From Candidatus Thorarchaeota archaeon (lineage in GTDB: Archaea; Asgardarchaeota; Thorarchaeia; Thorarchaeales; Thorarchaeaceae), in assembly GCA_019057475.1 (NCBI GenBank), contig DXJO01000010.1, positions 96,001 through 160,000 of the forward strand: DNA of 64,000 bases. Reading direction: 5' to 3'. Positions 1 to 64,000 of this stretch are shown here, one piece after another. Both the position numbers and the translations under genes were made by a program. The notes under the pieces were generated by a model. It made no database searches and had not been told where the DNA came from. It saw only the letters and a list, made by a program, of their open reading frames with translations. Positions within the stretch are counted from its first letter, which is position 1, and each line of letters begins with the position of its first letter.

Positions 1-64
1 TTTGCACACGGTTCTTGGCGCGCTTCCACGAAGCCTTTTACGAGGAAGCTACATTCCTAGCACG

Positions 65-1057
65 ATGCCCATGGCAGGAACAAGCCTCTTTGACTTGGGA
101 GCTACAGGCGTGGAGAGAATCCTCGAGACCGCACAATCAGTTCTAGAAACCGGTTTCTCTACGATTGTGAAGCACATGCATACGCTCCGCGTAGTGGGGA
201 CCTTCCTGCACAATGCTCCGTCCTACGAACGGACAGTAGCCCAAGCAACCGCAGCTCGGCTTTATTCTTCTCATATCGACCTGAACATCCACAGAGAATA
301 CGCCCTGTCTGATTATGAGCTTCTGAGTGAGATTACCATGGCCAGCTCTGCCACGGATCTACTGCTGACATCCTATACGGACCCTCAGGCTTTCGGTGAT
401 GGACGGCGGCTCACTGAAAAACTCCCGAGTGTCATAGGCAAGCCCATGATAAGTCTGGCAGACGATATCTATGCCCATCAGTCTGCCCTTGCTGAGCTAG
501 CCTCCGTCCGATATAATCTCGACCGAATTGAGGGTCGTCGCATCGTCATATGTTGGGGATTTGGCTCAAGGTTCGTCTTGCCTCGGACACCCCATAGCTT
601 GCTGATTCTGGGTGCTATGCTTGGCGCTGAGATGAGAGTTGCAGCTCCCCCTGGGTTTTCTCTTGTCAGAAGAGCAGTGCGTGAGGCCCGGAAGCGTTCA
701 AGGACAACGAGCATAGTCATCGAAGAGGTTGACAGCTTCGAGGGCGCTTTCGAAGATGCGGATGCAGTGTTTGCTCTCAACTGGGGTCGACTGGACAACT
801 TCAATCACCCTGAGCGCAATGCTGAGGACGCCAGTCCATTCAAGGATTGGTTCCTGACTGGAAACATGCTTCCCAAGAACTGTCTGTTTGCTACAGAACC
901 TCCAGTACAGGATGACCTCATTGCTGGTGGAGAGCTGCTTCAGAGCAATAGGAATGTGACCCCGACCTGGTTGAGCCGAAGAGTCGCAGTGTTGGCAGCA
1001 TCGATTCTGCATGTCCTCCAGAACAGTAAGGCGGACGTTCCGGCCGCTCTCGTATGA
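65..1057 (+). CDS. Aspartate/ornithine carbamoyltransferase-fold protein with degenerate catalytic motifs
   Basis: The ORF is open from the window edge; likely starts are ATG 65 or 71. It has an OTCase-like layout (KPMISLADDIYAHQS, LGAEMRVAAPPGF, AFEDADAVF), but the STRT, HPxQ and HCLP motifs are replaced by SYERT, HQSA and TEPP. Confidence 0.65.
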   Translation: MPMAGTSLFDLGATGVERILETAQSVLETGFSTIVKHMHTLRVVGTFLHNAPSYERTVAQATAARLYSSHIDLNIHREYALSDYELLSEITMASSATDLLLTSYTDPQAFGDGRRLTEKLPSVIGKPMISLADDIYAHQSALAELASVRYNLDRIEGRRIVICWGFGSRFVLPRTPHSLLILGAMLGAEMRVAAPPGFSLVRRAVREARKRSRTTSIVIEEVDSFEGAFEDADAVFALNWGRLDNFNHPERNAEDASPFKDWFLTGNMLPKNCLFATEPPVQDDLIAGGELLQSNRNVTPTWLSRRVAVLAASILHVLQNSKADVPAALV

Positions 1058-1101
1058 CTCACAGACCTTTTATCATGTAGCCGCACATCCGTTCTACAAT
1101 C

Positions 1102-2205
1102 ATGTGGCGCTTGCTACGTCCTGATGCAACCAGTGTCTGGAAGAATCCTGAAGCTTTGAAGAGGCTTCGCCGCTACCGAGGAATCATCGATATGGAGCGG
1201 TGGGCAAAGTATGTCCTCTCAAAGGATATTGAGTGTGATGTGGATTTCACTGAACCAACTGAAAGCCTGTGGGAACGCCATGCTGCCCTATCAAAGCAGA
1301 TGACGGAGTACTTGGAGCGGATTGATGGGGGCGGCAAGCGCGTGAGCACTGATGAAGCTCCTGAAGTCAGCTTCTTGGACCTCAAAGTGGAACTGACGAA
1401 ACGGATTCTGCAGGAATGTCACTTCTGCGAGCGGAAGTGTGGAGCTGATAGGACGCGCGACGAAAAGGGTTGGTGTAAGCTCGGGGCAGAATCAAGAGTT
1501 TCGTCGGTGTTCTTGCACACGGGTGAGGAAGCTCCCCTTGTTCCAAGCGGGACCATCTTCTTTGCATCCTGCTGCTTCGGTTGTGTGTTCTGTCAGAATA
1601 GCGATATCTCAACAGACCCAAACTCAGGCTCCGTCGTGACATCAGATCAGTTGGCAGCTCTTGCAGAGAGGCTATTCCGGGATGGCGCCCTGAACATCAA
1701 CTATGTGGGTGGAGACCCCATCCCCAATACTCACACGATAATCGCTTCGCTGAAGAACCAAACATCGAACGTGACCCAGCTATGGAACTCCAATCTCTAT
1801 TGCTCAGAGGACACAATGAAGCTGCTTGTTGACATCTTTGACGTGTGGCTTCCAGACTTCAAGTACGGGAATGATGAGTGTGCCTTGCGACTATCAGGCG
1901 TCAAGGACTACTTCCCAGTCGTGTCGCGGAATCATCTGATGGCGTACAATCACGGGGAGGTGATTATCAGACATCTGGTAATGCCTGGTCATCTGGAGTG
2001 TTGTACGTTTCCGATTCTGGAATGGATCTCAGAGAATATGCCAAACTGCATGGTCAACATCATGGGTCAATACAGGCCCGAGCATCGTGTTCTCAAGGAT
2101 CCAGAACGATACTCTGACATTGCTCGGGGGGTTTCAAGGGAGGAGATGCAAACCGCCTTCGATAAGGCCAAGCAATTAGGCATATGCTGGAAACCGGTCA
2201 GTTAG
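1102..2205 (+). CDS. Radical SAM protein, PflX family (PFL-activating-enzyme-like)
   Basis: N-terminal CHFCERKC, GEEAPLVPSGTIFF, CxxxCxxC (CCFGCVFCQN), DFKYGNDECA and IIRHLVMPGH. Confidence 0.9.
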   Translation: MWRLLRPDATSVWKNPEALKRLRRYRGIIDMERWAKYVLSKDIECDVDFTEPTESLWERHAALSKQMTEYLERIDGGGKRVSTDEAPEVSFLDLKVELTKRILQECHFCERKCGADRTRDEKGWCKLGAESRVSSVFLHTGEEAPLVPSGTIFFASCCFGCVFCQNSDISTDPNSGSVVTSDQLAALAERLFRDGALNINYVGGDPIPNTHTIIASLKNQTSNVTQLWNSNLYCSEDTMKLLVDIFDVWLPDFKYGNDECALRLSGVKDYFPVVSRNHLMAYNHGEVIIRHLVMPGHLECCTFPILEWISENMPNCMVNIMGQYRPEHRVLKDPERYSDIARGVSREEMQTAFDKAKQLGICWKPVS

Positions 2206-2408
2206 GATATTGAGCAGCTGGTGCAAAGTTGGACACACCTGGACAATTCTATTGTAGTCTTCATATGGATTGGTGCGACATGCAGTAATGAGGAAATAGC
2301 CGGAATTAATGTCAGAAGATACTATCTGTTGCCCAGAACTCGCTCATTTAAAACAGCCAGAGTGGCATTTAAATCCGCTCGTGCACATACATATACGAGG
2401 ACTGGACT

Positions 2409-2654
2409 ATGGGATATAAGACCATCTCACTTTCAGAGAAAGCCTATGAGATGCTCAGGAAGATGAAACGAGAGAATGAGAGCTTTAGTCAGGTGGTGAT
2501 TAGATTGTCTAACAGGAAGACTCTGAATGACTTCATCCGCTGTATATCGGAGAACTCCTCAGAGAAGCTCGTAGATGCACTTAGGACGTTCCGTGATGAG
2601 AGAGGTAGAGTATGGTCCGAAAGCATGGAAGAGCTACTCGGTGAACAGAATTGA
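2409..2654 (+). CDS. vapB: VapB-family antitoxin (archaeal type)
   Basis: 81 aa with the KTISLSEKAYEML...ESFSQVVIRL signature; overlaps the downstream PIN gene by 4 nt. Confidence 0.85.
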   Translation: MGYKTISLSEKAYEMLRKMKRENESFSQVVIRLSNRKTLNDFIRCISENSSEKLVDALRTFRDERGRVWSESMEELLGEQN

Positions 2655-3043
2655 TTGCAGATACAAGCTTCATCATTGACCTCATGAGGGGAGATAAGGC
2701 TGCCTTGGATAAGCTGAGCGAGATAGTTGACAGAGGGCTTGGCCACCACATTGCATCCCCGACAGTGATGGAGCTTGCAGTGGGTGTTTCAATGGCCGAA
2801 CTGCCCAGGAAAGAGAGAGAGAAAATCGAGGAAATTATTGAGGGGTTCCAAATCCTTCCGCTCGACTCGATCAGTGCATGGCGTGCCGGAGTTGAGCTCG
2901 GGAAACTGAGGAAGGTGGGAATGCCTCTCGATCCCATAGACGCCCAGATTGCTGGTATTGCACTCCAAAACGATGATGTCATTGTGACACGAAATCCGAA
3001 GCATTTTGAGAGATTTAGAGGGCTGAAAGTAGAAACATACTAG
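2651..3043 (+). CDS. vapC: VapC PIN-domain toxin
   Basis: PIN motifs IADTSFIID, EL, DAQIAGIAL and VTRNPKHF; 130 aa. Confidence 0.92.
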   Translation: MIADTSFIIDLMRGDKAALDKLSEIVDRGLGHHIASPTVMELAVGVSMAELPRKEREKIEEIIEGFQILPLDSISAWRAGVELGKLRKVGMPLDPIDAQIAGIALQNDDVIVTRNPKHFERFRGLKVETY

Positions 3044-3291
3044 CGTTCTGGGTTGCAAACAGCTGCAGCAAAGTTAGATATATCTGGATGATTCCATTGT
3101 AGGCTTTATGTAGACCAATTCGACAGTGGTTTCTGAGGAACATGACACACCTGTGAAGGGTCCTCACGGAGTAGTCCAGTGACGTTTCCTAGACGTACTA
3201 GACTTCAGTGTCCATCTTTGTGCAACCTACAATGAACGGTCATGTCACAAGACTCTAAAACCATGATACAGATGAACACCTGTTGGTAGCC

Positions 3292-3525
3292 ATGTGTCTT
3301 GCAGTTCCTGGACTTGTCGAGAGCATAGAAGACGACTATGCTGATGTTGACTTTGGTGGAGTCCGAAAGAAGGTGTGCGTGACCCTGCTTCCTGGTCTTG
3401 AGGTGGGCGAGTACGTTATCGTACACACAGGATATGCAATAGAGCGGATGAAACCCGAGGAAGCAAAGAAGACACTGGCTCTCTGGGATGAGATGGCAGA
3501 GATGGCTGCCAAGATGGAGAAGTAG
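3292..3525 (+). CDS. hypC: [NiFe]-hydrogenase maturation chaperone HypC/HupF
   Basis: MCLAVPG N-terminus (ATG 3292), VDFGGVRK and VGEYVIVHTGYAI. Confidence 0.95.
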   Translation: MCLAVPGLVESIEDDYADVDFGGVRKKVCVTLLPGLEVGEYVIVHTGYAIERMKPEEAKKTLALWDEMAEMAAKMEK

Positions 3526-3607
3526 ATTTCATCCGCGTTTTCTTGGCATCCGGAACTCACGGAGTAAGCCTTTTCAATTAGCACGATTCCAGTCCGCCTG
3601 ATGCCAA

Positions 3608-4462
3608 ATGCCGGATACGCTAGAATCAATCATGGCTGAGCTTCGCGCTCGAATCAATACAGAGAACACAAAGACCAAGGTTTCTCCTAAAGAGATTGAG
3701 GAGATGAAGTCACACACCGTTGTGGTCCTACCTGCGGGAGGACGAGGATTGCGAATTCGAAATGAAGCGCAAAGCGGAGATATCAACAAGGCCATGATGA
3801 AGATTAATGGATTGAGCATGATTGAGAAAGCAATTCAGGACTATTCGAGCGCTGGCATCAAACGGTTCGTCGTTCTCACAGGTTTTCTTGCAGAGAAGGT
3901 AGAAGAACACTTGGGCGATGGGTCTAGATGGGGCGTTGAGATCAAATACTCGTGTGACCCAGATGGGCGGAAGGTGGGAAATGCAGGTGCTATCCTGCAC
4001 GCCCTCAACAACGGATCACTGGACGACACCTCGACAAGCATTATCCATAACCCCGACGATGTCATAGTAGGCATGAACCGTCCGTATGGGGATGTGTTCC
4101 TTGAGGGACAGGTGAAGGCAAAGAAGAACGGATGTGTGGCTACTTTCGTCGTTGTACCTGACACTCCATTCCAGTACTCTGGGATGATCATAGAGAACGG
4201 ACGAGTCAAAGATGTTACCAAATACCCGCCAATTGCGATTCCTGCTCATACGGGAATCACCATCTTCGATCCCGAGGTTTACTCCTATTTCCGACGACTT
4301 GTTTCGTTGGAGGCTGAATCCTCGTTTGAAAACGTTGTCTGCCCTGTACTGGCTCGGGAGAAACGACTCTTCGCAATCAACATTCCCTCTGAATGTTGGA
4401 TTCCGGTCAATGATTTGAAAGGGCTTGAAAAGGTAAAGACTGCACTGAGTCATGCTGGCTAA
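3608..4462 (+). CDS. Sugar-phosphate nucleotidyltransferase (NTP_transferase family)
   Basis: LPAGGRGLRIR...KAMMKING, HLGDGSRWGVEIKY and C-terminal WIPVND. Confidence 0.88.
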   Translation: MPDTLESIMAELRARINTENTKTKVSPKEIEEMKSHTVVVLPAGGRGLRIRNEAQSGDINKAMMKINGLSMIEKAIQDYSSAGIKRFVVLTGFLAEKVEEHLGDGSRWGVEIKYSCDPDGRKVGNAGAILHALNNGSLDDTSTSIIHNPDDVIVGMNRPYGDVFLEGQVKAKKNGCVATFVVVPDTPFQYSGMIIENGRVKDVTKYPPIAIPAHTGITIFDPEVYSYFRRLVSLEAESSFENVVCPVLAREKRLFAINIPSECWIPVNDLKGLEKVKTALSHAG

Positions 4463-4491
4463 TGGAATCACGTTTCGAAATGCCCTCTGAA

Positions 4492-4511
4492 GCGATTCCA
4501 TTCGGAATCGC
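4492..4511 (+). terminator. 8-bp stem hairpin downstream of the nucleotidyltransferase gene (possible terminator)
   Basis: GCGATTCC-attc-GGAATCGC, about 30 nt after the stop; no strong U-tract. Confidence 0.3.
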
Positions 4512-4781
4512 AGATGTTTCAACATGTATCATTCTGATTTACTCCATGTCGCAGCAGTCGGAACCGTAAGCATCGGCCCTGTGAAGTAAGGGCTATCATG
4601 ATTATGAGATGAGCGTCCTTGTGGATTGAATGACCGAAAATCATATAGCAGACACGAATTGTACCAGCAACTTGGCAACGTCTGATAACCACATTGGCCT
4701 CTCTGCCATGCTGGTTGGACAACTGCATCTTCGTGATAACAAGAGATCAAGGTATCTTATTCACAAGTAGGAGAAGGTAAA

Positions 4782-5696
4782 ATGAGCAGCGTATTAGTCA
4801 CAGGGGCAAACGGATTCATAGGCTCACATATTGTTCAGCGACTCAAGGAAGAGAATAAAGTCATCAGTCTTGTATACAGCACTGTTCCTGGACGAGGGCT
4901 GGATACTGCCTTGGAAGGAACAACTGTAATTAATTGCGATATTCGCGATCATCACGCTCTTCGGCGCATACTGGCAAGATATGAAGTAAAACAGGTCTTT
5001 CACACGGCTGCGATTTCTATTGTAAAGACTGCATACTTGGATCCAATAGGCGTATTTGACGTAAACGCGATGGGGACTGTCGCTCTTCTGGAAGCTTGCC
5101 GCCAAGTGGGCGTTGAGAAGATTCTGGTTCTTAATACAGACAAAGTATACGGCGAAGGTCTTGATGCCACTGAAGATAAATCCTATCAGCCTAGCGAACC
5201 ATATGCTGCCTCAAAATGCTGTCAGGGGTTCATAGTTCATTCTTTCATTGATACATATGATATGAACATTGTAATGAGTCATTCTTGCAATGTTTTTGGC
5301 TTTGATCCCAATTCCAACCGAATTGTTCCCAACGTCGTGAAGTCCTGTTTGAAGGGAAGAAAACCCAAGATATTCACTAACGATGACTCTGTGAGAGAGT
5401 ACGTATATGTTGAAGATGTCGTCAGCGCGTTTAAACGATTAATGAATGAGGATGAACACCGAGGTTCTCGCAACATATCAACAGGCTGGGTGTACAATCA
5501 GAAAGACATAGTCCTCAAGATACTGGAGCACTTCGAGAGCTTGGAGCCCCAGTACGTCGAGGGTAAAGTGCCATCCCAGATAGACACGCAATCGCTCAAA
5601 TCGATTAGATGGGATTGGAAGCCAGATTGGAGCTTCGATAATGCCATCAAGGCAACAATTGACAAGTTTGCGTTGTACTCCGGTGATTGGAAATAA
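4782..5696 (+). CDS. NAD-dependent epimerase/dehydratase, CDP-glucose 4,6-dehydratase-like SDR
   Basis: VLVTGANGFIG, TDKVY and PYAASK (YxxxK). Confidence 0.85.
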   Translation: MSSVLVTGANGFIGSHIVQRLKEENKVISLVYSTVPGRGLDTALEGTTVINCDIRDHHALRRILARYEVKQVFHTAAISIVKTAYLDPIGVFDVNAMGTVALLEACRQVGVEKILVLNTDKVYGEGLDATEDKSYQPSEPYAASKCCQGFIVHSFIDTYDMNIVMSHSCNVFGFDPNSNRIVPNVVKSCLKGRKPKIFTNDDSVREYVYVEDVVSAFKRLMNEDEHRGSRNISTGWVYNQKDIVLKILEHFESLEPQYVEGKVPSQIDTQSLKSIRWDWKPDWSFDNAIKATIDKFALYSGDWK

Positions 5697-5706
5697 TGAA
5701 CCAATC

Positions 5707-5778
5707 TCCGAGAGCTGGATTCCAGTAAATGACCTCAAGGGCATCGAGAAGGCAAGACAGGCTCTTACGCAGGAATAG
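5707..5778 (+). pseudogene. Orphan 3' tail of a homologue of the nucleotidyltransferase at 3608-4462
   Basis: Translates as SESWIPVNDLKGIEKARQALTQE*, against SECWIPVNDLKGLEKVKTALSHAG* in the intact gene (15/23 identical). Confidence 0.85.
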
Positions 5779-5904
5779 CAGCTCAAGAGTGAGGGTTCAG
5801 CTCTCGTCAACCATATATTTATCCAAGAGGCAATGCTCCAAATACCTTCAGCACAATCACTCAACTCTTAGAACAGCATAATATTCTCGGGAGTTTGACT
5901 GACC

Positions 5905-6603
5905 ATGAGGACTGTCATAGTGCCAACCCTCAATGAAGAAGATAACATTGAACGCCTGGTTCGTTCGATCTTCAAAGTACTTGGCACTTGGAACACTCAT
6001 GTCCTTATCGTCGACGACGACAGTACTGACCGTACACATGAGGTTGTATCAGATTTATGCAACGAGTTCCCTAGTCTACACATGATTGTACGAAAGGGAG
6101 AACGCGGTCTTGGCAGTGCGGTACGCTTGGGTGCATCTCACTATCGTCAGAGCCAAGTCGTAGTCATGGATGCTGACCTATCACACAATCCCAAGTATCT
6201 CCCATCAATGTTTGAGAAACTTGAACAGGGATTTGACGTGGTTGTTGGCTCAAGATATATCCCGAAAGGTGACATTGTCGGGTGGCTGGGAAGCCGAATT
6301 GCAATCAGCAAAGTGGCGACCGCGATGGCCAGAGCGGTGTTCAGGGTTCCAGTGAGTGACCCGATGAGTGGGTTCGTGGGATGCAGGTCTGGAAGGCTCT
6401 TGGAAGAAGGCTTTGACCATGCGGACTTCAAGTTCCTTCTTGAGATGCTTGTTAAAAATAGGTCACTCAGAGTCACCGAGGTCCCGATTGTATTTCATGA
6501 TCGGGCGAAGGGAACAAGCAAACTCGGTGCAATCACAATCGCGCTCTATATTGGTCTTGTTCTCCGGTTACTGTTCACCAAAGGCAGGAGGCCTCTTTCA
6601 TGA
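5905..6603 (+). CDS. GT2 polyprenol-phosphate glycosyltransferase (DPM1-like)
   Basis: IVPTLNEEDNI, VDDDSTDRT, VMDADLSHNP, VVGSRY, DPMSGF and EVPIVFHDR. Confidence 0.92.
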   Translation: MRTVIVPTLNEEDNIERLVRSIFKVLGTWNTHVLIVDDDSTDRTHEVVSDLCNEFPSLHMIVRKGERGLGSAVRLGASHYRQSQVVVMDADLSHNPKYLPSMFEKLEQGFDVVVGSRYIPKGDIVGWLGSRIAISKVATAMARAVFRVPVSDPMSGFVGCRSGRLLEEGFDHADFKFLLEMLVKNRSLRVTEVPIVFHDRAKGTSKLGAITIALYIGLVLRLLFTKGRRPLS

Positions 6604-8717
6604 TTGTTGAAGCCCTGCCCAGATTACGCGAAGTCAAAAAGGTAGACATTCTCCTTGCGGTCTCGGTCCTCCTGAATATCTTGATGGCCATAGCGATGAG
6701 AATAGTCGGGAGCTCGATGTATCCATTCTTCATCTTGATTTATACTTGGATTGCAGTCTACGCGGTCTTCCTATCGCTTATCCTTCGTAGGAACAGAATA
6801 GTCGAAAACCCGCTTATCCGGAAGGGGGTTTCCTTGGCGTTGCTGGTCATGTTGACCATCCTTGTCAGACTCGTTTTCATTGGACAAACCGAGCTGATTT
6901 CTCTCGATAGTGTCTGGTACCTGGATTTCGGCAAATTCATCCAGATGAACATGATGCCATACGCCGACTTCTACTTCCCTTACCCTCCCGTCTTTGCCTA
7001 CTTCATTGTGGTGATCTTCAACCTAGCTCCATCTATAGACAGCTTTAGGGTACTAGCGGCGCTGCTTGATGGAGCGGTCCTTATCGTGCTGTGGAAGATT
7101 GCTGATCGCCATGCGGGACCAAAGTGGGCTTCCTTTGTAGCGCTTGCCTATTCTCTGCTTCCAATCTCCATTATCGAGTCCGGTTGGAATGGGCACTTCG
7201 AACCGCTTGCCAATCTATTCATGCTGTTGTCGTTGTGGTTCATCTTTGATGGCCGCCACCGATTGAGCAGCTTGGCACTGGGCTTGGCTGTCGCCACGAA
7301 AGTATATCCTCTTCTTCTGGCGCCTATCTTCTTCTTTTACATCAAGAGCTGGCGAAAAAGGATCGAGTTTGCTGTAGTAGGAACTTCGACCACTGCGTTG
7401 ACATTTCTACCATTCATCATTCCTGTCTGGATGAGGGGTGGCACGGTTCCACCTAATGGTGCAACTCCTTCCAGCAGTTCCACTGATTTATTCAGTTCTC
7501 TCCTTGGCTTTCTGACCAGTCCACAATATCCCACTCAGGTCGTGTCAATCATTGTCTTCGCATTGGTCTTTCTGGGAAGCATCATGATAGTTCGACAGCT
7601 GGCTCAAGATAATCCCCAATCGAACCATCGTGTGTATCAATGGGCGGTGTTGTTTGCAGGCGCTGTCCTCGTAGTGATGGGTTTGGCTGCCGCTCTGTAC
7701 CCCCTATCTCCTCTGTCGAGGTATGTCTATTGGCGCTATCCTCCCGATATAGGAATTGTGAGGGGCGCCTCAGCTGTCTTCATTGGCTCCCTAATCATGA
7801 TGATGGGATATCGAGGTCTTCGGAAGAAAACAACGATTACTGTTTCCACGAACTCGATGGTCCTCCTTGTTTCGGGAGCACTGCTTCTCATCATGACAAT
7901 GTCACGCGGCGTCTTCTATGGATGGTATCTTCTCTGGCCCTTGCCAATGTTCTTTTTATTGAGGAACAAAAAGCTCGCTATCTTTACGCTGCTTTGTCTT
8001 CTACTGATTTATCCCAGCTATACGCATGACAACTTCGCGTCGCTGGGCTTCGAGGAGAACAGGCTGTGGCAAGACGAGTTCACATCCATGGACGGATGGG
8101 TACCATATGTCAACATATCTGGAACCGGACTACAGCCCAACTTGGTGGAAGCTGGGGTCCGCTCCAATGGGGGCCTAGGAGAGTTCTGGTTCGACACTAG
8201 TGATGTATCAAACGCGTCGCGGCTAGAGAATGTGACAATCTCCTATACGAAATCGGTCCAAATCGATTTCAATATCGATATTGAATTCGTGACAAGGATG
8301 ACCGCCAGCTGGGATCCCACCTTTGGACGATACGCAGACATTTCCCTGATGTACGAGGGTCACGATGAATATGGCCATCGCATCAACGGCACAATCATAC
8401 CTATGATTAGTCTGATGACCAATCTAACCTTCGTCCTGTGGCGGTATTCCTTCTCGATTGCCGAAGTCCCTGTGAATGCGGGGACTATTGACAACCTCAC
8501 TCTTGTCGTTTATCCTGTGCGGTCGGGGTACGCGTTTTATGGAGTCGACTTCTTCTACACAACCTACTATGGGCTCTTGAATCCCTCATTCTTCCTGTTC
8601 ATGCCCATCCACATGGCCTTGGCACTTACCGCATACGCTGTCCTTCATTTTGAGCTGAAGAGATTGGATCAATACGTCACAAGGAAGAAGGAGTTAGATC
8701 CAGAGTCTGCAAAATGA
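6600..8717 (+). CDS. GT-C-fold multi-pass membrane glycosyltransferase (GT87/PIG-M-like) with an extracellular C-terminal domain
   Basis: Many TM segments; PYADFYFPYPP, WNGHFEP, ATKVYP and WYLLW motifs; translationally coupled to the DPM1-like gene. Confidence 0.7.
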   Translation: MIVEALPRLREVKKVDILLAVSVLLNILMAIAMRIVGSSMYPFFILIYTWIAVYAVFLSLILRRNRIVENPLIRKGVSLALLVMLTILVRLVFIGQTELISLDSVWYLDFGKFIQMNMMPYADFYFPYPPVFAYFIVVIFNLAPSIDSFRVLAALLDGAVLIVLWKIADRHAGPKWASFVALAYSLLPISIIESGWNGHFEPLANLFMLLSLWFIFDGRHRLSSLALGLAVATKVYPLLLAPIFFFYIKSWRKRIEFAVVGTSTTALTFLPFIIPVWMRGGTVPPNGATPSSSSTDLFSSLLGFLTSPQYPTQVVSIIVFALVFLGSIMIVRQLAQDNPQSNHRVYQWAVLFAGAVLVVMGLAAALYPLSPLSRYVYWRYPPDIGIVRGASAVFIGSLIMMMGYRGLRKKTTITVSTNSMVLLVSGALLLIMTMSRGVFYGWYLLWPLPMFFLLRNKKLAIFTLLCLLLIYPSYTHDNFASLGFEENRLWQDEFTSMDGWVPYVNISGTGLQPNLVEAGVRSNGGLGEFWFDTSDVSNASRLENVTISYTKSVQIDFNIDIEFVTRMTASWDPTFGRYADISLMYEGHDEYGHRINGTIIPMISLMTNLTFVLWRYSFSIAEVPVNAGTIDNLTLVVYPVRSGYAFYGVDFFYTTYYGLLNPSFFLFMPIHMALALTAYAVLHFELKRLDQYVTRKKELDPESAK

Positions 8718-8830
8718 CAATCGGGTGTAGTGCCAGAGCCTCCTAGATTCCAAGAATGCTCAGGCGCTGGACATGTTCCAGCAACATTTAAAGCAGCACA
8801 CGAATTGCTGCGCAGCAGGTGTGAAACGGG

Positions 8831-9781
8831 ATGGAACGCGTTCTTGTGACAGGAGGAGCTGGCTTCATTGGAAGCCACCTAGTCGACCGATTGATTCGTG
8901 ACAACGAGGTTGTTGTTCTTGATGACCTATCAGCAGGTTCTGAAGAAAACCTGCAACAACATATGGACAATGAACGGTTTAGATTCATCAAAGGTTCAAT
9001 CACAAGGGAAAAAGATGTCAATATGGCCCTAGATGGAGTCACTATAGTGTTTCATTTTGCCGCACAGCCAGACGTTCGCCTCAGCGTTGAGCGTCCGAAA
9101 TGGGACTTCGAGATCAACGTTGGAGGAAGCTTGGAACTCCTAGAGGCCATGAGAAAGAACGATGTGAAGCGGATGGTATTCGCTTCATCCGGCGGGACTG
9201 TCTATGGAGAAACAGATGTCTTTCCAACCCCTGAGGTCACTGCCTTCCGTCCAATAAGCAACTATGGCGCTGCGAAGGGTGCATTTGAGATGTACCTGAA
9301 CTCATACGCCGAGCTATACGGGATTGACTCAGTTAGTATGAGGTTAGCAAACGTAATCGGGCCACGGTCAGCTCATGGAGTAATGCATGACTTCTACATG
9401 AAGCTAAAGAGGAATCCAAAACATCTCGAGGTCCTTGGGGACGGAACACAGGAGAAGGCATACATGTACATTTCCGACACCGTCGAGGCTGCGTTGGTCC
9501 TTGCTGAGAATATTGGGAGGGGTCACCTCCCGGTGAATGTGAGTTCCGGGGAGCGACTGACCGTTACTCGCATCGCTGAGCTTGTGTGCAAGGAACTCGG
9601 CGTTCCCAACGCACACTTAGCCTACACCGGTGGCAAACGTGGGTGGACTGGAGACGTCGTTAGGACCGATATTGACATCACCAAGCTAGCGTCATTTGGA
9701 TGGCAGCCTCGTGTTCCGCTCGAAGAAGGAGTCAGGCTCTACCTGCGTTGGCTAATCAAGAAGTTCGGCCCTGTGAAGTAG
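8831..9781 (+). CDS. NAD-dependent sugar epimerase (UDP-glucose 4-epimerase-like SDR)
   Basis: VLVTGGAGFIGSHL, FASSGGTVYG, YGAAK, LGDGTQEK and GWTGDV. Confidence 0.92.
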   Translation: MERVLVTGGAGFIGSHLVDRLIRDNEVVVLDDLSAGSEENLQQHMDNERFRFIKGSITREKDVNMALDGVTIVFHFAAQPDVRLSVERPKWDFEINVGGSLELLEAMRKNDVKRMVFASSGGTVYGETDVFPTPEVTAFRPISNYGAAKGAFEMYLNSYAELYGIDSVSMRLANVIGPRSAHGVMHDFYMKLKRNPKHLEVLGDGTQEKAYMYISDTVEAALVLAENIGRGHLPVNVSSGERLTVTRIAELVCKELGVPNAHLAYTGGKRGWTGDVVRTDIDITKLASFGWQPRVPLEEGVRLYLRWLIKKFGPVK

Positions 9782-9900
9782 CATCGCTGTCGAAGAGGAA
9801 TCTCATTGAAAAGGCAGCTCCAACGGACTGTTCTGGTGTTCGGATTTCTCTCCAATCCACTTATATCATAACTGTGGCGATTCGATTTCCCAGTTATTAG

Positions 9901-11187
9901 ATGGTTGCTACCTTGAAACCGCCGAGTTCCCCAAAGCGCATTGCCGTCTTTGTTGAGCATTTTCCTCCATATCTTGGTTCAGACAGGTCCATCTTCGAGT
10001 TGTCCAAGAGGGCAGCCGCAAGGGGTGTGAAGATCCATTTCGTGGTTACACAGCCACTTCGGTATCTCTATGGTCAGCGTCCGAAAACTTGGAAGTACAA
10101 GGAAAACTGGAAGGGTCCACCTCCAAAGGTTCACAGCAATATCAGCGCGAGATACTTGCTCTTGGGGAAGTGGATAGAGGCACTATGGCTTCGCTTTCTG
10201 CCCTTGGCTTATCTGATAACACTAGTACTCTTCACCGCATCCTCGCTGAAGGAACTACTCCGCTTCAGGCCGGATATGGTCGTTTGTGCACATGCATCTC
10301 CTATCCTTGGCGTAGTGGCGTATCTCTCTGCAAAGCTCTCCTTCAAGCCAATACTGATGGCCGTTCCTGATTGGATGTCCGCATATGCGGCTGGTTTAAT
10401 GCAGGAAAGTATGGCTAGCCTTGGCCCTTCTCTGCTGCAGATGGTCGAGCTCAGGCTCTACAAGTTGGCGAACCGAATCATCACTGCAACAGAGTTCTTG
10501 AAGAGTCTCTTGACTGATTATGGGGTTCGACCGGAAATTATGACCGTGATTCCAAACGGTGTAGACCCCGATCAATTCTCTCCTTCAATCGACTGTTCTG
10601 ATATCGTTCAGAAGTATCGGCTCAAGAACCGCTGTGTCGTCCTATTCTCAGGCCATCTGGAGGAGTGGGCTGGACTGTCACTCATCTATGACCTAGCGAA
10701 ACGGCTTGATAGTGATGTTCCTCAGTCGCACATTCTCCTCGTTGGATCCGGGAGAACGGTAGGGCTGCTCCTTGGGAAGCTCGTTACCAGTGGTTTGGGC
10801 CACATGGTGACACATGCCGGATTCCATCCATTCAAGGAGATGCCCAAGTTCATTGCTACTTCAGATGTTGCGCTATGCCTCTTTCCTGACACCCCTGTGT
10901 CCCACGCAGCATCCCCATTGAAGCTATTCGAGTACATGGGATCTGGAAGAGCTATAGTTGCTACATCGGTAGCGGGCACATCTGAGATTCTTGACGATAC
11001 TATGGGTGTCTTGATTCCGCCCGGCAATGTTGATGAAATATGTGATGCAGTCGTGAAACTCTGTCAGCATCCCGATCTACGGAAGGAACTAGGCGAGAAG
11101 GCTCGTAGAGTTGTCACTCAGAAGTATACTTGGGAATTCCTTGCGGGACGATTCCTAAATGAATGCAGGACCACTCTCAAATCTTAA
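9901..11187 (+). CDS. GT4 glycosyltransferase
   Basis: VIPNGVD, SPLKLFEYMGSGRAIVAT and YTWE. Confidence 0.9.
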   Translation: MVATLKPPSSPKRIAVFVEHFPPYLGSDRSIFELSKRAAARGVKIHFVVTQPLRYLYGQRPKTWKYKENWKGPPPKVHSNISARYLLLGKWIEALWLRFLPLAYLITLVLFTASSLKELLRFRPDMVVCAHASPILGVVAYLSAKLSFKPILMAVPDWMSAYAAGLMQESMASLGPSLLQMVELRLYKLANRIITATEFLKSLLTDYGVRPEIMTVIPNGVDPDQFSPSIDCSDIVQKYRLKNRCVVLFSGHLEEWAGLSLIYDLAKRLDSDVPQSHILLVGSGRTVGLLLGKLVTSGLGHMVTHAGFHPFKEMPKFIATSDVALCLFPDTPVSHAASPLKLFEYMGSGRAIVATSVAGTSEILDDTMGVLIPPGNVDEICDAVVKLCQHPDLRKELGEKARRVVTQKYTWEFLAGRFLNECRTTLKS

Positions 11188-12391
11188 GGACCCTCTCGTA
11201 GTACTCTACTGTTCTGTTAGCTGCGCGGCGCCAAGTTTCTCTCTGAGCATAGGACACCTGACTCTGGCCGAGCCTTGTCGCAAGGTTATCATCCGAAAGG
11301 ATATTCTCTAGCCTCTTCGCGAGGCTCTTTGAATCACCTGCCTTGAAGAGGAGCACATTCCCACCGATGGACTCTCTCATGTGATAGCCAACATCTGCGG
11401 CTACAATCGGAATCCCATATCCTGCGTAATTGTGAATCGGACCACTCGCCCCCACGCTCTCTGTGTAAGGGAAGAGAATTGCAGAGGCCGCAGAGAAATA
11501 GACAGGAACTCTCTCTTCAGGAATGAACTCTGTGTCGAATCTGACGTGGTCATCTAGTGACAGTCGTGTGGTCTGTTCCCGGAGTTCCTGCAGATAGATC
11601 ATACCCTCCTTGTCTTGAGGAGTTCCAGCGATCAACATGATTGCATTTGGCGAAGAATCCCTAATCCGTTGCATCGCGCCTATCGCAACATCGATTCCCT
11701 TCCCTCGTCGAATGAAACCAAACATCAAGACGATTCTCCTGTCTGTGAGCCCAAGCATCTCAGATGCACTATTGCAATCCAGTTGCTTCGTGGGCAGTCT
11801 ACACGGATGGGGAATCTCGACGACCTTCTCCGGACGATAGCCGAAGTCACGGAGAAACGCTTTCCTTAGGAGTGAATTCGTCTTCACGGTGCTCAGCTGA
11901 AGGACATCAGTGCCCCAATCCAAAAGGCGCATGTATGCTCTGAAGGCCGCCTTCGCGAAAAACAAGAAACGACTCAGAAACCGAAATGTCCCAGCCCTCT
12001 CCACAACCTGGTCAGCCATCCACGTGCTGTGTAGAGTCACTGTCGTACGGAAGCCAAAGAGCCTGCATAGGATTAGAAACAGGAGCATGGGTTCGCCGAA
12101 GAGTCCGCCATAGACCTCGCCATGAGGGCCGAACTGAACATGCACGATGTGGGGGCGCACTCTCTTGAGATGCTTCATCAGGGTAAATGGATACCATGGA
12201 GATCGACCATCCCACACGTTCAGGGTTTCCACGAAGCCTATTTCAGTTACTATCGCTTTTGCGTTCTTTCCTGTCAGAGCAGTGACTTGGCTCTTGCCAG
12301 TTCTAACAAGCTCTGTGATAAGTTTCGCAGTGTATAGTGACTCTCCAGTCCGCTGGGGCGGCAGAGGTGACACCATGGCGATTCTCAGCAT
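11177..12391 (-). CDS. GT4 glycosyltransferase (mannosyltransferase-like)
   Basis: SPLPPQRTG, HVQF, FGFIRRGKG and FPYTESVGASG. Confidence 0.9.
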   Translation of the reverse strand: MLRIAMVSPLPPQRTGESLYTAKLITELVRTGKSQVTALTGKNAKAIVTEIGFVETLNVWDGRSPWYPFTLMKHLKRVRPHIVHVQFGPHGEVYGGLFGEPMLLFLILCRLFGFRTTVTLHSTWMADQVVERAGTFRFLSRFLFFAKAAFRAYMRLLDWGTDVLQLSTVKTNSLLRKAFLRDFGYRPEKVVEIPHPCRLPTKQLDCNSASEMLGLTDRRIVLMFGFIRRGKGIDVAIGAMQRIRDSSPNAIMLIAGTPQDKEGMIYLQELREQTTRLSLDDHVRFDTEFIPEERVPVYFSAASAILFPYTESVGASGPIHNYAGYGIPIVAADVGYHMRESIGGNVLLFKAGDSKSLAKRLENILSDDNLATRLGQSQVSYAQRETWRRAANRTVEYYERVLKI

Positions 12392-12578
12392 TAGCCTCTT
12401 GCTTAATCATCATGGGCTATTCAAAAGAGTTTCTCGAGAGAATAGGGCTCAACGTTCTTTGAGCACAAAGCCGATAGATCTCCCAAGCAAAGATGATGTT
12501 TCCATAGGAATCCGACGAGCACGATGATCGCCCCAGAGTTCCCCATTCTTGCATAAGCGCCCTTAGTTTGGCAACTAC

Positions 12579-12608
12579 TTTATAATGCTTATCACCGACT
12601 GTGTGATA
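12579..12608 (+). promoter_or_regulatory. Archaeal TATA box followed by an operator-like palindrome
   Basis: TTTATAAT at 12579-12586, then TATCAC-N7-GTGATA at 12590-12608, upstream of the ORF at 12661. Confidence 0.5.
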
Positions 12609-12660
12609 GGTATTCAAACTAAAGAGAAATTTTCATTACGCTGGTGAATGTGAGTAGTCT

Positions 12661-13824
12661 ATGTCTAGAGTGGCCTATGTGAGCAGCTACGCGCCGAGGG
12701 TGTGCGGAATAGCTACCTTCACTGAGGACCTAACTAGGAACATTAACACCCTCAACGCCTTGGAGCCTGCGGCCATCGTTGCAATGAATGACCCAGGCTC
12801 ATCGTACTGCTACGGAAAAGAGGTAGTACTGCAGATTGATGAGGAGGACAAGGAAACCTATCAGCAGGTGGCCTATCAGATCAACAGTTCAGACTTTGAC
12901 TTGATAAACGTGCAACACGAATTTGGGCTCTTCGGTGGGGAGTGGGGAAACTATCTCTTGACCCTCCTTGAGAAACTGAGCAAGCCTAGTGTCACTACAA
13001 TGCACACTACACTGTCACCCGACTCGAAAAGAACGCAATCCCTAGGACAGATAGATATCCACAACAAGGTGGTACGGGGGATAGGGCAATACAGCTCCGC
13101 TCTCGTAGTCATGACGAAGATAGCGGCTAACATATTGCGAGAAGGGTATGATGTAGATGTTGAGAAGATCAAGGTCATACCACATGGATGTCCTGACATG
13201 CCGCTTGTGTCGAGTAATCAGGGAAAGAAGGATCTGGGTCTGGTCGACAGAAGTGTCTTGTCTACCATTGGTCTGTTGAGTCGAGACAAAGGAATTCAAA
13301 ATACGATTAGAGCACTACCGGAAATTGTCAAAGACACCCCTGAGATCCTCTATCTGGTCATTGGAATAACTCATCCGCAAGTCAGACTCTTCGAGGGGGA
13401 GAAATACAGAAAACGTCTCATGAGGCTGGTGAAGAAGCTAGGGCTAGAGAAGAACGTCAAATTCCACAACCGTTTCCTGAGCAAACAGGAACTGATACGA
13501 TACCTACAGGCCACGGACATCTACGTCTGCTCCCACGTCAATAAGGACCAGCTCTCAAGCGGGACAATCACCTATGCCTTAGGGGCAGGAAAGGCTATTG
13601 TTTCTACCCCCTTCTACTACGCCGTGGAAGTCCTGAATGAGGGACGCGGATTGTTAAGTAAATTCAGAAGCCCCCGTTCCATTGCTGAATGCATCACACG
13701 ACTCTTGAAAGACCCAGAGCTGAAAGCTCGCACAGAAAAACTAGCATACGAGTATAGTCGTGACATGACATGGCCCCGCGTGGCCTCCAGATATGTTTCC
13801 TTGTTTAGAGAAGTGATCCAATGA
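12661..13824 (+). CDS. GT4 glycosyltransferase (mannosyltransferase-like)
   Basis: YAPRVCGIATFT, QHEFGLFGG, GITHP and SSGTITYALGAGKAIVSTPF. Confidence 0.92.
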   Translation: MSRVAYVSSYAPRVCGIATFTEDLTRNINTLNALEPAAIVAMNDPGSSYCYGKEVVLQIDEEDKETYQQVAYQINSSDFDLINVQHEFGLFGGEWGNYLLTLLEKLSKPSVTTMHTTLSPDSKRTQSLGQIDIHNKVVRGIGQYSSALVVMTKIAANILREGYDVDVEKIKVIPHGCPDMPLVSSNQGKKDLGLVDRSVLSTIGLLSRDKGIQNTIRALPEIVKDTPEILYLVIGITHPQVRLFEGEKYRKRLMRLVKKLGLEKNVKFHNRFLSKQELIRYLQATDIYVCSHVNKDQLSSGTITYALGAGKAIVSTPFYYAVEVLNEGRGLLSKFRSPRSIAECITRLLKDPELKARTEKLAYEYSRDMTWPRVASRYVSLFREVIQ

Positions 13825-14882
13825 ATAGGAGGATGGTTCCCATAAGGCGTCCCTCGATCAACTTCAATTGGTTACAGGCTCTGACCGACGACACAGGCAT
13901 CCTCCAACACGCCAAATTCGCAGTTGCTAACAGAAAGGAGGGATACACGACTGATGATAATGCCCGTGCTCTTGTGGCTGTCCTCAAGTACTATAAACTA
14001 CGACGGGAGGAGCCAGTGTCAAGGCTTGCAGAAACCTATCTGAGTTTTCTCTTCCATATGCAGAAAGATGATGGGATGGTTCATAACTATATGGGGTACA
14101 ATCGCAGCTTCCTCGATGGAGAGGGGTCGCACGACTCACTAGGCCGGGTCCTCTGGGCCTCGGGTTACACTCAAGACACCCCAACTCCCGAGGACTTCAG
14201 AATGTCGGCGAAAGAGATCTTCGACAGGGGCCTTATCTGGGCACTGAAGTCTGACTCACCCCGGACCCGGGCTTTCGCCATCCTGGGCCTCTACCACTAT
14301 GCAGAGGCGTTCCCTCAAGACAAGAACCCTCCGTTGAACATGACCCTTCTGGCTAATCGACTCTGTGAGGGTTATAGGTGTGAGTCTACATCCTCCTGGC
14401 AGTGGTTTGAGCCATACCTCACCTATGCCAATCCTCGGCTCCCTCAGTCACTCTTCAGGGCCTATCAGACAACAGGAGAACAGGCCTATCTCCGCATCGC
14501 CGAAAAGACCCTTGGGTTTCTCGCAGAGAAACAAATCATTCAAGATGTGTTCCATCCGGTAGGGAATCGATCCTGGCTTATGAGGGGTGGAGAGCAGGCG
14601 CTCTACGATCAACAGCCCATTGAGGCATCATGCATGGTAGAGGCTGCATCCACAGCCTTTCAAGCAACTAAACAAGAGAAGTATCTTGAGATTGCCTACA
14701 CTGCCTTTGAGTGGTTTATGGGAAAGAACTCGAAGAAGGTAATAGTCTACAATCCAGCCACTAGCGGCTGCTACGACGGAATCACGCCTGAAGGGCTTAA
14801 CAGAAACCAAGGGGCCGAGGCTGCAATCTCCTTCCTCTTGGCGCGCCTTGAGATAGAGGCTCTGAGTAAGAAACACCTATAG
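13821..14882 (+). CDS. Predicted (alpha/alpha)-barrel glycoside-hydrolase-like protein, often fused to this GT4 type
   Basis: TDDTGILQHA, GYTTDDNARAL, WFEPYLTYAN, DQQPIEA, GCYDG and NRNQGAE; 4-nt overlap with the upstream GT4. Confidence 0.75.
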   Translation: MNRRMVPIRRPSINFNWLQALTDDTGILQHAKFAVANRKEGYTTDDNARALVAVLKYYKLRREEPVSRLAETYLSFLFHMQKDDGMVHNYMGYNRSFLDGEGSHDSLGRVLWASGYTQDTPTPEDFRMSAKEIFDRGLIWALKSDSPRTRAFAILGLYHYAEAFPQDKNPPLNMTLLANRLCEGYRCESTSSWQWFEPYLTYANPRLPQSLFRAYQTTGEQAYLRIAEKTLGFLAEKQIIQDVFHPVGNRSWLMRGGEQALYDQQPIEASCMVEAASTAFQATKQEKYLEIAYTAFEWFMGKNSKKVIVYNPATSGCYDGITPEGLNRNQGAEAAISFLLARLEIEALSKKHL

Positions 14883-14908
14883 AGAGTGGCCAGGAAAACA
14901 GGACAGAA

Positions 14909-15793
14909 CTAAGGTAGCAGTTCCCCTAGGTCATACTCGACTCCGCACAACACCGTGTCGGCACCACCATAGTAGACCAAGAGCCGATCGTCCAACAGGA
15001 CACTCCCACAGCTGAAGACAACATTAGGCACCTTGCCAAAACGTTCATAGTCCTCTTGGGGCTCCAGTATCGGCTTCTCCGAGCGATAGAGAATCCTCTC
15101 AGGGTCATCCTTATCGATTAACAGTGCGCCGAGACGATAGACGTAGTCAAAGTCCACTCCATGGTATATGAATAGCCAGCCCTCATTGATCTCAATGGGC
15201 GGCCCTGCGGCTCCAACCTTCAGACAGTCCCAACTATTGGGTCTGGGATGCATCACAGCCTTGAGGTCGCACCAACTCTTTAGATCTTCAGAGTAAGCCA
15301 CACACAGATCAGGGTCGATACGACTATACATCACATAGTGTCCTTCTATCTTCCTAGGGAAGATCACCGCATTCTTGTTGTGGATACCCTCAAAGGGCAG
15401 CCACCTCTCTCCCCAGTTCCATCTGCCGGATAGGAGGTCTTCGAGAGAGACCTTGGTTAGGGAGATCTGGAACGCGTTCATAGGACTGTTCCTATAGGCT
15501 GTATAAGTCATCAAACATTCTCCATCCATCAGGATAAGCCTCGGGTCCTCGCACCCAAGATTCTCGTAGGAGTTTGACGGCGTAAACACGGGTTCAGGCT
15601 GTCTCTTGTCGATTGTATATCCATCCGAGGATTCTGCGTACCCAAGTCGTGAAACACCATCGTCCCCAATCGCACGGTAGAGGATGTGGACTCTTTCCCC
15701 GGCATAGAGAGCGGCAGCGTTGAACACTGTTCGAGTTTCCCAGTAATGTCCTGGCACTGATTCGAGAATCGGGTTGCCTTCAAAGCGCTTCAT
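14909..15793 (-). CDS. GH130-family glycoside phosphorylase/hydrolase (5-bladed propeller)
   Basis: VFNAAA, LYRA, GCEDPR, NKNAVIFPRKI, YHGV, VPNVVF and YYGGAD. Confidence 0.9.
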   Translation of the reverse strand: MKRFEGNPILESVPGHYWETRTVFNAAALYAGERVHILYRAIGDDGVSRLGYAESSDGYTIDKRQPEPVFTPSNSYENLGCEDPRLILMDGECLMTYTAYRNSPMNAFQISLTKVSLEDLLSGRWNWGERWLPFEGIHNKNAVIFPRKIEGHYVMYSRIDPDLCVAYSEDLKSWCDLKAVMHPRPNSWDCLKVGAAGPPIEINEGWLFIYHGVDFDYVYRLGALLIDKDDPERILYRSEKPILEPQEDYERFGKVPNVVFSCGSVLLDDRLLVYYGGADTVLCGVEYDLGELLP

Positions 15794-15826
15794 GGATCAT
15801 GTCTCCTGGTGTTGCATCGAGGTTTC

Positions 15827-16258
15827 TTACCCTGTGACCGTGTGCACGTTGAAAAGTTCATCCAAGATTGCTCTGAGACTCAGTAGGCCCTTTATGCATC
15901 CCTGTTCATCGACCACTGGCAGGTGTCGTATATTATACGAATGCATGATTCTATTAGCATGAGCGAAAGTAGCATCCTCACGGACGGTCTTGAGATTTCT
16001 CGTCATGACCTCCTTGAGAGGCGTGCTCAAGGGGACATCTGTGGCTATGACTCGGATGGCATCCCGTTCTGTGAATATTCCCTCACACTTCCGGTTCTTA
16101 TCGGCGACTATGACCGAGCCTATATGCTTGTGGTGGAGGATACCAATCACCTCTTTGATGGATATCTCCCCCGACGCAATCACCATATCTTCGATCATCA
16201 TGCCTTGAACTTTCAAAGCGTCATTCCTCTCCGGGAGAGTTTTCTGCGTCTGGACCAT
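15827..16258 (-). CDS. CBS-pair protein
   Basis: IGSVIV, GIFTERD, VMTRN and IRHLPVVD. Confidence 0.88.
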   Translation of the reverse strand: MVQTQKTLPERNDALKVQGMMIEDMVIASGEISIKEVIGILHHKHIGSVIVADKNRKCEGIFTERDAIRVIATDVPLSTPLKEVMTRNLKTVREDATFAHANRIMHSYNIRHLPVVDEQGCIKGLLSLRAILDELFNVHTVTG

Positions 16259-16394
16259 ATAAATAAGTGGTCATGTCTACAAAGCATCTCTTCTCAAGGT
16301 CTTCCATGACCTGCATGTGAACTTCAACCGCGATTCCGTTGCCGGTACTCGAACGCGAGGATATGAGATTAGGAACTCACTTGGGTGTGCTACC

Positions 16395-17945
16395 GTGACT
16401 GAGATTGCTTCTCAAGCTGCAAGGGGGACATCAGCATTCATGGTCCAAGCCGCGATATCTGGATCTATGCGGATAATCACTATGATGGTGCTAACTCGTC
16501 TGCTTATCCCTGCAGAGATGGGCCAGATTGCAGTTCTTGGAATCATCTTTGGCTATATGCAGTTTCTGGGAGCATTGGGATTGAACCACGCATCTCCTTT
16601 GGTCATCCCGGAGGCGGAGAGCGAGGGGCAGCAGGGACGAATCAAGGGGTTCGTTAGAAAGTCGGTAGGATATATTCTAGCATTCTCGGGCCTTCTTGCC
16701 CTCATAGTCTTGTTCTCAGTGCCATTGGTCCTCGGAACCAGCATAGTGTCCTCTGAACTGGTCTATCTGGTCCTCATCATTGTCCCTTTCTCCTCTCTTG
16801 AGGTATTTCTGGACTCGGTGCTTTTGGCTAGGTATCGGGTTCGCAGTCTTGTGGGAGGCCGGATTGTCTTTGATATCGTTCGTCTGGTTGTGTCGGTGCA
16901 ATTGGTCTTGATGGGTGTTGGTGTAGTTGGAGTTGTGATTGGCTGGTTGGCTAGCCAGCTTGTTGCAGTGATCATCTATGGTGCGTACGCCACAAAGGGA
17001 ATCCCTGATCCCTCGACAGTTATGAAGATGGCTCCTGTTCTTGCCTTTGCTCTTCCTAGCTTGGTGTTTCAGGCAATCGACGTCACAATCCAGAGCATTG
17101 ACAGGGTCATACTTCTGCATCTCACAGACCTGTCTTCTCTCGGGGTCTATGATGTTCTGCTCGGCGCGCTCTTCCTCATGAGCTTCGTGGCTCTCGCCGT
17201 TTCGACCTCTCTCTACCCGGTTCTAACAAACATCAGACTGGGCCTTACAGGGGATGAGGATAGCGGCCAGGAACTGGGTCGGGTTGTCGCTGCTCTTCTC
17301 AGGTACGTCATGATTCTCTTGCTCCCCATTTCCATCATTGTTTCGTTGAACTCAGGTCCAGTACTTGATATGTTGTTTGGTTCAGCCTACGCCAGCTTCC
17401 CAAACGCATCATTGTCGTTCTCGATTCTGATTGTGTCATACGCACTCTGGGGTGCCACTTACGCACTCCACTCCGTCCTGCGCTCAATGGGTGAAGCGCG
17501 TTTCTTCGTAGTTGTAGGTTTAGCAGTGATTGCTTTCGAGGTTCTAGGGTGTTGGTATTTGACCCAGTGGCTTGGCCTTCTCGGTTCCGCCCTGATACGG
17601 TCTGTCTACATCCTGCTCCTCTTCCTGACTGCGCTCGGGCGGACTCGTCAGAAGGGTGTGTCAGGACTGAGTTCCGTGGCCGTGTCAGTACTGAAAATTG
17701 TAGTAGTTTCATCAATATCAGGAATGCTTGTTGCATTCATCGCACCAACAGATGCTTTTGGGCTGCTATTCTGGCTCGCTCTAGCCTATTTGCTCTTCAT
17801 TGTCATGCTCTTTGCGGTGAGAGAAGTCAATGAGCTTGACTTCCGACTGTTGAAGTCACTTGCCCCCAAGTCGATGCATGAATCGATAGATCGGCTTCGC
17901 CGCCTATACTTCAGAAGCTCGGCTGACCCCGGTCCAGAGATCTAG
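16395..17945 (+). CDS. Wzx/MATE-like oligosaccharide flippase
   Basis: About 12-14 TM; LTRLLIPAEMG and IDRVILLHLTDLSSLGVY. Likely start is GTG 16395 (ORF open from 16317). Confidence 0.85.
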   Translation: MTEIASQAARGTSAFMVQAAISGSMRIITMMVLTRLLIPAEMGQIAVLGIIFGYMQFLGALGLNHASPLVIPEAESEGQQGRIKGFVRKSVGYILAFSGLLALIVLFSVPLVLGTSIVSSELVYLVLIIVPFSSLEVFLDSVLLARYRVRSLVGGRIVFDIVRLVVSVQLVLMGVGVVGVVIGWLASQLVAVIIYGAYATKGIPDPSTVMKMAPVLAFALPSLVFQAIDVTIQSIDRVILLHLTDLSSLGVYDVLLGALFLMSFVALAVSTSLYPVLTNIRLGLTGDEDSGQELGRVVAALLRYVMILLLPISIIVSLNSGPVLDMLFGSAYASFPNASLSFSILIVSYALWGATYALHSVLRSMGEARFFVVVGLAVIAFEVLGCWYLTQWLGLLGSALIRSVYILLLFLTALGRTRQKGVSGLSSVAVSVLKIVVVSSISGMLVAFIAPTDAFGLLFWLALAYLLFIVMLFAVREVNELDFRLLKSLAPKSMHESIDRLRRLYFRSSADPGPEI

Positions 17946-18974
17946 GTACGCTCTTGTCATACGATCCCAAGACATCTTTGATGCAAACTGTTTTCCCCGT
18001 TCTGAGATGCGAGCCGCCAAATGGGGGTCATTAATGATTCGTGCAATCTCGCGAGCCACTCCTTCCGGTGTGGTCTGAATGGAGATGGATCCGTTATCTT
18101 TCAGAACCCCCTTTAGGTAGGCTGCTTTCAGCGGACTTCCTGCAATTCCAATGACGGGAAGTCCCAGCGACATGGCCTCAAGTATCGAGAGATAGCCTGC
18201 CGCCAAGCAAATCTGGTTGGAATTCATCACAGCTTGTGGATTGGACACCAGTCCCATCTGTTCCATAGCAATACCCCTTGACTTCGCAAGATCCGACGCC
18301 TCTCTCCGAAGGCTGCCTTTGCCACACAAAGTAAGAGGCATTTCTATACCATGCTTTTTCTTCAGAATTGCAATTGCCTCAATATATCCCAATAGTCCTG
18401 TGTCCTGTTCCAATCTGCCAACAAATACTGCACCATTCCTTGGTTGCTCCACAAGGTCGACACAGTCAGTTGCCCCGGTTAGAATCACATCACAATCTAC
18501 GCCATAGGTTTCGGGTATGAAGTGTCCAATGCATATGGACCCGCTCACAAGCCGTCTCGCAATCTTGCGGAGCAGCTTGAAGATGACTGGAACAGGGTCT
18601 CTCTCAAACCCGTGGAATGTTGCATAGACGGGGGTTGCAAAGTCCATGACGAGCAGCGGGAGATACCAGAGAAGGAGAGGCAACGTATCATGTATGTGAA
18701 TGACACGAAATCCTCTGAACCTGCGGCGGTTTGCAATCATCCACAAATAGACTAAAGGTGGATTACGATCCCAACCATATGGTAACCTGATTACTCGAAC
18801 ATTCCTTTCTTGCTCTTGCCTTGGGAGGTCTGGGGTATGACTTGAGGTCAGTATTGTCAATCGTATACGTTTTCCCGATAGAATCGTGGCTACCTGACTA
18901 ACGTGTTTCTCAACGCCTCCAATGGCCGGATGATACTTGGCTGAAATCATCAGAACTCTCTTTGACACAGGCAA
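17904..18974 (-). CDS. GT4 glycosyltransferase
   Basis: YHPAIGGVEKH, FVGRLEQDTG, ILEAMSLGLPVI and MSWD. Confidence 0.9.
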   Translation of the reverse strand: MPVSKRVLMISAKYHPAIGGVEKHVSQVATILSGKRIRLTILTSSHTPDLPRQEQERNVRVIRLPYGWDRNPPLVYLWMIANRRRFRGFRVIHIHDTLPLLLWYLPLLVMDFATPVYATFHGFERDPVPVIFKLLRKIARRLVSGSICIGHFIPETYGVDCDVILTGATDCVDLVEQPRNGAVFVGRLEQDTGLLGYIEAIAILKKKHGIEMPLTLCGKGSLRREASDLAKSRGIAMEQMGLVSNPQAVMNSNQICLAAGYLSILEAMSLGLPVIGIAGSPLKAAYLKGVLKDNGSISIQTTPEGVAREIARIINDPHLAARISERGKQFASKMSWDRMTRAYLDLWTGVSRASEV

Positions 18975-19097
18975 TTTCTTGAAACCTTAACACCTAGTTA
19001 ACAAGCTGCCACTTTAGCGTTCTGGCTGCTATTCGTTGAATCGGCTTTGGTTCCGGTACGTCTAATTTCAACTGAATTCGAATTGAATATCTACGCT

Positions 19098-22000
19098 TCA
19101 GAGTACTTCATAGATGAACGTGCGTTGCCACCTATCATGATAGACACGTACTTCCTTTAGGATTCCTTTCTGAGCTAGATCCGAGTAGATGTAGTTCAGA
19201 TGATGTGCTAGCCACTCAATGACCACAACAACTCGCACTTCGTTCTGGTCAATATAATCCAAAACGGTTTCTGTTATGTTAGAGCTTCCCCTGATGCTTC
19301 CTGTGGGAATCTCAAGGAAAATGAAACGGTTTCGTGTATACCAACTGAGGTACTGTGACCCATCCATATTGGTCAAGACATTGATTCCAGGTTCGTATGT
19401 TTCCTTGAGAAAATCGCCTGCAGTTTTTATGCACTGGAAGGTATCCCGTGTTAAGTCTGTTTCGGCAATTCCGAATCCAATACCAGTTGTTATCATTAGC
19501 AGAAATGTGATGAAGAGGAGGGAAATTGGGATGTCTTTCCAGTGCTGCAACGTGAGATTAGCCTTCCGATGTGCTGCCTTCAACTTGTCATCTTGAGTTT
19601 CGATTACATGATTCGCAGTATCTTCTTGAGAGCCAATTACCGAAGCAATGCGAGCAAGAACCATGAAGGCAAGTGCTGATAAGTAGAAAAGACGAATTCC
19701 AATGAAAAATGCAAACCACGACTGCATATCTCCCATTGAAAAGATAGATGAATATGGCGGGTCTAACATAACATTGGGGGCAATTAGAAATACGCATCCA
19801 AACGCCATCGAAACTATTGCCAAGATGGCTAATGACAATGACTCCACTCGATTATGGAGCGTCACAACCAGTGCGATTACTAGACTAACGATGAGAATAA
19901 GGGCCATTCCCACCTGACTTGCACCTGAATGAATGTAACCCCCGCTATCAATCTGAGCAATAAGCATAAAGCGCATTTGATAAGGTAGCTCCAGCAGTTC
20001 TTGCTTGGTGACCACTGTGCAGTCATTTTCGCTCGAGCTGGATATTCTCACTTCTTCCAGAATGATGCTTGGATGGGTGCTGCTAGCCCAACCTACATAG
20101 AAGTCCAATCTTTGATGCCCTGTCCAGTTCACGCTCACCGCCAAATCTGCAATTGGATTCCCAGATGTATTCACAGAGCTTACGCCATTTCCCACGAGTT
20201 CGATGCGGTCATAGGCAGCATCATGGCATCTGACGGATGCGAAATATGAATCATTTTGACTAGGTATTTGAGGTCTAAGACTGAAGCGAATCCAAGTCGC
20301 TGAAACCTTGTGGGGGAGTCCAACCCTTTCGTTGCCGTAACTAATGGAATCTACCCTCTCATCCAAGACATCAATCTCAACAAAATGCGTATACGCTCCC
20401 ATAACCGGGAAGAAGTCGATGACAACGCCGCCACCATTACTGGATGCATCGATATTGACAGTTGCCTCTGAGAAGTAGCCATTTGTTATAGACCAGTTTG
20501 CACTTGACGGTTGGTTATAATCGGATATGCCATCAATACCATATCCTTTGAACCTGACCTTCAGCTTATACGAATACCCCGTTGCATTCCTGCAAACAAT
20601 GAATGCTTTTCTTGATTGAGATGAGTCGTCCAACCAAACGAATACTCCATCTGATAGTGTGAGATTATCCGGTTGCTGGACGTATGGGAACCCATAGGCC
20701 ACCATCCATGCTTCGAAATCGGCATCCGCATGGAACTCGCCAAATGCCATATTGTCTGGCACAGTCCATCTCTCCCAATCCTCAATGGAAACCTCTGCAA
20801 TCGAAATGCTGTAAAGCGAAGCAGGGATTAGAGTCGAAGCTGTGAGAATCGACAGAATGAGAAGAATTGGGAGCTGTCTTCCTTCTATTGCTCCGCATTT
20901 TCTTCTGGGCGTCACTAAAAGCAGAAGTGGCAGTGTGAAACACAGAATGAGTAGCGGCAAGCGTAGTAATATGACAAGTATTATGGTAGCGACAATAAGG
21001 ATCGCCCGATTCCTCTGAGCCCGTTTGTCAGGATTGCATCTGGCTATGGTCCATTGACTCAGCCATTCTTTTCCTCTCCTAATCATATCTTGCATATATG
21101 GAAGGGTGTCACTGAACATAATGGCAATTAGATAACAGGCAGGCAAGAAAGCAGGAAAAACATATCTCCAGAGATCGGGTTTGTAACGAAGTGGTGCCAG
21201 AGCATATGCACCAAGATACACTAGCAGCCAGATAATAATGGGCAAATCCTTCCTGTTTCGAATAAGCAGGACCCATCCTAGACTGATTGTAGCAAGAATG
21301 GTGAAGAAACTAAAGTATACGCCCATGTAAGTGTTGGATTCATTCAAAAACAGGACATTAGCTACCCATACTTCGAAAGCAGATCCAATATTCTCGAGAA
21401 TTCGGCCACTCTCAAGCATTGTGTCATATAGAGAACCACCATATATAATTTCGATAATTGTAGACGAGATGACGGTTGGAAACAGCATAAATGCAGCAAT
21501 GAAACTCAGACTTGCACCTAATGCTATCCATGCGAATGCATTATAGCTAATCAGCGGCTCCCTTTTTCTACGCTCGACAATGGCGACAATGAACACTGTA
21601 AGCGGGATCACAACAGCTGACACACGAACTGCAATGGCAACCATCATGAGAACTCCTGACAGCAGGCCCATTACTCTTGACTCCCTCCTAGTGCTTTCAA
21701 AAGCACTAACTAAAGCAATGGCGGCGATGACAGCAGCTGGTTGCTCAGTGAGGATTCTATTTGAATAGTGGATAAAAGCCCCGCTCGTTGCCACCAGTAA
21801 GGCTGACATAATCCCTGTATGATGTCCTCGAAGATGGAGTCCGAGTTTGTATACAGTGAGAATTGCCAGAATACCGAATAGCTGTGCAAGGAACCACCCT
21901 GCATATTCGGATGCCGTAACGAACATAGCAATTCGAATCAGGATGGGCAGGCCAGGTCTATAATGGACTCCATAGCGTGGCAGATTTGTGAAGAGTCCTA

Positions 22001-22136
22001 TTGCATTGGATAGGTACTGTGCTTCATCGGGTGAGAGATATGCCCATTGTTCAGTTCGAATCAATAAACGCAGAATTAAGCCTAGCAAGCAAATGAAAGC
22101 AAGCTGCCATGCTTCATCCAATCTCTTATCAGGCAT
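19098..22136 (-). CDS. 1012-aa GT-C (PMT/ArnT-like) membrane glycosyltransferase with a large extramembrane domain
   Basis: SPDEAQY loop, YRPGLP, RILTEQP and WRYVFP; TM clusters flank a soluble region of about 290 aa. Confidence 0.7.
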   Translation of the reverse strand: MPDKRLDEAWQLAFICLLGLILRLLIRTEQWAYLSPDEAQYLSNAIGLFTNLPRYGVHYRPGLPILIRIAMFVTASEYAGWFLAQLFGILAILTVYKLGLHLRGHHTGIMSALLVATSGAFIHYSNRILTEQPAAVIAAIALVSAFESTRRESRVMGLLSGVLMMVAIAVRVSAVVIPLTVFIVAIVERRKREPLISYNAFAWIALGASLSFIAAFMLFPTVISSTIIEIIYGGSLYDTMLESGRILENIGSAFEVWVANVLFLNESNTYMGVYFSFFTILATISLGWVLLIRNRKDLPIIIWLLVYLGAYALAPLRYKPDLWRYVFPAFLPACYLIAIMFSDTLPYMQDMIRRGKEWLSQWTIARCNPDKRAQRNRAILIVATIILVILLRLPLLILCFTLPLLLLVTPRRKCGAIEGRQLPILLILSILTASTLIPASLYSISIAEVSIEDWERWTVPDNMAFGEFHADADFEAWMVAYGFPYVQQPDNLTLSDGVFVWLDDSSQSRKAFIVCRNATGYSYKLKVRFKGYGIDGISDYNQPSSANWSITNGYFSEATVNIDASSNGGGVVIDFFPVMGAYTHFVEIDVLDERVDSISYGNERVGLPHKVSATWIRFSLRPQIPSQNDSYFASVRCHDAAYDRIELVGNGVSSVNTSGNPIADLAVSVNWTGHQRLDFYVGWASSTHPSIILEEVRISSSSENDCTVVTKQELLELPYQMRFMLIAQIDSGGYIHSGASQVGMALILIVSLVIALVVTLHNRVESLSLAILAIVSMAFGCVFLIAPNVMLDPPYSSIFSMGDMQSWFAFFIGIRLFYLSALAFMVLARIASVIGSQEDTANHVIETQDDKLKAAHRKANLTLQHWKDIPISLLFITFLLMITTGIGFGIAETDLTRDTFQCIKTAGDFLKETYEPGINVLTNMDGSQYLSWYTRNRFIFLEIPTGSIRGSSNITETVLDYIDQNEVRVVVVIEWLAHHLNYIYSDLAQKGILKEVRVYHDRWQRTFIYEVL

Positions 22137-22281
22137 AAAGGCACCCCTACTTCAATTCATCTGCTTAGGTACAATGCGAATCGTACACCTGCAATGTTGA
22201 ACCGAAATGAAAAAGCCTTCGGAAAATGGTTGACGTGATTTGTCCCGAGTCCAATCTCATATTCGCATGTTCCCAGAATTT

Positions 22282-22831
22282 GCAGAGCTTTGCTAGCATG
22301 TGAGCAATGTCTTCCTCAACCCTATGTTTCCTTTGCAAGCGAGATTGCGGATGTCATCGAGAAAAGCCTGAGAGCTGACATCGACGATATCAGAAAAGTT
22401 GTCGAATCAGACAGGAGAATCTCGTTGAGCTTCTTTGGGTCTGGCGCCGGACATGAAGACTCCCGCTTCCCAAAGGACGTTACAGGAATCAGGATGATCT
22501 TCCATTGCATGTGTCTTGGTGACTGAATGAAACGACTATCTGAAGCCGGGCTTGGACAACCTGACATGACTTATGAAGAATCTTGTTATCGACTGCTGAA
22601 GATCGTTCGTGAAAATCCATAATTCATCCGATGCTGTCTGCAGTGCCGTGGAGAAACCTCCTGATTCCTGAAATGACTTAGGAACCGCCCAGTTTTCATG
22701 AAGCGAGTATACTAAGCACCACAATACCCGTCGCGGGAAATGGAATGGGCTTTCGCCCTATTACCAAGCTGAAACCGAAGGGACTCGTTGAGGTTGCAGG
22801 CCAACCTGTTCTAGACCATCTCCTTTGGAAT
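22282..22831 (+). pseudogene. Eroded, internally deleted copy of the ugd 3' region, intergenic spacer and nucleotidyltransferase 5' end
   Basis: Reads AELC*HVSN..SFASEIA..SFFGSGAG..PKD. CATCCGATGCTGTCTGCAGTGCCGTGGAGAAACCTCCTGATTCCTGAAATGACTT aligns with 35368-35423, and KPKGLVEVAGQPVLDHLL matches KPKVLIEVAGRPVLDHIL. Confidence 0.88.
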
Positions 22832-22902
22832 GCTGTACAGAGAGATATACTTATTTCCAACGACTTGATGAGCGGCGTAGGATAGACGGAGTAGATTGAG
22901 CA

Positions 22903-24093
22903 TTGCGTGTTCTGGTGACAACTTCAACATTTCCGTTTGTAGGGCACGAGTATTGGGGCAATTTCGTAGAAGATCTAAATAAACGGATGGAGCAGCGGCA
23001 TGTAATCATCGGGACTGTAGTTCCGAAGTGTCGTTGCATAAAACGCTCGCAGAAGCACAGTCTTGGTACAATGGAGTTTGATTATTTCCTTCCTAGAAGC
23101 CTTCAGGTATTGGGTTGTCCTCCGGGACTAGAACACAACAGTAGGAGTATTCTTGGGAAGATACAGCTTCTATTCTATCTGTTATCCTTCACCCTGCATC
23201 TCTTTCTGGCCACGAAACGCCATAGACCTCATCTTATACATGCCAACTGGGCTATTCCCTCAGGACTAGTGTCTTGGATTGTGGGACGAATGACCCGAAC
23301 ACCTGTATTAGTCACTGTCCTTGGTGCTGACGTGTACCAGAAGGGATTTCGTAAACAGGTCATTAGGTTTGTTTTGGAACGTGTTGATCATGTCGTTGTG
23401 GTGAGCTCCCATGTCAAGCGATTACTTGTAGGATTCGCTAAACCGAAGAAACTGACAGTGATTCCAAATGCCATTGATGTACGTGCGATCATCTCTGCAA
23501 AGGAGAAGGCTAATCTACATGCAGTCAAGAAGCGGTTGGGCCTACGAGCCGATGATAGAACGGTTGTCACAGTTCGCCGCTTGGTGGTTGAGAAGCGGGT
23601 TCAGGACCTTGTTAAAGCAGCCGCACAAGTATTGCAGAGCATCAAAGGTGTTGTATTCCTGATTGGTGGATATGGACCTGAACTAGAGAGTCTTCGAGAA
23701 CTGACCAGGACATTGGATATAGAATCTAATGTTCGGTTCCTTGGTCCACTGTCTGAAGAAGAGAAGCTAGAGCTCCTTTCAATCGCTGACCTATGTGTAC
23801 AAACCTCTGTCCAAGAAGGGCTATCGCTCGCCCTCCTTGAATTCATGGCTTCAGGAGCTGTTGTGATTGCGTCTGCAGCGGCTGGTCAGAGCGATGTGAT
23901 TGAGGCTGGTGTAAATGGTCTGCTTTTTCCTGCAGCTGACACAGATGCTCTCGCAAATTGCATAGTGCAGGCTCTTCAGAACGATGAGTATCAAAATCTT
24001 GGTCCAGCTTCAAGGGAGTACGTGCTTGAGCATCATTCGTTTGAGGCTCAGGTTGAGAGATACATGAGTGTCTATCGGGAGTTTAGAACCTAG
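22903..24093 (+). CDS. GT4 glycosyltransferase
   Basis: HANWAIPSG, VIPNAID, VRRLVVEKR and EGLSLALLEFMASG. Confidence 0.9.
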   Translation: MRVLVTTSTFPFVGHEYWGNFVEDLNKRMEQRHVIIGTVVPKCRCIKRSQKHSLGTMEFDYFLPRSLQVLGCPPGLEHNSRSILGKIQLLFYLLSFTLHLFLATKRHRPHLIHANWAIPSGLVSWIVGRMTRTPVLVTVLGADVYQKGFRKQVIRFVLERVDHVVVVSSHVKRLLVGFAKPKKLTVIPNAIDVRAIISAKEKANLHAVKKRLGLRADDRTVVTVRRLVVEKRVQDLVKAAAQVLQSIKGVVFLIGGYGPELESLRELTRTLDIESNVRFLGPLSEEEKLELLSIADLCVQTSVQEGLSLALLEFMASGAVVIASAAAGQSDVIEAGVNGLLFPAADTDALANCIVQALQNDEYQNLGPASREYVLEHHSFEAQVERYMSVYREFRT

Positions 24094-24125
24094 TGTTCAT
24101 TGGGTTCAATATTGCAGCTTCCAAA

Positions 24126-24445
24126 CTACTTGGTTTTCGCTGCAACAATGTGAATTGAGTGGGGTGCCCACCTGAATCCAGACTGTGTGATTGTCACTGT
24201 CCCGAACATGCTAAGCTCCCTCCTTAAACTCTCGCATGTGAAACGCCAGTAGTCATCCGGCAGGTCGTGCAGCGGGTAGAAAAATGGGACACTCAACACT
24301 AAGTAGCCATTTGGTCGAAGTGCATCATGGATGTTCGCAATGGCATGTCGGTAGTCATACACATGTTCCAGTACATTGATTGCGATGATCACATCGCATT
24401 GGTTCTTGCAGTCCAGTTACATCTAGGACCTCACATCCTGGGTAT
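24126..24445 (-). pseudogene. 5'-truncated, frameshifted class I SAM methyltransferase
   Basis: DVIIAINVLEHV..LRPNGYLVLSVPFFYPLHDLPDDYWRFT; there is no SAM-binding N-terminus in frame. Confidence 0.75.
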
Positions 24446-24501
24446 GGTTTTATATCACGCTTTAAGTGATAGAATCTCAATGGAATTATTGGTGTTGAAG
24501 A

Positions 24502-25737
24502 GTGTTAGGAAAACAGCTGAGAATAGTAAACGTCATTCATCATCTCTCCCGTGGTGGGGGTGTCGCACTTCAGTCAGTGAACATGGCAGAGTCACTTAGA
24601 AATCTTGGTCACAAAGTTGCTTTTGTGACAACTAAAACAGGGGTGGCAGATCCCACAACTGATTTCCTACATGAAGAAATGCCTGTCACATATGTTTCCA
24701 AGATGGCCGGAGCCAATGTGCTAGTGCCCTTTCTTTTGAGCAGAGCATTATCCCGAAGAATCCACGAGCACGGCTGTGATGTAATTCAATCTTTTGACCC
24801 TCTAGTTGCGGCCTTGGCCGTGCTCCTGGAAAAAGATGCACAAAGAACAATTCCCTGTGTGATAAGACTTGGAACCAACTACCAAGCTCACTTCAAGTTC
24901 CAGTTTGCTCAGCCAACGACAGGGACTACACTGGATTTCATCAAGAACGCCACACGGCGCAGCGTCTATCTCTCTGCGCTAAGCATTGTGGAGAGAATGA
25001 CTCTTACAATGTCAGATGCAGTTGTTGCCAACTGTCAGTATCTTAGGGAGCTTTATGAGAGGCGTTTCCCAAAGCTAAAGAACATCACAGTTATCCCAAA
25101 CGGCGTTGATATACAGAAGTTTAATCCTACTGGGGTCAAACACCTCCTAATGTCTGACAGAATCTGGCTCCTCTACGTGGGACGCATCGAGAACCGCAAA
25201 GGCATTGACATACTCTTGCGAGCTATGCCGGCAATTCTGAAACGATATCCAAATGCAAGACTACTTCTTGTAGGGCGTGCTCCCCGGCCTTACTACCTTC
25301 AAAAGCTGAAATCGCTTGCACAGAATTTATCTTTGGAATCGAAAATACAATTCATAGGTGTCGTATCGAATGAAGATATCCCTCACTTGATGCGTGCAGT
25401 AGATGTTCTGGTGTTCCCTTCAACTACCAGGAGTGATGAGGTTGAGGGACTTCCCAATGTTATCCTTGAAGGAATGGCCTCTGGTCTTCCTGTCGTGGTC
25501 ACTAATGTGTGTGGAGTTCCCGAGGTTGTTGAGCATGGGAAGACCGGGATTCTAGTATCCCCTGGATCAACACAAGACTTGATTGATGGTGTAATTGCTC
25601 TTTTGGAATCCAAGCAGCTCAGATCAGAGCTTGGTGTACAAGGTAGGGATTTCATTATTCGTCATAATTCAACAGAGCGCACAGCTCGGGACTACATTGC
25701 TCTCTACGAAAAATTGATCGAGATTAAAGGCGAATAG
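24502..25737 (+). CDS. GT4 glycosyltransferase
   Basis: VIPNGVD, YVGRIENRKG and EGLPNVILEGMASGLPVV. Confidence 0.92.
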   Translation: MLGKQLRIVNVIHHLSRGGGVALQSVNMAESLRNLGHKVAFVTTKTGVADPTTDFLHEEMPVTYVSKMAGANVLVPFLLSRALSRRIHEHGCDVIQSFDPLVAALAVLLEKDAQRTIPCVIRLGTNYQAHFKFQFAQPTTGTTLDFIKNATRRSVYLSALSIVERMTLTMSDAVVANCQYLRELYERRFPKLKNITVIPNGVDIQKFNPTGVKHLLMSDRIWLLYVGRIENRKGIDILLRAMPAILKRYPNARLLLVGRAPRPYYLQKLKSLAQNLSLESKIQFIGVVSNEDIPHLMRAVDVLVFPSTTRSDEVEGLPNVILEGMASGLPVVVTNVCGVPEVVEHGKTGILVSPGSTQDLIDGVIALLESKQLRSELGVQGRDFIIRHNSTERTARDYIALYEKLIEIKGE

Positions 25738-25742
25738 ATCGG

Positions 25743-26891
25743 GTGTGTTTCTTGCAGAAGAAGAGAGTCTTGCATGTGTTTGGCCACCTTACTCAAGGAG
25801 GAATGGAAACATGGCTTCTTAGTGTGTACAACAGAATCAACCGGAGTGCTGTGGTATTCGACATAGTTGTATCAACTGATGAAGAGCACCCTCTCAACAA
25901 GCCATTCAGAGAGTTAGGAGCTCGCATCTTCCCAACTGCAAAGATCAGGTATCCCCTTCGATTCGTTCATAGGTTTCTTGGGGTCCTGAAAGAACATGGA
26001 CATTATGACTCGGTTCATAGCCATATAGGCGCATTGAGCGGCATTGTTGTCTTGCTCGCGGCCTTGATGGGCGTAAAACAAAGAATAGTGCATGCTCACT
26101 CTTCTTACGAAGAGAGATCCGTACCTTTGGTTTCGCGATTATATCCCGCAGTTTCACTGGTTTTAAAGCGGCTTATCAGGGCCTTTGCCACAAAGGGGCT
26201 TGCCGCATCCAGAGAGGCAGCGGAGTTCCTATACGGACCAGACTGGAATACCGATTCTCGATTTGCTGTGCTCTACTGTGGCATTGACCTAGACAGGTTT
26301 GAGCGAACCAGAAACGTAACTGAAACACGAAGAGCATTGGGAATACCATCTGGCGCCCGTGTTGTGGGTCATGTAGGAAGTTTCCGTACACCAAAGAATC
26401 ATGCCTTTCTTGTCAAGATTGCTCGCGAAGTAATACGTCGAGGGAATGACGTCTGGTTTCTGTTGGTAGGCGATGGAGAGCTGAGAACCGAGATTGAGCA
26501 TCTTGCGAAACGGCTTAAGGTGGATGATCGTCTGGTATTCACGGGAATGCGCCCAGACGTTCCTGATCTCCTTGCTGCGATGGATTGCTTTGTATTTCCA
26601 TCCCTCTATGAAGGTCTAGGTCTTGTCTTGCTTGAAGCTCAAGCCTCTGGACTGCCCTGTATTGTGAGCTTGAGAGTGCCCAACGAAGCTGATGTAGTTC
26701 ATAATCTTGTGACCCGCCTTGATCTTGAAGACGGCGTGGAAGTTTGGTCAAAGACGATAATTGATGCGCTAGAGAAACCAAGACTCTCCAGAGCGGATGC
26801 TCTTGTAATAATGCATGAAAGCGCAATGAACATAGAACACTCAGTACAAGCACTTGTAGACATCTACATTAATGAACCAGATGCAGGATAG
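25743..26891 (+). CDS. GT4 glycosyltransferase (EpsF/CapH-like)
   Basis: GGMETWLL, GHVGSFRTPKNH and FPSLYEGLGLVLLEAQASGLP. Confidence 0.92.
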   Translation: MCFLQKKRVLHVFGHLTQGGMETWLLSVYNRINRSAVVFDIVVSTDEEHPLNKPFRELGARIFPTAKIRYPLRFVHRFLGVLKEHGHYDSVHSHIGALSGIVVLLAALMGVKQRIVHAHSSYEERSVPLVSRLYPAVSLVLKRLIRAFATKGLAASREAAEFLYGPDWNTDSRFAVLYCGIDLDRFERTRNVTETRRALGIPSGARVVGHVGSFRTPKNHAFLVKIAREVIRRGNDVWFLLVGDGELRTEIEHLAKRLKVDDRLVFTGMRPDVPDLLAAMDCFVFPSLYEGLGLVLLEAQASGLPCIVSLRVPNEADVVHNLVTRLDLEDGVEVWSKTIIDALEKPRLSRADALVIMHESAMNIEHSVQALVDIYINEPDAG

Positions 26892-26969
26892 ACGGTTGCT
26901 ACCGCATGGTTTAATTTGCTAGCACGAATCGCTTGATATCTCTACTATACATATCACTCATTTCGCTGA

Positions 26970-27083
26970 ATGCGGCTTGTGGAACAACTCAAGTGCAAGG
27001 TCTTCATCGATGGCAGGCGTGTCTTTTCCAAGAAACCTATTACACAAGGGTTGACATATCGAACTGTTGGCACTTGCTACTAA
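26970..27083 (+). pseudogene. Orphan 3' tail of a UDP-glucose/GDP-mannose dehydrogenase
   Basis: KCKVFIDGRRVFSKKPITQGLTYRTVGTCY*, against KKKIFIDGRRAFVNDSMPSDVVYIAVG at the C-terminus of 34087-35415. Confidence 0.75.
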
Positions 27084-27169
27084 GAACACCAATAAAGAGG
27101 GGTTTCCTCGTAAACTACAAGAACACTGACCCTGTTTCGCTTCAGTAGCATATCCTTGGGTGATGAGTA

Positions 27170-27450
27170 ATGCAGAACGTCTTGGTTACCGGTGGAGAGG
27201 GAATGATTGGAAGTGCCATTAGAGCGCTTGGGGTCTACGAATCATGGGACATCGATAGCGAGCGTGATATTCGAAACATACCATTGCATGATGAAGTATA
27301 CGATGGCATAATTCACTTGGCGGCAAAGAGCAGAGTTGTTGATGGTTACTTCGAACCGTATGAAACATGGGACGTAAACACGCTAGGTACAATCAATGTA
27401 CTTGAGAAGGCTCGTATTGATGGGAGTTGGGTTATCAACGGCAGTTCATT
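27170..27450 (+). pseudogene. 5' fragment of an NAD-dependent epimerase
   Basis: VLVTGGEGMIG, IHLAA, VNTLGTINVLE and INGSS, after which homology stops before YxxxK. Confidence 0.8.
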
Positions 27451-27645
27451 AACAGCGGGTTACTGGTGCAGCCAGGTTCGAGTGACGAGATGGCATCATC
27501 GGTAGCAACATTAATCGACTCCTCCTCAATGCGAAGCGAACTTGGTGAGCGGGGACGTGAGTACGTTGTACAGAATAACTCCATGGAAGTCACAGCTAGG
27601 AAGTATCTGACACTGTATCAGATGCTTATTCGTGGTGATCGCTAA
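27451..27645 (+). pseudogene. 3' tail of a GT4, most similar to 24502-25737
   Basis: GLLVQPGS..RSELGERGR..NS.E.TAR.Y..LY..LI; 27/58 aa identical to the C-terminus of 24502-25737. Confidence 0.8.
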
Positions 27646-27736
27646 ATCATTTATTCTACGGCTCTTTCCGTCAGTATTTATGGGACTGTGATTGTACTCA
27701 GCTCAATACAATTGGAAATTAGCCGTTATTGTAGAG

Positions 27737-29473
27737 TCAATAGGCTATCACCATTAAATAATCCAGAATAATCTTGTCACCTACGTTACCAGTTATGCTA
27801 AACATGAAGTATCGTAGTAAGAACGGGTCATCTACTTCATATTCATAGATTAGAAACTCCTGCGATGTGTCTATACCTGATCGATTGAACCTTCTTACAT
27901 TCCATCCAGCTGAGAAGTCTCTCTTTACTGGATAGAGATTGATACCGAATTGTGCAAGGTTAGGTGAACATAATCTAATGCGTATGAATGCACCTCTACT
28001 CATATTGAGCCACATTACGAATCCGAAATTACAGAAATAGGACGGGTCATGATCGCTTGAGTTGTATGCCTCAGGGAGCGTGACAGCACTGAGGTATGAA
28101 TTATTCTGTATTGTTAGACTAACATATGGGGAGTCATATCCTCTGATTGAAAGAATGTCCTCCATATCATTGAAATATACATTTTGACTCACGAGAGGTC
28201 CAGTGCCAGTGAAGACACTTCTATTGACATATCTTTCGCCAATTGACCACGATAGTGGAAAGAGTATGAAGAACAGAATCGTTGCTGTCTTGATTGTCCT
28301 ATTATTTCCTGAATTCGATGTCAACCGAGCTATGTATGCAAGGGGTATCCAGCTTATTGGAAGCCAGTATCTCAGACCCGAGGCGGAGGAGGTGTTTGAA
28401 TATAAGAGCACATATATGGTAAAGAACAAGAGAAACCAGGCACTGACCTGTTTAATCTTGATTAGGTTTTGTTTTATGTTCTTAAGAGTTATTTGATTTC
28501 TTCGCAGATATAAGATAAGAATGAAAAAGCAAGCAGGCAGAATCCCAACCTTGATCATTCCCTTAATGACCTCTAGAATATATGCAACATTGGCCCATCT
28601 TATCTGAAGCTGAGCAAAGAGCTGGATAAAATCACCACTCTCGAATGCTGACATATATGATGCTGGAATCATATATTCAAAGGGGAGTAAACCACCGAAC
28701 ATCAGAACAGTAATCGCAGCAAGATAGATGACTGTTGTAGTGCAAAGAAACTTCTTGAATCTAGATCTAATAATGAAGAGGTATAGCAGTACTCCGAGAA
28801 TGTATGTTTCTCTACATAGAGCACTACATACAAGAGCGATAAAACTTGTGACTAAGTACCCCCTTTGATTATCTTTTAGATAGAGCTCAGTGTAACAAAG
28901 CGACAGTAAGAAGAAAAACAACCCTGTCATATCTGTTAATATATTGAACCAGTAATTCAGGAAATTATAGCTCATAACCACAAATAATGTGAAGAGATTT
29001 ATTTCGAATTCGTTATAATCATTGAATTTCAGGAGATCCCGCATAAGTATGACGCTTCCTAATGCAAACGTCAGATTGATCATACATGCCAGAATCGAGA
29101 TGTCAATGGGTACAACGTGATGTGTTAATGCAATTAGTAAAGGGTAGAATACGCGGATCCGTGCATAATACTCGCTGAGAAGATAGTCCTCTGTTCCAGT
29201 ACTCAGCCACTTCTCAAGCGATAGTGCGTAGAATTGATACGAGTCCACACTGTAACCATTAAGAAAGACTGTTCGTATTACGCCGAATGCAATCGATGTG
29301 AATATAGCCAATAATATGATTGGTTTTATGTTCTGCTGAATTAGATTAAAAGTCTTGACAGAGAATTCATCAATGCCTTTGTGCATTCTATGATACAATG
29401 TTCTTATTATTTTCAAGAAGCTTCTGAGAATTTCTTCCATTCTTTGAATCATGATCACCTGTCTGGAATGCAA
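27737..29473 (-). CDS. GT-C-like multi-pass membrane protein with an extracellular C-terminal domain
   Basis: SVDSYQF loop, RVFYPLL, NILTDM, CRETY and LRYWLP; the DNA is visibly AT-rich. Confidence 0.6.
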   Translation of the reverse strand: MHSRQVIMIQRMEEILRSFLKIIRTLYHRMHKGIDEFSVKTFNLIQQNIKPIILLAIFTSIAFGVIRTVFLNGYSVDSYQFYALSLEKWLSTGTEDYLLSEYYARIRVFYPLLIALTHHVVPIDISILACMINLTFALGSVILMRDLLKFNDYNEFEINLFTLFVVMSYNFLNYWFNILTDMTGLFFFLLSLCYTELYLKDNQRGYLVTSFIALVCSALCRETYILGVLLYLFIIRSRFKKFLCTTTVIYLAAITVLMFGGLLPFEYMIPASYMSAFESGDFIQLFAQLQIRWANVAYILEVIKGMIKVGILPACFFILILYLRRNQITLKNIKQNLIKIKQVSAWFLLFFTIYVLLYSNTSSASGLRYWLPISWIPLAYIARLTSNSGNNRTIKTATILFFILFPLSWSIGERYVNRSVFTGTGPLVSQNVYFNDMEDILSIRGYDSPYVSLTIQNNSYLSAVTLPEAYNSSDHDPSYFCNFGFVMWLNMSRGAFIRIRLCSPNLAQFGINLYPVKRDFSAGWNVRRFNRSGIDTSQEFLIYEYEVDDPFLLRYFMFSITGNVGDKIILDYLMVIAY

Positions 29474-29639
29474 ATACCAATCTTCTATGGTGAGGCTATT
29501 AGTAACATCACTCTAGGCTATTAGTCATATCAAAGTTCCTTCCATATATCTTAATGGGCAAATTGCTAATTCCTTGCACAATCTTGAATACCCACAATCG
29601 CCAATCGGATGACGAATCATCCAGAACAACATTTCTTGG

Positions 29640-30270
29640 AATCAATGTGACTCCAGAGTTTTCCTGTCAATATATGCTCGTTCTATGGGTTATCGTCATT
29701 CAGAAATAGAAAAGAGGTTTCATTTATCGGGAACTAATGAGATCCCAATGGTTCTCTCGCACCCAATTGGAAGAACAGTCCCTACGACAAATTAGGACAC
29801 TTTCAGTGTACTCCGCTACAGACGTACCCAATTACTCTTCACTGTTCAAGAAGAACGACATTGACCATAATATCACATCCTTTTCAGAATTCGGTTCTCT
29901 ACCCATACTGATTCGCAATTTAGTTAAGCAGCATTGTGGTGACCTCTTGACTTCAAACATGAGTAGCTTGTAATTCCCTTCTGAGAGAAGGAAGTTCGCA
30001 AAGGTGTATAGGCTAGTTGCATAGCCAACGAGTATTATCGGCTTGAACTTCTGAAGCGTGTCTGCAAACCCCCTCATCTTAATAATAGACCCGGGATACA
30101 CAGAGGAACTGATGGCAGAGCTCCTGCAGAAGGTGCAGGATTATTGCAAACCACTCGATGTCGTGTTAAAGCATGTTGATAAAATAAGGCCGGAGAAGTC
30201 TGGTAAGACTAGAATTGTCAAATCGCTACGCAGCTTGGAGGATATTCAACGCGCCGATTTTCATAACTAG
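29640..30270 (+). pseudogene. Collapsed phenylacetate-CoA-ligase-like (PaaK/CapK) gene with an inverted internal piece
   Basis: Plus strand N-term SQWFS..DVPNYSSLF..LPIL; minus strand FKPIILVGYATSLYTFANFL (29964-30080); plus strand C-term VDKIRPEKSGKTRIVKS. The 5' boundary is approximate. Confidence 0.8.
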
Positions 30271-30385
30271 TACCTGAACGCAAATCGTTCATGTTCGTCA
30301 ATTGATTGAGCAATCGTTATTAGTATGACGTAGTTTCAAATAGAGTCAGATGGCCAACCAGAGAAAGCCACCAAGTGTGTAGAGG

Positions 30386-31117
30386 ATGGAGTCTCGCTTC
30401 ATGAAACTCGTAGTTATGATTCCCGCTTACAATGAGGAGAAGACCGTAGGCAAAGTCATTGATGAGATACCAAGGAGAATTGAGGGCGTAGACATCATAG
30501 AGGTCCTAGTAATTGATGACGGGTCAGTAGACAACACTCGGCAGGTCGCAGAGATTGCTGGGGCGAATCTGGTCGTTTCACACAGCAATAATAAAGGCCT
30601 TGCAGCATCGTTTCGTACAGGTCTAAAGACTGCCCTAAGAATGAAGGCAGACATTATTGTAAATACTGATGCCGATTTGCAGTATGACCAAACCCAAATA
30701 CGCCAGCTGGTGCGTCCGATACTCTCCAATAAGGCGGATATGGTCTTGGGATCGAGATTCAAGGGTTACATTGAGGAGATGCCAACTCGGAAGAAACTCG
30801 GAAACATACTTGCAACTTTTGTCACAAGAATTCTTTCTGGTTTCAATACTAGCGATGCACAGAGTGGCTTCAGAGCTTTCACTAGAGAACTTGCCAGCAG
30901 CTTGAAGATAACCTCTACGAAGACCTATGTTCAAGAAACTATTGTCAGAGCCGCCCGGTGTGGATATAGAATAGTCGAAATACCCATTACGTTTCGCAAG
31001 AGATCCGGCCCTTCACGTCTGATCAAGAGCATCTGGGGGTACGCTCTTAGAGTGTTACCTGAGCTGATATCATGCTACATCGATACGTTTAGGGCGTGTA
31101 GACACTTAAACACTTGA
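30386..31117 (+). CDS. GT2 glycosyltransferase (DPM/DPG synthase-like)
   Basis: IPAYNEE, IDDGSVD, TDADLQY, GSRF and DAQSGFRA. Confidence 0.92.
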   Translation: MESRFMKLVVMIPAYNEEKTVGKVIDEIPRRIEGVDIIEVLVIDDGSVDNTRQVAEIAGANLVVSHSNNKGLAASFRTGLKTALRMKADIIVNTDADLQYDQTQIRQLVRPILSNKADMVLGSRFKGYIEEMPTRKKLGNILATFVTRILSGFNTSDAQSGFRAFTRELASSLKITSTKTYVQETIVRAARCGYRIVEIPITFRKRSGPSRLIKSIWGYALRVLPELISCYIDTFRACRHLNT

Positions 31118-31136
31118 ATAACCTTTCCAAAATGTA

Positions 31137-32198
31137 TCACGCCCCTGCCTGTGATTCAAAGAAAGATGTATGTGCACAATACCACTCTATCATCTCTGTG
31201 AGGCCTTCGCGAAGTGAAACTGTTGGTCTGTACCCTAACATTCGCTTGGCTTTGCTAATACTAGCAAAGGTTGTTTTCACATCGCCTGGTTGATCTGAAA
31301 GATACTCTATCTTTGCCTCCTTTCCCAGGATGTCTTCGATAGTCTTGATGAACTCGCTAAGCACAATAATCCTTGAGTTTCCCAAGTTGAAAATTTCATA
31401 CTCATAGGGGTTCTCAACAGCACCTTGGATTCCCTCGACGATATCTTGAACGTAGGTATAGTCACGAGAACTGTTTCCGTCACCATACTGTTGTATAGTT
31501 TCTCCTCGATAGATGCCATCGATGAACTTGAAGGGCGCCATATCTGGACGGCCACGAGGTCCATATACTGTGAAGAACCTTAGACATGATACTTGGATTC
31601 CGTACAGACTGTGGTACGCATGTGTGACTACCTCGGCAGCTTTCTTTGTCGCGGCATACGGCGAACATGGCGCATCAGTTAGGTCATCCTCCCTGAACGG
31701 GACTTCAGATCTGTTGCCATAAACAGATGAAGTGGATCCCAGTATGAACTTCTCCATGTCACACCTACACGCCCAGTTGATGAGCTTGGCAGTTCCGGTT
31801 ACGTTAACATCAGCATAGGGGCCTGGCTTGGTAATGCTATTCCTTACACCCACAAGAGCTGCAAGATGAACCACCGTATCTATTTGCCAAGTATCGGATA
31901 TTCTTTTCATTACTTCTGAGTCACGGATGTCGCCGCGAACAAGATGAAATGCTTTGTTCTCCAAGGCTGCACTCAGATTGTGCTCCTTCAGTTGTGGGTT
32001 GTAGTAGTCATTGAAATTGTCCAAGCCAACAACAATCTTTCCCAGTGAGAGAAGACGGTCCACAAGGTGACTGCCTATGAATCCGGCTGCCCCAGTTATG
32101 AGTATCGCATCATTCTTGGTCATTATGTATTCACTCGTTGATTCAGTTGAAGCCTTCCTAGAACGCGGCGTCTGATTATGCTGAGTCAGTGCGACCAC
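31137..32198 (-). CDS. UDP-glucuronate 4-epimerase-like SDR
   Basis: ITGAAGFIG, DNFNDYY, HLAALVGVR, PYAATKK, RFFTVYGPRGRPDMA and QPGDV; the start may be ATG 32123. Confidence 0.9.
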   Translation of the reverse strand: MVALTQHNQTPRSRKASTESTSEYIMTKNDAILITGAAGFIGSHLVDRLLSLGKIVVGLDNFNDYYNPQLKEHNLSAALENKAFHLVRGDIRDSEVMKRISDTWQIDTVVHLAALVGVRNSITKPGPYADVNVTGTAKLINWACRCDMEKFILGSTSSVYGNRSEVPFREDDLTDAPCSPYAATKKAAEVVTHAYHSLYGIQVSCLRFFTVYGPRGRPDMAPFKFIDGIYRGETIQQYGDGNSSRDYTYVQDIVEGIQGAVENPYEYEIFNLGNSRIIVLSEFIKTIEDILGKEAKIEYLSDQPGDVKTTFASISKAKRMLGYRPTVSLREGLTEMIEWYCAHTSFFESQAGA

Positions 32199-32534
32199 TT
32201 ACATTCTATTAATCCTTTCAGTGTGTAACACACTCTGAAGATAACAACTGTGGCTTGCCTAAGCTACCTCTCTTCAGTATTCACAGATCACTGGACGAAT
32301 TCAACTGGAACTGTAATGGTGATTGGTGTCCACGGGGATTGTTGAGAGCTCCGGATGCATGACGTAACAATCGAAAACGAGTCTAGGGTTACTGAACGCG
32401 GACTATTATTTCTCATTCGCCTCCAGGATGCGGTCCTTACGGCGTGCGAGAGTTTCTGACTGCTTGTTTCATTGAATCTGTTACATGTGTTAATTGACCC
32501 GGAAACCCAAGTATGGTGCAATCACCGCACGAGA

Positions 32535-33785
32535 TCAGCCATCATTCCCCTCGTTTCTCTCAGAGGACAACCATGAACATCTGGAGCCCGCCAATAGCAC
32601 CGCGATGTAGCCAAGAGTGATGATGAGCGCTTGGACAATCCTCATGTCCGTTTCAGACAGCACACCCCTGACGGTAGTGAAGACGTAGACTGAAACCGCC
32701 CAATTGCCCACGCTGTCTTGGGCGTACACATGAAGCAGATGTGGGCCGTTCTCCGAAGGTAGGGTGAGGTTGTAAGGCGCTACAAGGGTTATGTTCGTTC
32801 TCATATCCCACCGACATACTACCCGAAATAATCCACTGACATCGACGATCGACAAGTTAACCATTGTATCCGGATCGTGAGTTGTACCGTTGGCTGGGCT
32901 GTTCAGTGTGATGCTTGGCCCTGTGTCATCCACAGTGAATGTATAGGTCACGTGAGCTTGGTTCCCTGCCATATCCCATGCATAGACATCGATTGTGTGA
33001 AGACCGTCGCCCGCTGGCAAGGCCGTATCATATGGGCTGAGGAGGGTTGTATTGGTGTTTCCATCCCAACTTGATATGACTTCTGCAAGACCTAGCTGGT
33101 CCTCCACATTCAGATTTACTATGGTGCCAGACCTGTGAGCTGTGCTGCTTTGGGGGTTCGACAGGAATACTGTGGGACTGGTGTCATCTGTAACAAATCC
33201 GAATCTTTGGCCAGACCAATTTCCAGAGCCACCTTGGGCGTAGATGAAAAGCTCGTGTGGTCCATCGCCCACAGTCAGTTCGACATCGTAGGGGGCTGCG
33301 AGAGTATGAACTCCCCCAGTATCCCAATTGAATATGACTTGAACTACACCAGAAGCGTCGCTGACCTCAAGATCAATCATAATGCCCGAATGATGCATAC
33401 TGCCATTCTCTGGATAGACCAGCACGATGCTTGGGCCAGTTTCACTGGCAGAAACCGAGGATGTTTCTTCGCCACTGCCTATGGATTGATTCTGTTGGTT
33501 GGAGGTGGAAACATGGTCTTCAATGGGAGATGAGATACGGAAATCCCCTGCCTTTAAATCAGCATTCCTTCCGATTTGTGGGGGTGCTATCACCTGCAAT
33601 GCCATAGGTTCCTGGTGGATTGCACGCGTGTTTGAAGCTGGTGATTCCGAAGAAATACCACTCTCGTGCATTGTGGGAACCACGGAGTATGGAAGGGTAT
33701 AGGCGGAAGACAACGGGCAAAGAACCAAAGGCAATAGCAGAACAAGCATCCCAATCCCGGCGATTACTCTGGCGTTTGATGTCAA
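32535..33785 (-). CDS. Secreted, C-terminally anchored protein with three Ig-like repeats
   Basis: N-terminal signal peptide, three repeats of about 86 aa and a C-terminal TM helix. Confidence 0.75.
   Translation of the reverse strand: MTSNARVIAGIGMLVLLLPLVLCPLSSAYTLPYSVVPTMHESGISSESPASNTRAIHQEPMALQVIAPPQIGRNADLKAGDFRISSPIEDHVSTSNQQNQSIGSGEETSSVSASETGPSIVLVYPENGSMHHSGIMIDLEVSDASGVVQVIFNWDTGGVHTLAAPYDVELTVGDGPHELFIYAQGGSGNWSGQRFGFVTDDTSPTVFLSNPQSSTAHRSGTIVNLNVEDQLGLAEVISSWDGNTNTTLLSPYDTALPAGDGLHTIDVYAWDMAGNQAHVTYTFTVDDTGPSITLNSPANGTTHDPDTMVNLSIVDVSGLFRVVCRWDMRTNITLVAPYNLTLPSENGPHLLHVYAQDSVGNWAVSVYVFTTVRGVLSETDMRIVQALIITLGYIAVLLAGSRCSWLSSERNEGNDG
32670..33443 (-). repeat. Three tandem intragenic Ig-like repeats of about 258 bp (86 aa)
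   Basis: Consensus P.I.L..P.....H.SG..V.L.V.D..G...V...WD......L.APY...LP..DG.H.L.VYA.D..GN at aa 115-200, 201-286 and 287-372. Confidence 0.85.
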
Positions 33786-34086
33786 GCAGGCTTTACCTCC
33801 CGATTTGCCTTAAAAAAGGACTGCACAACTAAGAATCTTTCTGTATGCTGATTCGGGGAAGGCTGCTGGATTTGCCCGCAGCGCGGGTGTGGTCATGATT
33901 TCTTTTGTTCTGATGTGGGTTCGTGTAATCCTCTCTCGGACTGATGCGATTTCGTTCGGGTTTCCGATGGTCTTCCTCCACACTGACAATTAGGCCCAGT
34001 CATGCTTATATCTGGGTAAACTTCAGAAATGGACCGTACAAACGACACAGACTATGAGGACATAATCCCTTACTGAGGCGAATGGA

Positions 34087-35415
34087 ATGAAGGTCATGAT
34101 AATCGGAGCTGGTTATGTGGGACTTACGATGGGCGTGGTCCTTTCAGCCACACACGAAGTTACGCTCTTGGATGTCGATGAAGACAAGGTGAAAGCCATT
34201 AACGAAATGAAATCACCAATCCATGAAAAAGGCATGTCTGATCTACTCACCCGGGGCATTTCAGAAGGACGCCTGAGGGCAATGACGCCGGATGAGGTTC
34301 TGGGTCGTCATGATATTGTGCTCATATGCGTCGGGACACCATCATCCTCAGATGGATCAGTTGACCTGAGCTACGTTGAGAGTGCCGCCACCATGGTTTT
34401 AGAAAGAGCCAATGAAATCTTCTCCAAGTACTGCGTCATTGGAATCAAGAGTACAGTTCCTCCTGGGACCACAAGAAGACTTGTGCTTGAACCTCTGGAC
34501 CGGGATGGATTCACCCATAGGGCTGGAGCTGCTTTCAACCCCGAGTTTCTGAGAGAAGGGTCCGCGATTGAGGACGCACAAAAACCCGACCGCATTGTGA
34601 TAGGTGCAAGTGATGCGAAGGCGTCAGAACTGGTGAAGCGCATGTACGAGGAATGCTTGACTAGAAACAGTACGGCATTCGTAGAAACATCTCTGGAATC
34701 AGCTGAACTATGCAAGTATGTAAGCAACAGTTTTCTTGCCTTGAAAATCTCTTTTGCAAACGAGATTGCTAACATTGTGGAGAGAATCCCTAGCGCAAAC
34801 TTCGCAGAGGTAATGATGGGGGTTGGATTGGACAGCAGGATTGCGCCTAGTTTCTTTGGTGCCGGCGCTGGCTACGGCGGTTCATGTTTGCCAAAGGATC
34901 TATCCGAGCTAATCCACCTGGCTCAGCATGACTTGAGCGTCGAAACTCCAATTCTGAAGGCGACACAACGAATCAATTCAGAAAGACCCCGGAAACTTGT
35001 TGACATGCTATTGAGATGTATCCCTGATGTTCATGGTGTAAAGATTTCTGTGCTAGGCTTGGCTTTCAAGCCCGAAACAGACGACATCCGCGAGTCGCCC
35101 AGTCTGAGCGTGATAGAAATACTCCAGACTCTTGGGGCAAAGGTCTGGGTTCATGACCCACTTCTCAACGAGATGCAACTAGATGACGAATTCATGAACT
35201 CCGTTACAGCAGTTGATGATCTTGACATTTGTCTGATAAACGCCTCTGGGTGCATTTTGATGACGAACTGGGAGAATTATGCGAATACAGGATTGGACGG
35301 CTTGACAAGACTTATGAAGAAGAAGATTTTTATCGATGGTCGAAGAGCATTCGTGAACGACAGCATGCCATCTGATGTTGTCTACATTGCTGTGGGGAAA
35401 CATCCTGGTTCGTGA
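34087..35415 (+). CDS. ugd: UDP-glucose 6-dehydrogenase family
   Basis: GAGYVGL, CVGTP, KSTVPPGTT, NPEFLREG, GYGGSCLPKD and GLAFKPETDDIRESP. Confidence 0.95.
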   Translation: MKVMIIGAGYVGLTMGVVLSATHEVTLLDVDEDKVKAINEMKSPIHEKGMSDLLTRGISEGRLRAMTPDEVLGRHDIVLICVGTPSSSDGSVDLSYVESAATMVLERANEIFSKYCVIGIKSTVPPGTTRRLVLEPLDRDGFTHRAGAAFNPEFLREGSAIEDAQKPDRIVIGASDAKASELVKRMYEECLTRNSTAFVETSLESAELCKYVSNSFLALKISFANEIANIVERIPSANFAEVMMGVGLDSRIAPSFFGAGAGYGGSCLPKDLSELIHLAQHDLSVETPILKATQRINSERPRKLVDMLLRCIPDVHGVKISVLGLAFKPETDDIRESPSLSVIEILQTLGAKVWVHDPLLNEMQLDDEFMNSVTAVDDLDICLINASGCILMTNWENYANTGLDGLTRLMKKKIFIDGRRAFVNDSMPSDVVYIAVGKHPGS

Positions 35416-35444
35416 AATGACTTCAGAACCTCTTTACGTAGGAA

Positions 35445-36413
35445 GTGCAAACACTGAGGGCAATAATACCAGTCGCCGGGAATGGATTACGCTTACGTCC
35501 GATTACTGAGTTGAAACCGAAGGTCCTCATCGAGGTTGCAGGCCGACCTGTTCTGGACCATATCCTCCGGAATCTTGCGGAGAGTAAGATCGACGAACTG
35601 GTGCTTATTGTGGGGCCCATGAAGAAGTTGGTAAAGGAATGGGCTGAGAAACTGTACGGTGACAGGTTCGCCCTGCGATACGTGAAGCAGGATAAGCAGT
35701 TGGGCTTGGGGCATGCGATCTACTGTGCGAAGGACTTCCTCGAAGGCAATGTACTGATTACTCTGGGAGATGAGATATTCTCCAGAAGCTATTCCTCGAT
35801 AATTGTATCAATGGGCTCTAACAACGCCGACGCAGCAATAGGAATTAAGGAAGTTGATGACCACCGTCACTATGGTATGATTAGAGTTGACAAAGACAAC
35901 ATTGTCACTGAGATGGTGGAGAAGCCACTGGAGTTTGATGGACGACTGGCTATTGCCGGCGTCTACTACCTGAGTGAAGCGTCACAGTTGAAGAAGGCTC
36001 TGGAGCAGACAATGAAGAAACGTGGCGTCGGAGGCGAGTATCAGCTCACTGATGCCCTTCAACTCATGGTTGAAGGTGGTATTCGCTTTTCGACTATCTC
36101 GGTAGGAGAATGGTATGACTGTGGCCGCCTTGAAACTTTGATGTCTAGCAATCGTCGTCTTCTAGAGAGAAGCCATTACGTGGATGAATCCGCGTACATT
36201 CTGAACTCTGAGATAATCGAACCCTGTTACATTGGTCCGAACACGAGAGTAGTCAACTCAAAGATAGGCCCCAATGTGTCCATGGGTGCAGGGGCATCGC
36301 TCGAAAGCTGTACACTTCGGGATTCGGTGGTCGAAAGCGGCACAATTGGAGCTGGCTATAACATTCGACAGTGCATTTTGTCCGGTAGTAAACTCCTTGG
36401 GTCAAACAGCTAA
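35445..36413 (+). CDS. Sugar-1-phosphate nucleotidyltransferase (RmlA-long/AglF-like) with a short LbH tail
   Basis: PVAGNGLRLRPIT..PK, QLGLGHAI, MVEKP, EYQLTDA and WYDCG. Confidence 0.9.
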   Translation: MQTLRAIIPVAGNGLRLRPITELKPKVLIEVAGRPVLDHILRNLAESKIDELVLIVGPMKKLVKEWAEKLYGDRFALRYVKQDKQLGLGHAIYCAKDFLEGNVLITLGDEIFSRSYSSIIVSMGSNNADAAIGIKEVDDHRHYGMIRVDKDNIVTEMVEKPLEFDGRLAIAGVYYLSEASQLKKALEQTMKKRGVGGEYQLTDALQLMVEGGIRFSTISVGEWYDCGRLETLMSSNRRLLERSHYVDESAYILNSEIIEPCYIGPNTRVVNSKIGPNVSMGAGASLESCTLRDSVVESGTIGAGYNIRQCILSGSKLLGSNS

Positions 36414-36657
36414 CGAGTGTTCCTCATAGCAGGTCGCTGACATGGAACACACCCACAATGTTTGTTTTTCCTTTTACATTCAATGTCTATCCTTTTCATA
36501 CAATGAATTTCCTCACAAAGAAATGGAATTGACATCATCGTGAAATTCATGGGATATCTATCAATAAAGAAACTGGGAGCGGTAGAAAAGGCAGTTCATT
36601 CATGTTTTCGAAGAAGTCCCTAAGAGTTCAATTGCATGCATTTGCCATGAGATACGG

Positions 36658-37469
36658 GTGGTTGAACACATCCATCTTACAGCTGAACGGATAGCCAAGT
36701 ATGCCGCAGTCATTAGAAAGCACAAGCCACGTATTGTGGTATGCTATGCTTCATGTCTATACTTGTCTGCTGAATTCCTAAGAACTGAAAGCATAGAGAT
36801 TCCATGCCCACAGGGTGTTCAAAGCAGTGCTGAGATGCTTCATGACTGGCAACTGTCTGCAATAAGTGCACAGTTCGAGTGTCCGGTTATGACAGGTACG
36901 GATGTAGAGAGGTAGGCGACATTGTCCACGAGTGTTCAGCTCATGATGGACTACATATTTCGCAAGAACTGATGCACGTAGAAGTACTGAAGGATGGTGA
37001 ATCCACAGCCTATGGGGAAGAGGGTGATATAGTAATTACATCCTTCGCGAACTACGCTTTTCCATTCATTAGATGCCATATCGGAGATTTCGGTGTGCTC
37101 CTTGATCCCGATGATTCATGCACATGTGGAAGAAGTTTCATTAAGATGTCACCTAAGGTTGGACGAAGCACCGACATTTTTCACTTCGAAAACGGACTTA
37201 TTGTTCATGGTAAATTTTTCACCCATCTATTCTACGACGCTCTCTCAGTTCGTCAGTTTCAAGTAGTTCAGAAATCGTATTCTAAAATTGAAATTAGGAT
37301 TGTACCCTCAAACTCCCTAGATGATGTCTCAGTTGGTCCGATTACTGAGGTGACACGTCAGAGTGTAGGATTACCAATCGATGTGGACTTTGTATTCACT
37401 GACAGAATCAAACCATCTCCTACTGGGATGCATCGCTTTGCAGTTTCCGAAGTTAAGCCATTGTTATGA
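36658..37469 (+). pseudogene. 5'-truncated, frameshifted PaaK/CapK-like ligase
   Basis: KHKPRIVVCYASCL..SSAEML in one frame, shifting near 36885 to YDRYGCREVG..GDIVITSF.NYAFPFIR..GD..GR..QFQVVQ. Confidence 0.85.
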
Positions 37470-37562
37470 TCCCATTCGGGCGGCGAGTAGATAGTCATCT
37501 TTGGACATACAAATGCGGGGTCGTGCAGTATCACTCCAAATCGCCAATACTGGTTGCCAGAC

Positions 37563-39197
37563 TTAATGATTCTGTTGCAGGGGTTCATCACTTCCGGCGC
37601 TAGAATTCACAAGCGATAATACCATCCTCTCGTATTTCAAAATGGGGCCTATAGCGAGGTTTATCCCTCTCATGGCTCCTAACGCACCATCAAGAATTCT
37701 AATGTCCTGATCTCTCACTGCTCGAGTTAATGGCAACAGGGTCAAGTAGAAAAGAATGAACAATGAAAAACCTGCAATCACCGTTGCCACGTAGTGCATC
37801 TCAACCAGTTGGTTGAGCAGGAGTATCATCACTGCCGCGATGCCTGAGCTCAGATAGATTCTGCCCAAGCTCAGGAAATCATATTTCAAATGTAACTGCT
37901 GCTTGCCTTTCCAGAGTCCAACAATGCAGGCTAAGAGTGTGGATACAAAATGCGCGGCGATGAGACCTTGCCCTCCAGCTAGTGCCGTAGAAATGAATCC
38001 AAGAGGCAAGAAAGCTACCACGTAGACGACATAGAATAGCAATGTTAGGGTATTCTTCCCAACGCCGCTGAAGAAACTAGTCAAGACACCATTCCCAAGT
38101 CCTACAAGTAGGAACACGCTGGAGAAAAGGGTCAAATACATTGATGCTGTAGCATATTCGCTTCCGTACAGAAGAAGTATGATCTCTTGGGACATAATCA
38201 TGAATATGGTTGCTGCAGGAACGATTACTAACGCGACATAGCGATGAGCCATTGCGAAGGCGCGACTGATGTCGGAATCTCCTGACAATGTACTGACTCT
38301 CGAGAAAGCTGGGAGCAACGCAATAAAGAGAGGAGCGGAAACAGCTCGTAGCAAAGTGGAGATGTTTACTGCAACACTGAAGTTTCCCACATCAACATCA
38401 GAGCTGAATGCTGCCAGAAGTACAAGCCTATATTGAATGGCAAAAGCTGCGATAATGGTTACGGCGTAAAGCGGAAGACCAAAGATCATAATCAATTTCG
38501 TATAGTATGTCTTGTTTCGCCCTTTGAAATTCACTTCTCCGTATTTCTGGAGTTCCTTCGCAAGCAAAGCTATAGAAATCACTCCTGTGACAACATAGGA
38601 AAGAACGAATCCAGATATGGCTCCAAACATCTCTAGACCAATAAGTATTAAGAAAACGGACATGCCTGCTTTCATGGATGCTTGGAAGATTCTGATGAAC
38701 CCACTCCATGAGGGTTTGTCCAGGCTCTGGAGTGCAAAGAACGCCACCCAGAATAAACCCTCGAATGCAACAGCAATGCATGAGAATGCTATGTATGGAG
38801 CTAGTGATGGCCTACCAAGTACAGCTTCTGCAAACAGGCCAGACAGTAGGAATCCTGTGATAGAAACAAAGGCAACGATAAGCAGCCTTAGAAGGAGTCC
38901 CACTCTGAGGGTCCTTAGCGCTTCCTTGTCATTTCCTTCTGCACGCATCTTTGGAACATATCTGACTAGTGCGATATCTATTCCAAAGATCGAGAACGAG
39001 AATAATAGTGAGGGCAGGACAAGTGCCAGACTATACTGAGCATATAGAACTGGGCCAAGCAGTCTTCCAACTAGTATTGTGCCTATCCCGTTGACAATGG
39101 TAGCCGTAACCATACCAAGCACAAGGGAAGTTGCGCCTCTAATCGAATCCTCTGCAAGGTCGGTTAGATTCTCGTTCGTTGGATTTACCGCACTCAC
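37563..39197 (-). CDS. Wzx-type oligosaccharide flippase
   Basis: About 14 TM; GRLLGPVLYAQY, ALVRY, LLPAFS and LLYGSEY. Confidence 0.88.
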   Translation of the reverse strand: MSAVNPTNENLTDLAEDSIRGATSLVLGMVTATIVNGIGTILVGRLLGPVLYAQYSLALVLPSLLFSFSIFGIDIALVRYVPKMRAEGNDKEALRTLRVGLLLRLLIVAFVSITGFLLSGLFAEAVLGRPSLAPYIAFSCIAVAFEGLFWVAFFALQSLDKPSWSGFIRIFQASMKAGMSVFLILIGLEMFGAISGFVLSYVVTGVISIALLAKELQKYGEVNFKGRNKTYYTKLIMIFGLPLYAVTIIAAFAIQYRLVLLAAFSSDVDVGNFSVAVNISTLLRAVSAPLFIALLPAFSRVSTLSGDSDISRAFAMAHRYVALVIVPAATIFMIMSQEIILLLYGSEYATASMYLTLFSSVFLLVGLGNGVLTSFFSGVGKNTLTLLFYVVYVVAFLPLGFISTALAGGQGLIAAHFVSTLLACIVGLWKGKQQLHLKYDFLSLGRIYLSSGIAAVMILLLNQLVEMHYVATVIAGFSLFILFYLTLLPLTRAVRDQDIRILDGALGAMRGINLAIGPILKYERMVLSLVNSSAGSDEPLQQNH

Positions 39198-39423
39198 ATC
39201 TCCATTTCTAGTCTTAAGCCGCAGCTCGGTTTCTTGCTGGTTCAGCTCTCCTCCTTATTATGATTACCTCGCAAGTCAATCTAATGCTACCGAAACATAC
39301 TTCTGACAAGGAGGTGCGGAACCTGAAATGCCACTGTTCAACGGGCATGTGCAATCCTACTGAACACTCTCCATCCTCCACACAACTCAGGTTCTGTGCA
39401 AACATGACCCTGGAAAAGGGCTT

Positions 39424-39561
39424 CTGCTTCCTGAGCTACAAATTAGGGAGTATGTGATAGTGCATTTGGCCTATGCCATCGAGAAGATGAAGTCAATGGA
39501 AGCCAAGAAGACACTAGCACTCTTTGAAGAGATGGCGAAGTTCGCAGAAGAAACTGAATAG
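39424..39561 (+). pseudogene. hypC: Orphan 3' half of a second, diverged hypC
   Basis: LLPELQIREYVIVHLAYAIEKMKSMEAKKTLALFEEMAKFAEETE*; 29/45 aa identical to HypC at 3385-3525, with no MC N-terminus. Confidence 0.92.
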
Positions 39562-39618
39562 ACCTGGAGTTTGATTGTAGAAAATGGGCAGATGGATCTT
39601 TGGAGAATAATTCATTAG

Positions 39619-40119
39619 ATGAAGCCAATGGTGGAGGTCATGCGACGATTTCGTCCAGAGCTGCTCAAAGGACTCACTGTACTTTGCATCTTCTTTACCG
39701 TGATAGTTTCCACAGAACTACTCCTGCCTTATCCAATTGAACATGCCCGATACACGTCTATTGACATCAGGAAAATCATCCAGAATCCCATTCCCTTTGA
39801 AGGACATGAGATATCGTCGGCTGCAACAGTTTCTACAGTTATCACCAATGAGTCATTTTCTATAGCTGAGGTCGCGGAAGGAGTCATACTAGTTTTCTCT
39901 TCTTCAGTTGGTCATCCAAGAGAAGGCGACAGAGTCATGTTCCGCGGCACTTCCTGGATTCATTTGAACAACTCAATTCTGGTACACGAGTTCTACACGC
40001 TAGACTACAACAGCTCGTTAATTCGCTCCATTCCTGGAATCCTCTTGTTCTTGGTGATGTTTTTCACAGTCTTCACGATAGACCTCAATCGTCTGGCATT
40101 TGTGACCCGGAGGCGCTGA
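39619..40119 (+). CDS. Hypothetical membrane protein (two TM helices flanking a possible OB-fold domain)
   Basis: N- and C-terminal TM helices; IIQNPIPFEGHEI..GDRVMFRG pattern. Confidence 0.55.
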   Translation: MKPMVEVMRRFRPELLKGLTVLCIFFTVIVSTELLLPYPIEHARYTSIDIRKIIQNPIPFEGHEISSAATVSTVITNESFSIAEVAEGVILVFSSSVGHPREGDRVMFRGTSWIHLNNSILVHEFYTLDYNSSLIRSIPGILLFLVMFFTVFTIDLNRLAFVTRRR

Positions 40120-40120
40120 A

Positions 40121-40621
40121 ATGCCGGACGTGTTTACGCACTTCCTAGTCGGTGTGTCAATTGCACTACTTGTGCGCAAAGACGGCAGCAGGGCAGAACG
40201 GATGCTGATAATCTTAGGTGCGGTCTTGATAGATATTGAACGCCCATTCTCATGGTTACTCGCAAGTACTGAGTTCTATTGGATTGGACTGACCCCAGCG
40301 TTTCACTCCATATTAGGGGCTGTTTTCCTCTCCTACTCTGCAGCTGCCTGTTTCGATTTGGAGCACACCACTTTCAGGGAGCGGGTCAAGCTGATTCTCA
40401 TTGGTTGCACAGTTCATCTCCTACTGGACATGACAATGTATCCCTGGGAGGAGCGTGGCCTCTATCTTCTTTATCCTCTCAAAATCACGTTTTCATTCAA
40501 TCTTCTTTGGCCAGACTTCTGGTGGCTTCCTGTGTTTGGTATAGCGAGTCTTCTTGTTGCCTTGGGCATTAGATACCTGATGACTCTCACTCAGTCAAGT
40601 AAGGCAGAACGCGATTCGTAG
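40121..40621 (+). CDS. Membrane-bound metal-dependent hydrolase (YdjM-like)
   Basis: MPDVFTH, LIDIE, FHSI, HLLLD and LLYP. Confidence 0.8.
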   Translation: MPDVFTHFLVGVSIALLVRKDGSRAERMLIILGAVLIDIERPFSWLLASTEFYWIGLTPAFHSILGAVFLSYSAAACFDLEHTTFRERVKLILIGCTVHLLLDMTMYPWEERGLYLLYPLKITFSFNLLWPDFWWLPVFGIASLLVALGIRYLMTLTQSSKAERDS

Positions 40622-40688
40622 ACACTTTCTGTTTGTTAGAGGCACGGAGTCTGAAGAGGTATGGCATGATTCCAAGGGCGACCTTTCA

Positions 40689-40890
40689 CGAAACCTCGTC
40701 ATTTGGCCTTCTGTTCTCAATGATTCTCGACTTGCCAGACCGAGATTGACCTGACAATGATGGATTCACCAGAACTCCCTTCGATAGCTATCCGGAATTC
40801 CCCATAGTAACCTCACCTATGATTATTCTGTTGATGCGGCAGTATCATACACTGTCACCAGCCGACAATGTCCGGAAACCTGTGCCCTAG
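40689..40890 (-). pseudogene. Possible eroded 3' remnant of a third PaaK-like gene
   Basis: Minus-strand pieces RFPDIVG, YYGEFRIAIEG..IIVR and RSGKSRIIENRR lie in different frames. Confidence 0.35.
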
Positions 40891-41214
40891 TTACTGAAGA
40901 CTTCTGACTCCCATACTAACATTGCCTGAAACAGGTGTTGATGTGAAAGCAATACTCAGGCAAAAGGAGTGGGGTGGTGCGAATCTCCTTGTGCATCTCA
41001 ATGGCCCTAATCCGCTCGTCAGCTTTTCTTGCAAACATTGGCGGGCAGGGGATTCCCGAAACATGTATCCGAGCGGGCATATCAACGAACGCGCTACATG
41101 TTTGCTCCATTCCTCGTTTCTCCCACGAAGACTTAAGAGATGTGGGCATACGTAATGGGGATGCGCAAGGCCCCAGTTTCAATGAAAAATGGGGGTACCA
41201 CGGAGGTTCGTTGA

Positions 41215-42348
41215 ATGAGGGTTGCCCATATTTGTCCCTTTGTAGGAGAGCAGATGGGTGGCAGCGAAAGATATGCATGGACTCTCGCGAAGAAACAGGC
41301 GAAAGAATATGACGTTCATGTATACACGACCACTCAAAACGCTAGACGTACAGGAACCATCGAGTCAAATGGTGTGACAATCCACCGATTCTACAGCCCA
41401 ATTGTTGTGTGGAACATCAACCCAATCAGTCTGATGCTTAGGTCACTTGTAAACTCAGATATCGACCTATTTCACATTCATTCGTACCTCTACACACCCT
41501 CGAACCAAGCCGTGTTCGCCAAGATAGTCAAAAAGAAGAAGGCCCTTCTGCAGTTACACGGTGGCATTGGGCTGCCACCGTACAAGACATGCTGGGTCAA
41601 GCTTGCTGCGAAGAAGTTCTATGACGTATCTCTTGGCAAGTTCATGATGAATCATAGCGATATAATCGCATCAGTGTCCAAGTCCGACCTAGATGCAGTC
41701 GAATCCCAGTTCTCTATTCCAAAGGGCCGGCTGCGTTACGTGCCGAATGTCGTAGACACCTCTGTTTTCAAACCCGAAACGAAGCAGCACTCGAATGGAA
41801 GAACACTGCTGTATGTAGGTGATTTGGAGCCCTGGAAAGGCGTTTGTTCACTGATGGAGTGGATGCGTGCTCAGAGTCGGTGGGATGGAGGCAATATCAC
41901 AGTGCGTTTTGTGGGTCAAGGCTCGTTGCTCAGTCGCCTTCGAAAGATGCAGCGTGAGTTTCAGAAAGACAGGCAAGATGTTCGCATTGAGGTCCTGGGC
42001 CCGAAAGACCACAGTGAAATACCTACGCTCATGAGGGACGCTGATGCATTGATACTCCCCTCCTATTGGGAAGGAATGCCAACTGTTGTTCTCGAGGCCA
42101 TGGCGTCTGGAACGCTTGTAATATCGACTCGTGTCGGTAACATACCTAGAATGATTGAACATCTTGGCACGGGCTTGTTGATTGATAGATCAGCTGCCAG
42201 TTTTCAAGAAGCAGTATCCACGGTTCTCTTTGATGTGAAAGCTGTGAGGCGCATCACTGAGAATGCAAGGAAACTGGTTGAGCGGGAGTTCAGTCTTGAC
42301 AAGGCCAACCTGATTCTACATGGTCTATACTCGGAGATGCTGGAGTGA
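41215..42348 (+). CDS. GT4 glycosyltransferase
   Basis: GGSERY, VPNVVD, YVGDLEPWKG and LPSYWEGMPTVVLEAMASG. Confidence 0.92.
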   Translation: MRVAHICPFVGEQMGGSERYAWTLAKKQAKEYDVHVYTTTQNARRTGTIESNGVTIHRFYSPIVVWNINPISLMLRSLVNSDIDLFHIHSYLYTPSNQAVFAKIVKKKKALLQLHGGIGLPPYKTCWVKLAAKKFYDVSLGKFMMNHSDIIASVSKSDLDAVESQFSIPKGRLRYVPNVVDTSVFKPETKQHSNGRTLLYVGDLEPWKGVCSLMEWMRAQSRWDGGNITVRFVGQGSLLSRLRKMQREFQKDRQDVRIEVLGPKDHSEIPTLMRDADALILPSYWEGMPTVVLEAMASGTLVISTRVGNIPRMIEHLGTGLLIDRSAASFQEAVSTVLFDVKAVRRITENARKLVEREFSLDKANLILHGLYSEMLE

Positions 42349-42446
42349 GCTGCCAACCGAACGTAGTGTGAATGAACACTTGCCGTTCCAGAGTTCTCTT
42401 TCCGAATGCGCAGGGGTTGGGCATCAAGCCGTAGATTATGATGAAT

Positions 42447-43484
42447 CTAGTGAGGATGTTTACTGCTGGCTCGTTTACGGCATTTCCCTGCTATAACTCC
42501 CGTGTCCCTAACCCATTGAATTGTCAGTTTAAGACCGGCGTTGATGTCAGTCTTAGGAATGTAGCCCAAGTCCTTTTTCGCCTTCTCAATACTTGCGAGG
42601 CTATCCCGCACATCACCTAGACGAGGTTCTCGAAACGTTTTCGTGGATTTGGATTCGGTTTCCTTGATAATCCTGTCAGCAAGGCTCTCAATGGTGGTTT
42701 GTGCCCCTCCACCAACATTGTATACATTTCCTTTTGACTGACTACTCTGGGCAGCCAAAAGATTGCACTCCACTATGTCATCAATGTACGTGAAATCTCT
42801 GGTTTGCTGACCATCGCCATCAATGAACAAGGGGCGATATCTCAACGCTTGAGAGATGAAGATGGCCATTACGCCTGCGTAGCTTCCGCCTCTTTGCCTT
42901 GGGCCATACACATTGAAATATCTCAGAGCACTGATGTTCATGTCATAGGTGGCACTGAAAACGAGCGCGATGCTCTCTTCTGCCAGCTTTGATGCGGCGT
43001 ACGGTGACATCGGATTCGTGTGCATATCCTCCGTCTTTGGTAAGGTAGTCGTGTCACCATAAACGGATGACGACGATGCCACTACTACTCTATCAACGTC
43101 TGCCTTACGACATTCATCCAAAACTACAGTAGTGCCCATCACATTCACATCAGTCACCAAGTGTGGATTATCGATGGAGAATGGTACACTTACTTTTGAT
43201 GCTTGATGGAAGACTAGTGACACGTCTCGAAGCGACTTCGCTACGTCGTTTCTGTTTCTGATGTCCCCTACGATTAGCTCGAACTCCCTCTTGTTCACCC
43301 ACTGAGCTATGTTCGACATGTCACCATTGCTCAAGTCATCCAGAACGCGCACAGAGGCTCCATTGCGCATGAGGAAGTCAACAATGTGAGACCCAATGAA
43401 TCCTGCGCCTCCAGTTACAAGGATGTGTGTTTCCTCAAAGCAACTAGCATCTATTACTACATTTGTCGGTTTCAAGCCAATCAA
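42447..43484 (-). CDS. UDP-GlcNAc/UDP-Glc 4-epimerase-like SDR (WbpP-like)
   Basis: VTGGAGFIGSH, ASSSSVYG, SPYAASK, RYFNVYGPRQ and GDGQQTRDF. Confidence 0.9.
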   Translation of the reverse strand: MIGLKPTNVVIDASCFEETHILVTGGAGFIGSHIVDFLMRNGASVRVLDDLSNGDMSNIAQWVNKREFELIVGDIRNRNDVAKSLRDVSLVFHQASKVSVPFSIDNPHLVTDVNVMGTTVVLDECRKADVDRVVVASSSSVYGDTTTLPKTEDMHTNPMSPYAASKLAEESIALVFSATYDMNISALRYFNVYGPRQRGGSYAGVMAIFISQALRYRPLFIDGDGQQTRDFTYIDDIVECNLLAAQSSQSKGNVYNVGGGAQTTIESLADRIIKETESKSTKTFREPRLGDVRDSLASIEKAKKDLGYIPKTDINAGLKLTIQWVRDTGVIAGKCRKRASSKHPH

Positions 43485-43723
43485 TCCCCGTATCTAGCTC
43501 CTCCATTGACTTGGTCTTTATCCCTGACAGAAACCTAGTCGAATTCCCCATCTTTACTCACAGGCAAATCGTTATACATAGGTAACTTGAAGGATATCCC
43601 AAATGGGAGCAGATACTTAGGTCGAGGTCGATGACCCGCTTGCTAATAACGGTGTCTGGTCTACAATATCTTTCATCAAGGGAATAGTAGGTTTCAAGGA
43701 TAATTGTGTTGAGGGACATGTTC

Positions 43724-44328
43724 ATGAAGGTCCTAATCACCCCACAGTGCTTCCCTCCTGATATGGGGGACGGGGCAACAAGAGCACACAGTGTCGCAGT
43801 GGGTCTTGTCAGGGCTGGATGTGAAGTCACCGTAGTTTCTGCAGCTCCACACTATCCAAGTGGAAACATTCCCATGAAGTATCGTTGGAATCCCTTGCGT
43901 ATCGAGTACGATAGTGAGATGAAAATCATCAGGGCTTTCGTCCCGCCAGTGGAATCAAGAGGATTCGCAAAGCGGGCAGTACTCTTCCTGTCATTTGTCC
44001 TCTCTTCGCTCTTTGCCATTCCCTTGGTCGGAACGGCTGATGTGGTCTTCGCAGCGAATCCTAACATCACAGTCATGTTTGCAGGATTGATCTACAGGAA
44101 TCTCAGCCGTTGTCCGCTTGTGCAGAATGTTGACAATCTCTGGCCTGAGGTTCTGTATGACTTGGGTGTAAGGCGAGGTTCGTTCATAGGTAGATTGGAC
44201 TAGTTGATGGCTAGGCTCGCGTATGGTTTGGCCTATGCCATAACATCGATTAGTCCCGCTTATGTTCATGTAATCAGAAGCAAATACGATATTGATTCGG
44301 GCAAAATACTCGTTGTGAAGGCTGGAGT
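43724..44328 (+). pseudogene. 5' half of a WbuB-like GT4 with an in-frame TAG at 44201
   Basis: QCFPPDMG, PHYPSG and NVDNLWPE; the frame continues after the TAG (LMARLAY..ISP..KILVVKAGV) and then homology stops. Paralogue of 59289-60548. Confidence 0.85.
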
Positions 44329-44858
44329 ATCTCATTCATGGGTTCTCGATGTTGAGAGAAACGGGAATCTCTGTCAATCTTGCTGTTGTTGGCTCACCTT
44401 CGCTGAATCAAATGGACTGTACGAAACGTATTCAGAAGCCTGTCATAGAACTTGACGTCGAGAATGACATGATTTTCACTGGACGAGTTGAGAACTCTTT
44501 GCTCCCCGGAGTTCTTAGTCAATTCGATGTGTTTGTGCATCCATCCAAGAGCGAAGGCACTCCAGTGAGCATTCTTGAGGCTATGGCCATGGAACTGCCG
44601 GTCGTGGCGACCGATGTGGGCGGGATTTCGGAACTCGTGGTGGATGGTGAAACTGGAATCATTGTTGAACCGATGAACTCTCCCTCAATCGCTTCAGCAA
44701 TCGCCTTTCTCTTGCAGAACCCTGCAGAGCGCACGAGAATGGGGCGGAGCGGCAGACAGAGAGTACTGGATTTATTCACCCGTGACAAGACAGTGACCGG
44801 ATACACTGAGGTCTATCACGAAACTGTGCGGAAACACCAGCACAGCAATCAAAACTAA
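44319..44858 (+). pseudogene. 3' half of a different GT4, fused out of frame to the WbuB-like head
   Basis: RLEYLIHGFSML..VVG..FTGRV..HPSKSEGTPVSILEAMAMELPVVATDVGG; no N-terminal domain. Confidence 0.8.
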
Positions 44859-44991
44859 TACTATACATCAATTTAAGGCGTTATGATAGGAATTAGGCTA
44901 AGGATGTGAGCCGAAATTTCAAAGGCACACCAGAGATATCGGGCTGTACATTCACTCAAGGTTTGTTAGCCCTTCATGAGAATAGAAGGAG

Positions 44992-46152
44992 ATGTTCCAC
45001 ACGCAGCGCAGGATTCGTATCTGTATTGTCGCCTTGTGTCCTGGACTCACTCCGATATCGGACCTCATTATGATCATGTCTAGGATTGCCCATGAGGTAT
45101 ACTTGGTCATTCCTGGGCTCCCGCGCAACATATTGCCGAATCTTTCCAACGTCAAGCATTTGACCGTTCCTCACAGAGTATCCTCTGGGCTCGTTTCGAG
45201 ACTGATGAATAGCATAATCACGCAATTTAGGGTGCTTCTTCAGGTCATGAAGATATCCAAGTCTGTAGACCTATACCTCTTCTCAATCAGTGGAGAAACA
45301 TTTCTTCTACCCTTGCTGGGTTTGAAATTCATGAGGCAATTAACGGCCTTCATGCCCGGGGGGAATGCAATAAGAGTTTCCAAGATTAATAACGATTTGC
45401 TTTCACTTCTTATCCCCTCTGTGGTTTATGCCGCTCTTGAATTGACACACCGTATCATTCTCTATTCATCGCATATGGCAAAGGAAGCGGTTTTCGCGAA
45501 ACACAAGAATAAGACGATATTCGCTCACAAGCACTTCATCAATTTCACTCGCTTTATGAGAGAGTATGACCTTTCCGAGAGACCAGAAACAGTTGGATTC
45601 ATCGGGCGCCTAAGCAGAGAGAAGGGAGTACTGAGCTTTGTTGACGCCATACCACAGGTACTTGACATAAGAGAATCTGTGAAGTTCCTGATTTGTGGCG
45701 ACGGATTATTGCTTGAGGAGGCTAAGATGCGCGTTGCGAAACGAGGGCTTGAATCATCTGTCAGGTTCACCGGGTGGGTATTTCGTCAACAGATTCCAGA
45801 CTTATTGAATTCTATGAAGTTGATGGTTCAACCGAGCCTAACCGAAGGGTTACCCAATAGCATCCTTGAGGCGATGGCCTGCGGAACGCCTGTTCTCGCT
45901 ACACCCGTCGGTGGCATTCCTGATCTGATTGTGGAGTCTGAAACCGGATTTTTCCTTCGTTCCAGGAATCCCGACCATATCGCGGAGAGAATCTGTTCGC
46001 TTCTTGGCAACACGGAACTGCTGGAGAATGTGAGCAATCGCGCCATGGACTTCGTTAATCAAGGCTTCTGCTTCTCGTATGTAGTTCAGAGTTGGCACAA
46101 CGTCCTTGCTCAGCTGGGTTTGAGAAACACTAAATCCCAAGGTGCTGAATAG
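44992..46152 (+). CDS. GT4 glycosyltransferase
   Basis: FIGRLSREKG and PSLTEGLPNSILEAMACGTPV. Confidence 0.92.
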   Translation: MFHTQRRIRICIVALCPGLTPISDLIMIMSRIAHEVYLVIPGLPRNILPNLSNVKHLTVPHRVSSGLVSRLMNSIITQFRVLLQVMKISKSVDLYLFSISGETFLLPLLGLKFMRQLTAFMPGGNAIRVSKINNDLLSLLIPSVVYAALELTHRIILYSSHMAKEAVFAKHKNKTIFAHKHFINFTRFMREYDLSERPETVGFIGRLSREKGVLSFVDAIPQVLDIRESVKFLICGDGLLLEEAKMRVAKRGLESSVRFTGWVFRQQIPDLLNSMKLMVQPSLTEGLPNSILEAMACGTPVLATPVGGIPDLIVESETGFFLRSRNPDHIAERICSLLGNTELLENVSNRAMDFVNQGFCFSYVVQSWHNVLAQLGLRNTKSQGAE

Positions 46153-46238
46153 CCTACTCAGCTCTGGATGTTCCTACCCTTTTCAACACTACGATTCTGC
46201 TCGCCAAACACAACTCTGGAGATCGGCCCGAGAATGTC

Positions 46239-46545
46239 GGAAAACTCCTTGCGGCCAAGAATGCTCAGAAGGATCCAGACTTCATGGTGATTGCTAGAGT
46301 AGAAGCCCTCATCGCAGGATGAGGCATGGATGAAGATCTCACTAGGTTTCGCGAGTATGAACGAGCTGGGGCTGACACAATACTAATCCACCACAAGGAC
46401 TCAGACCCTTCCCCCATTCCGAAACTCATCAAGAAATGGAATGGTGGAGAGCCGCTTGTTCTTGTGCCAACCAAGTATCCATCATTCAACGAGAATCAGA
46501 TGAAATGGTCAGGAAGGGTGGGGATGGTAATCTATGCTAACCGTA
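46239..46545 (+). pseudogene. pepM: Internal fragment of phosphoenolpyruvate mutase
   Basis: GKLLAAKNAQKDPDFMVIARVEALIAG*GMDE..AGADTILIH..PLVLVPTKY..MVIYAN; TGA at a Trp position (46320); both ends missing. Confidence 0.8.
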
Positions 46546-46649
46546 GCATCAATCATTCCAGTTCCAGGCGGAATTGAAAACAGCATGCAAATATGAGCCA
46601 CAAGTAGATGGTATCCAAGTGGATATGTCAGTGCAGTTGAATCATATGG

Positions 46650-46838
46650 TTAGTAATCAGTCGGAAGTCTTTGATGTTCTATAATTGTTGAGATGTAGCG
46701 ACCATGATACTGCTTCACAAAGAGGTCCGTGTTGTCAGGCACCGTTTGCACCCGTGCCCAACCATACTCCTGCCTGAATATGCCTGAAACAGGATCATTC
46801 ACTTCTATCTTGAAGCCGTGAATGTCATAGTACTCCAT
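46650..46838 (-). pseudogene. Probable truncated 5' fragment of a hypothetical protein
   Basis: MEYYDIHGFKIEVND looks like a real N-terminus downstream of the GT4 gene, but the ORF ends after 62 aa. Confidence 0.3.
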
Positions 46839-46956
46839 TTTTCGGCACTGTTCCAAAAGCGAAGAGAACTTGGAGGTCATTTTACTCTATCGCATGGCAA
46901 AAATGATTTGCTTTGATGAGTGTTTTAAAACTCATCTCAAATACAACTTCGATTCA

Positions 46957-48117
46957 TCAATTCCCCAGCACGCTGCGGTAGACGCCTAGCGTGATTCCAG
47001 CGACCTTGTTGATTGAATACCTCTGTTCAACGACTTGTTTCGCTCTGCGCCCCATTTTCTCAGCGGAATCCGGAGAGGATAAGACCTGATTCAGCAGATC
47101 CGTTAGGTCTTGAACTGCCCCTGCTGGAAACACTAGGCCAGTCGAGCCGGTTTCTATCAAGTCGGGGATGACTCCTACATCCGAGCCAATAACGGGAAGG
47201 GAGCAAGCATAGGCTTCAAGGATTGTCAGTGGAAACGTTTCATACCATGATGGCAAAACGAACACATTGGCATCCACAAAAGCTGCCTTCTTGTCCATTC
47301 CGTATAGCGGACCGGTGAATGTAACATGTTCCTGCACACCATTGGAAACTGCCAAGGACCGCAGATAATCTTGAAAGCCATAGTCCGGACCTGCAATCAC
47401 AAGGTGTGAACTGAGCCCGGATTTAATTGAACGCGAGTACGCCAGCAAAAGGGTGTCAAGTCCTTTTATTTCATGGATGCGCCCCAAGAAAAGCACAATA
47501 CTCGTTTCAGTATCAATGCCATACTTGGACCGGAATGTTCCTCGAGTGGGCATGATTTCGAAGTCTGCTAGATCAATACCATTTGGAACTACTTCAACTC
47601 GATTTGGCAGAAGTTCGAATCGTTGACACTGTTTCACTTCCTCATCGCAAAGGGCAAGCACCCGAGCCGCGTCACGTAGCATTGATGTTCCAAGAAGGTT
47701 GTCATATACAAGTTTCAAATTCTGGTGCCCGGCAATTCTTGGAAGGGAACCATGGGGTTGAACTACGAATGGAACACCATAATTGCGTGCAAGCCTATGA
47801 ACTACTACGTTCTGAAATGACCTATACCCATGAAGGTGTATTATGTCGAAATTCCGTAGATTTCGCGTGGCATGTGAAACCAACCCCGGTGTAATAAAGA
47901 GCCCAAGAATAGGCTGATGCAAGTGGTTCCTGAAATAGTGAACTTGCATGCTGCCTAGGTTGATATTGTTTCTCTGTTTCGGTATTCCCGCATCTGTAGT
48001 GTAGATCTCGACATCGTGGCTCTTACTTTGCTCCCTCGCCATCAAGTATGCGGCCATGGGAACTCCCCCATAACACAAAGCGGGAGGGAAATACGATACA
48101 ACATGCAGTATCTTCAT
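46957..48117 (-). CDS. GT4 glycosyltransferase (Bme6-like)
   Basis: MKILHV (ATG 48117), QPHGSL, FLGRIHEIKG and LPSWYETFPLTILEA. Confidence 0.92.
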   Translation of the reverse strand: MKILHVVSYFPPALCYGGVPMAAYLMAREQSKSHDVEIYTTDAGIPKQRNNINLGSMQVHYFRNHLHQPILGLFITPGLVSHATRNLRNFDIIHLHGYRSFQNVVVHRLARNYGVPFVVQPHGSLPRIAGHQNLKLVYDNLLGTSMLRDAARVLALCDEEVKQCQRFELLPNRVEVVPNGIDLADFEIMPTRGTFRSKYGIDTETSIVLFLGRIHEIKGLDTLLLAYSRSIKSGLSSHLVIAGPDYGFQDYLRSLAVSNGVQEHVTFTGPLYGMDKKAAFVDANVFVLPSWYETFPLTILEAYACSLPVIGSDVGVIPDLIETGSTGLVFPAGAVQDLTDLLNQVLSSPDSAEKMGRRAKQVVEQRYSINKVAGITLGVYRSVLGN

Positions 48118-48318
48118 CTTGTCCTCAAGGTGGGCGTTGGGCATCGCCCCTTTTCCATGTTCTGATGATGAGGGTCCAGCCAAACTTCAACTGAGAACAC
48201 TCTAGATCTGATTAGCCAGTAACAGTATCTAGATTCTGAAGTAGTGGAAATATCACTCAATGAATCTCCTTAGTCACAAGCCTCGTGCATTGGAACAAGT
48301 GTATGAAGGAATGTATCT

Positions 48319-49344
48319 CTACACAACATAGGATCTCAGGTCTGTTTTTTCCTCTGGAGTTCTAATGACACTAACAGCTTCTCGGATTGCACTTGTGAAT
48401 GGCGATTGAAAGATGATTCTGGCTAGCAGGCCTGAGTGGAATGGTATCAGTGAGAGGTAATCCAGAACAGTTCTTGTAAAGCGGAATGAGTGACGAAACA
48501 ATCTCCAGTCGACGTTCATGGTCACCGCGTCAAGGTTCGTAGTACCAAGACCCACATCCTCGGCCTTTCTGATGTGGCCGATACTTCGTGGTTTGAAACC
48601 CATAATGCTCGTCCCTAGGGTGTCGGCAACCACAGAGTTGTTCGCGACAAGTAACAGATTCATCTTCACAGGTGTTCCAAACATCGGGCCATGGCCATCA
48701 AGAGCATATGTTCCGTCCACAACACAGATTGATGGCTTCCAGAGTTTCGTCAGGAGCGCAAGTTTTTCGTCAAGGTTATTATGGTACAAACATCTCATCG
48801 GGTCAGGGTAACAACCCCAAAGGTTCTTGATGCTGATGGTTACAGAGGTCATTGCATGGACCTTGAGAACCGGAACGTTCACGAAGCAATCGACTTGGCT
48901 CTGAAGTAGCTTGGGTATTTCCACTTTGACTCTCTTGGAACCCACCTTTTCTGAGATGAACTTGGTTGGCTCATTGGAGAGGTTAACAAGTTCTACTCCT
49001 AGATCCTTACAGATGGCATCCATCCCATGACCGCTGAACGCCTCCTCAGCTGTGAAGACGTTATTACCCCCATTCGATTCCACAACTGTTACTCCAGACG
49101 CTCTATTACACAATCTCGTCAAGAGCTGCTCCAGCAGAGCGGGGGTTGTTGTAACTCCTTCCTTGTAGCAGGGAAACGTGAAGTTGGGTTTCACAAAGAC
49201 GTGGTCATCACGTCCTACGATGTCTTTCCATCTGATATAATCGAGTCCGTTGGGGACGTTCCTATACACGTTCTCTGACTGAGCGATGTACGCCTTGAGT
49301 TCGGAACCTTCATGTGGGGTCATTATGAAGTAGCCTCTATCCAT
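48319..49344 (-). CDS. DUF362 family protein
   Basis: VFVKPN, GVTTTP, NVPVLKVH, SIKNLWG, VVDG..GHGP.G and VVADT. Confidence 0.85.
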   Translation of the reverse strand: MDRGYFIMTPHEGSELKAYIAQSENVYRNVPNGLDYIRWKDIVGRDDHVFVKPNFTFPCYKEGVTTTPALLEQLLTRLCNRASGVTVVESNGGNNVFTAEEAFSGHGMDAICKDLGVELVNLSNEPTKFISEKVGSKRVKVEIPKLLQSQVDCFVNVPVLKVHAMTSVTISIKNLWGCYPDPMRCLYHNNLDEKLALLTKLWKPSICVVDGTYALDGHGPMFGTPVKMNLLLVANNSVVADTLGTSIMGFKPRSIGHIRKAEDVGLGTTNLDAVTMNVDWRLFRHSFRFTRTVLDYLSLIPFHSGLLARIIFQSPFTSAIREAVSVIRTPEEKTDLRSYVV

Positions 49345-49389
49345 TCTTGTCTGGGCCGTGTTTTAAGCTTCCTGAATGATGGCAGGTTC

Positions 49390-49506
49390 TTATGCTGGTT
49401 CGGTGTTTTTCGATACTAGCGCCTGAAGTACGCCGAAGAACATACCGGTAATCTCATCCTATTCCAGTGATTCTGAGAACCTCAGTGCTGCATCAGAGAG
49501 TTCTTG
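49390..49506 (-). pseudogene. GT4 3' tail remnant
   Basis: QELSDAALRFSESLE*DEITGMFFGVL; TAG at the usual W of the C-terminal WD.I motif. Confidence 0.5.
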
Positions 49507-49666
49507 GAACTGTTTCCGAGTCACCATAGACTGTTCCACCTGAAGACGCAAACATGACACTATTAATGCTACTCTTGCGCATTGATTCTAAGAAAGTCAT
49601 CCCACCAACCGTGTTGATCTCGAAATCGAACTTGGGCTTCTTCGTGCTCAGTTTCGCATCCGGCTC
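49505..49666 (-). pseudogene. Internal fragment of a homologue of the epimerase at 8831-9781
   Basis: EPDAKLSTKKPKFDFEINTVGGMTFLESMRKSSINSVMFASSGGTVYGDSETVP, against QPDVRLSVERPKWDFEINVGGSLELLEAMRKNDVKRMVFASSGGTVYGETDVFP. Confidence 0.88.
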
Positions 49667-49780
49667 CCTGCGAGCTTGTAGTTCCGGTGCCCTATGATCT
49701 TGGAAAAGATCTACAACTCAGCTTCTATGCCTGATGAGCCTAGAAAGAATAGATTCCAACTTGGGGCCGATACACTTGAG
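49665..49780 (-). repeat. 116-bp direct repeat, copy A (3' end of the WbuB-like GT plus downstream DNA)
   Basis: Ungapped match to 59236-59351 with 8 mismatches by hand count; perfect run at 49710-49752. Confidence 0.95.
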
Positions 49781-49827
49781 GTGACGTACCACTCTTGATG
49801 GTATTCCTCCTCGGACCTTGTTGATTT

Positions 49828-50016
49828 GAGGGAGTGATTACTAACTACGAGAGCGAGTGCTCTCCCAACCATTCAGTCGCGAAGACTATAACCTATCAGG
49901 ATTTGATGCACAGAAGATACAATGCTTCGGAGATTCAGATCGCAGACGATGGTGTGTATTCCATCCTGAAACTGGAGCTTGGAGTTCCAGCTCTGCACGA
50001 CCACTGCAAGAGTCAT
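49828..50016 (-). pseudogene. GT4 C-terminal remnant
   Basis: LQFQDGIHTIVCDLNLRSIVSSVHQIL..SLRD*MVGRALALVVSNHSL. Confidence 0.5.
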
Positions 50017-50032
50017 ACACGCTTTTGCTGTA

Positions 50033-51535
50033 CTAGTCTCCGAACATGAGGTTGAGAGCTGGGCTGGCATAAGCGTAGAATCTTCCAACAGTTTCCTCTG
50101 ACAGGATTGAACGGGCTATCTCATCGATGTCATTCCTAGTGATGATTCCCAGTCGCCCATAGCCCCCAACGGTCGCAAGAAGAAGCACCGGCACGCCAAC
50201 AAGCCAATGGATGTTGAACATAACCAGTATCATTGCAATAGACCCAGGAACCAATATCGTCTTGACGTACATACCCCAATCCAACCGATATCCGGTTCTG
50301 CGGCTGGATACAACCACAGCCAGGATCGCTATTGCAGGACCTAGTGAGTAGGAAATCGAGGCTCCTAATCCGGATATTGCGACAACTAGAGGGAAGTACA
50401 GGATAATTCGTCCAAGGTTCAACGAAACCCCTATTCCTGTCACATGTTGGTATTTGCCGGTTGCGTAGACATAGCTATTGTATCCCACCACGATAGGCGT
50501 AAGTAGGGCACCAAGCACCAGGATTTGCAGCATGAGTGACGCTGGTAAGTAATCCGGACCAAGCAGTAAGAATGGAAGGTATGAATAAACAGCTAATGTG
50601 CATGCCAGAGGTGCTGTTGCAACAAGCGAAAGCCGAATAGCTTGAGATATGGCTTGCTTTCGCCCGTGTTGCATACCACTAAGCAACGGGAACATCAACG
50701 CAAGCCCTCTTGTGGGCAAGACGTAGACGATTTGTCCTACCGCGAAAGCAAGATAGTATAACCCCGTTTCGCCGCTCCCGATAATGCTGAATACGATGAG
50801 AACGCCTACGGAGTTCCCGAGGGTTGCCAGAAGGCGCGGAATCCATGCCGCATATCCAGTCAGTACCAGATTCTTGAGACTGTCTAGGGTGGGCTTGAAC
50901 ATTGCCTTGGACGAGAAGACCCGTGTGCTGTAGAATAGGAAGACTGCATCAACAGTAATAAATCCCATAATGAAACCGGAAATTGCACCCCAGAACCCTA
51001 GCCCAAGATTGAGAAGCATAAGGCCTATAACGATTTTTAGTGTAGATGATGCTATCAATGACTTGGCAATTACCTCAGTTCTCATCGTAGCGATGAACAG
51101 AGAGTGAAAGAGAGGGCTCCATGATGTTAAGATGAGGATTAGTGCAATCAGGATAAGCTCAATTGCACTCAAACCCAAGAATCCTGTGCTTGTCAAGGAT
51201 CCCACAAGAATCGTGATGCTCACCAGAATATGGATAACAACCAGGTAGACTAGTCCGGTGCCGAAGTATGTGCTAATACTCTCTTCGTCACCTTTAGCAT
51301 AGATCATCCCTATGAAACGTTGTAGACCGGCAGGAATTCCTATTGAGAACAGCATTACCAATACACTTTGCAATGCCAGAATAACTGCAATGGATCCAAT
51401 AACGCTAGGTGACACGTATGCCGATACGACTATCCAGTACACATACCCCGCTGCATTTGAAACTATCGTCCCGATCAACAGCCAAAGACTGCTTCTGAAT
51501 ACCTCACCCAACTTCAGTTCATCTGTCACCTCCAA
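50033..51535 (-). CDS. Wzx-type oligosaccharide flippase
   Basis: About 14 TM; GIPAGLQRF, ETGLYYLA, MFPLLS and LLGPDY. Confidence 0.88.
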   Translation of the reverse strand: MEVTDELKLGEVFRSSLWLLIGTIVSNAAGYVYWIVVSAYVSPSVIGSIAVILALQSVLVMLFSIGIPAGLQRFIGMIYAKGDEESISTYFGTGLVYLVVIHILVSITILVGSLTSTGFLGLSAIELILIALILILTSWSPLFHSLFIATMRTEVIAKSLIASSTLKIVIGLMLLNLGLGFWGAISGFIMGFITVDAVFLFYSTRVFSSKAMFKPTLDSLKNLVLTGYAAWIPRLLATLGNSVGVLIVFSIIGSGETGLYYLAFAVGQIVYVLPTRGLALMFPLLSGMQHGRKQAISQAIRLSLVATAPLACTLAVYSYLPFLLLGPDYLPASLMLQILVLGALLTPIVVGYNSYVYATGKYQHVTGIGVSLNLGRIILYFPLVVAISGLGASISYSLGPAIAILAVVVSSRRTGYRLDWGMYVKTILVPGSIAMILVMFNIHWLVGVPVLLLATVGGYGRLGIITRNDIDEIARSILSEETVGRFYAYASPALNLMFGD

Positions 51536-51658
51536 TGACTTCTGGGATAATCGAGTGGCTGATGAATCGCGGTTGATTCAATAGCAAATCCCGCTGAAGA
51601 TGGGTCAGACTGCCAGGCCTATCAGGCATTGTCGGTGCTATGCCTTGAATGGATCTGA

Positions 51659-52972
51659 CTATTTCAGGAACCTCCTGAAAAAGGAAATTATGCGCTTTGA
51701 AACGAGAAACATCTTCAAAAATATCCAGAGCGCCCCCCTAGATGCAAGAGCTCTACCAACATAGAGATCGATCGCCAATAGGTAGGATTCTATGCCGGGG
51801 AGAGGAAATGCCTGTTTCTGTTCGACTATCGGGAACTTTTTCTGGAAGATACGGGAAATTCTCTTCCGACTAATGACTTTCTCAGGTTTCTTCGCTAAAC
51901 CCGGCTGCAAACTTCCTATGATGTCTTTCGCTAAAGGAGTTGCGTGGATTCTGTACGCTCTTTTTGCGTCCCTCACTAGGGACTCACCAAGAGCCGTTCG
52001 TGTAATCATAAGCGAATTGCCCATTCCGACAAGTTGTTGCGATGACCACATATCACCACACGAAACATCCGAGAACTCGTTGAACCCCTGTGTACAGATT
52101 GTGCATCTGAAAGGGAAGAAGTACTCAGTAACTCCTTGCCAATATTGGGGGTAAGATCGGGTCATTCGCCTTCTATTCTCTTGATTCCTTCTTTCGAGAA
52201 GTAAACGACCTGGCCACCCTCCTCCTCTATATTCGATTCTGGACAACGATTCAAGATCAAAGCCATAAAGGTGGAGGAGATAACGAGTGCCGAGGTATGT
52301 TGGAGCTCCTCCACAAAGTAATCCGATAATAAAAACAAGGCCTTTCTTATAGACTGGATTAATTTCTGTGAGCCTTCTGATGGCATATGCTTGACAAGGA
52401 AGAGCTACAACTCCAAATCGATTATTGGGGCCAAGCCGTTTCAGACCTTCTGCGAATGACACAGGACAGTACTTCGAGCCGGCAGCCAATGACACCTCCT
52501 TGGACGTGCGGGCCAAGAATGTTCTAGCATATGGCAGCCTATCGACCTCCAGTCGTGTTAGGACTGCCGAATCGATTATCCCTTTCTCGAATGCGAATTG
52601 CACCAGAGCAGTGACTATACCACCTGAGGATGATGAGTTGGCAATTGACTTATTCGTCGTGCTACCAGAATACGCATTGATGTGGTTGCCTAGCAGACCT
52701 GCGTTTTCTGAAACCAATCGCCCACTTGATTCCTGTTGGGCTACACCATAGCCGAAACAAACTTGGAGACACTTTTGACACAGTAGGCATGAATCCCTAT
52801 CTACTGACGGTATTGGAAGTCCCTTTGCAGAGTTGTATGTCATTCTTATCGAGTGGTTTGGGCAGGCTACTTCACATACTCCACAGCCCATGCAGAGGTT
52901 GTGATAGACTACATACTCGATGTTTCTCATCTCAACCATTTTGGATCCCACCGGCAGATCACCGTGATACAC
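51659..52972 (-). CDS. FrhB/FdhB-like protein with an N-terminal 2x[4Fe-4S] ferredoxin domain (polysaccharide-locus type)
   Basis: CMGCGVCEVACP, CLLCQKCLQVC, SSSGGIVT, GSKYCP, LPCQ, EYRGGGWPG, RCTIC and DVSCGD. Confidence 0.88.
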   Translation of the reverse strand: MYHGDLPVGSKMVEMRNIEYVVYHNLCMGCGVCEVACPNHSIRMTYNSAKGLPIPSVDRDSCLLCQKCLQVCFGYGVAQQESSGRLVSENAGLLGNHINAYSGSTTNKSIANSSSSGGIVTALVQFAFEKGIIDSAVLTRLEVDRLPYARTFLARTSKEVSLAAGSKYCPVSFAEGLKRLGPNNRFGVVALPCQAYAIRRLTEINPVYKKGLVFIIGLLCGGAPTYLGTRYLLHLYGFDLESLSRIEYRGGGWPGRLLLERRNQENRRRMTRSYPQYWQGVTEYFFPFRCTICTQGFNEFSDVSCGDMWSSQQLVGMGNSLMITRTALGESLVRDAKRAYRIHATPLAKDIIGSLQPGLAKKPEKVISRKRISRIFQKKFPIVEQKQAFPLPGIESYLLAIDLYVGRALASRGALWIFLKMFLVSKRIISFFRRFLK

Positions 52973-52981
52973 GTTTCAAAC

Positions 52982-54307
52982 TCACAGAATAGGTAATTGT
53001 GATTCAAGTACCTTTTTCAGCAAAGCTCCGTTCAAAAGTGCCCCCTTCTTGGCAGACATTACTATCGGAACTAGGCAACTGCTTATGTTTTCTCTCTCTG
53101 ACGCCATTCTTTGGACTAGATTAACGAGTTCTTGATTCTTATGATGCTCAACGTAATATATCCATTTTCCTTGTTTCAGCATACTCCCTACAAGGCCTAC
53201 TGACCTAACATCCGATTGATATGAGAGGGTACATGAAGGTGTACCCATTGATAGCGCACCTATAACTGAGTGTATCCTCGCTCCTATCATCAAATCCGAT
53301 TTGCCCATTAAGGCCTTCAATTCTGCAGTGGAGTACTCCTTTCGAAAGACGTGTACATTCTGGTGGTTTGTCATCACACTAGCGATATCCTCCCCCACAA
53401 CTCTATCATCGCGACCTTCATGTGATTCGATACAGTGCGGTAAGAAAAGTATTTCCCCATCAAGACTGTCTATTATCATGTCAAACGATTTGGCTAATTC
53501 CCTAACCGCCATGTCATACCTGAGGTTTTTTTCTGAAACAGAAGGATAGAATTTCAGAAGGAGACTTCTGGTTACTGTTACACTCACCAGTAACCTATCC
53601 TTGGGTATTTTCTCGTTCGTAAGTATCTGATCTGCCGTGCTCGAATCCGCTGCAGGGGCCAGAATCGCTGGGTCTCCTGTGAGAATCACGCGTGGAGATC
53701 CACCAGATAGCATCTTGAGGTATCGGTAAGAGTATTTGTCCCTCACTGTAACCAAAGCGGCACTCTTAAGAACGTAGCCCGCCAGTGACTCCCATATCTT
53801 CCTTTTGTATCCAGACGTACCATTGCCATAAACCACAATAGGCTTCTTGAGCACCCGGGCCACAAGAGTGATGTAGACTGGACTGTACGTGAGGAGGAAT
53901 CCTCCAGCACAACCCACACCATTATGACAGATTACGTAGAGGTCGGAATAAAAATACAGACTCCAGATCCGCTTTTTCATCACCTTTAGGACATTATTCC
54001 CAATGAGAATGTACAGCATGATAAAAAGGAAGTGCTGGATGAAACCAAAGAGCGCTGTTTTTAGGCTATTTAGTAGAGAATTATCATGAAGCACATCTCC
54101 AAGATGCAGGTCGCTTCGGATATCGACAGTACCAACACCGGATGGATATCGCGCCGCATCAATGAACGGCTGAAATGAGAAAACGTTGGCCTCGTAGTCG
54201 CCAAGAACGTCGAAAGTCTTGAGCATTCCATTGAGAATCGCCAGTTCGCCTTTGTTTAAACTGGGAATCCATTCTGCTATCAGAATTCGCACCTTGGACC
54301 CATTCAT
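52982..54307 (-). CDS. Polysaccharide pyruvyltransferase (WcaK-like)
   Basis: NKGELAI, VTVRD..S, GDPA, DDR and GARIHSVIGAL. Confidence 0.9.
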   Translation of the reverse strand: MNGSKVRILIAEWIPSLNKGELAILNGMLKTFDVLGDYEANVFSFQPFIDAARYPSGVGTVDIRSDLHLGDVLHDNSLLNSLKTALFGFIQHFLFIMLYILIGNNVLKVMKKRIWSLYFYSDLYVICHNGVGCAGGFLLTYSPVYITLVARVLKKPIVVYGNGTSGYKRKIWESLAGYVLKSAALVTVRDKYSYRYLKMLSGGSPRVILTGDPAILAPAADSSTADQILTNEKIPKDRLLVSVTVTRSLLLKFYPSVSEKNLRYDMAVRELAKSFDMIIDSLDGEILFLPHCIESHEGRDDRVVGEDIASVMTNHQNVHVFRKEYSTAELKALMGKSDLMIGARIHSVIGALSMGTPSCTLSYQSDVRSVGLVGSMLKQGKWIYYVEHHKNQELVNLVQRMASERENISSCLVPIVMSAKKGALLNGALLKKVLESQLPIL

Positions 54308-54330
54308 TAGATTTGTTCCTCCGGATTAGT

Positions 54331-57300
54331 TCACCGCCCGAATAGCAATGCCAGTTTCCGTACCCGATCCGCTTTGCGCAGCTTTTTTTGTGTCTTGGAT
54401 AGAACACACCAAAGAGTACCCACGATTACGGACCATACAGTAAGCTGCAGAATACTCTCCACTTCGTTCCATTGAAACTTTATTGCAGTCGAAGTCTTCG
54501 TCCCTGTCAACGTGAATTCCGAGATGAATGTATAAGTGTCTGAGGCCATCAGCTTAAAACCGACATTACCTTCAAGCAGGATATCATCACCATCAACTGG
54601 CAGTTGCAGATGTGCATCATAAAGCGTGTACAGTGTTTTGAACTCAGACATCCCGGAGTTGTCAACCAGCAGGGGCGTTCTGGCAACTATCTCGAAATCC
54701 CCGAACAATGTCAATTCACTTAATTCGACATTGAATATCTGGGTTATATTCTCTGACACAACAGTAAGACTCACTTCCCCTTCCAGAAACCTAACAACGG
54801 GATTTCTCATGCGTAAGTTCACGTAGAAACCTTTCCCGGGAATAATTTCAAGCGTATCGCACGCGACGCTATTTAGATTTCTGCATGCAAAGTGAACGCC
54901 CTCTATCCCGGTGATAGTCCTCGTTTCATTCATTAGATGAATAATCCCCCGGGCAACATCAATAGCTGTAAATGAGGCGAGGGCACTGAATCTGGTTGTG
55001 CACTCACCTTGCAATTTCGCTGATTGGAAGAACGCGGTGCTGCCTCCGTACGCCCAAGTGTGTGTGCTCTCGGCCAGACTAATGTCGATGTCGACGATGT
55101 CGTACAAGCTTCCTAGAACCTGAACTAACGGCCTCCATTCTCTGATGCTGGCGACTGCATGAGTGTATGATTGGTTTATCTGCTGAGGCGTCAGGACGCT
55201 GTTATGGATTGCAACTGAATTCATGGAACCATTCAATAACCAGTTATCATCATGTCGTTTTCCAATGATTAGTGAAAGATTGTCAGGCGCAATCATCTCG
55301 CTGAATTCGCGATTCGCTATCCTCGAGCCGTCAACGTAGAAATTGACTTCTCCCGACCCTACTGTAACAGCCACATGATAATACCGACCCGGTTCCAGCT
55401 CCCTGAATCCAGCAGACACCGTGCTGTAAGTTGTTCCGTTGCCACTGTTGAAAAGGAAGTTGGTGCCATCAAACATGTAGCCATATCCGGTAGATACCTT
55501 GTATCCCTCTATCTTGCTGATTATTGTGAACCCATCATCGGGGCGTTCTGGACTAATCCATGCCTCAATTGATAGCTCGGTTGTTTCATTTAGCTCTTCA
55601 GCATTTGTTATCTCTACATAATCATCCACGCCATCGAAGCTCAAAGAGAACCCCAATGAATCAATGATTCTACTTGGTCCGAAAAGAGTTCCAGTGTTTG
55701 AATTACCTGAATAATCTGAAATCGACCCGCCAGTGGATTCATCGAAACGGAACTCAAGTATGCTTTTCGAGTAATTGAGTGTTTCGATGCTGAGGAGTTC
55801 CTTTATTATCGGAAAGATGTTCATATACACTAGGTGGACATTCCCGACAACTAATTTAGCAGCCAAAGCTGTACGGTTTTGATTGTTTGCGTACCACGCT
55901 ATGATTGTAGCATTGTCCTCTACGAAAGACAACTGCTCACATTCTACTGGCGAAGGAAGCAGAAGTGTGGAGTTATGATTCTCAATCCAGTATGCTACCA
56001 TTGTATCAGTTGTGTTCCTGTCGAAAAGCGCATTTGAAATGGGTCCAAACCCATTTTGATTAATAATAACAACCTGCGTCGAGCTCGGCTCGTTTTCGGC
56101 GTTGAGAGCAATGCTATTGAGTAAATCGAGAGTCGTGTTAGTATCTTCGGATAACACTACAATTTGAGAACCAAGAATCGTTTCTACATCGCTTGGAAGG
56201 CTCACTGTGTAGTTGTAACCACCAAGATACAGCATTTCATATGCGTAGAAGCCAGCTACACCTACTTCCTCACTGGTCACCAAAGTCAAGTCACTTGTGT
56301 ATGACGGGGGAACCCCAGCCAAAATCTCAAAGCACTCGACATCTTCGTTTGAGAAGACTTCTTTGAAAATGCTGGACATATGTGAGGCTAAGTAGCTCGT
56401 AAAGTAGGATTCTTGGATGTACTGCTGATCATCCTGTGTCAGATAGACGTAAGGCGAGGGGTATCCACTGCTCTGCAGAAGTATCAAGGGGATATCAGGA
56501 TACAAAGACCCCCAAACTGGCATTCGGTATCGGTTGATGCGGTAAGGCGACGGGACAAAATCCATGGTTCGTCGAGACGAATCTGAAACAGTCAGGATTG
56601 GAGTTCTTGCATCCCTGACTGTTGGTGATGAAAGGAACTCGATTGCTTCAAGGGTTCGCTCGTCGAGAGGCGGTGTCATTCTTGAGCTCCTGTACTCGAT
56701 AGTAATGAGAGTGGACATTAATCCACTGAACACAACAATCAGGATTACGCAGAATGCAAGTGACTTATTATTACTATCCAGTTTCTGAACTTTCTTCATG
56801 AAGGGCACCGAGGCGACAACCGAAACCATTGCTAGAACAAGCGGCAGGAATCGCCGCTCACCATAGCCGAAGTCAATAACAAATGCGTTCAGGATACTTA
56901 TTGACTTTCCAACGATGACTGTAGTAACAAGTATCACAATCGCAACTTTAAGACCCATCTTGAACCTCGGATTAGACAGCCATGGTAGACTTGCGGGGAG
57001 CATCATCCCCGCAACTCCCATGATTAGTGGGTATAGAATTATTGGTACGAAGTATGTACTCGAAACCGATGCTGCAGAGAAGCCATTCGGTATGCTAAGC
57101 CAGGAAAGCAGACCCGCGATAAGGATAATTAGCAAAATCGCCGCAATATGATTATGATTGATTGCTTTCAATGGATTTTCATACGTGGGGAACTGACTGA
57201 ATGATAATAGTGCCGTAGCGACGGCAATTCCCATAAGAATTAGCTGCTCAATGAGCGAGAATGGCTGAATAAACCCGCCAAATGACCCCGAAAGCCCGAC

Positions 57301-58593
57301 ACACAGCAGGAATACAATCACTCCCAGTAACGAAGAAACTGTGACCGGTCTGATGGAATCACGAAACGATTTGCCTGCGAACATAACGACCATGAACAAG
57401 ATGACTTGGAAAAGCAAGAGTTCTGGAAGGTGCACTAGACCTAGTATCAGGACTAGAAGAGCCACCAATATCATCTTCTTGAATCTCTGCATTTCGTTGT
57501 TAAGCATGATGTGAACAAGTACAAAAATTAGAACTAGTGAAACAGTCATAGGACGGAACCACAACCAGAGCCAAGGCCCATTGGCAGATCCAATGTCCCA
57601 ATAGGTCATGTCACGAAGAGTACGGAAAACAGTCCCCAGAGGGCCGTCAGGAAGCCACGGGGAGAATAGAGCAATCCAGCCGAACCCTGCGAAGAACGAG
57701 AAGAAGAGAGTCGAAAGCACAGCCATACGACTGTCATTCAGAAGCATCCTGGCCATAACATAGAATGCTGCAATGAAAATGATCCCAAGGAAGCTCAACC
57801 CAGTCAGAAGCACCTCAAAGGAGGGATTCAACATCGTGATGATAGTTGCCCAAGGCATGTGGAACCAAGGATAGACTGATTGATACACATCAGGCACTTG
57901 TACTAGCAGTGTTGCCTCAGAGAAATGCCGAACTATGTCCAGACCCTTTTGATGTGCCATTTGGGGGTATACACAGGCAATGACTGAAAGGAAGCCAAGA
58001 GATATCGAAAGCAGCATCGCTGATTCTGCGATACCAAGAGTGAATTTGACTTGACCAAAGCCTTGATGGTCCAGGACCCTTGATGTCGTCGAACGGAGGA
58101 CGAGGAGGGCTGACAAGACTGCATATGTTGCCAGAATCAACCATCGTGCATTGACGCCGACTGATACACACCCAGAATAGATAATTGAGGTCAAACCCAT
58201 ACTCAGCGCGAAAGAGAGGACAGGCCATTCAATCCAGCTTTTCATATGACGATATTGGAGGAATCTGAGAAGTGCGTAGCCTGGCAGGAAAAAAGCGATT
58301 GTGATTGCAATCATCGTCACTGCCAAGTCATTTAATTTCTGAATCGTGGCCCAAGTCAATACCACAATAGCGAGTAATATCATCACATTGATGGTGGCCT
58401 CGAGTTTCGTCGTGTCGAAGGTTATCGTGGTATGTTTCTGCTCTTCCCGAATTAGCAAATAGACAAGTGGGGGCATGGTAACTTGGATTGCAAAGAGGAC
58501 ATATTTCACTGGAGATACAAAATGGATGAGTATTCCGATTGCCATCAAAGCCGAAAAAATAGCCATAGCGGCGGCCATTGATTTCAAGTTCAT
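54331..58593 (-). CDS. 1420-aa multi-pass membrane protein (GT-C-like N-half) with an extracellular LamG-like domain
   Basis: Over 15 TM in the first 630 aa with GLDIVRH and ERRF; LamG-like FDE..G..ISDYSGN.NTGTL..SFDGVDDYV..SIEAWI..YHVAVT..FYVDG; C-terminal TM. Confidence 0.75.
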   Translation of the reverse strand: MNLKSMAAAMAIFSALMAIGILIHFVSPVKYVLFAIQVTMPPLVYLLIREEQKHTTITFDTTKLEATINVMILLAIVVLTWATIQKLNDLAVTMIAITIAFFLPGYALLRFLQYRHMKSWIEWPVLSFALSMGLTSIIYSGCVSVGVNARWLILATYAVLSALLVLRSTTSRVLDHQGFGQVKFTLGIAESAMLLSISLGFLSVIACVYPQMAHQKGLDIVRHFSEATLLVQVPDVYQSVYPWFHMPWATIITMLNPSFEVLLTGLSFLGIIFIAAFYVMARMLLNDSRMAVLSTLFFSFFAGFGWIALFSPWLPDGPLGTVFRTLRDMTYWDIGSANGPWLWLWFRPMTVSLVLIFVLVHIMLNNEMQRFKKMILVALLVLILGLVHLPELLLFQVILFMVVMFAGKSFRDSIRPVTVSSLLGVIVFLLCVGLSGSFGGFIQPFSLIEQLILMGIAVATALLSFSQFPTYENPLKAINHNHIAAILLIILIAGLLSWLSIPNGFSAASVSSTYFVPIILYPLIMGVAGMMLPASLPWLSNPRFKMGLKVAIVILVTTVIVGKSISILNAFVIDFGYGERRFLPLVLAMVSVVASVPFMKKVQKLDSNNKSLAFCVILIVVFSGLMSTLITIEYRSSRMTPPLDERTLEAIEFLSSPTVRDARTPILTVSDSSRRTMDFVPSPYRINRYRMPVWGSLYPDIPLILLQSSGYPSPYVYLTQDDQQYIQESYFTSYLASHMSSIFKEVFSNEDVECFEILAGVPPSYTSDLTLVTSEEVGVAGFYAYEMLYLGGYNYTVSLPSDVETILGSQIVVLSEDTNTTLDLLNSIALNAENEPSSTQVVIINQNGFGPISNALFDRNTTDTMVAYWIENHNSTLLLPSPVECEQLSFVEDNATIIAWYANNQNRTALAAKLVVGNVHLVYMNIFPIIKELLSIETLNYSKSILEFRFDESTGGSISDYSGNSNTGTLFGPSRIIDSLGFSLSFDGVDDYVEITNAEELNETTELSIEAWISPERPDDGFTIISKIEGYKVSTGYGYMFDGTNFLFNSGNGTTYSTVSAGFRELEPGRYYHVAVTVGSGEVNFYVDGSRIANREFSEMIAPDNLSLIIGKRHDDNWLLNGSMNSVAIHNSVLTPQQINQSYTHAVASIREWRPLVQVLGSLYDIVDIDISLAESTHTWAYGGSTAFFQSAKLQGECTTRFSALASFTAIDVARGIIHLMNETRTITGIEGVHFACRNLNSVACDTLEIIPGKGFYVNLRMRNPVVRFLEGEVSLTVVSENITQIFNVELSELTLFGDFEIVARTPLLVDNSGMSEFKTLYTLYDAHLQLPVDGDDILLEGNVGFKLMASDTYTFISEFTLTGTKTSTAIKFQWNEVESILQLTVWSVIVGTLWCVLSKTQKKLRKADRVRKLALLFGR

Positions 58594-58749
58594 TAGCTAT
58601 TTCAACCAATGTTTTCTCAAGACAATGGCCAGCTTATGCAGCCCTTCAGAGTCAGTCCCAGTTACAGAATCCATCAGTCTTGGCAATATGACTACGTGGC
58701 TTTTCCCCAGGTTATTAAGATTCTGTTTCCAAGCTGCAACTATACGATT

Positions 58750-59058
58750 CTAACAGTCTAGAAGTCGCACCAATAACTCAATCCAGATTACTAGTACCTT
58801 TGCAAAGTCAAAGCAGCTGGCCACATATTGGAGTGCATTGCCTGCAATTCGTTTCAGGGAATGGGGATCATCCAGTAGTTGGATGATACGATTGGAGCGC
58901 ATCGGAGGATCATTCGATTCAAGGATGAGCCCATTATGGCTGTTCTCAATGATTTCAGTCACTGACCCGACACCTGATATCAAGACACGTGTGCCGCACG
59001 CCATTGCTTCAAGCATTACATCAGGCAGTCCTTCAGTATAGGAGGGGAGTACAAATAG
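58750..59058 (-). pseudogene. GT4 3' fragment (same subfamily as 44992-46152)
   Basis: LFVLPSYTEGLPDVMLEAMACGTRV..NDP....RI..LL; no N-terminal domain. Confidence 0.82.
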
Positions 59059-59067
59059 TCTTCCTCG

Positions 59068-59156
59068 TCGTAAAGACTCTCGCGCAGGTTTTTGATTACC
59101 TTACCCCGCACCCTTTTTTCATTGTACGCTGGGATTGCGACAATCAACCTGGACAA
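59068..59156 (-). pseudogene. GT2 5' fragment
   Basis: (L/M)SRLIVAIPAYNE, frameshift, then GKVIKNL; compare MKLVVMIPAYNEEKTVGKVIDEI in 30386-31117. Confidence 0.7.
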
Positions 59157-59235
59157 GGGGACTCCACACTCTCCTTTCTTGATGAGCAGTGGATACTATG
59201 GCACATAAATGTGCTTGGTCTGCTTTGCGTCGGGT

Positions 59236-59351
59236 TCCCTGCGAGCTTGTAGTTCCGGTGTCCTATAATCTTGGATAGGCTCTACAACTCAGCTTCTATG
59301 CCTGATGAGCCTAGAAAGAATAGTTTCCAACTTGTCGCCGATACACTTGAG
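59236..59351 (-). repeat. 116-bp direct repeat, copy B
   Basis: Partner of 49665-49780 (offset 9571 bp); covers the last 20 codons and the stop of 59289-60548. Confidence 0.95.
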
Positions 59352-60548
59352 TGAAAGGTGACTTTCCACATATCTTTTCCCCTTCATTCCCATAAGCTTG
59401 CCAACTGACGGGGTTTGCTCTAGTCCATCAATGAAATCAAACGCCCGTTCAATCCGGTTTTGACTAACCGAAAGTCCACACTCTGCTATTTCAACCAGCT
59501 GCGCAGGCTGACCTTTTCCAAGAACAAGAACTGGTCGTTCGAAGGCCATGAAATCGAGTAATTTGGAAGGTATTGCGGTAGTGGAGATGAAATTGTCTTT
59601 CATAGGTAGTATGAACACTGTTGCTGTTTTCATGAAACTTGCGTATTCCTCATTAGTCATGTGCTTTCGGAGCACCTGTACATTGGAGAGGTTCCTAGCC
59701 TTAATCCCTCTTCTAAGAAGATTTGTCGTCATGCCAAGCCCTTTCACTATGAATGTCCAGTTCTTGTTTCTTTCTTGTGCCAGCTTTGCAATGTTCAGAA
59801 TCAGGTTGAAGTCGTATGCAGGTCCAAGTGCACCAGCATAGATGATTCGGATTGTATCATTGGTTGGAATTGCTACCTCATCATCAAATCTACGAAACCT
59901 GCTATAGTCGAAGCCTACCTCGATTGTCTTAATTCGATCTTGAGGAATCCCATTTCTTATCAAGTATCGCGTGATTGCACCAGCTATGGGAATAACGTAA
60001 TCTGACATCTTCAGCATCGCGTTCCTTACAGCGGCCAACCCGCGAAGCATCAGATTATTCTGCACTATTCCTAGATCAGCAAGAGCTTCTGGCCAGAGGT
60101 CATCCACATTCATTATCAACGGAGTCCTCTTGCACATCTTATAGAGGAGTCCCAAAGGATACACAAAGAAGTTTGGGCTCATGGCCATGACCAAGTCGCT
60201 CTCCCCCACCAATGGGAGGACTAGTAGGCTCGCGAGCATGAAATAGAGATAGTTTGCCATCCTACCGGCAGTGCTGTGATGGCTCATAGGCGGCATCCAC
60301 AATCTGATGACAGTAAGTCTTCCCTTGGTCTGGAACTGATACATTTTTCGATTGCACAAGGCTCTATTATTCCCATCTGGATAATGTGGCACGCCTGTCA
60401 CTAGTACAACTTCATAACCACGACTCAGCATATCTTTCACGATGTGAAACGTTCTCATTCCAGAACCTGCTATATCTGGTGGGAAATACTGTGATATGAG
60501 GCAGACTCTTTTGATGCCCTTTGACTCGTTATTAACCATCACAATCAC
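59289..60548 (-). CDS. GT4 glycosyltransferase, WbuB-like
   Basis: SQYFPPD, PHYPDG, DDLWPE, YAGALG and IPSKLLDFMA. Confidence 0.92.
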   Translation of the reverse strand: MIVMVNNESKGIKRVCLISQYFPPDIAGSGMRTFHIVKDMLSRGYEVVLVTGVPHYPDGNNRALCNRKMYQFQTKGRLTVIRLWMPPMSHHSTAGRMANYLYFMLASLLVLPLVGESDLVMAMSPNFFVYPLGLLYKMCKRTPLIMNVDDLWPEALADLGIVQNNLMLRGLAAVRNAMLKMSDYVIPIAGAITRYLIRNGIPQDRIKTIEVGFDYSRFRRFDDEVAIPTNDTIRIIYAGALGPAYDFNLILNIAKLAQERNKNWTFIVKGLGMTTNLLRRGIKARNLSNVQVLRKHMTNEEYASFMKTATVFILPMKDNFISTTAIPSKLLDFMAFERPVLVLGKGQPAQLVEIAECGLSVSQNRIERAFDFIDGLEQTPSVGKLMGMKGKRYVESHLSLKCIGDKLETILSRLIRHRS

Positions 60549-60590
60549 CGAAACTCCTACCAGTTCCCATCGGCATGCCTCTTGTGATTT

Positions 60591-62300
60591 CTACCCCTTT
60601 TTCGTTAATAGATAATCTCCTATTGCGAGATGGTCCAGTTCACTCTCCAAAAACGTTTCAACCGCTACTTCTGGTGATCCAACAATCGGATAGCCGTGAA
60701 GGTTGAAAGATGTGTTCAAAACGACAGGGACACCAGTGATTTCAGCGAACTTCTGGATCATTGAATACCACCCAGAGTTATGGCTTCTGGCAACAGATTG
60801 AGGACGCCCAGTGTAGTCATATGGGTGCAGTGCAGCAGGGATTTCTACACCTCTTTCTGTCGTTGGAAATGCTTCTATCATATATCTTGCAGGTCGTGCG
60901 TTCACAAAGTACTCTGCCATTCTATCTTCAAGTATTGATGGTGCAAAGGGCATCCAGAAGTCCCTGTACTTTATCGCGAAGTTTATCCTCCTGACCACTC
61001 TCAAATCCCTCGGATCCGCGACTATGCTGCGATTTCCCAGAGATCTGGGTCCAAACTCTTCTCGCCCTGAGAATCTCGCAACAATCATGCCATCTGCCGC
61101 TTTTTCAGCAATGCATGTTTCGAGATCATCGCGGAATTCATATTCGAGTTTTTCGTCATACTTCGCGATTACAGACATGACTCTGTCATTGTCGAATTGC
61201 CGACCTAGGTACAGGTCCTCTAGAGGAACCCGCTTGGGTTTCACTCCGTCAAGCTTGCAGAGATGATAGTATCCCATCAATGCACCTCCGATTGGAGTCC
61301 CGCCATCATCACAAGCAGGATGGAAGAAAACATCTTCAACCTCGGGAAGGTTTCTGATGAGACTGTTCGCTTTTACATTCAGGAAACTGCCTCCAGCTGT
61401 CACAATTTTGTTTATTCCCGTTTCTTCTATTGCGTTTTTCACCCACTGAATCACTAGTTCTTCGAACCGTTCTTGACATGCAGCCGTAATATTGTCAAAC
61501 CTCTCACCTGCAAACATCTTACGCAGTTTTCCTTGTGAGTTCTTCCCGTAGGGACCGAGTATGTTCCTGAATCTAAGCGGATGTTCTGAATCCAAAGTGC
61601 AGATTCGTCGCATCTTGTCAATGCAGTATTGAGATCGTCCATAAGGAGCCATCCCCATAACCTTGTACTCATGCTCCCACCGTTTGAGTCCGAGGAATCC
61701 AGTTATCTCGCTATACATGTTGTTGCTTATGCTATCATAATATGTTGACCAATCTACTCGCTCGATATCATACCCTGTCCCAATGCTCACAGTCGAGCTG
61801 ACACCATCTCCTGCACCATCCAGAGTGAGAATAAGTGTGTCCTGATCCCAAGGTCTTTGATAGTAAGCTGTGGCGGCATGTGCTAAATGATGTTCTATGA
61901 ACGTACACTCAACATCGCTTATACCCATCTCTGCAAGGCATCTATCAATCTCTTTCAGAGTGCGGAAGCGATGAAGTATCCTCACATATGTTCTGGCGAA
62001 CCACCTTGAATGAAGAATCCTAGACACAGATCTGAACATCTTCACTCTGAGGCTGTCTTCTTCCACAAGTGGTGCTGTTGATCGCACAAGGCCCACAATC
62101 GAAACTAAGTTAGTGTCGACTGGATTAATCCCTGCGATTCTGTACACCTCTCCAATTGCCAGTACAGGTGGACCGCTGAAATTCTTGATGTTTCGCATCC
62201 GTTCCTCACTGACAGCTGCGACAATTCTTCCGTCGCGAAGCAACGCAGCCCCAGCCCCATGCCCATCATGAATTCCTAGAATAACATACCTTTTTGCCAT
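60591..62300 (-). CDS. O-carbamoyltransferase, NodU/CmcH/TobZ family
   Basis: LGIHDGH (ATG 62300), EER..K, EHHLAHA, LDGAGD, EYKVMGMAPYG, EFGPRSLGNRS, PFAPS and LNTSFN.HG.PIV. Confidence 0.95.
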   Translation of the reverse strand: MAKRYVILGIHDGHGAGAALLRDGRIVAAVSEERMRNIKNFSGPPVLAIGEVYRIAGINPVDTNLVSIVGLVRSTAPLVEEDSLRVKMFRSVSRILHSRWFARTYVRILHRFRTLKEIDRCLAEMGISDVECTFIEHHLAHAATAYYQRPWDQDTLILTLDGAGDGVSSTVSIGTGYDIERVDWSTYYDSISNNMYSEITGFLGLKRWEHEYKVMGMAPYGRSQYCIDKMRRICTLDSEHPLRFRNILGPYGKNSQGKLRKMFAGERFDNITAACQERFEELVIQWVKNAIEETGINKIVTAGGSFLNVKANSLIRNLPEVEDVFFHPACDDGGTPIGGALMGYYHLCKLDGVKPKRVPLEDLYLGRQFDNDRVMSVIAKYDEKLEYEFRDDLETCIAEKAADGMIVARFSGREEFGPRSLGNRSIVADPRDLRVVRRINFAIKYRDFWMPFAPSILEDRMAEYFVNARPARYMIEAFPTTERGVEIPAALHPYDYTGRPQSVARSHNSGWYSMIQKFAEITGVPVVLNTSFNLHGYPIVGSPEVAVETFLESELDHLAIGDYLLTKKG

Positions 62301-62590
62301 CGTTTCCTTCCACAATGCGAGCATTTTGTCCATCTCATAAGCTTTGCGTCATCCGTGGCTCTGCTGCAGGACTCGTAGATTGACTCATAGGAAGATATGG
62401 ACTCTTCATGCATAAGAGAACTCCGAGGCCCATTTGTTTACATGTCTTGCTGAGCACTGATTCCCGCTGAGAGTTTATTATAAGGAGCGAATACAAAGAG
62501 TGACATTGAATACAGCACTCAATTCGGATCATATGCGGTGCCGAAAGAAACATCTGGGGGGAAACATCTGGATTGAACGGGGCTAAGCGG

Positions 62591-63682
62591 ATGACCAAAG
62601 TTGCATTAATTACAGGGATTACCGGGCAAGATGGATCGTATTTGGCAGAATGTCTCTTGAGCCTAGGCTATGAGGTCCATGGAATGATACGCAAGGCAAG
62701 TACATTCAACACAGCTAGAATCGACCATCTGTACAAGGATCCTCACGATCCAGAGGCGAAACTTTTTCTTCACTATGGCGACATCACGGATTCCGCTAGC
62801 GTCACTCGAATTCTTGAAGATGTCGAGCCAGATGAAGCGTATAACTTGGCAGCTCAGAGCCATGTTAGGGTGAGCTTTGACATGCCGGTCTATACGGGAC
62901 AGGTCTCCGGAATCGGCACAGCCTGCATGCTAGAGTCGATACGAAAGAGCGACATAAACACAAGATTCTATCAGGCGTCGTCCTCCGAGATGTTTGGTTT
63001 CTCTCCCCCTCCTCAGAATGAGCAAACACGCTTTCACCCGCGAAGTCCATATGCCGCAGCGAAGATCTATGCCTACTGGATTACGGTGAACTACAGAGAA
63101 GCCTATGGATTACATGCTTCCAATGGAATACTGTTCAACCATGAATCTCCTCGACGTGGAGAAACTTTCGTCACTCGGAAGATAACTCGTGCGGTAGCGC
63201 GTATAGTGGCTGGCACTCAGGACAAGCTCTACCTCGGGAACTTGAAAGCCAAGCGTGACTGGGGCTACGCTCCAGAGTACGTGGTCGGAATGGTTCACAT
63301 TCTGAAGCATAATACGCCTGACGACTTCGTCTTGGGCACAGGAACTAGCAATTCCGTTGAAGAGTTCTTACGTTTCTCCTTTGAATATGTTGGACTAGAC
63401 TGGAACGATTATGTTGAAATCGATTCTAGATACCTGCGACCTGCTGAAGTCGAGAATCTTCAAGCTGACCCATCGAAAGCACGTAGCACAATTGGATGGA
63501 ACCCCAAGGTTCTTGCTCCAGAACTAGCGAAGGTGATGATTGATTGCGATATGTTCAGGTGCGGCCTCAAACCACCTGATGAAGGACGCGAGATCTTGAC
63601 TCGCTGTGGTTTGGATTGGGTCGTTGAGCCTATCAAGGAATTCACTGGACAGGAAGTTACAACATGGAGAAATCCGACCTGA
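62591..63682 (+). CDS. gmd: GDP-mannose 4,6-dehydratase
   Basis: [53 protein letters not shown] and RDWG. Confidence 0.97.
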
Positions 63683-64000
63683 TTTATGTTGCAGGGCATG
63701 CTGGACTTGTGGGGTCCGCTATTGTCAGGAGTTTGAATCAGAGTGGGTTTCATAACCTACTCCTTAGAACGCATGCGGAGCTTGACCTCACTTGTCAACA
63801 TGCCGTTGAGAAGCTATTCCAGGAGTACAGACCAGACTATGTTTTTTTGGCTGCTGCAAAGGTGGGTGGCATCCTTGCCAATTGGGAACGTTCTGCGGAA
63901 TTTATCTATGAGAATCTGATGATTCAGAACAACGTGATTCACCAAAGCTATGTTTCTGGAGTCAAGAAACTTCTTTTCCTTGGAAGCTCGTGCATCTATC
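63664..64000 (+). CDS. fcl: GDP-L-fucose synthase (partial, runs off the window; not in the ORF track)
   Basis: [46 protein letters not shown]. Confidence 0.93.

Follow-up and report, generated by a model that had tools for sequence, protein, structure and literature searches.

The glycan locus and its conserved flanks

The window, as we term the whole stretch of DNA analysed, spans 64 kb in a MAG of Thorarchaeota (Asgard) and lies on a contig of 471 kb (C42). It contains a hypervariable surface-glycan locus, which is bordered by conserved genes on both sides: rSAM-hypC-NTPtr1 form its left flank and unk166-YdjM its right flank. The gene order hypC-NTPtr1-GT2a-GT87-GT4a-GT4b-Wzx1-GT4d-unk166-YdjM is syntenic throughout the family. 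The right flank, consisting of unk166 and the YdjM-like membrane genes (39619-40621, plus strand), borders the variable glycan cluster in the same way in contigs L031, L037, L038, L058, L061-L063, L065, L067 and L078. The gene content of the island differs among relatives; an invariant content had been named as evidence against growth by insertion in a previous reading of the sequence alone (hereafter the sequence-only reading). Rfam and tRNA scans of the window returned no matches.

The sequence-only reading had reported that four genes, namely hypC, NTPtr1, GT4f and GT4k, each possess a second copy of the 3' end only, bracketing nested blocks of glycan genes. All four orphan 3' tails were present at the positions it gave, and the nesting is correct by coordinates. 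Besides these, the window carries at least eight more gene relics. A Logan contig (run SRR1964815) was collinear with the window from 3142 to at least 29700 and also carried unk166, and the occupied form of one insertion, described below, was found in three more assemblies. Thus the junctions are not artefacts of a single assembly.

Orphan 3' tails and their empty sites

The nucleotidyltransferase gene NTPtr1 (3608-4462, plus strand; Pfam NTP_transferase) consists of a conserved body and, from approximately 4392, a substitute 3' end, which we call type A. This end forms the beginning of an inserted cassette (4392-5706, plus strand), in which it is followed by a 319-nt spacer and the dehydratase/epimerase gene epim1 (4782-5696). 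The cassette is followed by an orphan native 3' tail of type B (5707-5778, plus strand), which is continuous with GT2a. When the two ends were compared with each other (4388-4462 and 5707-5778), 15 of 21 amino acids matched (tblastx, 41 bits) and a stop closed each copy, a similarity that is weak on its own. The orphan tail together with its downstream DNA, however, was 91.4% identical in nucleotides to the intact NTPtr1 3' end in the congener contig L057, and this match to the intact end of the same gene proves that the tail is real. The tail also resembles the NTPtr1 C-termini of family members.

L057 represents the empty site: the cassette is absent, and the NTPtr1 body leads directly into the sequence of the window's orphan tail and then into GT2a (L057 9632-10806 corresponds to window 3237-4413, and L057 10781-13674 to window 5707-8600). 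NTPtr1 adjoining GT2a is the norm in the family. The NTPtr1 body was 89-95% identical across all haplotypes of the genus, whereas the last 75 nt were 58.7% identical to L057 yet 88-92% identical to L056 and G001, so the gene is dimorphic from approximately 4392. The occupied form was also found in L079-L081, from three further assemblies (91-95%). The insertion was exact to about 3 nt, with a duplication of at most 3 nt. Its far end lies 10 nt past the epim1 stop and is joined to unrelated resident sequence; at this illegitimate joint there may be a microhomology of about 3 nt. An apparent 36-aa NTPtr1 tail in genome G088 was dropped, as it sits at a contig end.

A similar arrangement was observed at the glycosyltransferase gene GT4f (24502-25737, plus strand), in which a substitute 3' end begins at approximately 25497-25527, right after the conserved motif EGMASGLPVV. 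When GT4f was aligned with its orthologue P0108, 320 of 332 residues were identical over residues 1-332 (96%), followed by 27 of 64 over residues 343-406 (42%). The cargo (25743-27450, plus strand) comprises GT4g (25743-26891), a spacer and the 5' head of an epimerase gene (27170-27450), as indicated by Pfam matches. Two translations overlapping what the sequence-only reading had called a ugd-like C-terminus (26970-27083) had no Pfam matches. Next to the cargo is the orphan native GT4f 3' tail (27451-27636, plus strand), which was 90-92% identical in amino acids to the C-termini of P0107 and P0108 but just 45-46% identical to GT4f's own end.

P0108 is encoded intact on contig L084, where it ends in the sequence of the window's orphan tail (approximately 90%); L084 is therefore the empty site. 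Window 22784-25526 corresponds to L084 2659-5401 at 94.8%, window 27457-27735 corresponds to L084 5421-5699 at 90% in nucleotides, and the cargo stretch is missing between L084 positions 5401 and 5421. The orphan tail begins at P0108 residue 349, indicating that 6-16 resident codons (18-48 nt) were lost and that nothing was duplicated. Because L084 keeps the codons that are missing in the window, the empty state is ancestral and the joint was not conservative. The far end of the insert is the truncated epimerase head, joined to unrelated resident sequence, with GGGTT as a possible microhomology. A search for a donor of the new 3' end, in which a gene with this end would precede the cargo, returned nothing but the protein of the window itself.

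For the remaining two pairs no empty site was found. Intact hypC (3292-3525, plus strand; Pfam HupF_HypC, E = 4.6e-26) is homologous to its orphan tail over 3385-3525, and was 91.5-98% identical in nucleotides to the genus-level contigs L056 and L057 on either side of position 3385. The tail (39424-39561, plus strand) ends 57 nt upstream of unk166. The homology opens with an identical 10-mer, CTGCTTCCTG, and amounts to 70% in nucleotides (3385-3497 versus 39424-39536) and 29 of 45 amino acids. The tail has no internal stop and has a stop of its own, and the invariant HTGY is changed to HLAY. The tail did not group with its own intact copy, being 66% identical to intact hypC and up to 73.5% identical to hypC of other genera. 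Synonymous sites of the hypC pair were saturated (dN 0.26). Saturated dS with a dN of approximately 0.22-0.26 for the hypC and NTPtr1 pairs bears out the proposal that tail and intact copy diverged under selection, as functional genes.

The view that the 36 kb between the hypC copies is a single insertion was not upheld: the core gene order is syntenic family-wide, and every genus-level relative recovered has the same type of intact hypC 3' end. No hypC tail was found upstream of unk166 in 13 family loci, and a family-wide DNA search with the tail and unk166 revealed no empty site. The last 62 nt of the tail and the unk166-YdjM segment were 88% identical in nucleotides in contig L076. As an alternative to displacement, a block with unk166 may have been imported, and the hypC tail would then mark its left boundary. 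We do not claim transfer of this block between genera, since the 88% identity is to short contigs in a g11 MAG with 7% contamination and possible mis-binning.

The GT4k pair lies on the minus strand. One repeat copy (59216-59351) comprises the last 63 nt of GT4k (59289-60548) and 73 nt downstream; the other, the orphan tail (49645-49780), is followed by an internal epimerase relic at 49505-49666. The copies were 89% identical over 136 nt, with a perfect core of 43 nt, and enclose a 9.4-kb module (49781-59215, minus strand) that encodes a GT4 C-terminal fragment, a LamG membrane protein, a pyruvyltransferase, an FrhB-like protein and the flippase Wzx3 (Pfam). Logan contig L083 is an exact match to the window from 59310 to 49723 and is thus bounded at both ends by the shared 43-mer. 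In the k=31 assembly graph the module appears as a loop, and its integration is seen in one assembly. The pair had a dN of 0.067 and a dS of 0 over 21 codons, with no sign of selection. A nucleotide search of 85 family genomes returned relatives of neither GT4k nor the tail context. Thus, the proposal that modules replace a gene's end and push the old tail downstream is borne out at NTPtr1 and GT4f, where empty sites show 1.3-1.9 kb to have been inserted, and it lacks a comparator at hypC and GT4k.

Related structures recur in other contigs of Thorarchaeota. In L076, YdjM has a new end and is followed first by GT2 cargo and then by its native tail, and 81 nt are duplicated; the window and L077 show the empty form. 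L061 contains 361-nt repeats around an ORF of 617 aa, in the order whole rSAM, hypC head, cargo, rSAM tail and whole hypC. L059 has a 600-nt NTPtr1 tail behind a methyltransferase gene, and L063 and L078 carry several tails each.

Routes by which the tails may have arisen

We propose that the locus probably grows by homology-anchored illegitimate recombination, or C-terminal displacement, followed by erosion through microhomology deletions. In a gene common to both genomes, DNA of a related archaeon would pair along the conserved 5' body, and pairing would stop at the point of divergence, the 3' end of the gene just beyond a conserved motif. The far end of the donor DNA would then join at a non-homologous point of the resident gene, at a distance of between a few and about 100 nt. 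The outcome would be, in order, the resident gene with the donor's 3' end, the cargo genes, the stranded resident tail and the original downstream genes. Selection would retain only those events that left the anchor gene whole, and subsequent microhomology deletions would wear down tails and cargo. The entry of the donor DNA into the cell and the action of RadA and end-joining enzymes are inferred, and the hypC and GT4k pairs may have the same origin.

The NTPtr1 and GT4f events have the features of such displacement. In both, a conserved 5' body is followed by a 3' end that switches at a motif, the orphan tail is what used to be the gene's native end, and one homologous anchor, the conserved gene body, is combined with a non-homologous far end. 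The failed search for a donor of the GT4f end counts against this explanation. So does the exactness of the NTPtr1 insertion, with little microhomology visible, for a random second joint yields such precision only sometimes.

Alternatively, a circle carrying a piece of the anchor gene and the cargo could integrate by one homologous crossover and loop out again, as in the Campbell-type model that Jackson et al. (2009, PMC2935791) proposed for rhs tips. The whole shared segment is duplicated in L076 (81 nt), in L061, where the 361-nt repeats enclose cargo, and at GT4k, where the 136-nt repeats with their perfect core bound a module that is a loop in the graph. Over the 81 nt duplicated in L076, identity to the window was 92.6% for the intact YdjM and 84% for the tail copy, which reached 90.5% further on, as expected of hybrid repeats. 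The duplications of L076 and GT4k suit a circular intermediate equally well as C-terminal displacement. An event of this kind must, however, duplicate the entire shared segment, and therefore the NTPtr1 event, with at most 3 nt duplicated, and the GT4f event, which lost resident sequence and duplicated none, do not fit. In addition, a circular form was never observed. We regard integration of circles as an unlikely route.

The tails could also be relics of once larger or tandem glycan clusters, uncoupled from insertions and kept for the start signals of the next gene that they contain. Deletion does produce tails: the epim2 segment (8702-9722, plus strand) is deleted in the congener G006, in which an 11-nt microhomology, GAAGAAGGAGT, marks the fusion of GT87 with the 3' end of epim2 (G006:C255), leaving an epimerase tail. 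At least one tail in a congener was thus made by microhomology deletion and not by insertion. Further, a fifth repeat, overlooked by the sequence-only reading along with other relics, consists of the 3' part of a UDP-glucose dehydrogenase gene and the head of NTPtr2 (22326-22863, plus strand), with its counterpart at 34747-35605 (approximately 73%). This relic sits upstream of its intact pair, at odds with the tail-downstream pattern, and L084 is without a further 351 nt of it. Heads and internal gene pieces are also among the window's relics, and L063 has two whole copies of NTPtr1 and two of unk166 in tandem. CapK-like pieces at 29835-30140, 30055-30267 and 36586-36876 had no Pfam match. The hypC and GT4k tails could be read as such leftovers. 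NTPtr1 and GT4f, in contrast, are chimeric, with a native body and a foreign end that switch where the tail begins, which deletion alone cannot make; moreover, a rough count over all loci gave about 13 tails against 4 heads and 4 internal pieces. As an account of the tails as a whole, deletion appears quite improbable.

Insertion of cassettes at gene 3' ends, with restoration of each end, by a site-specific recombinase whose gene lies elsewhere in the genome, on the model of integrons or e14 in icd, is in our view very unlikely. Eight tyrosine-recombinase (PF00589) matches lie on other contigs of the genome, the NTPtr1 insertion is exact to a few nucleotides, and an identical 10-mer opens the hypC homology. 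Against this, contig C42 had no PF00589 match, extending to the whole contig the previous statement that no integrase is in view, and the scanned ORFs of the window included no recombinase. No motif was shared across the junctions compared; the 7-mer CTTCCTG, common to the hypC and GT4f junctions, was judged to be a chance occurrence. The window has no attC-type repeat family at cassette borders, and neither IntI beside an array nor attC-bounded cassettes were found. A 3'-restoring element would give the same core and conservative joints, whereas hypC breakpoints vary by event (codons 35, 43 and 57/58), the GT4f joint is lossy, and the two joints are offset to a variable extent, with about 18-48 nt lost at one extreme and 81-136 nt duplicated at the other. 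The description of the locus as integron-like is therefore an analogy only, given the imprecise joints and the absence of both a dedicated recombinase and a common junction motif.

Local duplication of gene ends with neutral decay, or chimeric metagenome assembly, is barely credible and is largely refuted for three of the four pairs: the genome is a MAG and the GT4k pair shows no selection, but the hypC and NTPtr1 pairs combine saturated dS with low dN, tails are 90-91% identical to intact genes from other genomes, and the structures recur across independent assemblies.

C-terminal displacement might be extended to a true recombinase-free cassette platform in Thorarchaeota, perhaps in archaea at large, although we find this doubtful. 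In a few anchor genes, short patches of conserved motif close to the 3' end would be preferred crossovers, glycan genes of different genera would be captured and stacked in order, and modules flanked by repeats, the 9.4-kb pyruvylation block among them, would leave as circles and move between cells. If true, it would be a functional counterpart of integrons that relies on host recombination alone.

Relation to known systems

Scars for which both an empty and an occupied allele are available allow the joints by which an Asgard archaeon acquired foreign genes to be read, and they point to host recombination over enzymes of mobile elements. The process bears on cell-surface diversity, and probably on virus resistance, in the closest archaeal relatives of eukaryotes. 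We found no earlier report of such tail-displacing gene addition in archaeal glycan clusters, although it is known from bacterial toxin loci. The process is assembled from mechanisms already described in bacteria; the value of the present case lies in its clear allele pairs and its lineage, not in a new principle.

In integrons, in e14 in icd and in tRNA-targeting islands, DNA is added stepwise at one locus, and the incoming DNA supplies the 3' end of its target. Unlike these, the locus described here has no integrase and no att or attC core, its breakpoints vary, and one joint was not conservative.

In the rhs/CDI loci of Enterobacteria, a conserved body acquires, by lateral transfer, an alternative 3' end that displaces the old tip, leaving an orphan tip downstream (PMC2935791). 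The glycan locus shares the conserved body, the variable end and the downstream orphan, and in both cases homologous recombination at the conserved boundary is invoked rather than a dedicated recombinase. In contrast to rhs, whose cargo is a toxin tip with its immunity gene, the anchors here are ordinary enzyme or chaperone-like genes (nucleotidyltransferase, GT4, YdjM and hypC), and the cargo consists of epimerase, GT4, GT2 and methyltransferase genes with no toxin tip or cognate immunity gene. Further, the arrays have single tails instead of long strings, the host is an Asgard archaeon, and two events without duplication do not fit the circular-intermediate model.

Arrays of orphan immunity genes at T6SS loci of Vibrio cholerae were attributed to homology-facilitated illegitimate recombination, and the parallel with integrons and the absence of an integrase were pointed out there (Kirchberger et al., 2017, PMC5361080). 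Those arrays likewise have a conserved upstream anchor, an illegitimate non-homologous end and old modules pushed downstream. They differ from the present locus in gene class and domain of life, and here joints and offsets can be read from pairs of empty and occupied alleles.

The capsule island of Neisseria meningitidis lies between an intact galE1 and a truncated galE2, and illegitimate recombination into a resident gene was proposed (Bartley et al., 2017, PMC5349592). As here, what is left of a resident sugar-nucleotide gene, truncated at its 5' end, forms the border, next to an intact copy that arrived with the island. The Neisseria island, however, arose in one large event and has the inverted regions D and D', whereas the events in the window are several, small and nested, have direct orientation and replace gene ends in register.

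Replacement flexible genomic islands for exposed cell structures are swapped whole by homologous recombination in both flanks, without scars (Lopez-Perez et al., 2014, PMC4033161). Our locus resembles them in that a glycan cluster occupies a fixed site between conserved flanks and differs in content between close relatives. The usual picture of surface-glycan islands is such whole-island replacement; in contrast, the island described here would grow by the addition of single cassettes, each leaving an orphan tail.

Gene content and relics of the glycan locus

The source MAG of the window is 3.34 Mb and its SSU rRNA is archaeal; among named genomes, MAGs of Candidatus Thorarchaeota are closest to it. 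By Pfam, the left end runs from an OTCase-like gene and a radical-SAM (rSAM) gene through a VapBC pair to hypC, after which glycan genes extend for approximately 60 kb. These include at least 12 GT4, two GT2 and one GT87 glycosyltransferase genes, six epimerase/dehydratase genes, three flippases, one carbamoyltransferase and a pyruvyltransferase with an FrhB-like partner. The sole large ORF without a family (27737-29473) encodes a polytopic membrane protein. Scans for tRNA genes and Rfam families detected none in the window.

In the window (1-3525) and at the family loci, hypC always occurs with rSAM and OTCase-like genes, adjoining nucleotidyltransferase and glycan genes and without hydrogenase genes; its role at such loci may be other than hydrogenase maturation. 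A MITE-like interspersed repeat of 190 nt (3050-3240; partial copy at ~2210-2269), with terminal inverted ends of approximately AAAGnTGGAC, is present in 13 copies at 79-90% identity in the source MAG and in many more copies in congeners. Its partial left end and full copy bracket orf81-VapB-VapC, and the stretch 2206-3235 is missing between rSAM and hypC in two relatives (G005 and contig L057).

Self-comparison of the window confirmed all four pairs of an intact gene and an orphan 3' tail that the sequence-only reading had listed (tails of hypC, 39424-39561; the nucleotidyltransferase NTPtr1, 5707-5778; and the glycosyltransferases GT4f, 27451-27636, and GT4k, 49645-49780), and further relics were found. 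The UGDH 3' part and NTPtr2 head recur as a relic (22326-22863; 73% identical to 34747-35605, with a 320-nt internal deletion), which sits 12 kb upstream of the intact gene pair. Epimerase genes are represented by a head (27170-27450) and an internal piece (49505-49666), and a GT4 gene by its C-terminal fragment (58753-59100). The 3' parts of a class-I methyltransferase (C-terminal; 24129-24416, minus strand) and of a PEP-mutase gene (46155-46574) are also present, supported by Pfam. Further, a split GT4 consists of an N-terminal ORF (43706-44203) resembling GT4k and a C-terminal ORF (44349-44858) resembling other GT4 genes, and may represent a two-gene fusion or a frameshift. Collinearity with the window extends from 3142 up to 29700 or beyond in a Logan contig (SRR1964815) that also has unk166; thus, the junctions are not peculiar to one assembler.

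Displaced ends of NTPtr1 and GT4f

In contig L057, which is ~92% identical to the window, the body of NTPtr1 (3608-4462 in the window) leads directly into the orphan-tail sequence, followed by GT2a-GT87. The NTPtr1 body is 89-95% identical across all genus haplotypes. Its end, from ~4392, is shared by the window, L056 and G001 and is 58.7% identical to that of L057. Because L057 is without the cassette of the dehydratase/epimerase gene epim1 (4782-5696) and the NTPtr1 ends differ, the window must carry a 1.3-kb insert, comprising a substitute NTPtr1 end, a spacer and epim1, placed in register. The resident sequence shows no loss and no duplication beyond ~3 nt, and the occupied form is present in three more assemblies. 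A third genus haplotype (L056 1253-4597; G001:C70) harbors an extra 3.3-kb insert in the NTPtr1-epim1 spacer (window 4567-4571), which contains a different GT2 and terminates in an epimerase head.

The orphan tail of GT4f (24502-25737) is just 45% like the end of GT4f itself and 90-92% identical to the end of its orthologue P0108, which matches GT4f at 320 of 332 residues and then at 27 of 64. In contig L084, P0108 is intact and its flanks align with the window on either side of a 1.9-kb insert containing the substitute end, GT4g (25743-26891) and a truncated epimerase head. L084 retains 6-16 codons that are missing from the window; therefore, the empty state is ancestral and the joint was non-conservative.

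The hypC and GT4k pairs and the conserved flanks

The usual gene order across the family (L031) is rSAM-hypC-NTPtr1-GT2a-GT87-GT4a-GT4b-Wzx1-GT4d-unk166-YdjM. In other family members, unk166-YdjM follows NTPtr1 directly or after a few different genes, and in G012 hypC adjoins unk166. Thus, hypC/NTPtr1 and unk166-YdjM (39619-40621 in the window) are the conserved flanks of a variable cluster. The 36-kb hypC block is not a single insertion: the core beside hypC is syntenic family-wide and hence inherited. Among six incomplete congeners, the first 18 kb of the window were recovered piecewise at 84-96% identity, and 18-60 kb had no match. In G001:C264, the GT4c/C5-epimerase-like/GH130/CBS block (window 12450-16373) is swapped for ~2.1 kb with a VapC-like PIN gene.

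Selective divergence of the hypC tail, as earlier suggested, agrees with its saturated dS at a dN of 0.26 relative to intact hypC; invariant residues are altered. Identity of the tail is 66% with the intact copy in the window and 61-73.5% with hypC genes of the family, and the intact 3' end is the type present in every genus-level relative recovered. Its last 62 nt accompany unk166-YdjM in L076 (88% identity). Either an old displacement or the import of a block with unk166, of which the tail would be the left edge, may account for it. L076 and L077, unk166-YdjM contigs both binned in MAG G045 (CSMAG_407), are 85-92% identical to each other and ~88% to the window; core genes of the genus of this MAG (g11, as represented by G016) are only ~67-76% identical in amino acids to those of the window. 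The likeness of the G045 contigs to the window reflects either mis-binning or recent inter-genus exchange.

The GT4k (59289-60548, minus strand) repeat pair is young: the copies share 89% identity and a perfect core of 43 nt, at a dN of 0.067 and a dS of 0. No comparator was found among 85 family genomes. The integrated state of the module between the repeats is taken from the JGI assembly, because the k=31 assembly graph forms a loop.

Recurrence, junctions and erosion

The same arrangement recurs at this locus in relatives. In L076, YdjM has a new end, followed by GT2 cargo and, after an 81-nt duplication, the native YdjM tail; the window and L077 have the empty form. In L061, repeats of 361 nt, composed of the rSAM tail and the hypC head, enclose a 617-aa ORF; in L059/L060 a TylF-like methyltransferase is followed by an NTPtr1 tail of 600 nt, and L063 and L078 carry several tails (hypC, NTPtr1, GT4h, epim1 and YdjM). 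The 617-aa ORF, which has no match beyond a weak one to Helicase_C_3, lies between hypC and NTPtr1 on the minus strand in L061 (6968-8821) and L059 (6422-8275). Across all loci, we counted roughly 13 tails, with heads and internal pieces at 4 each.

The absence of an integrase from view extended to the whole 471-kb contig, which has no tyrosine recombinase, and no recombinase was present among the Pfam-scanned cargo ORFs of L058, L059, L061 and L063. The hypC breakpoints vary by event (codons 35, 43 and 57/58), comparison of the junctions found no common motif, and the second joint lies at a varying offset from the homology switch (18-48 nt lost, ~0, or 81, 136, 361 or 600 nt duplicated). These features exclude a conservative site-specific system. 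For the duplication-bearing events, a circular intermediate is possible. The junctions observed fit a single homologous anchor combined with a single illegitimate joint.

Erosion of relics is directly visible. In G006:C255, epim2 (window 8702-9722) was deleted at an 11-nt microhomology (GAAGAAGGAGT), which fused GT87 to the epim2 3' end; the epimerase tail, left out of frame, provides a new GT87 C-terminus. Further, the UGDH relic is 351 nt shorter in L084 than in the window.

We found no description in the literature of tail-displacement insertion at archaeal or Asgard glycan loci. Swapping of glycan islands via homologous recombination in both flanks is established (PMC4033161), as are displacement arrays in bacterial toxin loci (PMC2935791, PMC5361080). 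An anchor plus an illegitimate joint was proposed for T6SS effector-immunity arrays (PMC5361080), rhs tips (PMC2935791) and the meningococcal capsule island (PMC5349592), and the junctions at this locus fit the same model.

Follow-up and report, generated by a model that had tools for sequence, protein, structure and literature searches.

A truncated hypC remnant as the probable scar of a former gene adjacency in a glycan locus of a Thorarchaeota archaeon

Within a cluster of glycan-biosynthesis genes, the genome of an Asgard archaeon of the Thorarchaeota (G000, a 3.34-Mb MAG) carries a 5'-truncated pseudogene fragment of hypC, a hydrogenase-maturation gene, followed by two genes for membrane proteins, here named X and Y. 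The fragment occupies positions 39424..39561, on the forward strand, of the 64-kb stretch of DNA that was analysed (G000:C42:96001-160000, hereafter the window) and consists of codons 32-77 plus the stop. It is very probably the scar of an arrangement in which X-Y once followed a hypC gene, a core that is common to the two histories weighed below, import of donor DNA and displacement in place. That it entered G000 with imported donor DNA is close to an even call.

Two hypC signals only were found in the G000 genome, and the intact gene (3292..3525, forward strand) is the sole full-length match; its 77-aa product begins with MCLAVPG and aligns with positions 1-65 of 65 of profile PF01455 (91.4 bits, E 4e-26). 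The other signal lies in an open frame at 39364-39561, of which the last 45 codons (39424-39558) are HypC-like. A preliminary description of this DNA had reported a 45-codon frame 29/45 identical to HypC and lacking its N-terminal Cys, and BLASTP and profile searches agree: the frame aligns without gaps to residues 32-76 of intact HypC (29/45 identical, 36/45 positive, BLASTP E 7e-19) and matches Pfam HupF_HypC (PF01455) at profile positions 32-65 of 65 only (29.5 bits, E 8e-7). With a nucleotide profile made from 14 hypC genes, 13 from relatives plus the window's own intact copy, the alignment was confined to 39423-39559 (E 7.5e-28), which covers the gene from nt 93 onwards. The nhmmer envelope began at 39413 and the alignment itself at 39423. 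The abrupt start of homology at a 10-mer identical in both copies, noticed earlier, is confirmed.

The sequence upstream of the fragment showed no hypC homology by nucleotide or protein profile. It forms a spacer (39198..39423), located upstream of the start of the flippase gene Wzx2, whose right end is the truncation junction and which could not be aligned with the regions upstream of X in two contigs of another genome, G045:C219 or C247. Because the profile alignment begins only at gene nt 93 and nothing precedes it, the truncation is a true one: the fragment is a clean 5' truncation at codon 31/32. A decayed or frameshifted full-length copy, for which an ATGTGC at 39347 served as lead, was discarded since the nucleotide profile is blank there. 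An assembly artefact was likewise rejected as the source of the fragment, as the same tail precedes X in the independent assembly G045:C219.

The N-terminal Cys of the HypC/HupF/HybG proteins is essential. The fragment, which begins at codon 32, is missing the Met-Cys motif of HypC (MC[LIV][AG][LIV]P), and the sequence HTGYAIE, invariant in 21 family and order relatives, reads HLAYAIE in it (Thr-Gly replaced by Leu-Ala), a sign of relaxed constraint. Judged by the features of the HypC/HupF/HybG family, it thus has neither the Met-Cys start, nor a full-length profile match, nor the HTGYAIE core. Genes for hypD, hypF and the [NiFe]-hydrogenase large subunit are present in G000 at five sites distributed over contigs C29 and C6, which indicates that the intact hypC is a working gene. 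Hydrogenase maturation would not be affected by the fragment, since the intact hypC remains, and the value of the fragment is that of a historical marker. Two of the large-subunit matches, at C29:56017 and C29:65354, score identically and are separated by 9.3 kb, a hint that the hydrogenase locus has been duplicated.

The intact gene is of the type of its genus. A second genome of the same genus, G005, is 95% identical in nucleotides to it through codon 51, agreeing at 92/93 nt before the junction and at 56/60 after it, compared with 40/60 for the fragment; this near-equal match on both sides means that there is no step at the proposed crossover core. Separate tests on the 5' and 3' halves of the intact gene gave little signal (Spearman -0.03; best triplet p 0.0017, uncorrected for 190 pairs), and as a test of chimerism they are underpowered.

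The two hypC copies of G000 are 69% identical at the nucleotide level, with pS 0.73 and pN 0.19 (Nei-Gojobori, 39 codons), while pairs of functional hypC genes in the family have pS 0.6-1.0 and pN mostly 0.10-0.16, up to 0.26. Synonymous saturation together with low pN indicates that the copies derive from different lineages, and saturation also means that they are not two halves of one recently split gene. Since the excess of pN is small, the parent of the fragment would have been under selection for almost all of this divergence and inactivated recently. By these values the parent was a selected hypC gene, about as far from the resident copy as hypC genes of different genera are from each other. 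The best database matches of the fragment are HypC proteins of Thorarchaeota (73-79% identical; resident copy 64%), and when the 45-aa fragment was used as protein query no near-identical parent, hypC', and no match above 79% came up.

Behind the fragment, after a spacer (39562..39639, forward strand), which shares 67/78 nt with G045:C219, comes X (39640..40119, forward strand; atlas feature score 0.96), coding for a two-TM membrane protein. X had been called at 39619; alignment to L055 and L084 places the conserved start at the ATG of 39640. X had no Pfam match and is possibly of the OB_2TM_halo type (PF26045), which is a lead only. Y (40121..40621, forward strand) encodes a YdjM-family inner membrane protein (PF04307, E 6e-12). 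The two co-oriented genes that had been described after the remnant are therefore confirmed, with the start of X moved from 39619 to 39640.

Homologues of X-Y were found in 16 of 86 family genomes, and Y lies behind X in every relative whose contig reaches beyond X. X-Y stands directly after an intact hypC in G012, G046, G049, G050 (genus g7) and on G045:C102 (g11). A probable sixth case is G076 (g5), where the gene next to hypC matches X only weakly (25%) and precedes Y and an NTP transferase gene. Elsewhere X-Y follows the NTP transferase gene (G063, G070, G056), GT4d (G011 and G099) or two dehydrogenase-like genes (G020). The order hypC-X-Y-NTP transferase is still intact in several Thorarchaeota genera. 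The preliminary description had called for a search for relatives in which hypC directly precedes X-Y homologues, and at least five related genomes, with G076 as probable sixth, show this order. Both adjacencies on which it had staked its reading, hypC beside X-Y homologues and hypC beside glycan loci, occur in nature.

The closest relatives of the block are on two contigs, G045:C219 and C247, assigned to genus g11 by binning alone in a MAG with 7% contamination. On C219, X and Y are 86-88% identical in amino acids to those of the window. At the nucleotide level the hypC tail agrees at 53/62 positions, the spacer at 67/78, X at 420/480 and Y at 449/501, and the four form one inherited block shared at 85-90% nt. 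Together with the hypC-X-Y order of relatives, this block upholds the earlier proposal that the membrane genes were previous neighbours of hypC. The homology with C219 starts inside the fragment, at 39500, with a different gene upstream of that point, and that with C247 starts exactly at the X start codon, 39640. The tail before X therefore measures 138 nt in G000, about 60 nt on C219 and none on C247, which indicates that a stable X-Y block has been eroded progressively, in nested steps, from its left side. The tail motif EEMA reads KETA on C219 (F-K-E-T-A vs F-E-E-M-A in the window), so that the tail is not under protein-level selection; tail and spacer diverge by about 14-15% between G000 and C219, and X and Y by 10-12.5%. 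Loss of function may be placed roughly on the scale of the G000-C219 split, given that tail plus spacer differ by ~14%. C219 is a densely scarred contig, on which a duplicated Y tail (L084 4834-5002, 87% to window 40506-40674) and a GT4h fragment were also observed.

In the X tree, most hypC-adjacent X genes group, with two g12 copies that are not hypC-adjacent, apart from the displaced X genes (support 87/87, modest); the hypC-adjacent X of G050 falls outside the main group on a long branch, and the tree leaves the event undated. When metagenomes were scanned with X, three contigs matched, and on none of them does an uncut hypC' precede X. On one metagenome contig, L063 (Ga0114919_10270027), X'-Y' (87.6% nt) is joined directly to the conserved right-flank gene of the locus, a convergent 499-aa gene that comes ~110 nt after Y' (L063 996-1199 / L099 764-2263) and that in G000 lies 24 kb further on, at C42:160764-162263. 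At least one near relative therefore has X'-Y' on the right-hand border of the locus.

The intact hypC is followed by a conserved glycan module (3608..18974) of NTP transferase, GT2, GT87, GT4a, GT4b, Wzx1 and GT4d genes, which contains genome-specific insertions. The same order after hypC is present in G011, G099, G014, G019, G018, G013, G009, G024 and G023. The usual family order is OTCase-like, radical SAM, hypC, NTP transferase, GT2, GT87, GT4a, GT4b, Wzx, GT4d, found in most family genomes and in one order-level outgroup, and hypC borders the glycan cluster throughout the family. Window positions 1-17966, through Wzx1, are common to five same-genus MAGs at 88-96% nt, and same-genus genomes also share the sequence from window coordinate ~64783 onward. 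Between these shared flanks, DNA searches found nothing of ~17967-64782 in the five same-genus genomes, and searches of the genus with 38000-41300 and 20001-60000 gave nothing useful. Among the genomes searched, ~17967-64782 is therefore specific to G000; it holds a second glycan module, the fragment, X-Y and a further 24 kb. All relatives compared are MAGs, and those of the same genus are fragmented (52-92% complete), with contigs broken off where the variable region begins or ends, which makes the failure to find X-Y in the genus weak evidence. At 12531/12532, identity to G005:C63 steps from 90% (9050-12532) to 96% (12531-16092), which looks like a recombination boundary between GT4b and GT4c.

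The second module (18975..39197) comprises PMT_2-like, GT4, GT2, epimerase, UDP-glucose dehydrogenase, NTP transferase 2 and Wzx2 genes, the last on the minus strand; it had no match in the five same-genus genomes, and its GC content drops from ~0.50 to 0.39-0.47. Every Pfam-positive ORF of 3608-39197 belongs to glycan biosynthesis or related families: GT2, GT4, GT87, PMT_2-like, epimerases, UDP-glucose dehydrogenase, two nucleotidyltransferases, two Wzx-type flippases, GH130 and a CBS protein. Three ORFs (27737-29473, 36658-36915 and 36879-37469) had no Pfam match. Glycan genes resume downstream of X-Y, with a GT4 at 41215, an epimerase at 42447 and others, which places the fragment within the cluster instead of on its border.

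Other remnants in the family suggest that hypC is a recurrent breakpoint, as border or anchor of a recombining glycan locus. In a census of the 86 family genomes with PF01455, extra hypC matches turned up in G000 and G045; a further 48 genomes possess the gene, with one match apiece, full length in 45 of the 48. An independent frameshifted hypC fragment (codons 17-57; 62% nt identical to that of G000) lies beside an epimerase gene at 7479-7590 of G045:C219 (L084). In G071, a hypC pseudogene at 2548-2728 of C33 (L102), beside the radical SAM gene, has lost the Met-Cys start (ATGTGT changed to ATATAT) and continues into unrelated sequence after codon ~55; no other hypC was found in this genome, which is 90% complete. 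Two contigs from different genera, G005:C174 and G051:C390, both end at hypC codon 51, a shared stop that could, speculatively, reflect strain-level branching, and G005:C72 and G006:C116 terminate where the variable region meets its flanks. The borders of the hypC-glycan locus thus seem to be places where assemblies break, and this tendency of MAG contigs is a warning for annotators.

Smaller scars are present in the window as well. Between the epimerase gene (4782-5696) and GT2, positions 5707-5778 preserve the final ~22 codons of an NTP transferase gene as a remnant (SESWIPVNDLKG...). It is 73% identical in nucleotides to the intact tail, while the overlapping region of the intact gene is genus-native (90% to G001), and from these two values the remnant is the outsider copy. 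This scar has the same design as that of hypC, NTP transferase-GT2 being the usual adjacency in the family. A 288-nt copy of the UDP-glucose dehydrogenase tail and NTP transferase 2 head is found at 22549-22831, in the gap upstream of the GT4 at 22903 (73% identical to 35290-35573), and a 136-nt direct repeat of 89% identity (49645-49780 and 59216-59351) flanks ~9.5 kb. Just after NTP transferase 2, a 36-nt sequence (36438-36473) matches, at 89%, the end of G006:C116, the border of the right-flank gene, and may be another small scar derived from the flank.

Homology-facilitated illegitimate recombination (HFIR) combines homology on one side with an illegitimate join on the other (PMC3240628), and the fragment has the marks that such an event, or a displacement, would leave: a truncated, co-oriented copy of the border gene, two copies from different lineages, and the natural downstream neighbours still attached. 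In the reading we prefer, to which we give roughly an even chance, a second hypC' of another lineage once stood directly upstream of X-Y, and linear hypC'-X'-Y' DNA of this relative would have entered the glycan cluster of the G000 lineage. On the right, homologous recombination would have taken place in or beyond X-Y or in the conserved right flank; on the left, an illegitimate join would have cut the donor hypC at codon 31/32. The process would thus be HFIR in the course of an exchange of glycan-gene modules, after which the hypC tail would have travelled and decayed with the spacer, X and Y as a block, with the resident hypC at 3292 untouched and presumably doing the work, and the fragment doing nothing. 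Import is favoured because both the left module and the intact hypC are typical of the genus and the fragment stands inside a genome-specific stretch, because the closest X'-Y' genes are on contigs of a genome binned to g11 that has its own distant hypC-X-Y on C102, and because the remnant in the smaller NTP transferase scar is the foreign copy. Against it, X'-Y' lies beside the right-flank gene on L063 and might be native backbone, in which case the fragment may be an old hypC tail native to this lineage.

Displacement in place, a described model (PMC5361080), is the chief alternative, and a rather unlikely one. An ancestor with the order radical SAM-hypC'-X'-Y'-right flank would have received hypC-NTP transferase DNA, without an integrase, through homologous entry within the 5' part of hypC, or upstream of it, and an illegitimate join at hypC' codon 31/32, so that the native hypC' tail and X-Y were pushed downstream. 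The succession of intact gene, insert, co-oriented truncated tail and former neighbours is exactly what this model would give, hypC-X-Y and hypC-NTP transferase are both found in the family as parental orders, and X'-Y' looks like backbone on L063, where it abuts the genus-conserved right-flank gene. G071 offers the mirror image, a hypC 5' fragment beside radical SAM with the 3' end replaced, and the ends of the G005 and G051 contigs at codon 51 fall in the same gene. Yet the intact hypC matches G005 equally well across the junction and the left module is genus-wide at 88-96%, so that the displacement would have to predate the genus, in whose six other genomes X-Y was not found. Moreover, the intact hypC shows no significant chimerism over the 190 pairs, and in the analogous NTP transferase scar it is the remnant, not the tail of the intact gene, that is foreign. 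Both the mechanism of recombination and its direction, that is, which copy is native, are inferred from sequence comparisons.

A single island inserted into hypC at 3395-39423, as first proposed, is very improbable. It would be a site-specific element of the e14/icd type, bringing a replacement 3' end for hypC, integrated at CTGCTTCCTG and excisable. The architecture does mirror icd, e14 and the icdC pseudogene (PMC13626634), and the 10-mer occurs exactly at the start of homology in both copies. However, its first 14.5 kb are the family- and genus-conserved neighbourhood of hypC; this synteny between hypC and NTP transferase does not in itself speak against insertion, since a same-family donor would carry it too, but the proposed ends differ from those of the variable region (~17967-64782), and the empty-site pattern of the same-genus genomes does not fit 3395-39423. 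No PF00589 tyrosine recombinase was found on the 472-kb contig C42 (eight matches lie elsewhere in the genome), no tRNA within the 64-kb window and no other mobility gene among the ORFs scanned at 3608-39197. G045:C219 and C247 show erosion of the tail and no fixed att site, and excision would yield a damaged HypC, invariant residues being changed in the fragment. The idea of hypC as an insertion anchor holds in so far as the gene borders a recombining glycan locus in which breakpoints recur; the single 36-kb island does not.

The 10-mer itself encodes Leu-Leu-Pro, codons 32-34, in the intact gene (copy 1 at 3385..3394, forward strand), and CTGCTTCCTG has exactly two sites in the window, 3385 and 39424 (expected 0.22; 2/100 shuffles reach two). 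As evidence for a crossover core it is weak, because it encodes conserved amino acids and because the two hypC copies share a second exact run of similar length, the 11-mer AAGAAGACACT; chance or microhomology would be compatible with it. A plain family consensus would be too simple an account of it: the residues are conserved, but among the hypC genes of 21 relatives the exact 10-mer is found in G005 (same genus) alone, which favours an island. Three synonymous positions match at the edge of homology, at each of which the profile consensus carries the same base, and given synonymous saturation an exact 10-mer at this place is mildly unexpected. No parental sequences were found for the junction, whether an uncut hypC'-X' or an uninterrupted Wzx2 upstream region.

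Local tandem duplication of a segment that begins within hypC, with subsequent deletions and a second copy decaying neutrally, could turn hypC-X-Y-cluster into hypC-cluster-fragment-X-Y with no foreign DNA, and other direct repeats do occur in the window. It has little to recommend it all the same, since neutral decay to pS 0.73 would nearly saturate pN, observed at 0.19 with the frame open, and a foreign allele would have had to replace the intact copy afterwards. Least credible is a fragment kept for a function, as a small protein (a 35-aa GTG ORF called by the gene finder) or as a leader or promoter for X-Y. In its favour, 65 codons of the frame are open, a gene-call cluster (P0002) exists, and tail and spacer were kept in two lineages. 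Against this, EEMA has become KETA on G045:C219, tail and spacer diverge at least as fast as X and Y, G045:C247 keeps X-Y with neither tail nor spacer, and the region had no meaningful Rfam match.

HFIR is also the model proposed for the orphan 3' ends at Rhs/CDI loci and in the T6SS immunity arrays of Vibrio cholerae (PMC5361080). As in those systems, a conserved gene borders a variable region and offers a one-sided homology anchor, and co-oriented, truncated 3' pieces of the anchor gene lie downstream, with repeated events leaving nested scars. Here, in contrast, the anchor is a housekeeping hydrogenase-maturation gene, the cargo consists of glycan genes and the host is an Asgard archaeon. 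We know of no functional link between hypC and the glycan-biosynthesis cargo, nor of any demonstration in Asgard archaea of a mechanism of the HFIR type, which is inferred here.

According to a report that cites Hill et al. (PMC13626634), the intact icd gene of E. coli K-12 runs into the e14 insert, and a C-terminal pseudogene fragment, icdC, lies at its far end. The likeness is that of an intact gene with a C-terminal fragment of the same gene, in direct orientation, at the far end. Unlike e14, which has an integrase and excises, the stretch described here has no recombinase and is mostly conserved local synteny, and the tails of icd and icdC are nearly identical, whereas the hypC copies share 69% of their nucleotides.

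Bacterial O-antigen and capsule loci contain gene remnants and undergo exchange through conserved flanking genes. The Thorarchaeota locus resembles them as a mosaic cluster of sugar genes with GC shifts, split glycosyltransferases and fragments of flank genes; it differs in being archaeal and in its conserved flank, radical SAM-hypC instead of galF/gnd or dexB/aliA. The fragment indicates that glycan modules of these Asgard archaea are exchanged between lineages diverged to synonymous saturation, with no recognisable mobile-element machinery, and together with the other scars it offers a handle on how cell-surface diversity arises in an uncultured archaeal group. Tentatively, radical SAM-hypC might be the fixed left anchor of a hypervariable Thorarchaeota surface-glycan locus whose modules are swapped between genera by recombination that is homologous on one side and illegitimate on the other, with repeated breaks inside hypC and other conserved genes, the fragment being the outermost of the nested scars. 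If this were true, gene flow between genera of Asgard archaea could be read from the tail scars. The scar is ordinary in kind, and a clear archaeal example of module exchange that forms scars.

Two further elements were observed to the left of the intact hypC. A VapB-like/PIN (VapC-like) gene pair and a 190-nt repeat, together at 2206-3235, are missing in G005, in which the radical SAM gene directly abuts the region upstream of hypC; this segment is an insertion in G000 immediately beside hypC. The repeat, a ~190-nt element at 3050-3240 between the PIN gene and hypC, matched no RNA family in Rfam, as was also the case for the hypC fragment. It has 13 copies in G000 (79-90% identity) and many more in every same-genus genome searched, and its ~65-nt core (3174-3240) recurs at 73-79% in other genera. 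The element could be MITE-like, or else a conserved signal of intergenic regions.
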